Part shown: piece after piece, positions 1-64,000 of the stretch
How the letters are laid out: each line of letters starts with the position of its first letter
Position numbering within the stretch: the first letter of the stretch is position 1
Assembly (NCBI GenBank): GCA_964035575.1
Contig: OZ037835.1
Location: 744,001-808,000, forward strand
DNA: 64,000 bases
Reading direction: 5' to 3'
Source: Rhynchopus sp. YZ270_cl-10
Lineage: Eukaryota
Translations under genes and position numbers: made by a program
The notes under the pieces: generated by a model
The model's database searches: none
Seen by the model: only the letters and a program-made list of their open reading frames with translations
What the model was told of the DNA's origin: nothing

Positions 1-887
1 AACGTCGTCGCAAAAATCATAAACGCAGTGTCACCCGCGCCATTCCGACCACATCGGATGGGGGTCACCAAAAGGAGATACTATAAAAACAAAATGCAAT
101 AAATGAATCTGATGGTGGTGGTGGTGGGTGGGTGGGTTGTAATACGCAAAAGGGGGCGAGGGGAGGGAAGAAAGTGAAAGTTGATTGTTCATCTTTGTTT
201 CTATCTCAACAGACCTGCTTCAGTAAGATGCAGGATCATCGGTTGGCAACCTTTAAAAGCGGGAACACTGTAAAGTGCCCTTTTGCACCGTAGGGTAGTG
301 AAGCGTCGTGAGGGTGTTGATGATAATATTTTATCTGCACCCGCAACGTAAACACCACTTGCATTTAGAATAAAATATTTTCCTCTCCTTTGTTCTTCCA
401 CGCGTGCTAGATTTTGTGTTCGCTTATTTATCAAAAACCTTTCCCTCTCGCCACTCCCTGCCTTTGCCCCCTTGGCTCACCTGCTTGGTACGCATACAGC
501 GGATGAGTCGTTACATGAAAACTACTGGTGTATATCGGAATATATAGGAACCAAATTGTAAAGTCGGAAAAGAATAGTGTACAGTGGAAGTGGCAGTGTG
601 TGTCACTCCAAAAACCAAGTGGTCAAAGCACAACGCATGCATGGTAGTGAAAACATGCGCAACAAGCAAGTCTGCAGGTGTTATGTTCTAACGTAGCACA
701 AACTAACGTAAACATCCACAAAACGAACAGAACACATGTGTAATCGCAACACATCTTGGAAAAGACGTGTGAATATGAACAGACAACACACTTAGTGCAC
801 TGTAAGTGTAACACCTCGACAAGCCGCTCTTCTGTCCTCGCACAACGCACCCGCAGTGGCATGAGGGCACCACCGCACGAGGCAGTG

Positions 888-3800
888 TCAACACCATTCG
901 TCCTCGTCACTCTCTTCACATTCCTCAGAGTTTCCAAACTCCACTGTTCCCACTACGCCATAATTATAACTAAAACTGCGCTCATCACAAAGAATCCGTC
1001 TCGCAAGTTCAGGTTCCACAGCATCAGCATTGCGACAGCCAAATGTACAAGAAACTGTTGGAGGGACACCGATCACTCTCTTCAGCCGCAACCCATCAAT
1101 CCTGCCGTCTTCCCCAGTGCAGATCGTCCACACACGCACAGTGTTGTCCCGACAACTACAGATCACTTCGCGTCCATCAGGGATCACAGCAACGCTGTAC
1201 GAACCCCAATGTTCTTTTTGCACCACTATCTCTCCAGTGGTCATGCTCCACACAAGCATAGATAAGCGGGACGACGTCACCAAGTGAGCTCCATCAGGTG
1301 TCAGTGCCACGCCGTCGAGGAGAGCACCACATTCCAAGGTGAAGACCTCCCTCCCGCTGGCAACATCGCGCACACTCACATTCTCGTTCTCAGAGCCTGA
1401 AACAACACGAGACCCATCGCAAGTCACGGCTTCGCCTTTAAAGATTTGTTCAGCATCAAGTTTGCTGCTTTGCTGTAGAATGCAACCATTTTTGTATAAT
1501 CCTCCTTCAACTACCTGTGTCTGCCTGCCGGTGGATGCGTTCCAGATGGAGTACCCCTTGCCACCGTACGAAATGATAGATCCATCAGGGGACAGTGCCA
1601 CAGACTTTCCTGAGAGTCCTTCGAAACCTGGTGTCTCCTTCCCTGTCGTGATGATCAACACTCCAACACTAGTGTTGCTGGAGCATGAAACCACGTGGCA
1701 TCCATCTGGTGACACTGTAACTGCTGCCACTGAAGTACCAAAATACCCTACCAACACCGTCACCTCCTTCCCAGTCGAAATGCTCCAAACGTGCACAGTG
1801 CCTCTCTCGGATCCAGCAACGACGTGACATCCATCGGGAGTGACTGCCACTGATGTCAACTTGGCGTCGGCACGGAACACCATCACCTCTGCCCCAGTCG
1901 AGAGGTTCCAAAGATGTGCGTCATCAGAGCACGAAACAACATGGCATCCATCGGGAGTGACTGCTAGTGCATGCGAAGACTCCACACAACAAGGCCACTG
2001 CATCTCCTGCTTCCCCGTCACCAGATCCCATACGCACAGCACCTCCTGAGAGCATGTCACTATTTGACTTCCATCCTTGGTAATAACCATGCTGCGAATG
2101 CCAGGCGACTCCACTGCCAGCACTTCCTTCCTCGTCAAGATATCCCACACACGGACGCCGTCTTTAGCTTTATAAGTTGAAACAACTTTAGAACTGTCGG
2201 GAGTGACTGCCACTTCGTTCACCTTACCTTCGTGGCCTTCCAAGACGAACCCTGCCTCCCCAGTGTGCATATCCCACACACGCACAGTTTTGTCGTCAGA
2301 GCACGAAACTACGCGGCTTCCGTCAGGTGTTACTGCTACTCCATTGATGTACTCCGAATGTCCTTCCAAGACCATCACTTCTTCACCAGAAGACATGCTC
2401 CACACATGTACACTGCAGTCGTTGCCAACTGTAACGATTTGACTGCCATCAGGTGTGACTGCCACATCATTGGCATGATGCTGCAGTACAGGAAGTGGTG
2501 TGCCAAGGGAGCAGTCAGGCAGCATCGTGCCACCCATGTCGCAGGTGTGGAACTCAGTGTGCTCCAGCCAGCAGTTCGAGAAGGAAGCGCCCGTCAGCGC
2601 CGTCTCCACAAACAGAGACGCGCGCAGGTCGCAGTTCGACACACGGATCCCGCTCAGGTCCTCCCCACTCACAGGGATGCGTGCACGTGCCAGCAGTGCT
2701 GCTGCATTCGACCCTGCTGTCACAGCACCCTCCCCACCAACTACTGCATCTCCACCTGAACTGCCACGTGTCGCCTTCACAGCCGCAAGCAGCTCTGTGC
2801 AGGCACGTTCGTACAGCACACTGTCTCCACACACCAGCGCCGCAAAGAACCCAAGCACACGCTGCGAATCCTTGCTGAAGCTCCGCTGCACCAGCGTCCC
2901 CAGTGTCCCTGCTGGGTCACGTGCAAGCCGCCGTGCTGCAAGGTGCTCCCCAAGCGACTTGTGCCGGAACGTGAACGCACTCCGCTCTTCCCCAAAGTCC
3001 TCAATCCGGAACGGCAGGCAGCGGAAGCACGCATCCCGCACAGCCTCACACACACCGTGCTGCGAATCAAGAATCTGCGACGCCACACCCACAGTCCCCT
3101 GCCACTCGTTTGTCTCCAGCATCCTGCATGCAACAAGCTCCCCTGCACGCACCACATCCTCCAAAGACACATCCGAAACAGCAACAGCAACTCCACCAGA
3201 CGCCATCTCCTTCTTCGTCCACGTCTCCAGGTAGGCCTCGTAGATCACCTCCTCAGAAGCCTTCCCGCTGCACTGTGCGTGGCACGCCATGTGCAGCACA
3301 AACGGGTTCCGCAGCTGCACAAGTCCCTCAACGTCCTCCTCACGCACGAAGACTGTGCGCTCTCCATCCTTCTCCTTCTCCTTCCCCTTTTTGTGTTCCT
3401 TCTCCCAGGCTGTGTTTGCACGCTCGATGTACATTCTCGCATCCACCTCTGTGAACGGCTGCATGTACACAGCACGTACACCAGCACCACACACACCAGT
3501 CGGAGACGTGTCCACACCCTTCAGGTACTCACCACGCACAGTCACAACAACGCTGCAGTGTGCCTCCACCCACGGATGCCGGCACAGAAGGCCACCCTCA
3601 GCCACCACAGCACCCACATCCTCCTGCGTCAGCCCCACCTCGTCCAGCGAGTCCAGCACCAGCACCACCTCGTACGTCTCCGCAAGGTACGCACGGTCCG
3701 CCTCCCGCAGCGCAAACGACTCCAGCACAAACCTGTCCAGCCCTCCCTTCTCAAGCAGGTGCTGCTTCACAGTCGGCAGCGCCACAAACACAGGGAAGTA

Positions 3801-5918
3801 CAGCTTCGCATCCGCATCCGCAGTCACGTCACTCACCACGCTGTTTCTGTTCCTGTTCGTGTCTTCGTTGCTGGTGCTTTCGCTCTTCCTCGCAGACGTT
3901 GCAAGGTCGCTCAGAATTGCAATCGAAGCAGACGTCTTCCCGCTCCCTCCTTCTCCGATCACACACAGCACACCACACCTCCCTTGTCTTTCTTCTCTCG
4001 CATCCACATCAGGCTTGCGCTCTCTGCCCGCTGCTGCCTGTGTGCACTCGGAAGACATCTGCTTCCCACCTCCACCTCCACGTACACGTGCACGAAGCCA
4101 CCTCCGCACCTCCTCCATCAGCGGACGTGTCTCCGACTCATCCACACGTGTGTCGTCCCCCACACGCCCCTCCACGTACTGCGCAAGGTAGTCCTTGAAG
4201 AACGCGACTGTGTGTCCCATCACCTCCTGCAGCGCACCCACCTGCTCAGCCGCACTCGTCTCCCCCACACCCACACCAGAACACACCTCCTGCATCACAA
4301 TCACGTCAAAGCACAACCCCATCATCCGCAGCAACGTAGGCGAAAGCTTCCACTGCACCCGGTACTCGATGTTCGCTGTGTACAGCAGCTCGTCCTCCGA
4401 AGCATACACAGACGAGAACTTCACGTCTGCAGCACCCTCCTTCGCCACCACCACAAAGAACGCCCCACCCTTCCCGTACATGAAGCTCCGAGCCACATCC
4501 CGCTTCAGTGTTGTCGACGTGAAGCAGTTCCACACAATGTGCGTATTGAGAGCGTACTTCGCAGACACGTTCACATTGATCCCGCGGAACACAGTCCGCA
4601 GCTGCTTCCGACGGCTCCCAATCAGCCGGTCCAGACCACGGATCAGCGGCGCAAAGGTCGCAATCACGTGCAGCTGCGGGGGTGCGGGTGACAGCTCAAA
4701 CACGTTCAGTGCTGCCTTCTCAGGTGTCCCCTTCCACTCCTTCACTGCAGCCAGCTGCCCCACAGCACGCATCGCAGTGTTCATCGTCATGTACAGCGCA
4801 AGCGACTGTGAATCAGCTGCACTCCCGTGGTTGTCCAGCACAGCCCGCTCCGTCAGTCTGATGTACCGCAGCTTCCCGTCAGGCCCTTTTGCAATCTGCG
4901 GTGTCCCATCCTCGTCACACACAACATCCCCGCCGCTGTCCAGCACATACTCCACACAGTCAGACGTGAACAGGAACCCCGACAGCAGCAGCTCAAACGG
5001 GTCGCGTGCCGCCATCCAGTCCTCCACCTCCACGTGACCACCACGTGTCCCCGCAGCCTCCCTCCGTCCTCTCATGTCCTCCAGCAGACGCTTGCACACC
5101 ACACGGAACCCCGCCTCCATGTGCCGCACGTGTTCGTCTGTGTAGCCCAACGGCGGATCCACCTTTGGCAGACCACGCAGCCAGCACAGCAGGTCTTCAC
5201 CTCCATTGCTGTTCTTGTTGTTGTTGCTGTCGTCTGTTTTCCGCAGCCACTCCACCTTCCGTCCGTCTGTGTGCCGCAGTGCACCCGTGTCCCCGTCAAG
5301 ATCGTCCTCTCCCAGCTGTCTGTCTCCAGTCGAGGTGTTCGTGTCTTTCGCCATGTCCATGTGAGGGTCAGTAAGAGGTGCTGTCGTTGCATCTCCACTG
5401 CTCCGTTCCACACCCACACCTGTTGTTGTTGTTGTTGTTGTTCCTATTGCTGTTCTGGCGACACCGTGAGTGAGGTACACCTGCACAGCATCAGTCGAGG
5501 TGTTCGTGTCTTTCGCCATGTCCATGTGAGGGTCAGTAAGAGGTGCTGTCGTTGCATCAGCTGTTGCTGTTCTTGTTGTTGTTGTGACGACACCGTGAGT
5601 GAGGTACACCTGCACAGCATCCTCCACCTCCACAAGGATCTCTGCTGCATGCACCCCCAGCTCCGCCTCGAGTCGCCCCCGCACATCCGCGTCCCTGTGC
5701 TGCAGTGCGTACCACAGCGGCACCTTCCCGTCCCTGTCACGCACGTTCCCTGCCCCGTTCAAAACAAGAAACCGCACTGCCTCCACGTCCCCCGCAAGCA
5801 CGGCACTGTGCAGCATTGTCCTCCCGTCCACGCTGTCCACTGCGTCCACGGGCCTCTCCTTCCCAGTAATTCCCTTTGCAATCTCGTCCTTTTCAGGCTT
5901 CGACGCTCCGGATCCCAT
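888..5918 (-). CDS. NLR-like STAND protein copy A: myristoylation motif-ankyrin-ADP-ribosyltransferase-NACHT NTPase-pentapeptide-WD40 (1676 aa)
   Basis: MGSGAS start; ankyrin [21 protein letters not shown]...[12 protein letters not shown] motifs VFRG / FTSTT / SEDELL; Walker A GEGGSGKT; Walker [22 protein letters not shown] winged-helix-like motif; pentapeptide [27 protein letters not shown]; many VAVTPDG...VRVWD WD40 repeats. Confidence 0.9.
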   Translation of the reverse strand: MGSGASKPEKDEIAKGITGKERPVDAVDSVDGRTMLHSAVLAGDVEAVRFLVLNGAGNVRDRDGKVPLWYALQHRDADVRGRLEAELGVHAAEILVEVEDAVQVYLTHGVVTTTTRTATADATTAPLTDPHMDMAKDTNTSTDAVQVYLTHGVARTAIGTTTTTTTGVGVERSSGDATTAPLTDPHMDMAKDTNTSTGDRQLGEDDLDGDTGALRHTDGRKVEWLRKTDDSNNNKNSNGGEDLLCWLRGLPKVDPPLGYTDEHVRHMEAGFRVVCKRLLEDMRGRREAAGTRGGHVEVEDWMAARDPFELLLSGFLFTSDCVEYVLDSGGDVVCDEDGTPQIAKGPDGKLRYIRLTERAVLDNHGSAADSQSLALYMTMNTAMRAVGQLAAVKEWKGTPEKAALNVFELSPAPPQLHVIATFAPLIRGLDRLIGSRRKQLRTVFRGINVNVSAKYALNTHIVWNCFTSTTLKRDVARSFMYGKGGAFFVVVAKEGAADVKFSSVYASEDELLYTANIEYRVQWKLSPTLLRMMGLCFDVIVMQEVCSGVGVGETSAAEQVGALQEVMGHTVAFFKDYLAQYVEGRVGDDTRVDESETRPLMEEVRRWLRARVRGGGGGKQMSSECTQAAAGRERKPDVDAREERQGRCGVLCVIGEGGSGKTSASIAILSDLATSARKSESTSNEDTNRNRNSVVSDVTADADAKLYFPVFVALPTVKQHLLEKGGLDRFVLESFALREADRAYLAETYEVVLVLDSLDEVGLTQEDVGAVVAEGGLLCRHPWVEAHCSVVVTVRGEYLKGVDTSPTGVCGAGVRAVYMQPFTEVDARMYIERANTAWEKEHKKGKEKEKDGERTVFVREEDVEGLVQLRNPFVLHMACHAQCSGKASEEVIYEAYLETWTKKEMASGGVAVAVSDVSLEDVVRAGELVACRMLETNEWQGTVGVASQILDSQHGVCEAVRDACFRCLPFRIEDFGEERSAFTFRHKSLGEHLAARRLARDPAGTLGTLVQRSFSKDSQRVLGFFAALVCGDSVLYERACTELLAAVKATRGSSGGDAVVGGEGAVTAGSNAAALLARARIPVSGEDLSGIRVSNCDLRASLFVETALTGASFSNCWLEHTEFHTCDMGGTMLPDCSLGTPLPVLQHHANDVAVTPDGSQIVTVGNDCSVHVWSMSSGEEVMVLEGHSEYINGVAVTPDGSRVVSCSDDKTVRVWDMHTGEAGFVLEGHEGKVNEVAVTPDSSKVVSTYKAKDGVRVWDILTRKEVLAVESPGIRSMVITKDGSQIVTCSQEVLCVWDLVTGKQEMQWPCCVESSHALAVTPDGCHVVSCSDDAHLWNLSTGAEVMVFRADAKLTSVAVTPDGCHVVAGSERGTVHVWSISTGKEVTVLVGYFGTSVAAVTVSPDGCHVVSCSSNTSVGVLIITTGKETPGFEGLSGKSVALSPDGSIISYGGKGYSIWNASTGRQTQVVEGGLYKNGCILQQSSKLDAEQIFKGEAVTCDGSRVVSGSENENVSVRDVASGREVFTLECGALLDGVALTPDGAHLVTSSRLSMLVWSMTTGEIVVQKEHWGSYSVAVIPDGREVICSCRDNTVRVWTICTGEDGRIDGLRLKRVIGVPPTVSCTFGCRNADAVEPELARRILCDERSFSYNYGVVGTVEFGNSEECEESDEDEWC

Positions 5919-7144
5919 CTTCCTGAAACAAAATGTGTGTTGTGTGTTTGTTCCCAGATGTTGGTGTGTTATCCCTGTTTGTGTGTTGTGGAATGAAGGA
6001 GAAGAAGATCAAGAATCATAATTGCGTCGGCAACATCACCCTCCACGCTGAACAACGGGGTGACGTGACGCCTTATGACGACGCGCTGCTGGCCGCCCAC
6101 AAGTGAGCGGCAGAAATAGCTGACCTTTGCACACGGCTGACCCTGTTCACACAGGGAAGGAACAGCAACGAGCGTGAACGCCTCGAGTCCGGCATAGCGC
6201 AGCATGCCAGGGGCTGTACAAGGGGCTGTCCCAAGGACACAAGGAGGGGAGCAACGGACCCTGCGTACCGCTCCTACTACAGGCAGCAGTTCTGGCAGTA
6301 CCAAAATATGGGACAAAGCTGGCACTGAAGGATGCCATCTCGGCAACTCGGGTACCGAAGAAGTGGGAAGGGTACCCTGGGGAGTTGTTCGCTGTGCTGG
6401 CGAGAAAGAACATCACGCGAAAGCGAGGTGCCGATGAAGGCCTTGGCTAGAATGAGGAGGTAAGCGAAGGGACAGTTGAGTCAGCAACATTGAGGACGAA
6501 CACACCCTTCTCACGCAGCATGTTCAGGGGCCGCTGCCAAGCCAACATCAAACCAGTAGGTACTGGAGCAGGTACCTGACCCCTGACACCACAACGTACA
6601 AAAAACCCCTCAGAACTTAGTGAGAATTTCTGCGGACTATGACAGTCTGTGAGAGCCTGTGAGATGCTGAGGGCTAGTGAAAAATCTCTCCCCGTCTATA
6701 GATGTGCTGAGAGCGAAGAAACAAGAAGGGTGGGGTTGTCTAACTGTGAGCAAAACTGAAAAGTTGTTCACTAGTGTAATGGAGAGCAAAATACACAAAC
6801 AAACAAAAAAGACAAACCCCAGAACGAAACCACACACCAGCACGATACCAGCGTGGCTGAACAAGATATTTGTGGCGGATTCGTTGATGGTTGCCCTACT
6901 AAGGTGAATGCTGCAACGATTGTCGACACAAGAAAAGTGGAGGATTGCACAAACTGTGACAACTACAACCCAGGCAACTACACTAATCCATCAGAAATAA
7001 AAGAAGGACGCTATGCTAGGGGGCCTCAGCAGTTTTTCTCTTCCTCTTCTTTGTCATTTTGGGTTGGAAATGTCTTTCAGAAAGAATTGTGTTACGTGGG
7101 GCCTAGTTACTGGGACACTTTCCCAGCTTTTTTAGCTATTGTGT

Positions 7145-7265
7145 GAAAATATGGAAGGTGTGGAATTCCTCAACACTCCACCTTGGTAAAATGAAACAGC
7201 AAGAGACCCAAACTCGGGGAAAAGCAAAGTCGGAAATGAATAATGTACAGATGTGGAAGTGACAG
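7145..7265. repeat. Orphan copy of the NLR-gene 3' flanking sequence
   Basis: AAAATATGGAAGGTGTGGAATTCCTCAAC...AAAGCAAAGTCGGAAATGAATA matches ~14003-14125 downstream of copy B, but no NLR CDS is attached. Confidence 0.7.
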
Positions 7266-7807
7266 GCCACTCCGGTGCACAGGGTGCCTGTCACACCAAC
7301 AACACCATTAACAGTACCTTTCTTTCTTGTACAACAAACAACTATGACAACACCGCTTGCCGGCAGAGCAAGGAGCAACTAATACATTAGGCGTGGAAAC
7401 GCTTCAGAGAACACATACTACGGTGGGTCACTCATTAAGAACACAAAGAGAAATCCTTCTCATTTTACCTCAACAAGTAGAGCGGGTTTGCCAAGTGCTC
7501 TTCATTAGTGTCCACTGACCGACAGGAAAAAGAGGGTGTGTTTAATTTTTCCTTCCTTCAAAACTTCACAACGCTTTTGGTTATTGGGAGACACATCATA
7601 AAAGAAAAGATTGTAAGATGACCCTAAGCCTCTCGTGCTAGTTTGCCAACTCTACATTCATGATATCGTAAAACTCTTCGTGAACACCATTTGGTGTAGC
7701 TGAAGGGGGGGTGCTATTTTGTGCTATTTTGTAAAATTTTGGGGTCGGCCAGCCACACCACCATTTGTCATTTTGTTTGGACCAATAGCCCCCCTTTTAG
7801 TCTGCCG

Positions 7808-8390
7808 AGGTGCCAGGTTCTATGATATGCACGGAACCACCCTGCACCTGTTTGTCATATTGTTTCCCGTGCAATACATGGAGAAACGTTTCGCACTCGA
7901 AACTAGGGAAAGCTTTTTGATAAAAATTAGCGAAATACAAAAATCAGCGCGTGTGGAAGAAAAAAGGAGAGGAAAATATTTTATTACCTGGGAAATAAAG
8001 TTGTAGGTGGACTCGTGAAGAAAAAGTGCGACATAATCTGGACTTTAATCTGTAGAAGGGGCATAAAGTCTTTAAATACCTTGTTTATTTCCCCGATTTG
8101 TGTACCTGTTTTGTATGGAGTTTGTGAGAAAGGGGACAAAAAGTACTTTATTTCTGAATTTTCACTTTAAATCCTGAGTGCCAGGCATTGTGATGTTGCG
8201 TTGTGTTGATAAACCTATTATTTGCTTCTATATGTCACACTTTCTTGACGAGTCCACCTACAACTATATTTCCACGGTAATAAAATATTTTTTCTGACTC
8301 AAAGTGGTGTTTACGTTTTGGGTACGGGGCGGGGAATAAAATCTGTTCGATAAAAGAAACGCGAGCTTATTTGTTTTATCTTGTTCAGAA
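7808..8390 (+). repeat. Dispersed intergenic repeat family R1 (here interrupted by a MITE)
   Basis: Segments recur at ~365-440 (-), 42880-42918/44005-44127/47996-48170 (-), 54680-54840 (+) and 59140-59312 (+), e.g. GCGCGTGTGGAAGAAAAAAG and TTTTGGGTACGGGGCGG. Confidence 0.75.
7983..8281. mobile_element. MITE with ~50-bp imperfect TIRs inserted into R1
   Basis: ATTACCTGGGAAATAAAGTTGTAGGTGGACTCGT / ACGAGTCCACCTACAACTATATTTCCACGGTAAT, flanked both sides by palindromic AAAATATTTT (TSD length therefore ambiguous); empty site seen at ~59206. Confidence 0.75.
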
Positions 8391-8563
8391 AAAAATGCTC
8401 GAGAGACTCGTTCCTCTTTGCTTGTTGCTCAAAAGACTATATCTAAAAACGGGAGGGGGTGAAGTAAAGGCTGTTTGTTGTTCGCTTCCACACCACTTCT
8501 GTACTCAGATTCAAGTCTTTTGGCTGTCCTTACAAGCGCCTGCCAAAACGCTCGCCTCGTGGG

Positions 8564-9013
8564 CAGGCTATTTCCTAACTCTGGGGCGTTTTTGCCGAAA
8601 TTTAAAAGAAAGGCAAAAAAAGTGCGGTATTTTCCTGTGGCTTTTTCCCACCCAAGAGGGCGTTTTGTTGCATTTCCGAGCCAATCCCGGGTTGTGGTGC
8701 TTGTGGTTTCTTAAGGAAATCCTAGTAACGCGAGATCTCTGAAAACCTCGAAAACGAACCCCGCCGGGGGCGGATTCTTTTACACACGTGCGCGCAAAAA
8801 TACTTTTTTCTTGCTTATTTCGCACATTTGGAGCACGGGACCCCAACATTTTTTTCCTGGTCACTTTTTCCCAGACAGAAGTGCCCTACCTACCTTCCCC
8901 CTTAGGCGAAAAAAATGTGCGGCAACCGGGCAAATTTAGTCATGTAAAAAAAAGTGCGGCATTTCCAAAATCTCAAATCCGTATTTTGGGAGGCAGATTT
9001 AGGAAATAGCCTG
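8564..9013. mobile_element. Non-autonomous hAT-like element
   Basis: TIR CAGGCTATTTCCTAA / TTAGGAAATAGCCTG; 8-bp TSD CTCGTGGG at 8556-8563 and 9014-9021. Confidence 0.85.
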
Positions 9014-9743
9014 CTCGTGGGTGTGGACTTTTTTATTTTTGTTGTATCGACAATCACCTACCGAGGTAGGATCTGTACACAATGTCGCCCTAAGGCTTTG
9101 TACTTAATCGGTATGGACGGAGGCCATCCTCAACCCTAGAAAGTAGCTTTTATTTGTTGATTAGCATTCAAAGTGCTGTTTTGTACACAAAAGTTGCATC
9201 TTCAAAGTTTTAGGGTAAGGGGGTGGGTAAAAGGGGTCACGTGAAGAAATCTTAACGTACACTCTCTGTTGATTCTAAAACGGGGGAGGGTAAAAAAGGC
9301 GTGAAAGGTAAATTGGGGAAGAGGTTGAAAAGTTGGAACGCTTCCTCAGCCCAGATCACACACATATGTCACAAGTGTCATGTCACCGAAAAAATAAAGT
9401 AGTTGGCAAAATTTCAGTACATCATGTTTCAGTCCTAACTGCATACATTGGTCGTAACAGAGAGGGACATCGTCAGTGCAAGACCCTCCGTGATGTAAAG
9501 AGATCAAGCCACTGTTGCTATTATCAAACAGTTTTCCATGGTCTACTTGTCTTTTCTTAGAACTCAAAACCACAAAACCAAACGTATAAAACATTTGTGA
9601 CTTGGCTTCTGTCAGCTGGCAAGGGAGGTGTCGCTACTCACCTGCCGAAGACTGCTGCCCTTTATTTTCTTCTTCTTTTTCTTCGACTTGATTTACGGTA
9701 CAGCACTGTGTAGTATTCTTCCGAATGAAAGAACACAGCAACC

Positions 9744-12374
9744 TCAGTGCAGAAGCACAACGTACGGTGCATAAGCCTTCTGCTCCACATAGCCGGCAAG
9801 CTCTTCGTACTGTGTGCGTTGGTCCTGAGCGACGGTGTCCAGCAGAGAAGACGCCTTCTCAAAGTCCTGTTTGATGATGTGCTCGAAGACCTCGTTCCAC
9901 ACTGCGTGCGGGTTGTTTGCGGCAGACTCCAGCTGGTACATCCACTCCTCGTTTTCGCTGCTGCACAGCCCACGTACGGTAAACACGGTCTGTGCCTTCT
10001 CGCTCAGCTTCTCGTACAGCATCGAGCCAGCACAACACAGTACCACCTGTCCCTCCGCCTCACGCGAAATGTTCTGGTCAACGACACCAGGGAGGTCACG
10101 CTGCTTGTTCCAACGCTCCATCACAACCACCCACGACATGGACTGCGAAAGAATCGACATCTTCTTCATCCCGTTGCAGCCCATGTTCCCGACACGTGCC
10201 TCGCCTGTCGTGCACCCGTACGAGATCTTGTGCACATCACCAAGTGCTGTTGCTGCTTCGTGTGCAGCCTTCACACAGGCAGCACTGTGCGACGGCTTCG
10301 GAACAAAGGCGTTGAAGGTGGCAAGCATCTTGTCCCCTGCGAACGTGTCGCACACACCTTTGTTGTGCTGCACTGATGACATGATGTGCTCCATAATACC
10401 ACCGTGTGCGGAGAGCACCTCTGCGTCCTTGTGCTTCTTGCAGAAGGCGTGCCACGACACGACGTTCATGTGTGCCAGCGACACCTTCTTCTTCTTCATC
10501 CCTTCCACACGCAGCAGTGCCTTCTGGTGCTGCAGCGTAACACCCGAATTGCGTGACGCACGTGAACTCTGTGACCCATGGGAATCCCGGGACTTGCCTG
10601 ACTGCGACTTCATAGTCGAAGATTCCGTCTCTGACACGTACTCTTTGTCGCTGTCGTTGACAAGCACACTCTGCGGCATGTAGTTCCGGTACTCCACCAG
10701 GTTCGCCACCATGGTAACAAAGCTGCGCTGCATCATCCCCACTTCACTCAGCTGCGACACTGCACGGCCCGTGTCCACAGCCTCCAGGTCCATCACAGCC
10801 ACACTTGCCATCTCACTCCCAAGCTTCAGCAGAGGGGACGTGATGTAGCGTGTGAACACAACAGCAATGGCCAGGAGTACCGTGATCGCAATGACCGTCA
10901 CAACCACCATCACAATCACCGCATCCTCCTTCTGTGCGTCTGCAGAGGACAAATCTGATGCCACCTTCGCACGGATTGCATTCGTCGACGCATCAATTGT
11001 CTCCATCACAGACACCCTCGGCACAAGAAGGTTCGCGAATAATGTAATCGTTTTGTGTTGAATTGTCGTTGCCACTGTCCAGAACTCCGTGCCGTTCGAG
11101 TCAGACCACTTCAGGAACGACGTCTTTGTCATCTCCACAAGGTCTCTGTAGTTCTGTGGGTGTGTGAACACAAACCGCCCATGCTCTGCAATCACTGAGG
11201 GGATGTGCAACGTGGCGTCTTCCGTTGAGTGGTTCGTGATGTTAAAGCCGTACGCGACTATGGTAGGAGTACCCCAGGGAGTTACAGAAGGCTCCACCCG
11301 TATATGCCTTCCTCTGTTGTACGCGACAACTGTTCCCGTTGAGTCATCTAAAGGATTGTACTCCACCAGGTACAGCGACGTGCCGGCTGGGAGCAGCTGT
11401 GCACGCACTGCCTTCGTTATCCCGTCTCCAGTCACCGTTGCCATCATAACACCCACACGCTTGCCCTGCTTGGGGTGCATCGTGTACATCTCTGGGTGGG
11501 TGTAGGTGTAGCTCAGCTCCCAGTACATCATGTCCCACCGCACCATCACGTTTGTGTAGATCAGTGTCTCCGTGGGGTACATGGGTGGGTCATCGGCACC
11601 CAGGTTGTAGATCTGCTTGCCACGGTCTAGCTGCAATGGCGTGCCCACAGGCTCGCTTTGATCCATGGGAAATATGCAGACACCACGCCACTGTCCCTTG
11701 TTGTAGTCTGGGTAGAAGTTGCACGGCTGATGTGGGAACCTTCTGTCGCCTCTGTTCGTGGCTTCCCCGTAGGACACCCAGTCAGATATACCCACCGCCC
11801 CCGTCACATGGTCACGCATCTCGTACACCAGGAGGACCTGGGAGCCGTTCGTCGGAGGGACACCACTCGCAGAGTTCACATCCCTGAACGCCATCCGCGA
11901 GCCCCACCCTGCAAACCCGTCTCCCCTCTTCCACGGAACAGGATGTGCTGGGGACCACGGGTACGTTTCGTACCTAATCGCTTCCAATCCAGACGTCGCC
12001 CCAGCACGAAAAGCGGAGATCAAAGCAGGGCGCATAACCGTATCCCCAAAGGCGGGGCTCGTGCTGACGTTTGGGTGGTGCGCCTTCGCAAGGTTGGCCA
12101 GAGATACCACCAGCTGCTCAGGCACCTTCAGGTACTCCTTCACTGCAGTGTCCACGTTGCCAAGGACGGAGCGCAGGTAGCGCGACGAGACCGTTTCGAT
12201 GTCCGCCGTACCACTGTCGAGACACATCCCGAAGCCCTCATCACCTGTGTCACGTGCCTTCTCCAGAAGGTCGTCCCATGTTGTCAGAGTGAAGCCACCG
12301 ATGATCGCACCTGTCGACAGAATCAACACCACACACAGCAGCACTGTCAGCGACTGGATGCTGCATGTCGCCAT
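9744..12374 (-). CDS. Receptor-type class III nucleotidyl cyclase-like protein (TM-extracellular-TM-HAMP-degenerate cyclase), 876 aa
   Basis: Two hydrophobic segments; HAMP-like ITSPLLKLGSEMASVA...LSEVGMMQRSFVTM; cyclase-like CDTFAGDKMLATF and YGCTTGEARVGNMG. Confidence 0.8.
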   Translation of the reverse strand: MATCSIQSLTVLLCVVLILSTGAIIGGFTLTTWDDLLEKARDTGDEGFGMCLDSGTADIETVSSRYLRSVLGNVDTAVKEYLKVPEQLVVSLANLAKAHHPNVSTSPAFGDTVMRPALISAFRAGATSGLEAIRYETYPWSPAHPVPWKRGDGFAGWGSRMAFRDVNSASGVPPTNGSQVLLVYEMRDHVTGAVGISDWVSYGEATNRGDRRFPHQPCNFYPDYNKGQWRGVCIFPMDQSEPVGTPLQLDRGKQIYNLGADDPPMYPTETLIYTNVMVRWDMMYWELSYTYTHPEMYTMHPKQGKRVGVMMATVTGDGITKAVRAQLLPAGTSLYLVEYNPLDDSTGTVVAYNRGRHIRVEPSVTPWGTPTIVAYGFNITNHSTEDATLHIPSVIAEHGRFVFTHPQNYRDLVEMTKTSFLKWSDSNGTEFWTVATTIQHKTITLFANLLVPRVSVMETIDASTNAIRAKVASDLSSADAQKEDAVIVMVVVTVIAITVLLAIAVVFTRYITSPLLKLGSEMASVAVMDLEAVDTGRAVSQLSEVGMMQRSFVTMVANLVEYRNYMPQSVLVNDSDKEYVSETESSTMKSQSGKSRDSHGSQSSRASRNSGVTLQHQKALLRVEGMKKKKVSLAHMNVVSWHAFCKKHKDAEVLSAHGGIMEHIMSSVQHNKGVCDTFAGDKMLATFNAFVPKPSHSAACVKAAHEAATALGDVHKISYGCTTGEARVGNMGCNGMKKMSILSQSMSWVVVMERWNKQRDLPGVVDQNISREAEGQVVLCCAGSMLYEKLSEKAQTVFTVRGLCSSENEEWMYQLESAANNPHAVWNEVFEHIIKQDFEKASSLLDTVAQDQRTQYEELAGYVEQKAYAPYVVLLH

Positions 12375-14348
12375 TGTTCAGAGGTATCCAGAAAGGGAAG
12401 ACTGTGCTGGGGATGTGTGTGTGTGTGGTTGATATCAGTGTCCCGAAGGTATTTCGTGCTAATCAAATCAAGGCCGCACTTGCAAAGTTTAGCCACAAAC
12501 TGCGCTCCCCTGCCTGCTGGCAAGGGGGTCGGGAGGGGGACAATTTCACGGGGGAGGGTCGGTAAAACAAAAATAGAAATGGTGGTGTGATTGTGGGAGT
12601 TCTGAAAGGATCGTTGGTGTAATTCTATGGCTTCACGACTGGAATCGCTCGCATTTTTTTTCAGGATGCTGAACTGCGTCTGGTAATCTTCGCAGAAAAC
12701 CGGCAGCGAGGTCTGTGGGCATGAGGGCGAGACTGGGAAAGACAACACAAACAACCCTGATGAAGGTGTGAGCTTTCCCCGAAACGTCCTCAAGCTTGCC
12801 GAAGTAAGGGTAAGCAATAACAACAAAAGGGCGCGTAGCAATAGATAAATGGTACTTTTATTTCCCAACCCAACAACAACAATATAGCGTGAAGACAATA
12901 AATAAAATCAAAGCGGAATAAATTTGGGGTTTTGTGAGGCACTCAACGAGTGTGCCGGCTCTGTGGCGTCACGGAGCCACCAACACTCCCCAGTCATTTT
13001 TCCTGCGCTTCCAGGAAAACTCGCAGTATGCGACCAGGGAACGAAAAAATTTAATTCACAGCAAACAGGTGTGAGGGAGAAGAAAAGAAAGTGAACAAAA
13101 ACGAAAAAACAATGTTTTTCTGAAATGTGATGTTGTTGGGGTGGGGAGAATAAAACAGTTCCAAGAAAAGCTCCTGCGTCGGTTTTCTTTTGGTTAGCAA
13201 AAATTAAAACACTTCCTTTTTTTTAGATAGATAATATTATTCAGTCAAAAGAAACGAAAACAAGGAAAACAAGAGAGCAAAAGTTTTTTCGTTGATCGCT
13301 CGAATTGGTGTCCCTGAGTGAATGAGTGCGGGTAGTAATTCGGCAAAGCACATCTACAAAAACAGAGTTTTATTTTCATACGATACAAACTTTAGCCACA
13401 AACTACGCCCCCCCTGTCTAGATTTTGCAAAGACTGTGGCTGCACCTACAAAGTTTAAGTGTAAGACTAAGTGTAAGAGGTGAGAAACAAGACAGGGGTG
13501 GGGTGCTAATCTGTGCACATGGTGAGTGAAACTGAAAAGTTACTCACACTGGTGTAACGGAAATAAAAGGAAAAGTGTGCGACGTGTTGTTAGCAGTTGG
13601 CGTGGTACAGGGGGTGCTGCACCGCTCCTCAATCCCGTTCAAATCCCTTGTCAACCTCGTTTGACCTAAAAATAATAAAACCTACATCCTCGAACTCTTC
13701 TACACAAATGATTTCATTGAACGCATCACGAGTGTTGCTTGAATTGGAGTCGGGGAGAGGTTGGGGAGAAAAGGGAGAGCGGATACAAATACAAGACTAT
13801 CGAATTATACACACACGAATTCATCCTTCGATTCCAAAAAGGTCCTGTCCTTACGGTTTGTATTATTTCCTAACGACACTGCGTTGTTTTCTGCAAAATA
13901 ATGAAAACCCCTTTCATCTTTTGTTTAGTTAGTACGCTACCCACGTCATACACATTTTTTCTCTACCTACCCCCCCGTGCACGAGCATTGTTTACAATAA
14001 CGAAAATATGGAAGGTGTGTGGAATTCCTCAACGCTCCACCTTGGTAAAACCGAAACAGCAAGAGCCCCAAACTCCAGGGAAAAGCAAAGTCGGAAATGA
14101 ATAGTGTACAGATGTAGAAGTGGCAGTGTGTGTCACTCCAAAACCAAGTGGTCAAAGCAGATGTGTAATCGCAACACATCTTGGAAAAGATGTGTGAATA
14201 TGCCGCTCTTCTGTCCTCGCACAACGCACCCGCAGTGGCATGAGGGCACTACCGCACGAGGCAGTGTCAACACCATTCGTGCTCGTCACTCAGACTGCAT
14301 TCGTCTTGGAAAAGAGGCAAACACAAAGAGCAAGTGTGAACAGTGTGC

Positions 14349-17300
14349 TCACTTCTCGACATCACAAAGAATCCGTCTCGCAAGTTCAGGTTCCACAGCA
14401 TCAGCATTGCGACAGCCAAATGCACGAGGAACTGTTGGAGCGACACCGATCACTCTCTTCAGCCGCAACCCATCAATCGTCCCGTCTTCCCCAGTGCAGA
14501 TGCTCCACACTCGCACAGTGTGGTCCTCGCAACTGCAGATTGCTTCGCGTCCATCGGGGCTCACAGCAAGACTGCGCAAACGACAATGTGCCCTGATCAC
14601 TGCGAGCTCCTCACCAGTGGTCATGCTCCACACACTCACACCGTACGCACTCGACACCACGTGAGTTTCATCGGGTGTCAGTGCCACTCCGAACACGCTA
14701 CTATCATGCTGCAAGGTGAAGACTTCCTTCCCGCTGGCAACATCCCACACACGCACGGTCGAATCAGCAGAGCACGAAACAAGACGAGAGACATCGCGAG
14801 TCACGGCCAAGCCGGTGACACCATAAGTAGTATGTCCTTCGAACGCCATCGTCTCTTCTCCAGTGTGAAGTTTCCACATGCGTACGGTCTGATCAGCAGA
14901 GCACGAGACCACATGCACTCCATCAGGAGTCACTACTTGGGGACGGGAGGTAGTTCCTGCATATTCTGACACCTTCTTCCCAGTCGGCATGCTCCACACA
15001 TACGTATGGTAAGTGTTTTTCTCCTGTGAAGACTGTGAACAGGTCACCACGTGAGATGCATCGGGAGACACTGCTAAGGAATGCAGTCTCCCACACTGTT
15101 TCAAGAACACCGCCAACTCACTGGAATCTGTGCACAAAGGCGGCACTTTCCCTGTCGTAACGTCCCACACACACGCTCTCTGTTCTCCAGCGTCGTCGCA
15201 ACAGCAATAAACTACGTGAGAACCATCTGGGTACACGGCAGCAGCATCATCACCATATTTATTTACTGCTGCTTCAACTACCTCTGTCTGCCTGCCGGTG
15301 GATGAGTTCCAGATGGAGTTCCTCTTGCCACCATACGAAATGATAGATCCATCACGACCCACTGCCACAGACTTTCCTGAGAGTCCTTCGAAACCTGGTG
15401 CCTCCTTCCCGGTGGTGATGTTCCAAACTCGCACGGTGCTGTCGGAGCGTGAGCATGAAACCACATGGCATCCATCTGGTGTTACTGCCACTGCCTTGAC
15501 CCCTCTAGTATGTCCTTGCAACGCCATCACCTCCTTCCCAGTCGAAATGCTCCAAACGTGCACATCGCCGCTGTAGGATCCAGCAACCACGTGACATCCA
15601 TCGGGAGTAACTGCCACTGCTGTCAACAACTCATCGTCAGCATGGAACACCATCACCTCTGCCCCAGTCGAGAGGTTCCAAAGGTGTGCGCCATCACAGC
15701 ACGAAACAACATGGCATCCATCGGGAGTGACCGCCAGTTGACGCGGAAGCTTCGAACAGCAAGGCCACTGCATCTCCTGCTTCCCTGTCACCAGATCCCA
15801 TACGCACAGAACCTCCTTCGAGCATGTTACTATTTGACTTCCATCCTTCGTAACAACCATGCTGTAAATACCAGGCGACTTCACCGCCAGCACTTCCTTC
15901 CCCGTCGCGAGATCCCACACACGGATGTCCTGAGGAGAAGTTGAAACAACTTTAGAACTGTCGGGAGTGACTGCCACCTGTCGCACCCCAGCTATGTGTC
16001 CTTTCAAGACGAACACTGCCTCCCCAGTGTGCATATCCCACACACGCACAGTTTTGTCAGAGGGGCACGAAACTACGCGGCTTCCGTCAGGTGAAACTGC
16101 CACGCCAGCGATTAGCGCAGTATTACCTTTCGAGACCATCACTTCTTCCCCAGAAGACATGCTCCACACATGTACTCTGAAGTCACGGCCACCTGTCACC
16201 ATATGACTACCATCATGTGTAACTATCACATCCTCAGCATCGTGCTGCAGTACAGGAAGTGGTGTACCAAGTGAGCAGTCAGGCAGCATCGTGCCACCCA
16301 TGTCGCAGGTGTGGAACTCAGTGTGCTCCAGCCAGCAGTTCGAGAAGGAAGCGCCCGTCAGCGCCGTCTCCACAAACAGAGACCCACGCAGGTCGCAGTT
16401 CGACACACGGATCCCGCTCAGGTCCTCCCCACTCACAGGGATGCGTGCACGTGCCAGCAGTGCTGCTGCATTCGACCCTGCTGTCAGAGTACTATCACCA
16501 GGAACAACTGCACCTGAACTGCCACGTGTCGCCTTCATAACCGCAAGCAGCTCTGTGCAGGCACGTTCGTACAACACACTGTCTCCACACACCAGCGCCG
16601 CAAAGAACCCAAGCACACGCTGCGAGTCCTTGCTGAAGCTCCGCTGCACCAGCGTCCCCAGTGTCCCTGCTGGGTCACGTGCAAGCCGCCGTGCTGCAAG
16701 GTGCTCCCCAAGCGACTTGTGCCGGAACGTGAACGCACTCCGCTCTTCCCCAAAGTCCTCAATCCGGAACGGCAGGCAGCGGAAGCACGCATCCCGCACA
16801 GCCTCACACACACCGTGCTGCGAATCAAGAATCTGCGACGCCACACCCACAGTCCCCTGCCACTCGTTTGTCTCCAGCATCCTGCATGCAACAAGCTCCC
16901 CTGCACGCACCACATCCTCCAAAGACACATCCGAAACAGCAACAGCAACTCCACCAGACGCCATCTCCTTCTTCGTCCACGTCTCCAGGTAGGCCTCGTA
17001 GATCACCTCCTCAGAAGCCTTCCCGCTGCACTGTGCGTGGCACGCCATGTGCAGCACAAACGGGTTCCGCAGCTGCACAAGTCCCTCAACGTCCTCCTCA
17101 CGCACGAAGACTGTGCGCTCTCCATCCTTCTCCTTCCCCTCTTTGTGTTCCTTCTCCCAGGCTGTGTTTGCACGCTCGATGTACGTTCTCGCATCCACCT
17201 CTGTGAACGGCTGCATGTACACAGCACGCACACCAGCACCACACACACCAGACGGAGACGTGTCCACACCCTTCAGGTACTCACCACGCACAGTCACAAC

Positions 17301-19505
17301 AACGCTGCAGTGTGCCTCCACCCACGGATGCCGGCACAGAAGGCCACCCTCAGCCACCACAGCACCCACATCCTCCTGCGTCAGCCCCACCTCGTCCAGC
17401 GAGTCCAGCACCAGTACCACCTCGTACGTCTCCGCAAGGAACGCACGGTCCGCCTCCCGCAGCGCAAACGACTCCAGCACAAACCTGTCCAGCCCTCCCT
17501 TCTCAAGCAGGTGCTGCTTCACAGTCGGCAGCGCCACAAACACAGGGAAGTACGGCTTCGCATCCGCATCCGCAGTCACGTCACTCACCACGCTGTTTCT
17601 GTTCCTGTTCGTGTCTTCGTTGCTGGTGCTTTCGCTCTTCCTCGCAGACGTTGCAAGGTCGCTCAGAATTGCAATCGAAGCAGACGTCTTCCCGCTCCCT
17701 CCTTCTCCGATCACACACAGCACACCACACCTCCCTTGTCTTTCTTCTCTCGCATCCACATCAGGCTTGCGCTCTGTGCCGGCTGCTGCCTGTGTGCACT
17801 CGGAAGACATCTGCTTCCCACCTCCACGTGCACGAAGCCACCTCCGCACCTCCTTCATCAGCGGACGTGTCTCCGACTCATCCACACGTGTGTCGTCCCC
17901 CACACGCCCCTCCACGTACTGCGCAAGGTAGTCCTTGAAGAACGCGACTGTGTGTCCCATCACCTCCTGCAGCGCACCCACCTGCTCAGCCGCACTCGTC
18001 TCCCCCACACCAGCACCCTCACCCACACCAGCACACACCTCCTGCATCACAATCACGTCAAAGCGCAGCCCCATCATCCGCAGCAACGTCGGCGACAGCT
18101 TCCACTGCACCCGGTACTCGATGTTCGCTGTGTACAGCAGCTCGTCCTCCGAAGCATACACAGACGAGAACTTCACGTCTGCAGCACCCTCCTTCGCCAC
18201 CACCACAAAGAACGTCCCACCCTTCCCGTACATGAAGCTCCGAGCCACATCCCGCTTCAGTGTTGTCGACGTGAAGCAGTTCCACACAATGTGCGTATTA
18301 AGAGCGTACTTCGCAGACACGTTCACATTGATCCCGCGGAACACAGTCCGCAGCTGCTTCCGACGGCTCCCAATCAGCCGGTCCAGACCACGGATCAGCG
18401 GCGCAAAGGTCGCAATCACGTGCAGCTGCGGGGGTGCGGGTGACAGCTCAAACACGTTCGGTGCTGTCTTCTCAGGTGTCCCCTTCCACTCCTTCACCGC
18501 AGCCAGCTGCCCCACAGCACGCATCGCAGTGTTCATCGTCATGTACAGCGCAAGCGACTGTGATTCCACATCAGCAGCACTCCCGTGGTTGTCCAGCACA
18601 GCCCGCTCCGTCAGTCTGATGTACCGCAGCTTCCCGTCAGGCCCTTTCGCAATCTGCGGTGTCCCGTCCTCGTCACACACAACATCCCCGCCGCTGTCCA
18701 GCACATACTCCACACAGTCAGACGTGAACAGGAACCCCGACAGCAGCAGCTCAAACGGGTCGCGTGCCGCCATCCAGTCCTCCACCTCCACGTGCCCACC
18801 ACGTGTCCCCGCAGCCTCCCTCCGTCCTCTCATGTCCTCCAGCAGACGCTTGCACACCACACGGAACCCCGCCTCCATGTGCCGCACGTGTTCGTCTGTG
18901 TAGCCCAACGGCGGATCCACCTTTGGCAGACCACGCAGCCAGCACAGCAGGTCTTCACCTCCATTGCTGTTGTTGTTGTTGTTTGTGTGATCCTCCTTCC
19001 GCAGCCACTCCACCTTCCGTCCGTCTGTGTGCCGCAGTGCACCTATGTCCCCGTCAAGATCGTCCTCTCCCAGCTGTCTGTCACCTGTCGAGGTGTTCGT
19101 GTCTTTCGCCATGTCCATGTGAGGGTCAGTGAGAGGTGCTGTCGTTGCATCACCTGTTGCTGTTGTTGTTGTGGCGACACCGTCAGTGAGGTACACCTGC
19201 ACAGCATCCTCCACCTCCACAAGGATCTGTGCTGCATGCACCCCCAGCTCCGCCTCAAGTCGCCCCCGCACATCCGCGTCCCTGTGCTGCAGTGCGTACC
19301 ACAGCGGCACCTTCCCGTCCCTGTCACGCACGTTCCCTGCCCCGTTCAAAACAAGAAACCGCACTGCCTCCACGTCCCCCGCAAGCACAGCACTGTGCAG
19401 CATTGTCCTCCCGTCCACGCTGTCCACTGCGTCCACGGGCCTCTCCTTCCCAGTAATTCCCTTTGCAATCTCGTCCTTTTCAGGCTTCGATGCTCCGGAT
19501 CCCAT
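14349..19505 (-). CDS. NLR-like ANK-ART-NACHT-pentapeptide-WD40 protein copy B (1718 aa)
   Basis: Same motifs as copy A; longest WD40 region of the three. Confidence 0.9.
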   Translation of the reverse strand: MGSGASKPEKDEIAKGITGKERPVDAVDSVDGRTMLHSAVLAGDVEAVRFLVLNGAGNVRDRDGKVPLWYALQHRDADVRGRLEAELGVHAAQILVEVEDAVQVYLTDGVATTTTATGDATTAPLTDPHMDMAKDTNTSTGDRQLGEDDLDGDIGALRHTDGRKVEWLRKEDHTNNNNNSNGGEDLLCWLRGLPKVDPPLGYTDEHVRHMEAGFRVVCKRLLEDMRGRREAAGTRGGHVEVEDWMAARDPFELLLSGFLFTSDCVEYVLDSGGDVVCDEDGTPQIAKGPDGKLRYIRLTERAVLDNHGSAADVESQSLALYMTMNTAMRAVGQLAAVKEWKGTPEKTAPNVFELSPAPPQLHVIATFAPLIRGLDRLIGSRRKQLRTVFRGINVNVSAKYALNTHIVWNCFTSTTLKRDVARSFMYGKGGTFFVVVAKEGAADVKFSSVYASEDELLYTANIEYRVQWKLSPTLLRMMGLRFDVIVMQEVCAGVGEGAGVGETSAAEQVGALQEVMGHTVAFFKDYLAQYVEGRVGDDTRVDESETRPLMKEVRRWLRARGGGKQMSSECTQAAAGTERKPDVDAREERQGRCGVLCVIGEGGSGKTSASIAILSDLATSARKSESTSNEDTNRNRNSVVSDVTADADAKPYFPVFVALPTVKQHLLEKGGLDRFVLESFALREADRAFLAETYEVVLVLDSLDEVGLTQEDVGAVVAEGGLLCRHPWVEAHCSVVVTVRGEYLKGVDTSPSGVCGAGVRAVYMQPFTEVDARTYIERANTAWEKEHKEGKEKDGERTVFVREEDVEGLVQLRNPFVLHMACHAQCSGKASEEVIYEAYLETWTKKEMASGGVAVAVSDVSLEDVVRAGELVACRMLETNEWQGTVGVASQILDSQHGVCEAVRDACFRCLPFRIEDFGEERSAFTFRHKSLGEHLAARRLARDPAGTLGTLVQRSFSKDSQRVLGFFAALVCGDSVLYERACTELLAVMKATRGSSGAVVPGDSTLTAGSNAAALLARARIPVSGEDLSGIRVSNCDLRGSLFVETALTGASFSNCWLEHTEFHTCDMGGTMLPDCSLGTPLPVLQHDAEDVIVTHDGSHMVTGGRDFRVHVWSMSSGEEVMVSKGNTALIAGVAVSPDGSRVVSCPSDKTVRVWDMHTGEAVFVLKGHIAGVRQVAVTPDSSKVVSTSPQDIRVWDLATGKEVLAVKSPGIYSMVVTKDGSQIVTCSKEVLCVWDLVTGKQEMQWPCCSKLPRQLAVTPDGCHVVSCCDGAHLWNLSTGAEVMVFHADDELLTAVAVTPDGCHVVAGSYSGDVHVWSISTGKEVMALQGHTRGVKAVAVTPDGCHVVSCSRSDSTVRVWNITTGKEAPGFEGLSGKSVAVGRDGSIISYGGKRNSIWNSSTGRQTEVVEAAVNKYGDDAAAVYPDGSHVVYCCCDDAGEQRACVWDVTTGKVPPLCTDSSELAVFLKQCGRLHSLAVSPDASHVVTCSQSSQEKNTYHTYVWSMPTGKKVSEYAGTTSRPQVVTPDGVHVVSCSADQTVRMWKLHTGEETMAFEGHTTYGVTGLAVTRDVSRLVSCSADSTVRVWDVASGKEVFTLQHDSSVFGVALTPDETHVVSSAYGVSVWSMTTGEELAVIRAHCRLRSLAVSPDGREAICSCEDHTVRVWSICTGEDGTIDGLRLKRVIGVAPTVPRAFGCRNADAVEPELARRILCDVEK

Positions 19506-20623
19506 CTTCCTGATGTGTTGTGTAACTATTCACAGAGGTTGCTGTGTTGTCCCTGTTCGTGTGTTGTGTTGTGGTGATGTGATGTGTTCAGCAGCACCCA
19601 AGCAGAGAGTCCTGCATGCAAAACGCATCACCCTCCCTACCCTTCCTGGTAACGGCACATACGCGACCCTCCACACACCGTGCAGACACCACCTCTCCAC
19701 TGGTCGCCAGCACCTCCTCGGTAGTGCTCCACCTGTCAAGGACGCGGAAAAATCCCACCCCAAATATTCTCATTTTTAATGTTGATGGTGCTGTGCACAG
19801 TGTACCTGAGCCAGTCCACGCAAATGTGCTTTGCTGCTCTTCGTGTTGTGATGTGTGCGTAGAACAGTGTTCCTCCTTCTCCAGCCAATGTGCACGTAAG
19901 TGCAAAGCATCGCAAGATGAAAAAGGAACAACGAAAAAGGTTGTCAAGATGAACCCAAGCCTTTCGTGCTTCGTCAACATGAAGAATATTAGCAGTCCCG
20001 AAGAAAGCAACAAAACAGTTATGCCAAATACTGCGAGGCTAGCAGGTTACAAAAGACAACAAGGTTGCAGACACGTACATGCACTGCACACACACACACA
20101 CCCAGCAAAAGACTCCCATCCAAACTATTCATTTTCAAAAAAACAAAACATCCCTTCTTCACAACACCACCAACACCAACACCAACACAACACTGACAGG
20201 CGGCAATAGGAGAGAAGAGTGTGGAATTGCAAGGCTCCACCTTGGTAAAAGTGAAAGAGCAATAGCTACAAACTGCAGGAAAAAAGCAAAGTCGGAAATG
20301 AATAGTGTACAGATGTGGAAGTGGCAGTGTGTGTCACTCCAAAAAACCAAGTGGTCAAGCACAAACTAACGTAAAACAACCACAAAACAAACAGAACACA
20401 TGTGTAATCGCAACACATCTTGGAAAAGACGTGTGAATATGAAGAGACACAACATGGCAGTGTAACACCGCGGCAAGCCGCGTTTCTGTCCTCGCACAAC
20501 GCACCCGCAGTGGCATGAGGGCACCACCGCACGAGGCAGTGTCAACACCATTCGTGCTCGTCACTCAGACTGCATTCGTCTTGGAAAAGAGGCAAACACA
20601 AAGAGCAAGTACGAACAACGCAC

Positions 20624-23600
20624 TCACTCCTCACTCGAAAAAAGAATCCGTCTCGCAAGTTCAGGTTCCACAGCATCAGCATTGCGACAGCCAAATGCAC
20701 GTGGAACTGTTGGAGGGACACCGATCACTCTTTTCAGCCGCAACCCATCAATCGTCCCGTCTTCCCCAGTGCAGATGGTCCACACACGTACAGTCTTGTC
20801 GTCGCAATCACAGAATACTTCGCGTCCATCGGGGCTCACAGCAAGACTGCGCAAATGATGCAACGACCCATAGGGGCACTCAGCAATACTAGACGAAGAA
20901 CAATGCCCTTGAATCCCTGCCACCTGCTCACCAGTGGTCATGCTCCACACACGCACATACGTAGTACCGCCATCAGTGCACGACACCACGTGACCTCCAT
21001 CAGGTGTGATTGCCATTCCGCTCAGCCTGCCAGATTGCTGCCAGTTGAAGACCTCCTTCCCGCTGCCAGCATCCCACACACGCACAGCTTCCTTACAGTA
21101 TGCAACAACACGAGACCCATCGGGAGTCACAGCCACACCTCGGACATGAGAAGTAAGCCCTTTGAACACTATCGTCTCTTCTCCAGTGTGCAGTTTCCAC
21201 ATGCGTACGGTCTTGTCAGCAGAGCACGAAACCACATGCACTCCATCAGGACACACTACCACTCCATAGGCAGAGCGTGTGTGTCCTGTAAATACTGCCA
21301 CCTCCTTCCCAGTCGTCAGGTTCCATACAGAAACACTAGAGAACGTCTCAGAACACATCGCAATGTGAGATGCATCGGGAGACACTGACGCGGACGCCGG
21401 TCCACGGCCTCTCAAGAACAGCGCAAACTCAACGGAAGCTGGGCATAACGTCACTTCTTTCCCCGTCGCAACGTTCCACACATGCACTTCGCTAGCGTAG
21501 AAGGAAGAGGAATCAACGAAATAATATCCATCTGGGAACACCGTCACAGCAAAACGTTTATGTGTGTCTGGTTCATACTCACAGCATGAAACAACGTGGC
21601 ATCCATCGGGAGTGACTGCAAGTGTATGCCAATCCTCCTCAGAGCAAGGCAACTGCCTCTCCTGCTTCCCCGTCACCAGATCCCATACGCACAGCACCTC
21701 CTCAGAGCATGTCACAATGTGACTTCCATCCTTCGTAAGAACCATGCTGTAAATGCCGGGAAAATTTATAGACAGCACTTCCTTCCCCGTCGAGAGATCC
21801 CACACACGGATGCCGTCCTTATGAGAAGATGAAACAACTTTATAACTGTCGGGAGTGACTGCCACTTCGGTCACATCGTTATGTCCCTCCAAGACGAACA
21901 CTGCCTCCCCAGTGTGCATATCCCACACACGCACAGTATTGTCAGCAGAGCAGGAAACTATGCGCTTTCCATCTGGTGTCATTGCTACTGCAAATACACG
22001 AGTCTCATCGCTGTAAGTCCTATGCCCTTCCAAGACCATCACTTCTTCACCAGAAGACATGCTCCACACATGAATGGTTCCATCAGAGCAACCTGTCACC
22101 ATTTGACAGCCATCAGGTGCCACTGCTACAACAAGGGCACAATGCTGCAGTACAGGAAGTGATACGCCAAATGAGCAGTCAGGCAGCATCGTGCCACCCA
22201 TGTCGCAGGTGTTGAACTCAGTGTACTCCAGCCAGCAGTTCGAGAAGGAAGCGCCCGTCAGCGCCGTCTCCACAAACAGAGACCCGCGCAGGTCGCAGTT
22301 CGACACACGGATCCCGCTCAGGTCCTCCCCACTCACAGGGATGCGTGCACGTGCCAGCAGTGCTGCTGCATTCGACCCTGCTGTCACAGCACCCTCCCCA
22401 CCACCATCTTCACCTGCACCTGAACTGCCACGTGTCGCCTTCACAGCCGCAAGCAGCTCTGTGCAGGCACGTTCGTACAGCACACTGTCTCCACACACCA
22501 GTGCCGCAAAGAACCCAAGCACACGCTGCGAGTCCTTGCTGAAGCTCCGCTGCACCAGCGTCCCCAGTGTCCCTGCTGGGTCACGTGCAAGCCGCCGTGC
22601 TGCAAGGTGCTCCCCAAGCGACTTGTGCCGGAACGTGAACGCACTCCGCTCCTCCCCAAAGTCCTCAATCCGGAACGGCAGGCAGCGGAAGCACGTATCC
22701 CGCACAGCCTCACACACACCGTGCTGCGAATCAAGAATCTGCGACGCCACACCCACAGTCCCCTGCCACTCGTTTGTCTCCAGCATCCTGCATGCAACAA
22801 GCTCCCCTGCACGCACCACATCCTCCAAAGACACATCCGAAACAGCAACAGCAACTCCACCAGACGCCATCTCCTTCTTCGTCCACGTCTCCAGGTAGGC
22901 CTCGTAGATCACCTCCTCAGAAGCCTTCCCGCTGCACTGTGCGTGGCACGCCATGTGAAGCAAAAACGGGTTCCGCAGCTGCACAAGTCCCTCAACGTCC
23001 TCCTCACGCACGAAGACTGTGCGCTCTCCATCCTTCTCCTTCTCCTTCTCCTTCCCCTCTTTGTGTTCCTTCTCCCAGGCTGTGTTTGCACGCTCAATGT
23101 ACGTTCTCGCATCCACCTCTGTGAACGGCTGCATGTACACAGCACGCACACCAGCACCACACACACCAGACGGAGACGTGTCCACACCCTTCAGGTACTC
23201 ACCACGCACAGTCACAATAACGCTGCAGTGTGCCTCCACCCACGGATGCCGGCACAGAAGGCCACCCTCAGCCACCACAGCACCCACATCCTCCTGCGTC
23301 AGCCCCACCTCGTCCAGCGAGTCCAGCACCAGCACCACCTCGTACGTCTCCGCAAGGAACGCACGGTCCGCCTCCCGCAGCGCAAACGACTCCAGTACAA
23401 ACCTGTCCAGCCCTCCCTTCTCAAGCAGGTGCTGCTTCACAGTCGGCAGCGCCACAAACACAGGGAAGTACGGCTTCGCATCCGCATCCGCATCCGCATC
23501 CGCATCCGCATCCGCATCCGCATCCGCATCCGCATCCGCATCCGCATCCGCATCCGCATCCGCATCCGCATCCGCATCCGCATCCGCATCCGCATCCGCA

Positions 23601-25915
23601 TCCGCATCCGCATCCGCATCCGCATCCGCATCCGCATCCGCATCCGCATCCGCATCCGCATCCGCATCCGCATCCGCATCCGCATCCGCATCCGCATCCG
23701 CATCCGCATCCGCATCCGCATCCGCATCCGCATCCGCATCCGCATCCGCATCCGCATCCGCATCCGCATCCGCATCCGCATCCGCATCCGCATCCGCATC
23801 CGCATCCGCATCCGCATCCGCATCCGCATCCGCATCCGCATCCGCATCCGCATCCGCATCCGCATCCGCATCCGCATCCGCATCCGCATCCGCATCCGCA
23901 TCCGCATCCGCATCCGCATCCGCATCCGCATCCGCATCCGCATCCGCAGTCACATCACTCACCACGCTGTTTCTGTTTCTGTTCCTGTTTGTGTCTTCGT
24001 TGCTGGTGCTTTCGCTCTTCCTCGCAGACGTTGCAAGGTCGCTCAGAATTGCAATCGAAGCAGACGTCTTCCCGCTCCCTCCTTCTCCGATCACACACAG
24101 CACACCACACGTCCCTTGTCTTTCTTCTCTCGCATCCACATCAGGCTTGTGCTCTGTGCCTCCTGCTGCCTGTGTGCCCACGGAAGACGTCGGCCTCCTA
24201 CGTGTACGTGCACGAAGCCACCCCCGCACCTCCTCCATCAGCGGACGTGTCTCCGACTCATCCACACGTGTGTCGTCCCCCACACGCCCCTCCACGTACT
24301 GCGCAAGGTAGTCCTTGAAGAACGCGACTGTGTGTCCCATCACCTCCTGCAGCGCACCCACCTGCTCAGCCGCACTCGTTTCCGCCACACCCTCACCCAC
24401 ACCAGCACACACCTCCTGCATCACAATCACGTCAAAGCGCAGCCCCATCATCCGCAGCAACGTCGGCGAAAGCTTCCACTGCACCCGGTACTCGATGTTC
24501 GCTGTGTACAGCAGCTCGTCCTCCGAAGCATACACAGACGAGAACTTCACGTCTGCAGCACCCTCCTTCGCCACCACCACAAAGAACGTCCCACCCTTCC
24601 CGTACATGAAGCTCCGAGCCACATCCCGCTTCAGTGTTGTCGACGTGAAGCAGTTCCACACAATGTGCGTATTAAGAGCGTACTTCGCAGACACGTTCAC
24701 ATTGATCCCGCGGAACACAGTCCGCAGCTGCTTCCGACGGCTCCCAATCAGCCGGTCCAGACCACGGATCAGCGGCGCAAAGGTCGCAATCACGTGCAGC
24801 TGCGGGGGTGCGGGTGACAGCTCAAACACGTTCGGTGCTGTCTTCTCAGGTGTCCCCTTCCACTCCTTCACCGCAGCCAGCTGCCCCACAGCACGCATCG
24901 CAGTGTTCATCGTCATGTACAGCGCAAGCGACTGTGATTCCACATCAGCAGCACTCCCGTGGTTGTCCAGCACAGCCCGCTCCGTCAGTCTGATGTACCG
25001 CAGCTTCCCGTCAGGCCCTTTCGCAATCTGCGGTGTCCCGTCCTCGTCACACACAACATCCCCGCCGCTGTCCAGCACATACTCCACACAGTCAGACGTG
25101 AACAGGAACCCCGACAGCAGCAGCTCAAACGGGTCGCGTGCCGCCATCCAGTCCTCCACCTCCACGTGCCCACCACGTGTCCCCGCAGCCTCCCTCCGTC
25201 CTCTCATGTCCTCCAGCAGACGCTTGCACACCACACGGAACCCCGCCTCCATGTGCCGCACGTGTTCGTCTGTGTAGCCCAACGGCGGATCCACCTTTGG
25301 CAGACCACGCAGCCAGCACAGCAGGTCTTCACCTCCATTGCTGTCCTTGTTGTTGTCGTCTGTTTTCCGCAGCCACTCCACCTTCCGTCCGTCTGTGTGC
25401 CGCAGTGCACCCGTGTCCCCGTCAAGATCGTCCTCTCCCAGATGTCTGTCACCTGTCGAGGTGTTCGTGTCTTTCGCCATGTCCATGTGAGGGTCAGTAA
25501 GAGGTGCTGTCGTTGCATCTCCACTGCTCCGTTCCACTGCCACACCTGTTAATCCTGTTCTTGTTGCTGTTGTTGTTGTGGCGACACCGTCAGTGAGGTA
25601 CACGTGCACAGCATCCTCCACCTCCACAAGGATCTGTGCTGCATGCACCCCCAGCTCCGCCTCAAGTCGCCCCCGCACATCCGCGTCCCTGTGCTGCAGT
25701 GCGTACCACAGCGGCACCTTCCCGTCCCTGTCACGCACGTTCCCTGCCCCGTTCTCCACAAGAAACCGCACTGCCTCCACGTCCCCCGCAAGCACGGCAC
25801 TGTGCAGCATTGTCCTCCCGTCCACGCTATCCACTGCGTCCACGGGCCTCTCCTTCCCAGTAATTCGTTTTGCAATCTCGTCCTTTTCAGGCAGGTTCGA
25901 CGCTCCGGATCCCAT
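20624..25915 (-). CDS. NLR-like ANK-ART-NACHT-pentapeptide-WD40 protein copy C (1763 aa) with poly(Asp-Ala) expansion
   Basis: Same motifs as copies A and B; long in-frame (AD)n tract between Walker A and Walker B. Confidence 0.88.
23478..23945. repeat. (GCATCC)n coding microsatellite, ~78 units
   Basis: Perfect hexamer run of 468 bp; only 2 units at the homologous site in copies A and B. Confidence 0.95.
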
Positions 25916-26572
25916 CTTCCTGATGTGTTGTGTGACTATTCACAGAAGTTGCTGTGTTGTCCCTGTTCGTGTGTTGTGTTGTGGTGAGGTGATGTGTTCA
26001 GCAGCACCCAAGCAGAGAGTCCTGCATGCAAAACGCATCACCCTCCCCACCCTTCCTGGTAACGGCACGTACACGACCCTCCACACACCGTGCAGACACC
26101 ACCTCTCCACTGGTCGCCAGCACCTCCTCGGTAGTGCTCCACCTGTCAAGGACGCGGAAAAATCCCACCCCAAATATTCTCATTTTTAATGTTGATGGTG
26201 CTGTGCACAGTGTACCTGAGCCAGTCCACGCAAATGTGCTTTGCTGCTCTTCGTGTTGTGATGTGTGCGTAGAACAGTGTTCCTCCTTCTCCAGCCAATG
26301 TGCACGTAAGTGCAAAGCATCGCAAGATGAAAAAGGAACAACGAAAAAGGTGGTTAAGATGAACCTAAGCCTTTTGTGCTTCGTCAACATGAAGAATATT
26401 AGCAGTCCCAAAGAAAGCAACAAAACAGTTATGCCAAATACTGCGAGGCTAGCAGGTTACAAAAGACAACAAGGTTGCAGACACGTACATGCACTGCACA
26501 CACACACACACACCCAACCAAGACTCCCATCCAATAAACCATATATTTTCAAAAAATACAAAGACCCCTTCT

Positions 26573-29500
26573 TCACAACACCACCGACACCAACACCAAC
26601 ACAACACTGACGGCCCAGCGCACCCCCAACACCACACCACCCTCCCCAAGCAATATCGTCTCCTCAATCCAGGAAAGCGGGGATCGGGTACCTCGGGTGA
26701 CCGGACCGTTAGTGGGGACTGCTGTCGGGGCAAGTGTAGTAGGGGGTGCAGGGGTGAGAATGGGAACAGGTGTCGGAGGCAGTGCGGGTGCGGCAGTGGG
26801 TGGGGCTGGGGTGGGAGGTGAACCGGTTGCAGCAGGCACCAAGATGACGGCCTGCGCGAAGGGCGAACCTTCCCAGCCTTTCAGCACACCAGAGGGGCTC
26901 TGCAGATCGGCAACAATGGTGGCTGCCACCTCGACCGCAAAGGCAGCAGGGTCCACATCTACGGCGGCCTCTATTTCGAACTCCGTCATGAGCTCGAAGC
27001 CCGTCGACATCACGAAGACATCCCTCACCGCGACTGTGGTTGTGCTGTTCTGCGTACAGTTGCTGCAAGGCTGCGGGGTCGCCATCGTAGGCGTCGGCGT
27101 CGCTGCCAGCATATCCGTGCAAATGTCGTTCCGTGCCTTATCTGCCGCTGTGATGTCACCCCCACCCAATTTGATGCAAACCCATGTTAGTATCACCTTC
27201 GACACCACCGGGTTCTTTTCTTGTAGTGTGCGTAAGAGGGCAGCCTCGGTGCTGCCACGTGTTATTGTGCGCATGAAGGAGATGGCGGTTGCGACGTCGG
27301 AGAAGCGGGCCAGAGAGAGGCTCGGGAGGGTGATGACGCGGGGCTGTGCGATGGGGGGTGTGTATCCTGCAGGGCCTTTGACGGGGAAGTCGAGGAAGGA
27401 ACGGATTGGCGGGTTGGCAGTTGTGTTGCGTACTGTGATGCGCATCATCGCGCAGGCTGAGGAGACCTGGAAGGGGCCCATCACGCCACGTCCTTGCCGC
27501 ATGGGGTACGCAGGGATGTTCACGTAGCTCTGCCTCCCGCTGTTGCTGTTGTTGTACGAAAGATATGCAGTCGTAAAGGGGTGCAAACAACGACCAGAAA
27601 CACTGAGAAACCCATCATAACTGTGCACCAACCTCCCCTCCACAGTGCGCGCCGCAAGCATCACTTCAAATGCAGTGTCCGGCTCGATAAATGAATCATA
27701 AATGCATGTATATTGATTGCACGACCACCCCGAGGGAGGGCGCAGGTAGACTACTTGGTCACCTAAAAGCTCAAACAGAAAGACACGTTGTGATGCGGCA
27801 AAGCTGTCTGATGTCACATCCCATTTAGGGAGGTTCGCGACCACGGAGAAGCGTTGCCGGTAATGAGCGACGGCGAGCACATCATGCGCTTGCCCTGCCG
27901 ACAGAGGCAGCCATGTTTCCGGACAGCTCTTCAGCTCCATCCTTGGTGTTGTCGCACACATGTCCCCACCGCTGCACAGCCTCCCGCACGGTATCCCATG
28001 CAGGCCACGCACCTCTATCTCAGCACCGTCTCCATCTTCAGGGTGCGACACCACATCCCCATCCACACCGACTGCAACATAACGCACATCAACCGTCTTC
28101 CCCAACCCCCACGCTGCGTTATCCCCAGGACGCAACGTCACCCACCCCGCAGCACGCAGACCCTCCACGGTGTTGTGTCCTACGCCACCCTGTGCGCACT
28201 GTGGGAGAACGGAGGCCCAGCGGTGTGTTGTGGTGTTCACACAAGGTGGCGCGATTTTTGCGAACGCTTCAATCCGCGTTGCACGTCTGACGAAGAAAAG
28301 CGGCCCGATGCCTTTCACGCTGCCCATAGGCTCCGTGGTTCTTGCCCCAAGACTGCCGATGACAGAGTGTGCTGTGACATTGAACACCCATGGTGTGTGC
28401 GTGCATGATGTGGTTCCGTTGCTACAGATGCGGGTTGTGTGATTGGATGTGATGTGGAAGACAGCGACACCCTCCGTGGCCGTCACCACCGAGGTCACAA
28501 CAGCGCCCCCTACACCCCTCCTCCCAGAGAGCGTGAACACCATGTGGCTGTCACCCACGATGCGCACCCCGGTGGTGTCGATCACCTCGAAGGACAGTGC
28601 GCTGCCTATCCCGGCTATTGCTGCAGGGGACCCAGAGAGGGTGTGCGCAAAGAGACGGGAGAAGGGTGTGTCGTTGGAGCCGAAGATTTGCATTCCAGAA
28701 GGGACGGTGACGTGGATGTTCAGTGTAGACCGCATGTCGGTGGTCGTGTCTGCAGTGCTTGTGGCAAACCCTGACAGCGCCCCCGCCTTCACCACACACA
28801 GCCCCGTCTGTGGGAACAGCCCTGTGATTTCCACGATGTCTCCTGTTGCAGAAACCTTGCGGACTGCACAGGTTGCGTTGCTGCCGCTGCAGGTAAAGCA
28901 GCCGAGGGGGGCAAACAATGTTGCAGACATCGTGACAAAGGCGTTCGTCCACGCAACACCCAGACCGGAGTACCGTAGTGTCCCATCCCACGCTTTCAGG
29001 CGGAGCTGCACCGTCCGGTTTGCGACGCTCTGTGCGTTGTGCTCTGCCAACCCGGTGCCTGCGACCTTCAGGGTGGTGGAGTTCTCCCAGCGCCACACCG
29101 AGAGCACCGTCGGTGTGTACGTTACTGTCAAATTCTGCGCCACCGCGTCTCTCAGTGCTGCCGGTGGTGCCACTGTTGCTGTGCAGGTACACGGTGATGA
29201 GGAGGTGACGCTCTTCAGGCGAAGCACAAACTTCGCAACACCGTCGACATAATCTGCTCCAGAAGATACCTCTGCAAGACAACCCGCCTCGCACGACACT
29301 GTAGCAGACGACCTGCCGCTCACATGAGACACAACCCAATTCACGCAGGAGCCCCCCAAGCTGCACCCCACAGCATAGGTCTTGAATGTGCACGGTGCAT
29401 CCCCTAACGCCATTCCTGCAGAACGGCACCCAGGAGCGCTGTCCGCAGGTCTGTCGATAGCCATGCGGATCGCAGTGAGGCTGTGGTGGACCACTCCGGG

Positions 29501-32500
29501 TCCTGCCACACCGAAGACGCTTTGTGCATTGGGGGCGTTGGTGATCGAGAAATGGAGTGCCAAATGAGTTGCCGGCTGTGTGAGGGTGATGCGCACCGTA
29601 TCCACCGCAGCACCGTTGAAGACAGAGACATTTGCCAGCACGCCTGCAGCGCTGCCGTAAGAGAGGCTGCCCAGCTGATGCACCACATCGTCCATTCTCG
29701 CAGACGGCGCCTGCAGCGAATGCGCCACTACAGTAAGCGTCTCTGCTTGATACACCGTTGGCCGCGGGTTGTACACATGACGCATGGCGCCTGCAGTGGG
29801 CCCTCCTGTGCTGTAAGCTTTGTCGCCCAGCTCATCAGCAGCATACACATCATATGACCATGACCGTGGAGTGCCGTTGCGGTACATCTGTGTGGCAACA
29901 TCGCGTAGAGGAAGCGCCACCACCTGAGTGGCGTTGGTGAGCACAGTGATGTGTGTTGTCTTGTCTGCAAAGGTGAGGGGGCAAAAATAGCAGGCGCGGC
30001 TGAACACCCCGCATATGGTGCTGCTTCCGTTGCGTTCTGGCGCAGTGTGGAAAGGTGTTGATGTGATCTTCAACGCAGGGCTTCCTTGAAAGGGCACAGC
30101 GGCACTGCCTTGCCAGGTGGGGGTACCAAATTGGTCCACCCTGAGTGATGTCAAAGAAAAGTGTTTCCGCCGTGGAACCGAAACCAAGGGAACATTCGCG
30201 ATGACAGTGCCGACACTGCAGGACCGTACTGCAAAGCTCAGTGGCGTTGTTGTGTCCAGAAGCGGGTCGAAGCTGCGCAGTGCAAAACTCCCAGAGGATG
30301 CACGCATTGCAACCTCATGAGCAGGAGGCGTCAGTTTGTAGTCTACCCACACCTCGCAGTGTGCACAGGACCGTACAAAGAAGAACGTCACCCTCCCGTC
30401 CGCTCCGATCCGCACTGAAGCGCGGGAACGTGCCCCATCGTACTGCACCTGGGTGACGCCGGCCGATGCTGTGCATCCCACTGCCTGCCCCGCACCACTG
30501 TTCATAAAGGCCCCTCTGCCGTAGCGGTTGGGACCATCAGATGAAAGGGATTTGGAGCGTACCCACAGCTCGGTGGCCCAGCCGGATCCGATTGTGGCGT
30601 CGAAGGTCCATCGGTTTGCTTGGAGTTGCGCGCTGGAAACGCGGAGTTCGAACATTTCTCCAATATACGTCGCACCCTGCGGAACCACTTGAGAACGGAT
30701 TTCAACAACATCAAGGGTCTGCCGCGTCACCGAAAACGGCTTCGTCAGCTTCGTCCTCTCTGTGAACACCAACTCATCCGAAGCATCGCCCGACCCATTG
30801 TGCAGCCCCTCCATGCAGGTCCCACCATCCTTCCCTGCATAGCACAGTTCTAATTGCAGGACACATGCTTCGCATTCTGAGGAAAGGGTGACCCATGGTA
30901 TGGCTACCCCTGCAGTGGAGCGTACAGTGTTGTCTGGGGAAGGGACCCATCCGTTCTCTAATCGCGATGTGGAGAAGGTGTGCGGGGCGAGGGAAGAGAC
31001 CTGGAGAACGCCGCCGTCGTTGCAGCCGTGCCAGCTGTGTTTCGAAACCTTCACCAAAACGTCGGTGAAGGAGCTGGCACGCCGTCTCTCTGAGTTATAC
31101 ACTGTGGTCTGGATTGGGAAGGGTAGCGCAATGGTTGCACGCTCCCGGTAGCTCCACGACTCTGCAGGGATTCCTCTAAGCATCATACGATACCCAGGCG
31201 CACTGCGAGATGCCTGCCGCATCGCCCGATGTGGGTGGCACACCTCATCCTCAGAAACCCGATCGTTCACCTCCCAGGTTGCGTAGACCTCTGGTCGATC
31301 CTTCCAAGTGTACTGCCGTGCGGACCCTGTTGTTGCAATAAAAGGTCCGTGGCTGACTGCGACGGCGGTTCCTTTCATGGTAACGTTCACAACCAGATTT
31401 TTTGCGTAAAATGCGAATCTGCCAATATGAGAGTACAGCGAAGAGCTGACGTTGTTATTCTGTGAGCTCGTCTGCAGCATGGTGACCCATCCTGCACTGT
31501 CGTTCAACAGAACCAACCCTTCTGCGGAGAGTGTGTAGAGCACCTCAGTATCGTAGACAAGAAACCTTTTCTGCGAGGCCGCCCCCACAGAGTAGTATGC
31601 AGCAAGCTCAAAGACGCTTTGGTCTCCGGATCCACAGAGGGGTGTTCCTCTGTTGATGGTTGTGGTGGGAGGGAGGGTGATGAATGCAACTGAGAGGGGT
31701 TGCACCGTGGAGCGCACCCATAAGCGGATCAGAGGTGTGCACATGGCAGGGAGAAGCACTTCACGGCCGTTTTGAAACACCGTTTCGCAGAACTGAAACC
31801 GCGCATCGCGTGTTGGTTCCTGCACTGCAGCGTCCTCGTAGGAGAGTCGTATGGTCGCTACGCCACGCCCTGCGACAGCGTTGATATCTGCCACAGCCTT
31901 TTCTCTTCCAATCGTTGCTTGAAGGTTTCCAAAGGAATAGGTATATCCATCTCTGACAAACTCTTTTGAATATGATTGGAGAGAAACATCAGCACGCCAT
32001 GTGGTGATAGCGGAGAGATACCGCCAGGTGGTCGGAACAGAGGCATTTCCGGTACTGAGGGTCACATTGCGTGGGGTGGTGTCGAGGGAAGTGCCAAAAG
32101 GGGATTCGTGAAGAAACTGGAGGGTCACAGAGATGGAGAGGGAGGCGCTGTCGGCAATGAATTTGGTGCATGGGGGTGAGGTGCAGAAGGGGGTGGCGCC
32201 GGAGACGGAGAGGATTTCAACTTTGCGGTTGGGTGCTGTGGTGTACGGCTCTGCTTTGACAGTGGAGATGCACCGATGAGGGACCACTGCTGATACAACC
32301 GACCCCACCGCGCTGTCCACCCCACTCCGGTACTCGAATCCTATTGCCTCAAAAAGGATTTGGTGTGTCCCGATCACGGCCTCCAGGTTTCCATCATAGA
32401 TCTCAAGATTTTTGAATTTCGCAACCCCCTGCTTCATTTGCCCCTGCACCATTGGCATAGCGAAGGACGCATTTACAGTCACCCACCATTGCGGGTATTT

Positions 32501-35500
32501 TGCATTTGTTGTAACGTTGACCTCAAATGGAAGGGTACGGTTTGTTATCAGATTGACCGGAACGGTGATATCACTGCAGCTCAGCTGAACCACATCCTGG
32601 CGGAATGTGAGAAGCGCCACTCCATGTCGCGAACCGTTCCGCATACTGTAGGGCTCAGGTCCTGCGCCTTCGGAAGAGTGGAAGGTGAAGACACACCGGT
32701 TGCATGGAACGTTAGGGTGCATCGTCCACGAGGCTGACAACACCCCACTACCATCCACCTTCAGGGGATGCCTGCAGGCAACCCCATCATTGTTCATGCA
32801 AGCAGGGTGCATCATCCGTATATTGGTCGGCGCGGGGTCTGACACCAACACAAAAATCTCCCCAACATGAAATTCATCCGCAACAAAAAGCGCCTTTTGT
32901 GTAAACGGCGACACCAACGAAGACCCTGGGATAACAGACACCATTATACCTTCTGTCACAGTCGCAGAAGAACTGCTGGTTGAGACCTTCAATGTACTGG
33001 CACGCACCCGAATTGGGGTTCTTATACGGAAGATGTGGGTGTACGGTTGGGCAGCATTGGTATAGCTGAACACCACGGAACAACCTCTATTTTGAGAAAA
33101 TCTGGAGCATTCATGGTCAAGAATGTACACTCCAAACACAATGCGTGTGGTCGCAGCAAAGATACGATGTCCTTTATATGAGGCAGGTGGTCTCCCGCTC
33201 AGCACCTCCGCTTCGTTGAGGACCATACTGCGCGAGCCTTCGATTGAGACGTTCAATTCGCGTCCATACAAATTGCTGCCAAAGCGAAAAACCTCTCCTA
33301 ACACATCAACCGCATCGACCATGGCAATATACGTCGCGAACCCTTCCAGATACATCCCCACCCCCGCATGACCAGAGACATTCAATTCGAACGGAGGTGG
33401 CGTGACACGATCGGGGACAACCATTGGCATTATCGACACACCCGAAATCTTCACCCAAGGTACTTCTACTGCGATGGAGACACGAAGCGCGGAGGCCGCA
33501 ATCCCTGCAGATCCGCTGGTGTTAAACCATAAATCAAAAGAAACCGGGATCTGGCTTATTGGGGTGAAGGTGAATGGATATACCCCACCTCTCCGCCATG
33601 ACGCAACCACGGGGAAGATCTTTCCAGTCACCTCCGCAGCGAAGGAAGTGCGAGCAAACGAAAACCCTGGCGGTGCGATGGCGATGCCCCCTTCTGGTGC
33701 ATACGTATCGCACTGAAGCGACACCGTGCACAGCACACCGCTGGTACACCTTAGATACGCAACCTCCGGTGGGGTCACCGGAGGCAACCCATTTCGCATC
33801 ATTTCAATCGTTCTTGGATACTGCGGAACGACATTCACCCATTGTGGTGCGGAGCTGAAAACCTGCCCTGATGCTGCCGTCGCTACAAAACGGAGACCAC
33901 ACCCAAACACATTCGCAGGACACGCCGAAGCATATTTCAAAAGAAACACAACACGCCCTGACCCCGCAGACTGAATCAACCCATTTTCATCCCACCCATA
34001 ACGCACTGCAGCCGCTCCACTACAACCCCCTTCATTAACCAAAGCAAACGGCTGAGGATTCGACAATGCTCCCAACGCTGATACACACGACACCCCTTTG
34101 AACACATCAGTCTCAGTACACCGTAGCACCTCAATGGTGTATGCCCCAAAGACAATGGGTGTACCATCCGCTGCGGCTACCTGGACGTCATATTGTACGA
34201 TTGGGTTGAGAGGGTCGAGAAACGGTGTGCGCGATGTTGTTCCATTCACGGTCAGATCGGTCAGAGGGACGGAGCCGTACAACGCTTCGGTGGTGTCTCT
34301 CACCTCCATGAATCGCAGTGTGTTGTCAAACACCAAATTCGATGCCACCAAAAGCTTCGCAGGCTCGACCATGCTGTCCCTCCAGAATGCCGTACCGCCT
34401 CCGTTCTGCGGCTCTCCTCGGTTGTACAGTTGGTACACCAACCCCTTTTTGCTGATTCCGTTCAACGACTCCGCAGCTTTGTAGACGCACACCTTGTATT
34501 GTCCGGACGGTGAAACCTCCGTTGGAGGCAACGCAAAGGTCGACCCCACTACCGGTCCTGTAGTCGCATTCGACGTACCTGAGAGGGCAAACCACTCCGG
34601 AGGACCGACCATACTCCCAGAGGAGACGTCTGTCGGGAGGGGGCACACCTGGGTGGCATTCGTGATGGTAAGAAAGTCGGACCGGAAGCCTGCTGCATTG
34701 TTCTGCACGGCACAATCCACGGTACGCCCGCCGCACCAACTCGCCGAAGTTTCACTACGAACCTGATAAGTATCAAGTAAATGCATATTCAGCGAAGACC
34801 CCACCATCATATCCAAAAACGTTGGGTGAGAATGCAACCATGTATCCCCATCAACGCTTGGAATCTGCAACCATGGGTTCGGCACTCTAAGATTCGAATG
34901 CACCACTTTATAACAAACCAGATAACTCCCGGTACGAACTGGAATGTGAAAAAAGGCGGGAACTGTGGTACCCTCCTTCCTCAAAAACGGAATGTGCGGG
35001 CAGAAGGCAGAGTCCGTCGCCCCGCCTCCACTGGACGAAGAAGAACAGGGTACGTCCGTAGTGTCGGTCTCTGGATCGGGTGGAAGCATGCAGTTGCTTG
35101 GAGCCCCTTTCCACGCGGAAGTATTCCCCCAGCCTTTTATTGTTGGGTCTGGGAGACGCGCTTCAGGAAGCTTTGCAAGAACGAACTTAAATTTGTTTTC
35201 CCTACCTACCCCCGCATCCGCTATCTTCTCATACGTATTAAACCAAAACCCTGGCCCCTTTTGGATATCAATTCCTGTTGCGCTCTTTGCATTTACTATG
35301 TACTCTGTTGAAACCCCACCAAGCGCGACTGCCTTCGCATTTTGCAGTAAATTCACCTTCGGCCTTAACGCCTCCACTACGGAGTACGAATCCACCAAAC
35401 CAGGCTGCGTCACAAACCCTGCTCCACCCCTCCCCAAGACCCGATGCTGCTCGAAAATCCCTTCTGCCTGCATCACTTCCACCCACACCTTCCCCTTCTG

Positions 35501-38500
35501 TGCCAACGTTGGATGAACCACAAACGACGTTAACAAGCACACCTTATATTCCATAGCGACATCACCACGTGCAGGAGGCAGCGTCGTCTGCATTTCTGCC
35601 ACAAAGCTAGGCCCATCTTTTGGTCCAAGATTTGAAATGCCTTGAGGAAGGTTGTGGGAAGGGTCGAGACCAATGTGAGTAGAGTTGCCCCATTGTGTTA
35701 ATGCCTCTCGGCCGTCGTGACAGGAGGATCCGATGTGGACGATCTTCGCGGCATCCTCTCCTGGCGAGGTGGAGAAGGTTTCGGTACTCTGCGAAGCGCG
35801 GCACACCCCGCCAGAGGTTTTGCACCTCACAAAATGCACCACTGTTACACCACGATTCGTCGGCTGCGATCCGGGTAGTACATACCATCTTACCCCATTT
35901 TCAACAACGTTGATTCTCATATAATCGGTCCACCATGACATACTGTCGTCTTCAGTCTGACGGATTTGGACGCAAAGGTAATATGGTCCGGCCCGGTGGG
36001 GTAGTGTGAGGTAAAATTGGAGCCTCCCTTTTGCTGCGTTTATGATATTGTAGTGTGTCGTTGCGGAAGAAAAGATGCCGCCCTCGGTGCTGGCTGCGGG
36101 GGAGATGCAGGTTGAGTCAGCGGTCAGCTTTGCGTAGAAGAGAAATGCTGATTGGTTGTTTTCGTCCATTTTGAGAGGTTCGTCTAATGTAATCTCAAAG
36201 GGACGGAGCTCTCCAGCAAGAAGCCTGCGGTGTGCATGAACCCACCGGTTTGACAGCGAAACCGCCGAGCCTTTCATCGACCAGGTTTCATTGAAAACCA
36301 CCCAATTTGGATTCCAGAACTGCGTGCTGCCTTGTTTATAACACACCTTATAGTGTTGGGCGCTGTGTAAAGGGTGGCTTTGTAGTCCGAAGTCATGAGG
36401 GTATTGTATAACCGCGGCAACAGTCGTAAGAGAGTCGAGCGTAGTGTTTCCTGGTATAAGATCGTCGAAGAGGTCTGGGGTGTTTGCGGTCATGGCGGTG
36501 AGAGCAGGGTTAGAGGGGGTGCATGGTGAGCCGCCGCAAAATGAAATGGTAGTGTCAACCGTCGCGCAGGCTCGAGAGTCGGAGGGGTTGTACAACAGCC
36601 CAGACTGTTCCGGACGCCCCGCACCACTGACATTACAGATTAATTTGAGGTGCGTATCCATAAGTCTCATAGCCTTTGACGAATTCGGCGTTTTCCAATG
36701 AATTCCACACTCAGCCTCAACAGGGACTACATGAAGGCGGTCCCCTGAGATCAACCCCGATTCAGACCATGGAGCTATCGAAAGGGATCTGCTGGTATCA
36801 CTGATGATAAGAAGCGCGGTGGTCCCCAAACGGTTTCCTTGGCGTGTTAGGGAGAGTGTTGGGGGGTCTGAAGGGGAGAAGGAGATTTCCCCGTTTTCTG
36901 ACGGAATGGAAACCCAGTTGTGGAAGCCGGTTTTGAAGCAGATTTTGTAGTCTCCTTGGGGAGGGACGGTGAGGTAGAAAGCGATATCGTTGCGACTGGA
37001 GACAGCGTTCGCTCCGAGACAGTCGAATCGTGAGGTGTGAAGAGCGGATGGCCCATTGCATTCTATAGATCCGCCTTTGTAGCTGGTGATCGGAAGCTTA
37101 CTGCAAGGCTCGCGGAGAGATACAACGTTCAACGCACTTCCGACTAACCCTTGTAATGCTTCCAGCGAGGTTCCGTTCCATCTCCAATGACTCAGATTTG
37201 TTCCAACATTTGGATGAACTTTTTGCAATAAAATCGGCCCCCAGGTTCCGGCTCTGGTGTCGTTCATGGTCCAGGTTAATAGAGGTTGTGGTACGATAGG
37301 TGACACAGCGCTTACATTATTCGGCTGAAGCGCGTGAGAGTGCTTATTATAGTACCACCCAGGCTCGAAACTCTTCCATCTGGTTGGAAGCCAAGCATTT
37401 CTCTCCGCCGTTCCCAACAGATACGGTACTACACGCAGACCCGAATGCATTTTACACCCTGCTCCCGAATAGGTGCAGGACCTCCTATAGCATACATACC
37501 ACGTGGTGTTTGCCTCTGGAAGGTATAAAGCTGACATGGTAAGGTTCTGACCGACCGCATCGTCGCTCGCATTCGCAAACGTTGCATCTCCCGTTAAATC
37601 GTATGACCCTATTGGGAAGGGAACGCCATCTTCGACAAACCCTCCTTGAATTGTATAAGACGTAGCGCGAAGAGCTTTGGACCAACAGCCTATGGAGGGG
37701 GTAGAGCCTATCGTTGTGGTACCGAAGGCATCGGTGCGGCCAGAGGTGCTTTGTTCTGTGAACGATGAGGAGGCGACGATGCGGAAGTAATCGCCCCCTT
37801 GGGGACTCCAATAGTCAGATTCTCGCGACGCAGGAAAACTGTTCAGCATGTTGTCGGAGTCAGAGAGCAGGATGTTCCCCCATGAGTTTGGCAGCATATC
37901 AAGCATTGTCCACGACATTGTTTCTGTTGTCACCGCAAAGCTTCGCATCATCGCATTCAAAGCGCAGGCATCAGGTGATGTGCATCGACGGAGCTTTTTC
38001 CATAATGGTACAGCTTTTCCACCAGAAGTTCTGTTCAACACATCGCGTTCTACCCTAGAGGAGTAACATATATCGTAGCTTCCAGCTGTCTGCGGGAGTC
38101 GTACGTAGACGTACGCTTCGGACCCATTGTAGGACCCCCAGCTTGACCATTGGTCCACCAAAGGGTTCGACTGTTGAGTACCAAACACACCCACTCCCCC
38201 AGGGGTTGCACCCTCCGACAGCCCATATACCCCGGAGTCAGCCCACACCCCATCGGAGTCGAGGGTGTTGCTGCCGTGGTATATATTGTAGGTTTGGCGT
38301 TCTGGTGTGCACGGTTTGCCTTGTGGAACGATTTTGAGGTTGTCCCCAAATTTGCAGAATTTCGCATCCACCGCGCATGAGGAAGGTGAATATGTAAAGT
38401 TTGCGTTTACTGCAAGCAGTTGTAGGATTGCGTACTGCCCTTCTGTAGCCTCGGGGAGGTAATACCACATCGAAGGGGACGACGCTGAGAACACAAAGTC

Positions 38501-39592
38501 GCCCGAGGTTGTCGTCAACACTGTCCACCCCTCTTTGATGTTCACCTGCTCCTCAGCGCCGTAGAGGGCACGGTCCACGGAGGTGTAGTTGAAGCATAGG
38601 ATGAACGTTCCTTCAGGTGCAACGAAGGTGGCGTGCGCAACATTCACTGCATCGTGTGGGTCGCCTGAGGGCACTCCAAAAGAACTGCGTTCGTCGATAG
38701 CAACGGCAGAAGTATTGTACTTAGAGCAGTTAGCCCCATAGGAAGCAACGTGGCGGTACATCCGGAGATAGAATTTATCGATTGCGGTCACATTGAAGGT
38801 CGCACCAAACTGCTCTTGAGGTTGGACGAACACCCGAAATTCTTGCCCTTCCGTAAGCACCCCGGGTGCAACCTCTACAGAGAAATTGCTGAAAACCTGA
38901 AAACTCCCGGTCAATGATGTTGTGATCGACGGAGTCTTCGAGAATGTTTTCGACAATGAGGTGCTCATCGAAACTGTCTTTGACATAGTAGGCGTCCCAG
39001 ACTCTGTCAACGACCCGGAAAATGATCGGGTCGCAGAAGGCAGAGTAACAGACCATTCTGTTGGTGACACTGTACGACTCCGTGAAAACGAGAGAGAACG
39101 TGAAAACGTACCGCTCGCAGACGGAAGGGACAATGAAAACGACAGAGACCTGGAGGAAGTCATGGTGATGCTCCTAGAAAACGACGTTGACAACGAGCTG
39201 CTCTGCGTGCCGCTCGGCAATGACACACTCATCGACGCTGAGGTGCTCCTACTTATCGTTACCGAACGAGAAACACTCGGTGATTTTGTTTTCGTATATG
39301 ACGGTGACCTGCTTAAAGTGCCTGAGGTACTGTGTGACGCAGTGCTGGTCATGGTGTTGGATGATGACATTGTCTTGCTCGCACTATGCGTCGCAGAACC
39401 CGACAGCGACCCTGTCGGGAGGGACAGCGACAGTGATGACGATGACGATGATGACAACGATGCCGTCCCCGAGGCGCTTCGAGTTAATGTAAACGACGCT
39501 GTTTTTGTATCAGCTGCGCACACCAAAGCGATCGAAGCAGCGGCCATCACAATCCATCGCCCAACAGGAGGACCTCCACCACCACCCCACAT
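26573..39592 (-). CDS. Giant predicted cell-surface protein (4339 aa)
   Basis: N-terminal hydrophobic signal-like segment; ~200-aa Ser/Thr-rich tract; repeated Y-x-[VIL]-C-[YFVL] motifs; C-terminal Pro/Thr-rich stalk and terminal hydrophobic segment; 13-kb uninterrupted ORF. Confidence 0.85.
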   Translation of the reverse strand: MWGGGGGPPVGRWIVMAAASIALVCAADTKTASFTLTRSASGTASLSSSSSSSLSLSLPTGSLSGSATHSASKTMSSSNTMTSTASHSTSGTLSRSPSYTKTKSPSVSRSVTISRSTSASMSVSLPSGTQSSSLSTSFSRSITMTSSRSLSFSLSLPSASGTFSRSLSFSRSRTVSPTEWSVTLPSATRSFSGSLTESGTPTMSKTVSMSTSLSKTFSKTPSITTSLTGSFQVFSNFSVEVAPGVLTEGQEFRVFVQPQEQFGATFNVTAIDKFYLRMYRHVASYGANCSKYNTSAVAIDERSSFGVPSGDPHDAVNVAHATFVAPEGTFILCFNYTSVDRALYGAEEQVNIKEGWTVLTTTSGDFVFSASSPSMWYYLPEATEGQYAILQLLAVNANFTYSPSSCAVDAKFCKFGDNLKIVPQGKPCTPERQTYNIYHGSNTLDSDGVWADSGVYGLSEGATPGGVGVFGTQQSNPLVDQWSSWGSYNGSEAYVYVRLPQTAGSYDICYSSRVERDVLNRTSGGKAVPLWKKLRRCTSPDACALNAMMRSFAVTTETMSWTMLDMLPNSWGNILLSDSDNMLNSFPASRESDYWSPQGGDYFRIVASSSFTEQSTSGRTDAFGTTTIGSTPSIGCWSKALRATSYTIQGGFVEDGVPFPIGSYDLTGDATFANASDDAVGQNLTMSALYLPEANTTWYVCYRRSCTYSGAGCKMHSGLRVVPYLLGTAERNAWLPTRWKSFEPGWYYNKHSHALQPNNVSAVSPIVPQPLLTWTMNDTRAGTWGPILLQKVHPNVGTNLSHWRWNGTSLEALQGLVGSALNVVSLREPCSKLPITSYKGGSIECNGPSALHTSRFDCLGANAVSSRNDIAFYLTVPPQGDYKICFKTGFHNWVSIPSENGEISFSPSDPPTLSLTRQGNRLGTTALLIISDTSRSLSIAPWSESGLISGDRLHVVPVEAECGIHWKTPNSSKAMRLMDTHLKLICNVSGAGRPEQSGLLYNPSDSRACATVDTTISFCGGSPCTPSNPALTAMTANTPDLFDDLIPGNTTLDSLTTVAAVIQYPHDFGLQSHPLHSAQHYKVCYKQGSTQFWNPNWVVFNETWSMKGSAVSLSNRWVHAHRRLLAGELRPFEITLDEPLKMDENNQSAFLFYAKLTADSTCISPAASTEGGIFSSATTHYNIINAAKGRLQFYLTLPHRAGPYYLCVQIRQTEDDSMSWWTDYMRINVVENGVRWYVLPGSQPTNRGVTVVHFVRCKTSGGVCRASQSTETFSTSPGEDAAKIVHIGSSCHDGREALTQWGNSTHIGLDPSHNLPQGISNLGPKDGPSFVAEMQTTLPPARGDVAMEYKVCLLTSFVVHPTLAQKGKVWVEVMQAEGIFEQHRVLGRGGAGFVTQPGLVDSYSVVEALRPKVNLLQNAKAVALGGVSTEYIVNAKSATGIDIQKGPGFWFNTYEKIADAGVGRENKFKFVLAKLPEARLPDPTIKGWGNTSAWKGAPSNCMLPPDPETDTTDVPCSSSSSGGGATDSAFCPHIPFLRKEGTTVPAFFHIPVRTGSYLVCYKVVHSNLRVPNPWLQIPSVDGDTWLHSHPTFLDMMVGSSLNMHLLDTYQVRSETSASWCGGRTVDCAVQNNAAGFRSDFLTITNATQVCPLPTDVSSGSMVGPPEWFALSGTSNATTGPVVGSTFALPPTEVSPSGQYKVCVYKAAESLNGISKKGLVYQLYNRGEPQNGGGTAFWRDSMVEPAKLLVASNLVFDNTLRFMEVRDTTEALYGSVPLTDLTVNGTTSRTPFLDPLNPIVQYDVQVAAADGTPIVFGAYTIEVLRCTETDVFKGVSCVSALGALSNPQPFALVNEGGCSGAAAVRYGWDENGLIQSAGSGRVVFLLKYASACPANVFGCGLRFVATAASGQVFSSAPQWVNVVPQYPRTIEMMRNGLPPVTPPEVAYLRCTSGVLCTVSLQCDTYAPEGGIAIAPPGFSFARTSFAAEVTGKIFPVVASWRRGGVYPFTFTPISQIPVSFDLWFNTSGSAGIAASALRVSIAVEVPWVKISGVSIMPMVVPDRVTPPPFELNVSGHAGVGMYLEGFATYIAMVDAVDVLGEVFRFGSNLYGRELNVSIEGSRSMVLNEAEVLSGRPPASYKGHRIFAATTRIVFGVYILDHECSRFSQNRGCSVVFSYTNAAQPYTHIFRIRTPIRVRASTLKVSTSSSSATVTEGIMVSVIPGSSLVSPFTQKALFVADEFHVGEIFVLVSDPAPTNIRMMHPACMNNDGVACRHPLKVDGSGVLSASWTMHPNVPCNRCVFTFHSSEGAGPEPYSMRNGSRHGVALLTFRQDVVQLSCSDITVPVNLITNRTLPFEVNVTTNAKYPQWWVTVNASFAMPMVQGQMKQGVAKFKNLEIYDGNLEAVIGTHQILFEAIGFEYRSGVDSAVGSVVSAVVPHRCISTVKAEPYTTAPNRKVEILSVSGATPFCTSPPCTKFIADSASLSISVTLQFLHESPFGTSLDTTPRNVTLSTGNASVPTTWRYLSAITTWRADVSLQSYSKEFVRDGYTYSFGNLQATIGREKAVADINAVAGRGVATIRLSYEDAAVQEPTRDARFQFCETVFQNGREVLLPAMCTPLIRLWVRSTVQPLSVAFITLPPTTTINRGTPLCGSGDQSVFELAAYYSVGAASQKRFLVYDTEVLYTLSAEGLVLLNDSAGWVTMLQTSSQNNNVSSSLYSHIGRFAFYAKNLVVNVTMKGTAVAVSHGPFIATTGSARQYTWKDRPEVYATWEVNDRVSEDEVCHPHRAMRQASRSAPGYRMMLRGIPAESWSYRERATIALPFPIQTTVYNSERRRASSFTDVLVKVSKHSWHGCNDGGVLQVSSLAPHTFSTSRLENGWVPSPDNTVRSTAGVAIPWVTLSSECEACVLQLELCYAGKDGGTCMEGLHNGSGDASDELVFTERTKLTKPFSVTRQTLDVVEIRSQVVPQGATYIGEMFELRVSSAQLQANRWTFDATIGSGWATELWVRSKSLSSDGPNRYGRGAFMNSGAGQAVGCTASAGVTQVQYDGARSRASVRIGADGRVTFFFVRSCAHCEVWVDYKLTPPAHEVAMRASSGSFALRSFDPLLDTTTPLSFAVRSCSVGTVIANVPLVSVPRRKHFSLTSLRVDQFGTPTWQGSAAVPFQGSPALKITSTPFHTAPERNGSSTICGVFSRACYFCPLTFADKTTHITVLTNATQVVALPLRDVATQMYRNGTPRSWSYDVYAADELGDKAYSTGGPTAGAMRHVYNPRPTVYQAETLTVVAHSLQAPSARMDDVVHQLGSLSYGSAAGVLANVSVFNGAAVDTVRITLTQPATHLALHFSITNAPNAQSVFGVAGPGVVHHSLTAIRMAIDRPADSAPGCRSAGMALGDAPCTFKTYAVGCSLGGSCVNWVVSHVSGRSSATVSCEAGCLAEVSSGADYVDGVAKFVLRLKSVTSSSPCTCTATVAPPAALRDAVAQNLTVTYTPTVLSVWRWENSTTLKVAGTGLAEHNAQSVANRTVQLRLKAWDGTLRYSGLGVAWTNAFVTMSATLFAPLGCFTCSGSNATCAVRKVSATGDIVEITGLFPQTGLCVVKAGALSGFATSTADTTTDMRSTLNIHVTVPSGMQIFGSNDTPFSRLFAHTLSGSPAAIAGIGSALSFEVIDTTGVRIVGDSHMVFTLSGRRGVGGAVVTSVVTATEGVAVFHITSNHTTRICSNGTTSCTHTPWVFNVTAHSVIGSLGARTTEPMGSVKGIGPLFFVRRATRIEAFAKIAPPCVNTTTHRWASVLPQCAQGGVGHNTVEGLRAAGWVTLRPGDNAAWGLGKTVDVRYVAVGVDGDVVSHPEDGDGAEIEVRGLHGIPCGRLCSGGDMCATTPRMELKSCPETWLPLSAGQAHDVLAVAHYRQRFSVVANLPKWDVTSDSFAASQRVFLFELLGDQVVYLRPPSGWSCNQYTCIYDSFIEPDTAFEVMLAARTVEGRLVHSYDGFLSVSGRCLHPFTTAYLSYNNSNSGRQSYVNIPAYPMRQGRGVMGPFQVSSACAMMRITVRNTTANPPIRSFLDFPVKGPAGYTPPIAQPRVITLPSLSLARFSDVATAISFMRTITRGSTEAALLRTLQEKNPVVSKVILTWVCIKLGGGDITAADKARNDICTDMLAATPTPTMATPQPCSNCTQNSTTTVAVRDVFVMSTGFELMTEFEIEAAVDVDPAAFAVEVAATIVADLQSPSGVLKGWEGSPFAQAVILVPAATGSPPTPAPPTAAPALPPTPVPILTPAPPTTLAPTAVPTNGPVTRGTRSPLSWIEETILLGEGGVVLGVRWAVSVVLVLVSVVL

Positions 39593-40672
39593 GGCTCAGA
39601 TTATGGGGCCTATTGTGGGTTTTTTTTGTGTTATTCAGCCCTGAGATGGGTGGGGGAAAGGAATATGTAGGGAAGAAAAGTTTATTTGAAAAGATTGAAG
39701 CAGAAATTTCATTTCTGGTATTTTTTCAGGCATCAATCATGGTCCATGTCACCAAAAAAAGGGGAGGGGAGAGGGGGGCTTAAAGGTGTGGGGTGAGTAC
39801 TAGAATGGACAAAAAGGAGGGGGAATCTTTTTTAGTAAATTTTTAGGTTTAAAATAAAGAGGGTAAATAGGTGAAAGGGTGAGAACACCTTGTCACACAG
39901 AGAGCGTCAGTCTGTGATCACCAACACCCCCGACTTTTAAAAATAAGGGAGTTAGTTCACAAACGAAGAAAGTTATTTCTCTTTATACATTCTTCTCTAA
40001 ACGAAAAGAAGGCAAAGAGGGTGCGAAAAATGTACCCTTGCTTTTTTGAAGACCACAAGACTCACAAATAAAGAAAATCTCGCAAACACTCAAAATATTT
40101 TTAGGGCCATTTTTCCATTCTTCCACTGATCCACCATGCTACCTTCTGACGTTGCATCGTGTCAAACCATTGCCATAGTGTCTACCTCATGATAGAGGGA
40201 GTAGCTCCACTCAACGCTTGCCTTTGTCGGTAAATAGGTACACCTCAATAGGCAGGTCAACCTTAGGAGCTTTTATGAAAACAAAAAGCACTTTCCCCCC
40301 CTTCGGGCATGCTGACGGTATGAAGTAATTGACTTGACGTGGTGGTTTTTAGTTGTGGTTCTTTTTTTTTTTTCGACGGCCAAAGATCGGATTGTTGCAG
40401 AGTTACCAGGACACCGTGGCAGGCAGAATGGAGTTCGAAACGTATCTATCAAACCCGCTGGAAGCATTTCATGGCCTAGGAATAAGTTGAAACGGCCAGA
40501 GTCTGTCAGGGAAGAACATCGTCGTTCTTTATTTCACAAAATATCTCCGCGATGTATCTTCCATGTGGAGTTATTATTTCGATGATCAACAAGTTTTTGG
40601 AGCTGCTCACTGGGGAGGAAACTTCAAGAATACCCGCGCATCACGGCCCTGCTAAAGGCCTTCGGAAAGGAG

Positions 40673-40864
40673 GTGCCTAAGCAAGCGCGAACCCACGTAG
40701 GTGAAGTGGAGCAGTTTCCCGCAGGAGAGAACGAAGACCTTTGTTGGGTATTGAGACGCGCTGTGCTGTTGCCGTGTCATATCTCGGTGGGGCTGAGGGC
40801 TGCAGAGTGCATTCATCTGACGGTGGGCGACTTTGTGACTACTCCTGAGGAGGTGTCGTTGTGA
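40673..40864 (+). pseudogene. Possible tyrosine recombinase relic
   Basis: LRRAVLLPCHISVGLRAAECIHLTVGDF resembles the YR box I consensus (R..A.L......GLR.SE...L...D); truncated by a stop codon. Confidence 0.4.
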
Positions 40865-41234
40865 CGGCTCGGCGTAAGTAACTCTGGCATCCCCTCCCCG
40901 CGTGAAATCATGCACTTTATTTAATCGAATCAATAGTTATTATTATTTTGTGCCTGGGTGTCAAGGCACCCAGAAAACGAACTCAACCACGGGGGGATGC
41001 GGCCAATGAAAATCACTTTGGAAGAAAAGTTCGAGCATGTAGGTCTTATTATATGAAGTTTATAAGATGAACCTAAGCCTCTCGTGTTTAGTCACCTTAT
41101 CTATTATGTTGTGGCGTTGTAAGCCGGCGGTGTAACCATAAATCAAAGCTATTTTTCATTGTTGTGTTTTCATTTCACATCACCCCACACCACCACCACC
41201 ACCCCCGCTGCTTTTACCCCCCTCTACACTCCAT

Positions 41235-42356
41235 TTAGCTCTTTGGTACCACTATACTACGGTCTTCTTTGCTCAGATTCAAGAAGACACGCGGCTTGTC
41301 TTGCTGGCAGTCTGTCAGCGTTTTGTGGCATCCTAAGTACGCCTCTGGCACGCCCCGCCAACGCGCGAGGTACACATGCTCTTCACAGAGCGGGGCACGT
41401 GTTGCCATACGTTGCGCACGTGGCCCGCAGAGCACATTACCAAGCACGTCTAGTTCAGCGTCACGCAGATAGGCAGTGTAGTGCAGCCCATCTGTGGTCA
41501 GATTTGGCGCACCACGGCTGATCATATGCGTTTCAACCGTTTGAGTTCCGGTGCAGGCACCTGCTAGTTGATTGGCTTCGCGATATGCCTGCACCTTGTC
41601 TGGGTGATTGCAGTAGAAGCAATATGTTTTCGGCCCAAGCTTGTAATCCCGCTTCTTACGTCCTTGCGGTCGGCAGCGTTCGCGGTGGATCCATGGGATG
41701 TTGAAGAGTAGGACCTCTGCGCCAGGCTTTGCGATGGCCCTGAGGTGTTCGATGTGTTCCTTCAGCTTCGCGTAGAAGATTTCGACGCCGCAGGACTGCA
41801 GGCCCATCTCCCAGGCCCCGTGGTTGATGAGAATCGTGTCCGCGTGGAGGAGTGCGTGCTGTGCATCGGTTGTGTTGAACATCGAGCGGGTCCGTTTCTC
41901 TTCTGGGTGTGTTGTCACCATTTGATGTAAAATGAAGCTGACGTTGCTACTCCCTGCATCCCAGACACGCGACATCAGCTCGTCTACATGCCCGGTAACA
42001 TAGTTCACCCTTTCAATGGGAATGCGTGGGAGGCCTAGCCGTACTGCAAGACTGTCCACCACACCCCCAAGCTGTGAGTCGCCAAACGCAGCTATGTTGC
42101 GCCCAGCGAGACACCGCCGCCACATCGCGTCTGAGTACTCCTGCAAAGGGCAGGTACCCCCTATCCAGCGTGCCCGGTCTGCACCGTGCTCCAGATGCCC
42201 ACCTTGCAACAGCTGTGCGGTGCTTCTACACCGGGCAGGGTCCAATGTCTCGTCGGGCCTTTCTATAGGGGTGCTCTGTGAAGGTCGTGTCGACCATGCG
42301 GCATATGAACACAACAACGTGCCCATGGCAACGAAGTGGCGTGCTCCGAGAACCAT
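41235..42356 (-). CDS. SGNH/PC-esterase (TBL/CAS1-like) acyltransferase or esterase, membrane-anchored (373 aa)
   Basis: N-terminal hydrophobic anchor; CLAGRNIAAFGDS (GDS motif); ILINHGAWE; DGLH (DxxH motif). Confidence 0.78.
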   Translation of the reverse strand: MVLGARHFVAMGTLLCSYAAWSTRPSQSTPIERPDETLDPARCRSTAQLLQGGHLEHGADRARWIGGTCPLQEYSDAMWRRCLAGRNIAAFGDSQLGGVVDSLAVRLGLPRIPIERVNYVTGHVDELMSRVWDAGSSNVSFILHQMVTTHPEEKRTRSMFNTTDAQHALLHADTILINHGAWEMGLQSCGVEIFYAKLKEHIEHLRAIAKPGAEVLLFNIPWIHRERCRPQGRKKRDYKLGPKTYCFYCNHPDKVQAYREANQLAGACTGTQTVETHMISRGAPNLTTDGLHYTAYLRDAELDVLGNVLCGPRAQRMATRAPLCEEHVYLARWRGVPEAYLGCHKTLTDCQQDKPRVFLNLSKEDRSIVVPKS

Positions 42357-53576: not shown

Positions 53577-53715
53577 GGACTAGTCAGGAGGAGTCTAGTG
53601 GAACTACTAGTCGTAACAACTAGTGCTAAACTGGTAGTGTTACTGGTGGAACAATACTCGTAAAACACTAGTCATTTGGACCAGTAGCACTACTAGTAGT
53701 CCTCCTGACTAGTCC
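53577..53715. mobile_element. Small MITE-like foldback
   Basis: GGACTAGTCAGGAGGA / TCCTCCTGACTAGTCC inverted repeat with internal ACTAGT motifs; exact ends uncertain. Confidence 0.6.
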
Positions 53716-54971
53716 TGCACTGCGGGTCCTAGCCTAACAATGGGTAACAAGAAAATGGTTGTTGATGCAGGCACCTCCCCACTGACACACAGACTCACAA
53801 TGCAATGCTGTAAGTTGAAGTCCCCTGCAGCAAAAAAAAAAACCGAAAATACTACGGGTGTCAATAGCTATCTTCACCCACACAGGAAAAACGGGAAACG
53901 AAAATAGGGGGAGAGTTTATTGTACGCTTCCAAGTTGACTTGAAATTCAAAGCCCTCTCGTGACAGTGTACCTCAAAAAAAAACAGAGGAACACCCTAAT
54001 GGCATACCGAGAACAACGTGGTACTCCACCAAATTACAAAAATGGGGGCACTGCACACAGTAACTAACAACACAAATGATGAGTAATGCACACCGACAAA
54101 AAAAACCGGTTTTTTTAACAAATGTGTTTTTATCAAAGAAAAGGTACAAAGGACGTTCACAGTACACCCAATATTTCTTTGTGGCAAATAGATAAATAAC
54201 AGAGAGTACGATGCTGTGCTTCAGATGCACTCACACAAGTACCTCTTTTATCGTTGTCGCAGGAACACGTTTGTGTTTGAAAAACGTGATAAATAAATCC
54301 TTCGTGCACTTTTTCGCAACAAAGAAATGCATGTGATCATGTGGTCAGAGGGATTGGGGAGAAAGGGAGGGGGGGGGTAACTATTTTTTTTTGAAATTTT
54401 CATACAAACGTAACAGGGAAAGCTAGATGGGGGGGGTCACTACGAAGAACAGAGAATCCTTATTCAGAATTTAAAAAAAAAAGACAAAAAAAGAACTGGG
54501 GTACAGTGAGTTTTGCGCATTTTTGTGTCTTACGAACGCTGCATCTAGTACTGCCCCCTCATTAAGCCGCCTCTAGAATTGCAATACAGGGGGGTGCCTA
54601 AATTAGGGGTGAGTATGTAATAAAACGCGAATGCGCGACTCACTGTAAAATTTATTTTCTTAGCATACACCGGGTGAACATTGTTCCTTCAAAACTACAC
54701 ACACAACGCTTTTTGGTTTTTTTTTGGGAGACACACAAGGTGCCAGGTTTTATGATTTGCACGGAACCATCCTGTACCTGTTTGTCATTTTGTTTCTCGT
54801 GCAATACATGGGGAAACGTTTCGCAGTCGAAACTAGGGCCTTTAAAGCCTTTGAAATATCCCAAAAACCATCATTTTTTCGGTTTTTTAACCTTTTTTTG
54901 GTTCTCGGATGTCGACGCTTGATCGTCGGAAACGTTGATTTCATTACTTTTGTTGTCGAAATCCTCAAAAG

Positions 54972-55715
54972 CAGGGGAGGAGCTTGGGGGTTAAATCGGG
55001 TCAGATTGACCCGATTTCCTTAGGCCCCATAGAAAAAAACGGGTCAAGGCAAAAAAAAAAAAAAAAAAAAAAACTATAGATTTTTGAGGGAAAAAATCAA
55101 AAAAATAGGGTACTCTACTTGTCGCATGAGGGGGTCTGAGAAGGATGAGGAACTGCTATGTGACCCCATCGCGACGAGCACGAAGCTCAAAGAAGCGAAT
55201 AATACGTGCGCTCCACCCCGATCAAACCCGAACCCAAGCGGGATGCCGAACTCGACCTAGCCGTTAGGTCCCACCTTTGGGCAAAATATCATGGGATTGC
55301 AACAGACGGGTGCAACCTTATATCAACTCGCTGGTGACACACCAAAGAGGGGCTCAGACAGTGACAAGTGTTGCCGGGGATACGGAACGCCCTCCGACGT
55401 TTGCTCGAAGGGGACACCTGCCCAGAGAGAGTACCTGAACTGGCGAGTGCCTACACACAATTCCACACCTCCATTGCGCAACCCTACCTTGATGACATCA
55501 TCGCCAGTGTCAAGGGCAACATGCATTCCGCGGGGGTGATGCAACACTTGTGTATCATCAACGTGTACTATTTTGTGAAACGCGCCTTCTCATTCTACAT
55601 GTGATTGTCTTCACAAGAGCTTTTCCGCCTTCGGCGGAAAAGCTCGGGACCTGACCCGATTTAACAGAATTTGACCCGATTTTGCCCCAAACCCATATTC
55701 CAAGCTCCTGCCCTG
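54972..55715. mobile_element. Non-autonomous hAT-like element
   Basis: TIR CAGGGGAGGAGCTTGG / CCAAGCTCCTGCCCTG; 8-bp TSD CTCAAAAG; subterminal TGACCCGATTT repeats at both ends. Confidence 0.88.
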
Positions 55716-56294
55716 CTCAAAAGAGCAACTTTAAAAAAAAAATGGCAACTAGTTTGCCTCGTGCACGATACCGTGATGGAGTTCAACTCTTAATTTCAAA
55801 AGAATTCTGAAAAAAAAAATGATTAGTTGGTGTAGTGTTGCTTACGCACACTGCTTTTGTGAGCGGAAAGTGTCACGTCGTTCACTCACCCCCAACCGTG
55901 CTCCGCAACACCACCACTGTGCCAACGCATCAAACAATTACAAGAAAAGGGGTGAGAGGAGCGGCAAGTGACACTTATTGACAAATCCTTAATGACAGGA
56001 ATCGTGCACAGGCAAGCACACGCGCAACACGCACAACAATGCTATTCGTGAAATACAAGCGGTACTAAAGATATTCCATCCCAGGAAAGCACTTTGGAAA
56101 ACCCGAATTTAAAAATGCAAACAAAACAACAGAATTTTTTCTTCTTCTCAAAAAGAAAAAGGACTTAACAAGACGAACTGAAATAAACTCATTTGAAAAC
56201 CACCAACACGAACCCCTATAACTTCACTACAAAAAAAAACTGCATTTTTTTCTCTTTTTCTTTCCTTTTTTACTTATCCATCTCCCCCATTTCA

Positions 56295-57119
56295 TCAATT
56301 CCCCCCTAACGGTGGGAGTGCCGTGTGCATGCTTGGCTCTGACCTCCTGCGCTTCACATGCGCATCAGATGGTCCTCCGAGGATGTTCTTCCCATCCCCC
56401 TGCACTTCTCTCACATTAAAGGCCCTACGACCATGCTTGACACGCGCCGGGATTGGGTCCAGCTCTTTGCCCCCCCCTCTTCCCCTCACAGCCTTCCCCG
56501 TTGGGGACGCCGTTGCGCCACCTTGATCGCCCATCCAGGTAATAATGTTCTGTTGCCCTGCGCCCTTTGCCTTCACCCCGGCGGGTTCGTCCATAACGGC
56601 TACATCTTTGGTTCTGATTGGCTGCCCTATTTTAACTAAGACTGCAGAACCCGATTTTGCAATACTCCTGCGTGAAGCAGTAGGGGACGGTGCAGCTGGG
56701 GTGGCAAGGTCCGAGGGGGAAGCTGCAGTTGGGGTCTGATCGGAGGTTGGGCTGAGCGTTGCATATGCAAGACCTGCAGACGCAGTAGGGGAGGCACGGC
56801 CAAAGAGGTTGTCGGTGCTGTCCTCCGCCTTTTTGCCGTGGCGTTTGTAGCTGCGGAGTACTTCTGCGGAGGCTTCCGCAGTTTCTGCGGACCTCTGGTT
56901 CTTTGGTACAATGGGTGCAGCAGGCTCGCGTGCGCCTCCAAAGCTGATCTGGCTGCGGTTCCTCGCGCCACGCTCGACCTTCGACACTGCAACCTCGCCG
57001 TCGGCACCCCAGGAGCGGAACTGCGCTTCGTTACTGGTGCGGAATTGTCCCTCCGTGGCGTGGTCGCCAAAGATCTGAACGCGTTCTCCCTGGGCGAGGG
57101 CTTGGATTCTGCGGGCCAT
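56295..57119 (-). CDS. Hypothetical basic, low-complexity protein (274 aa)
   Basis: ATG start, GC-rich ORF on the gene-bearing strand between AT-rich flanks; no recognised domain. Confidence 0.65.
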   Translation of the reverse strand: MARRIQALAQGERVQIFGDHATEGQFRTSNEAQFRSWGADGEVAVSKVERGARNRSQISFGGAREPAAPIVPKNQRSAETAEASAEVLRSYKRHGKKAEDSTDNLFGRASPTASAGLAYATLSPTSDQTPTAASPSDLATPAAPSPTASRRSIAKSGSAVLVKIGQPIRTKDVAVMDEPAGVKAKGAGQQNIITWMGDQGGATASPTGKAVRGRGGGKELDPIPARVKHGRRAFNVREVQGDGKNILGGPSDAHVKRRRSEPSMHTALPPLGGN

Positions 57120-57506
57120 TTAGGGGGAAAGTGGTGGGAGGTGGGGGAGAGAAGGGAGATGTGTGTAAAGTCTTGGTTGTGAAGGGAAGGGGGTGGAGGG
57201 TGGGATTGCGGGCTGGTTTGTTCGGGGGATGCGTTGCTCATGGGGGGTTAAGGGAAAATGGTGCCGCATATTCCATGAGGGTCGTTTCAGGGTGGTGTAG
57301 TTTGTCTGCTTAGTGATCTCTAGTGACTTTTATGCCTCAGAGGCAAAAAGGCTTCGTAGGGAAAAGTGAGGTACCTACATGTAGTTAATTCCTTCTCCGG
57401 ATCGGTTCCTAGGGAATCCATCAGTGAAGAGGGGTAACCACCCCACGCTGGCTCAGTACCATGGAGTCCAGGGAGTCCATTTGGAGGTTGGTTGGAATTA
57501 CCCAAA

Positions 57507-57623
57507 CATTTGAGTCTCTCTGTCAGCGTTGTCGCACCCAAGGCACGAAGAGAGCTGCAAATGGCGTCGTCCTTCTGCGACAGTGATTGATTCGTCAGCA
57601 CCACTGTGTCCCCGGCACTCAGT
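57507..57623 (-). pseudogene. Relic fragment of the Ubl-LRR family
   Basis: LSAGDTVVLT...LRALGATTLT-ERL matches LSAGDTVVLT...LHALGETDLTPERL of 48686-50008. Confidence 0.7.
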
Positions 57624-58169
57624 TTGCGTCTTTCAAAATGGCGAGGGTGAGGGGGGGATGAGGTGGTCTTTATGTTTGTAACGTTTGTTTGGTTTTGGTT
57701 CCTTGTCAAAACACAGAGGCTTTTTTTGGACTGGAAACTGCAAAGAAAATAAAAAATCAAAACAAAACAAAAGCGTGCATAACAACAAAATGTTTTGCAT
57801 TCATAAACAACGACGCACGACCATTTGAATGAAAAAAAATGGTCACACCTCACAACACAACCACACGAAGCAAAACTGAAAACAACGCCTTACCTTTTTT
57901 ACACAATCAAAACAAAACAAAACAAAAAAAACAGTTCAAGCACAAAAAACGCCTCACCTTCTTAGAGGTGACGCACAAAATAAAGAAAAGTTTATAAGAT
58001 GAACCTAAGCCTCTCGTGCTTAGTCACATTTAACATTTAAATAAAAGGAGAACATCTTAAACAATAAACAGAAACGTTTTTTTGACCTTTTTTTGATCAC
58101 AAAGACAAATATAACAGCACGCGTATCACAGCTATTTCATCGCCTCTTTTCACATCATCTCCCCCTCAT

Positions 58170-58952
58170 CTAGTTGGTCCATGAGAAGACAGCACCACCG
58201 ACGGAGTCGAGGGTGACGTTCTGTCCACACTGGTGCTGCGTGTACACTGTGTTCTCCCACTTGACGTTGTTGTTGTTGACCTTGACGTTGCTGAAGGTGA
58301 CAGGCCCGCCTGCTGTCGCGTTCGGGTAGAGCGCGCAGCTCTCGTCGGGCATGATGGTCTCGAGGACGAGCATCGCGTAGTGGAAGTGCACGTTGAAGAC
58401 CTTCTCGCTGGTAAGCTGCAGGACAGAGGTATCTCCTGTTCTCCTGATGGTGCACGAGCAGGTCCACATCGAGGTTGTACCGTTGAAACCCATCCAAGAG
58501 TCGATCATGTCTCCCGGGCGGACGTCCTTAATCAGCGGGCCGGTGTGCGAGACGAATGCATTCCCGTCGACGAACCAGGACTGCAGCTCCCAGGCCTCTC
58601 CGTGCTGGCCGTACTGCAGCACCGGCTGGAGGACCGGAAGCCCCATGACAGGCTCCTTCGATTTGAAGCCGGGCCAGAAGTAGACGACCTGGCCGCCGTG
58701 CTTCTCGGGCAGGTCGGGGACGTTCCAAGAGGTGTTCATCTGGAGCATGACAGAGTTGTCCCCACCGTGGTTCACATTCATTGCGTACGTCTGCACACGC
58801 TTCAGGTTGTCGCTGACGGGCTTGCAAGGACGGAAGGCATCCACGTCGACCACTCCGTTGGCGTGGTTGTGGATGCAGGCCTCATCCATGACATGCCCAC
58901 CAGGGACACGTACAACGCTAGCCAGCGCGGAGGCAACAACTAAGGACAGCAT
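58170..58952 (-). CDS. Secreted protein, possible glutamic peptidase G1 (eqolisin)-like fold (260 aa)
   Basis: Signal peptide MLSLVVASALAS; motifs WNVP, YFWPG, LQPVLQYG, PGD, LVLE; strong C/G third-position bias. Confidence 0.65.
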   Translation of the reverse strand: MLSLVVASALASVVRVPGGHVMDEACIHNHANGVVDVDAFRPCKPVSDNLKRVQTYAMNVNHGGDNSVMLQMNTSWNVPDLPEKHGGQVVYFWPGFKSKEPVMGLPVLQPVLQYGQHGEAWELQSWFVDGNAFVSHTGPLIKDVRPGDMIDSWMGFNGTTSMWTCSCTIRRTGDTSVLQLTSEKVFNVHFHYAMLVLETIMPDESCALYPNATAGGPVTFSNVKVNNNNVKWENTVYTQHQCGQNVTLDSVGGAVFSWTN

Positions 58953-59508
58953 TATGGTATTGTGTGAAGGTTGTCTGATCTAGAGGGGGTTGAGGGGTGA
59001 GGGAGTGGTGGTGTGTGCAGAGGAGGGTGTGGGGGGCGTCGTGCACCGTTCTCTTAATTGGAGTGCAATGTGCTGAGGGTTGGCCGCTGTAAGGTGGGGA
59101 GGGGTTAAGGCCTGCTGGCATTTGAGCAGTTGTCCCTTTTGAAAGCTTTTTGATAAAAATTAATGAAACACAAAAACCAAGCGCGTGTGGAAGAAAAAAG
59201 AAAAGAAAATATTTTTTCTGATTCAAAGTGGTGTTTACGTTTTGGGTACGGGGCGGAGAATAAAATCTGTTCGATAAAAGAAACGCAAGCTTTTTTGTTT
59301 TATCTTGTTCACTCGTATTTTTCTCTTTTTGGACTATTTTATTTTGTTGTGCATTTCGGAAGCGAACAACAAACAACCTTATTTTTTCCTCTTCCCGTTT
59401 TTAGCCTTCTGAGCAACAAAGCAAAGAGTAACGAGTCTCTCGAGTGCAGACAAAACAGCTGTCAGCGGAGCCTCTCTACGTTCCTTGCCCAGCTTCTCCT
59501 GTCGGTCT

Positions 59509-60522
59509 TTAAGAAACACTGCAGCAAGGCAAGCCTGCTTGTGTCGGAGGTGCGTCAACCACATACTTCTTCAGATCACATTCACGCACTCGACTGGACA
59601 CAGCACTGCTGCAGCCAGCAAGGCGGATACTCCTCAACGAAGTGTAGCTGTAATCAGCAAGCTTACCAAATTGCGTAACTCTGCTGAGTGGCGATAGGTC
59701 GAGTTTTGTGAGGCTGCTGCAGAAGGCAAGAAACCAGCCATCAATGTGCGTAACATTGCGAAGTGGTGATAAGTCCACTGCTGTGAGGCTGACGCATGCG
59801 TAAAGAAAGCTTGACCCAAGTTGAGTAACATTGCGAAATGGTGATAAGTCCACTGCTGAGAGGCTCGTGCAGTTGGTAAGAAAGTTTTTACTAATGTGTG
59901 TAACATTGCGTAGTGGAGATAAATCTACTGCTGTGAGGTTGCTGCAGTTTGCAAGAAAGCTTTCACCAATGTGAGTAACATTGCTGCGTGGTGTTAAGTC
60001 TACTGCTGTGAGGCTGACGCAGTTGTAGAGAAAGTGGGTACCAATCCGCGTGAGACGTGTCATCCCAGACAGGTCGACGCTTGTCAACGATGCGCAATTC
60101 TGGAGAAACTGATCGCCAACCTCCATCACACACGACACAGCACTCAGATCAAGTGCTGTTAACGATGTACGCACTAAGAACCTATTGGGGATGACAGTCG
60201 CAACCTCCGCCTGCAGAAGCAAATATGCCACCTCAGGATCCTCCACAGTCGCCAGCCGCTCTGCTGTGATGTCCCTCTCACCCAACGCATGAAGTGCTGC
60301 TCTGGCCTCGAGCTTCTTAGTTTCCGTCAGGATGATTGTGTCTCCAGCACTCAGCTGCGTGATGTCGTCTCCTTCCTCCTTCCCTCCGAAGCCCATGTGG
60401 AAGCTGTCCTCAGCCAACCCCACTGCAGACGCCACCTTCTGCCGCATCGTCTCCGTTGTGTCATCCACACCCACCTCGATCACATACGAGTTGTCTGCAC
60501 AGTCCTTGATAACTACTTCCAT
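59509..60522 (-). CDS. Ubiquitin-like domain + LRR protein, paralog 2 (337 aa)
   Basis: N-terminus homologous to 48686-50008 (GVDDT..MRQKVA..GLAEDSFHMG); 24-aa LRRs LTAVDLSPLRNVTHI; ends CCSVS. Confidence 0.85.
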   Translation of the reverse strand: MEVVIKDCADNSYVIEVGVDDTTETMRQKVASAVGLAEDSFHMGFGGKEEGDDITQLSAGDTIILTETKKLEARAALHALGERDITAERLATVEDPEVAYLLLQAEVATVIPNRFLVRTSLTALDLSAVSCVMEVGDQFLQNCASLTSVDLSGMTRLTRIGTHFLYNCVSLTAVDLTPRSNVTHIGESFLANCSNLTAVDLSPLRNVTHISKNFLTNCTSLSAVDLSPFRNVTQLGSSFLYACVSLTAVDLSPLRNVTHIDGWFLAFCSSLTKLDLSPLSRVTQFGKLADYSYTSLRSIRLAGCSSAVSSRVRECDLKKYVVDAPPTQAGLPCCSVS

Positions 60523-61660
60523 TTTGTCGTCTATTCTTTGTGTTGCTCTGTTGTGTGGTCGGGTTGTGGGAGTTGGGGCTGTAGTGGGTGAACATGGTGA
60601 AAGAAAAACAACAACGGGCTTTTGTTTTGTACTTTATTTTTGTAGGCTTTTTGTTACATTGTTGGAACAGGGCCGCTGAGAGCTGTTCACAAAGCACCAT
60701 GTTTTCCTTTGCATTCGCACACAAAGCTTTGCACTTTTGTCTCCCATGCACCACATTTTAGAAATGGGTGCATGCCACTTTGTAGGTACTTGGAGCTTAT
60801 CCCTGTTGAAAACCACATTGTTATGTTCTTCCTTTTTGCTTCCATTTTTTATTCATTTGCTTTTTTGTTGTTTGGCAGACATGCCCCACATGTCGGTTAT
60901 GTAGAAAAAAACAGCACGGAACCACGCGTGTGCTGACCCTATTCACCCGCAAAACCCCCAGAAAATCGTTTTGGGGGGTTCTGGACACTTCCCTGCACTG
61001 TCGACCTGAAAGCGGAAAACCGGTCTTGAGGGTTTGCATCAGTATTCTTCTTATTTGTGCTTTTCTTCCTTTTGGTTGTTCTTAATATACGCTCAATTGT
61101 CTATTGAGGTTGAAATAGCTGCAAACAGACCCTGAATGACCGTTTTCAGCTCCAAAGAGGCGCATGCACTGTGAGTTCCAAACCAAAGAACAAAAAATCT
61201 TGCAGAATTTTGGGCGAACAGTGCGGGCTTGGATCTCGCCGCTATCCACTCACGACCGTTTCACAAATTATCGTCCCCTGACTCTGCTCTAATACTCTGG
61301 GACTTATGCTCCACGTTGGTAAAAGCGAAAGAGCAATTAGAAGTGGCAGTGTGTGACACTACAAAAAACCAAGTGGTCAAAGCACAAACTAACGTAAACA
61401 TCCACAAAACGAACAGAACACATGTGTGATCGCAACACATCTTGGAAAAGACGTGTGAATATGAACAGACAGCACACTTAGTGCACTGTCAGCGTAACAC
61501 CGCGACAAGCCGCTCTTCTGTCCTCGCACAACGCACCCGCAGTGGCATGAGGGCACCACCGCACGAGGCAGTGTCAACACCATTCGTGCTCGTCACTCAG
61601 ACTGCATTCGTCTTGGAAAAGAGGCAAACACAAAGAGCAAGTTGCTGACGAACAGTGCAC

Positions 61661-61872
61661 TCACTCCTCGATATCACAAAGAATCCGTCTCGCAAGTTCA
61701 GGTTCCACAGCATCAGCATTGCGACAGCCTAATGCACGAGGAACTGTTGGAGCGACACCGATCACTCTCTTCAGCCGCAATTCATCAATCGTCCCGTCTT
61801 CCCCAGTGCAGATGCTCCACACACGTACCGTCTTGTCGCAACCACACATCACTTCGCGTCCATCGGGGCTCA
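61661..61872 (-). pseudogene. 3'-terminal remnant of a fourth ART-NACHT-WD40 gene (copy D), with its downstream flank
   Basis: SPDGREV...[55 protein letters not shown]; flank ~61310-61660 matches the flanks of copies A-C. Confidence 0.88.
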
Positions 61873-61954
61873 GCAATACCCATGCGGCGAGGTTTTGCTC
61901 TCGCGAGTCAGGTGCAAAAACGCTTTTCGTACGTGTGTTTCCACAGGGTTCTAC

Positions 61955-62590
61955 CAGGGTATTAGGGTGGTTAAAAAAACTGGTTTTGAAAACCGGTTTT
62001 TCCAAAAACTGGTTTTCAAAAAAAAACAGAGAAATCTGGAGGGAAAAAAAAACCGACACTTTTCACCAGGCCTTTCTGTAAATGTCGTCCCCAGATTAGG
62101 GCGGACTCGATTTTTTTCCCCGCATTTTTTCCCCGCCTGGTAGAACCGTGGTTGAACCACGGGAGTGCCTTGGAGAAATGGATGTTCCTTGAATTTTTTT
62201 TTGCCTGCGGCGCCATTTTTCATTTTTTGCTCCGCAAAGAAGGGTTCGTTGAGTGGCTCTGTGGTGTAAAAAGCTAGATTTTTACACCGTACCCTCAAAA
62301 ATTTTCGCTTGCGGCGCCATTTTATACAGTACAGTCCCTATGTTCCCAATGTCTACCCTGGGTCAGCAGCGCCGAAATATTTTGAGCAAAAAACAAGCTG
62401 ACCTCCCCAACTTGAAATCTGGATTGAAATCCTGGATAAGACACTGACCCCACCCCCGAAAAACCCAAAAAAGGTGACTGTGTCCGTCCGGTGGAGGTTT
62501 TCGCCGGAAACACTAGTTTTCGCCACCCAGGAGAGAAAACCAGAAAAACCAGTTTTTTCCGGAATTTCGGATTTTTACCCTAATACCCTG
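61955..62590. mobile_element. Non-autonomous TIR element (hAT-like CAGGG ends)
   Basis: 14-bp TIR CAGGGTATTAGGGT / ACCCTAATACCCTG; 7-bp direct repeat GTTCTAC on both sides. Confidence 0.8.
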
Positions 62591-62622
62591 GTTCTACAGG
62601 CACAAGAAATAACAAAGCAACC

Positions 62623-64000
62623 TCAGTGCAGAAGCACAACGTACGGTGCATAAGCCTTCTGCTCCACATAGCCGGCAAGCTCTTCGTACTGTGTGCGTTG
62701 GTCCTGAGCGACGGTGTCCAGCAGAGAAGACGCCTTCTCAAAGTCCTGTTTGATGATGTGCTCGAAGACCTCGTTCCACACTGCGTGCGGGTTGTTTGCG
62801 GCAGACTCCAGCTGGTACATCCACTCCTCGTTTTCGCTGCTGCACAGCCCACGTACGGTAAACACAGTCTGTGCCTTCTCGCTCAGCTTCTCGTACAGCA
62901 TCGCACCAGCACAACGCAGTACCACCTGTCCCTCCGCCTCACGCGAAATGTTCTGGTCAACCACACCAGGGAGGTCACGCTTCTTGTTCCAACGCTCCAG
63001 CACAACCACCCACGACATGGACTGCGAAAGAATCGACATCTTCTTCATCCCGTTGCAGCCCATGTTCCCGACACGTGCCTCGCCTGTCGTGCACCCGTAC
63101 GAGATCTTGTGCACATCCCCAAGTGCTGTTGCCACTTCGTGTGCAGCCTTCACACAGGCAGCACTGTGCGACGGCTTCGGAACAAAGGCGTTGAAGGTGG
63201 CAAGCATCTTGTCCCCTGCGAACGTGTCGCACACACCTTTGTTGTGCTGCACTGCTGACATGATGTGCTCCACAATACCACCGTGTGCGGAGAGCGTGCC
63301 ACGACACGACGTTCATGTGTGCCAGCGACACCTTCTTCTTCTTCATCCCTTCCACACGTAGTAGTGCCTTCTGGTTCTGCATCGCAACAACTGAACTCTG
63401 TGACGTACCTGAAGGGGACATGCCTGACTTCTGCGACTTCATAGTCGAAGAGTCCTCTGTCACGGATGCTTCTTTGTCGCTGTCGTTGACAAGCACACTC
63501 TGCGGCATGTAGTTCCGGTACTCCACCAGGTTCGCCACCATGGTAACAAAGCTGCGCTGCATCATCCCGACTTCACTCAGCTGCGACACTGCACGGCCCG
63601 TGTCCACAGCCTCCAGGTCCATCACAGCCACACTTGCCCATCTCACTCCCAAGCTTCAGCAGAGGGGACGTGATGTAGCGTGTGAACACAACAGCAACGG
63701 TCAGAAGTCCTATGACCGCAAGAGCCGTCACAATCGCCATCACAATCACCGCATCCTCCTTCTGTGCGTCTGCAGAGGACAGATCTGATGCCACCTTCGC
63801 ACGGATTGCATTCGTCGACGCATCAATTGTCTCCATCACAGACACCCTCGGCACAAGAAGGTTCGCGAATAATTTGATCGTTTTGTGTTCAATTTTCGAC
63901 GTGATTGTCCAGTACTCCGTGCCGTTCGAGTCAGACCACTTCAGGAAGGAGTCCTCTATCATCTCCACAAGGTCTCTGTAGTTCTGTGGGTGTGTGAACA
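62623..64000 (-). pseudogene. Frameshifted copy of the receptor cyclase-like gene (runs off the window)
   Basis: Near-identical to 9744-11170, but with a +1 C at ~63638 and a 32-bp deletion at ~63297. Confidence 0.85.

What the first reader, a model, noticed from the sequence alone, without database searches (positions are those of the whole stretch)
1000..22170. WD40 sensor halves are hypervariable at specific loop positions while the ART-NACHT half is almost invariant
Seen (WD40 regions ~1000-2490, 14400-16260, 20680-22170): homologous blades differ mainly just after the GH dipeptide and after the S-C-S strand. Examples A/B/C: GHSEYING / GNTALIAG / [21 protein letters not shown] / GHIAGVRQ / GHNDVTE; STYKAKDG / STSPQD / SSSHKDG; CCVESSHA / CCSKLPRQ / CSEEDWHT. 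Framework residues and the ~1100 upstream residues are nearly unchanged. Established: Podospora HNWD genes are positively selected at comparable top-face WD40 positions that set specificity. Inference: diversifying selection on ligand recognition.
Basis: partly seen in the sequence, partly recalled or inferred. Interest (0 to 1): 0.8.

Follow-up and report, generated by a model that had tools for sequence, protein, structure and literature searches.

The report
Hypervariable NLR-like receptors in a diplonemid
Three neighbouring genes, likely from a single-celled marine flagellate (a diplonemid), belong to a family of about 60 near-identical copies whose predicted sensing surface differs in almost every copy and shows positive selection, which makes them a likely immune-receptor repertoire predicted to switch on an ADP-ribosylating enzyme.

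Summary
The three ORFs are ankyrin–ART(R-S-E)–NACHT-like–pentapeptide–WD40 genes. In 59 close copies, 82 of 593 WD40 columns but 0 of 1051 N-half columns have entropy ≥2 bits. Of the 82, 73 lie in the d-a and b-c loops, as in Podospora HNWD. Codon models on the three window genes give dN/dS 1.7–4 at these sites against neighbouring-codon dS (p 0.004–1e-4). With a free dS for that class it is 1.5 and not significant.

The invariant N-half is mostly homogenisation, not purifying selection: its dS is 7-fold lower, dN/dS about 0.6, and non-coding flanks differ by only 2–6%. Synonymous differences also peak beside the variable codons, fitting selection against gene conversion, or local mutagenesis.

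It is not an HNWD: blades within a gene are ≤58% alike and there is no HET domain. Nine of 11 named relatives are diplonemids. Immune role and ART activity are inferred.

The parts
888..5918 (-). Gene A (1676 aa, =P0002): ANK 5685-5885, ART 4356-4670, NACHT-like 2682-3971, pentapeptide 2505-2660, WD40 1089-2501 (11 blades; 9-11 missing in frame)
14349..19505 (-). Gene B (1718 aa, =P0001): full 14-blade member
18108..18422 (-). ART domain of B with R389, S413 and E453-x-E455 (R-S-E type)
   Evidence: Pfam PF01129 E 1.3e-6, 28.3 bits above cut-off 22.3; motifs
16446..17723 (-). NACHT-like STAND NTPase of B (Walker A at 600, Walker B at 700, winged-helix motif at 927)
   Evidence: own Pfam NACHT hit below cut-off; relatives above it; motifs
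16269..16424 (-). Pentapeptide repeat of B
14466..16265 (-). WD40 region of B: 14 predicted blades (two propellers), hypervariable d-a and b-c loops; island of raised synonymous divergence
   Evidence: model pLDDT 85
20624..25915 (-). Gene C (1763 aa): ART 24482-24796, NACHT-like 22346-24103, WD40 20741-22165 (about 11 blades; second propeller of a divergent subtype)
23477..23948 (-). Perfect 6-nt repeat, 78.7 copies, giving a 156-residue (AD)n insertion between Walker A and Walker B of C; absent from the other 58 copies
19506..20623 (-). Non-coding spacer: 3' flank of C plus upstream region of B; the upstream part is 97.8% identical to the upstream region of C
61340..61873 (-). Remnant fourth copy: last blade, C-terminal tail (61664-61873) and 3' flank only

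Best explanation
These are members of an expanded family of NLR-like (STAND) proteins, likely of a diplonemid, whose 14-blade WD40 sensor has positively selected loops on what is predicted to be the ligand-binding top face, and which likely act as intracellular non-self receptors that switch on an N-terminal ADP-ribosyltransferase. Shown: the architecture, about 60 close copies, hypervariability confined to d-a and b-c loops with a nearly unique residue set per copy, dN/dS above 1 there, and a 7-fold lower synonymous divergence outside the WD40 region. Inferred, evolution: recombination or gene conversion among copies keeps the enzyme half, the flanks and much of the WD40 framework uniform, while selection for distinct specificities rejects conversions that cross the loops, leaving narrow peaks of older divergence in which point changes accumulate independently in each copy. 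Inferred from known STAND biology, function: ligand binding to the propellers relieves autoinhibition, the NTPase oligomerises, and clustered ART domains ADP-ribosylate a host or invader target, likely near a membrane (MG-x-x-x-S start, a recalled myristoylation signal). The likely driver is viruses or intracellular bacteria.
For: Architecture. Family size and site pattern: (58 different residue sets at the 34 top sites among 59 copies; median pairwise identity 9%). Selection: 4.1 with dS shared across WD40; 1.8 for 79 codons, p 0.004, and 4.1 for 34 codons, p 1e-4, against adjacent codons; still significant with double mutations; register-only 1.7, p 0.004; 0 of 60 null simulations reach it; bottom-face control 0.65. 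Homogenisation: dS 0.039 vs 0.27; flanks 2-6%; sharp step at the first blade and drop in the tail; among 44 core copies linkage in the N-half decays from r2 0.37 to 0.03, and same-contig copies are closer in the N-half (2.9 vs 4.5%) but hardly in WD40 (19.5 vs 20.4%); C, P0005 and P0008 group with contig neighbours in the N-half tree (0.98) but with P0054 and P0057 in the second-propeller tree (0.97). Divergence peak: codon columns with a synonymous difference are 35 of 114 at 1-3 codons from a variable site, 20 of 103 at 4-6, 9 of 102 at 7 or more, 22 of 796 in the N-half; this is the pattern described for selection under gene conversion (PMC3924837, passages). R-S-E and NTPase motifs are intact in 64 of 66 close hits and in relatives at about 40% identity.
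Against: DNA was available for only three copies, and A and C are atypical (10% and 16% from the consensus framework against 2-7% for 44 core copies; each lacks about three blades). If the variable class gets its own dS, that dS is 3.5-fold higher (p 4e-6) and dN/dS falls to 1.5, p 0.11; only the 34 most variable codons stay above 1 (p 0.03 and 0.0006 under two frequency models, the second fit unstable). With A and B alone, blades 1-7, p is 0.058. Loop indels make alignment uncertain. Faces were assigned from repeat register and predicted secondary structure, not from coordinates. The ART model is low-confidence (pLDDT 59) and matched no structure. The genes' own NACHT score is below the Pfam cut-off. 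No ligand, activity, expression or phenotype was tested. That all 59 copies come from one assembly rests on shared contig lengths.
Confidence: 0.66

Rival explanations
1. Local mutagenesis: the family is young everywhere, and a mutational process focused on short patches at the top-face loops (clustered error-prone repair or templated micro-conversion) supplies both synonymous and non-synonymous changes, with selection acting on top.
For: Synonymous differences peak within about 3 codons of variable sites; class dS is 3.5-fold higher; 95 of 167 codon pairs at variable sites differ at two or three bases; no linkage even between adjacent WD40 residues (r2 0.034 vs baseline 0.024). Plant hvNLRs also show raised synonymous diversity, read as a possible higher mutation rate (PMC11093987, passages).
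Against: No special spectrum at four-fold sites (transitions:transversions 14:13 near loops, 9:7 in the N-half; small numbers); no out-of-register donor found within the window; the fitted double-mutation rate falls to 0.02 once positive selection is allowed; the N-half independently shows recombination, so conversion is available as an explanation.
Confidence: 0.17
2. Relaxed constraint plus conversion only: exposed loops drift neutrally (dN/dS about 1), and lower similarity simply stops conversion there; no selection for new specificities.
For: The free-dS fit is not significantly above 1; blades 8-14 neighbours have dN/dS 0.9; A and C have blade deletions, a remnant copy exists, and several hits end early in the WD40 region, so some copies may be decaying.
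Against: The equally exposed bottom loops hold 0 of 140 variable columns and have dN/dS 0.65; local-dS, blind and register-only tests reject 1; the pattern repeats in all 14 blades (3-10 variable sites each).
Confidence: 0.1
3. Selected sensors with a non-immune job: the receptors discriminate kin or mating partners, prey, or internal signalling partners, not pathogens.
For: Podospora HNWDs act in allorecognition (PMC1805685, passages); a neighbouring cyclase-like receptor family is also hypervariable in its ectodomain, so diversified sensing is not unique to this family.
Against: These proteins are predicted to be cytosolic in a cell not known (recalled) to fuse vegetatively; a conflict-type effector and one specificity per copy fit an arms race.
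Confidence: 0.15

Closest known systems
Podospora anserina HNWD/NWD family (het-d, het-e, het-r)
   Same: NACHT plus WD40 layout; selected positions in the d-a loop and b-c turn on the propeller top (PMC1805685; positions 10, 11, 12, 14, 30, 32, 39 in PMC12222747), matching the register found here.
   Different: HNWD repeats are 80-100% identical within a gene and are shuffled, while the genes' other domains diverge. Here blades within a gene are at most 58% alike (mean 37%), each blade keeps its position, 50 of 59 copies have 14 blades, and it is the enzyme half that is homogenised. ART plus ankyrin instead of HET; about 60 copies instead of about 10.
Zebrafish NLR-B30.2 family
   Same: Large clustered NLR family; NACHT homogenised by gene conversion, C-terminal recognition domain under positive selection (PMC4852459, passages). 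Closest evolutionary parallel.
   Different: Animal; LRR-B30.2 sensor with low synonymous divergence attributed to conversion across groups. Here a WD40 sensor with raised synonymous divergence, an enzymatic N-terminal effector, and a unicellular host.
Plant highly variable NLRs (hvNLRs)
   Same: Meets the entropy criterion numerically (10 or more positions above 1.5 bits; PMC11093987): 98 such columns among 44 core copies; raised synonymous diversity too.
   Different: The criterion was defined on alleles across accessions, here it is applied to paralogues; WD40 instead of LRR; NACHT-like instead of NB-ARC.
Diplonema papillatum KAJ9461234.1 'putative WD repeat-containing protein' and transcriptome proteins of Lacrimia lanifica, 'Hpha' and Flectonema neradi
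   Same: Homologous over ART and NTPase (29-41% identity); R-S-E and Walker A motifs intact in the D. papillatum, 'Hpha' and two L. lanifica proteins.
   Different: Annotated only as WD-repeat proteins or unnamed; expansion and selection in those species were not tested.
Apaf-1
   Same: STAND NTPase with tandem WD40 propellers; among fold matches of the WD40 model.
   Different: Single conserved gene, NB-ARC, CARD effector, one fixed ligand (recalled).

Membership tests
NLR-like STAND receptors | Effector–STAND NTPase–superstructure repeat architecture | tested here: met
NLR-like STAND receptors | NACHT-class NTPase (Pfam score or motifs) | tested here: inconclusive
   Own hit 15.3 bits vs cut-off 26.7; Walker A, Walker B and winged-helix motifs (recalled definitions) present; relatives P0068, P0071 and P0157 carry PF05729
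NLR-like STAND receptors | Ligand-triggered oligomerisation and effector activation | not testable with these tools
   needs biochemistry
Podospora HNWD | N-terminal HET domain | tested here: not met
   N-terminal part gives ankyrin and ART only
Podospora HNWD | High internal conservation of WD40 repeats (80-100%; over 85% over 100 aa in PMC4986451) | tested here: not met
   maximum 58%, mean 37% between blades of B; longest exact out-of-register DNA match 20 nt
Podospora HNWD | Positive selection at d-a loop and b-c turn positions | tested here: met
   weaker if the class has its own dS
Podospora HNWD | Role in allorecognition cell death | not testable with these tools
   no phenotype data
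R-S-E (ARTC) ADP-ribosyltransferases | R, S-T-S-like and E-x-E motifs in order | tested here: met
   Pfam ART above cut-off; motifs in 64 of 66 close hits
R-S-E (ARTC) ADP-ribosyltransferases | ART fold | tested here: inconclusive
   model pLDDT under 50 over the catalytic part, no structural match
R-S-E (ARTC) ADP-ribosyltransferases | NAD+-dependent transfer activity | not testable with these tools
   needs assay
Highly variable NLRs (entropy definition) | 10 or more positions above 1.5 bits | tested here: met
   98 WD40 columns and 1 N-half column among 44 core paralogues; paralogues, not alleles

The most novel reading that the evidence does not exclude
A unicellular marine eukaryote carries a germline-encoded repertoire of about 60 one-specificity-per-gene ADP-ribosylating immune receptors, and diversifies it with a mutational mechanism aimed at patches of a few codons on the WD40 top-face loops while conversion keeps the rest of each gene uniform: an antibody-like diversifier outside animals.
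Probability: 0.15. Interest if true: 0.92.

Novelty: new variant of a known kind. Interest (0 to 1): 0.7.

Why it matters
Selected, hypervariable NLR repertoires are described for plants, animals and filamentous fungi; a fungal survey links NLR presence to multicellularity (PMC4986451, passage). A repertoire of this kind in a likely diplonemid would show the same arms-race signature in a single-celled discoban, with an effector (ART) that is not named in the main text of the two fungal NLR surveys checked. The family has a homologue in D. papillatum, described as the group's model species (title), so whether such protists have receptor-based innate immunity becomes testable by infection, knock-out and loop-swap experiments. 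It is also a clean case of codon-scale divergence peaks under gene conversion.

Tried and rejected
No genome was held for the window and no sequencing-run data were obtained, so codon tests rest on three genes and expression is unknown. The first codon fits had badly optimised null models; their p-values were discarded and redone. A first tree run timed out. AU tests reject congruence of the three trees, but the trees are star-like and overfit, so only well-supported clades were used. Blade shuffling as in HNWD was rejected: no long out-of-register matches, no WD40 linkage, and only 6 of 1711 pairs share a run of 6 or more variable residues. A search for templated donors of the loop patches within the window found none; the few high scores were judged artefacts of skipped insertion columns or masked alignment. 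Purifying selection as the main cause of N-half invariance was rejected, though long-term motif conservation shows some. GC at four-fold sites is higher in the N-half (0.63 vs 0.44-0.47), which would fit GC-biased conversion, but other window genes span 0.46-0.72, so it was not used. ART fold search and PDB sequence search gave nothing usable; PADLOC had no match; the Atlas search and the wide structural search returned no answer. The scan's earlier findings held nothing. Paper searches found no description of this family (titles and abstract starts only), and the main text of the D. papillatum genome paper has none of WD40, NACHT, ADP-ribosyl or immun-; its supplements were not read and could list these genes, and subscription journals are not covered.
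Full report
What is there. The stretch holds three intronless minus-strand ORFs: A 888-5918, B 14349-19505 and C 20624-25915. A remnant of a fourth lies at 61340-61873. Pfam on pieces of B gives ankyrin, ART (E 1.3e-6, above cut-off), a weak STAND/NACHT hit (below cut-off), pentapeptide repeats and WD40. The ART has R389, S413 and E453-x-E455; the NTPase has Walker A, Walker B and a winged-helix motif (motif definitions recalled). All six motifs checked are intact in 64 of the 66 closest hits. An AlphaFold model of B's last 698 residues (pLDDT 85) shows a pentapeptide solenoid and 14 four-stranded blades and matches tandem WD40 propellers. The ART model was unreliable.

Family and host. A search with B's first 1090 residues gave 72 hits, 60 of them at 81-100% identity on contigs of 0.3-1.7 Mb. 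I analysed A, B, C and 56 others, leaving out two truncated hits (P0025, P0033), one rearranged (P0047) and 11 distant ones. Twenty-five share one contig length and eight the window's; that they all come from one assembly is inferred from such lengths, which recur in the neighbouring gene family. A wider search found 215 representatives. Of 21 distant relatives looked up, 11 carried a name and 9 of these are diplonemids: Lacrimia lanifica 5, Flectonema neradi 2, Diplonema papillatum 1, and one labelled 'Hpha', which I read as Hemistasia. The other two are Papus and Pigoraptor (placements recalled). The host is therefore likely a diplonemid.

The observation. The quoted loops are present as written. 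In the 56 other copies, 82 of 593 WD40 columns reach 2 bits and 34 reach 3 bits, against 0 of 1051 upstream. By repeat register and predicted secondary structure, 73 of 82 and 33 of 34 lie in the d-a loop or b-c turn, and none in the 140 columns of the a-b and c-d loops. The peaks are 1, 2, 3 and 5 residues after the GH position and on either side of the b-c aspartate. Podospora's selected codons lie in these same two loops (PMC1805685, passages; PMC12222747, passages). At the 34 top sites there are 58 different residue sets among 59 copies, with median pairwise identity 9%. Caveats: A and C lack about three blades each and are further from the consensus than the 44 core copies; C alone has a perfect (AD)n insertion.

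Selection. Codon likelihood models were run on A, B and C, with site classes defined from the other 56 copies. With dS shared across WD40, dN/dS is 0.32, 1.25 and 4.1 for low, middle and high entropy sites. But dS is not uniform: the high class prefers a 3.5-fold higher dS (p 4e-6), and then dN/dS is 1.5 (p 0.11); only the 34 most variable codons remain above 1. Using the adjacent codons as the local clock gives 1.8 (79 codons, p 0.004) and 4.1 (34 codons, p 1e-4), or 1.6 (p 0.03) and 4.1 with double-nucleotide mutations. A blind M1a/M2a test gives 10% of codons at about 13 (p 7e-9; 4e-5 with double mutations), and nothing in the N-half. Positions picked by register alone give 1.7 (75 codons, p 0.004; 0 of 60 null simulations as high); the two halves of the WD40 region give p 0.03 and 0.05, A and B alone p 0.058, and a bottom-face control 0.65. 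Positive selection is supported; its size lies somewhere between about 1.7 and above 4.

Why the N-half is invariant. Its synonymous tree length is 0.039 against 0.27 for the WD40 framework, and its dN/dS is 0.58 against 0.46. The step is sharp at the first blade and falls again in the tail. Non-coding flanks differ by 2.2% (B/C upstream, 688 nt) and 3-6% (3' flanks); A's upstream region is unrelated beyond about 60 nt. Among 44 core proteins, linkage between minor variants decays with distance in the N-half (r2 0.37 to 0.03) and is absent in WD40; same-contig copies are closer only in the N-half. Supported clades conflict between the halves. So the half-versus-half contrast reflects recent shared ancestry of the enzyme half, as in zebrafish NLR-B30.2 genes (PMC4852459, passages), not mainly constraint.

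The unexpected part. Within WD40, synonymous differences peak beside the variable codons: 35 of 114 columns at 1-3 codons, 20 of 103 at 4-6, 9 of 102 at 7 or more (p 7e-5), 22 of 796 in the N-half. The simplest reading is selection rejecting conversions that cross a specificity loop, which leaves divergence peaks (PMC3924837, passages). Local mutagenesis predicts the same with three sequences; no odd spectrum and no donor in the window were found, but the numbers are small. Misalignment near loop indels may add to the peak.

How it likely works. By analogy with known STAND receptors (recalled): the propellers hold the NTPase inactive, a ligand bound on the variable face releases it, oligomers form and the ART modifies a target. 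Fifty-eight of 59 copies begin MG-x-x-x-S, a recalled myristoylation signal, so action at a membrane is likely. One specificity per gene and a conflict-type enzyme point to pathogens or symbionts; none of this was tested.

Comparison. It works like HNWD at the level of positions but is not one: no HET domain, blades at most 58% alike within a gene against 80-100%, fixed blade order, and homogenisation of the opposite half. Two distant relatives on short contigs (P0068, P0069) have more uniform repeats (mean 56-60%, maximum 79-83%) varying at the same positions, so the wider family may span both modes. It meets the hvNLR entropy criterion numerically (PMC11093987, passages). Seven paper searches (listings only) showed no description of this family; the D. 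papillatum genome paper's main text lacks the terms (supplements not read); 'ADP-ribos' is absent from the main text of two fungal NLR surveys (PMC4986451; PMC13449251; term search and passages).

Verdict. A real, selected, hypervariable NLR-like repertoire with an ART effector in a likely diplonemid: a new variant of a known kind, interest 0.7.

Noticed in passing
window 9744-12377 (-), partial copy 62606-64000: Two-transmembrane receptor with HAMP-like and degenerate cyclase-like parts (no Pfam hit itself; relatives carry PF00211 and PF00672). 72 hits. Among 55 aligned, 90 of 454 ectodomain columns have entropy >=2 bits against 0 of 55 HAMP and 5 of 261 cyclase columns: a second hypervariable receptor family on the same contigs. 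The window's second copy appears frameshifted. No dN/dS was run.
   Followed up: partly
window 48686-50152 and 59509-60633 (-): Two genes with BspA-type LRRs behind what looks by eye like a ubiquitin-like N-terminus; 75-nt repeats. A distant hit (P0172) joins the same ART type to BspA LRRs. Possibly another sensor family.
   Followed up: no
window 26573-39595 (-): Intronless 4340-codon ORF with signal-like start, Ser/Thr-rich N-terminus and hydrophobic C-terminus; no Pfam match. Ends about 650 nt upstream of gene C.
   Followed up: no
window 23477-23948: Perfect 6-nt repeat of 78.7 copies inside gene C's NTPase, in frame; unique among 59 copies; recent expansion or assembly artefact.
   Followed up: partly
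P0047 and P0063 (contig length 185426): Rearranged relatives: one with repeated winged-helix–pentapeptide–WD40 blocks in tandem (2932 aa), one with a WD40 block in front of the ANK–ART–NTPase half; signs of unequal crossing-over in the family.
   Followed up: no
P0068, P0069 (contigs of 10 and 20 kb): Distant ART–NACHT–WD40 relatives with near-HNWD-like uniform repeats that vary at the same loop positions.
   Followed up: partly
window 51115-52956 (-): HSP70 gene.
   Followed up: no
window 44510-45424 and 46563-47998: Simple tandem arrays (9- and 5-nt units) and a 406-nt unit in 3.5 copies at 99% identity; short dispersed repeats near 7800-8500, 44000, 48000, 54700 and 59200.
   Followed up: no
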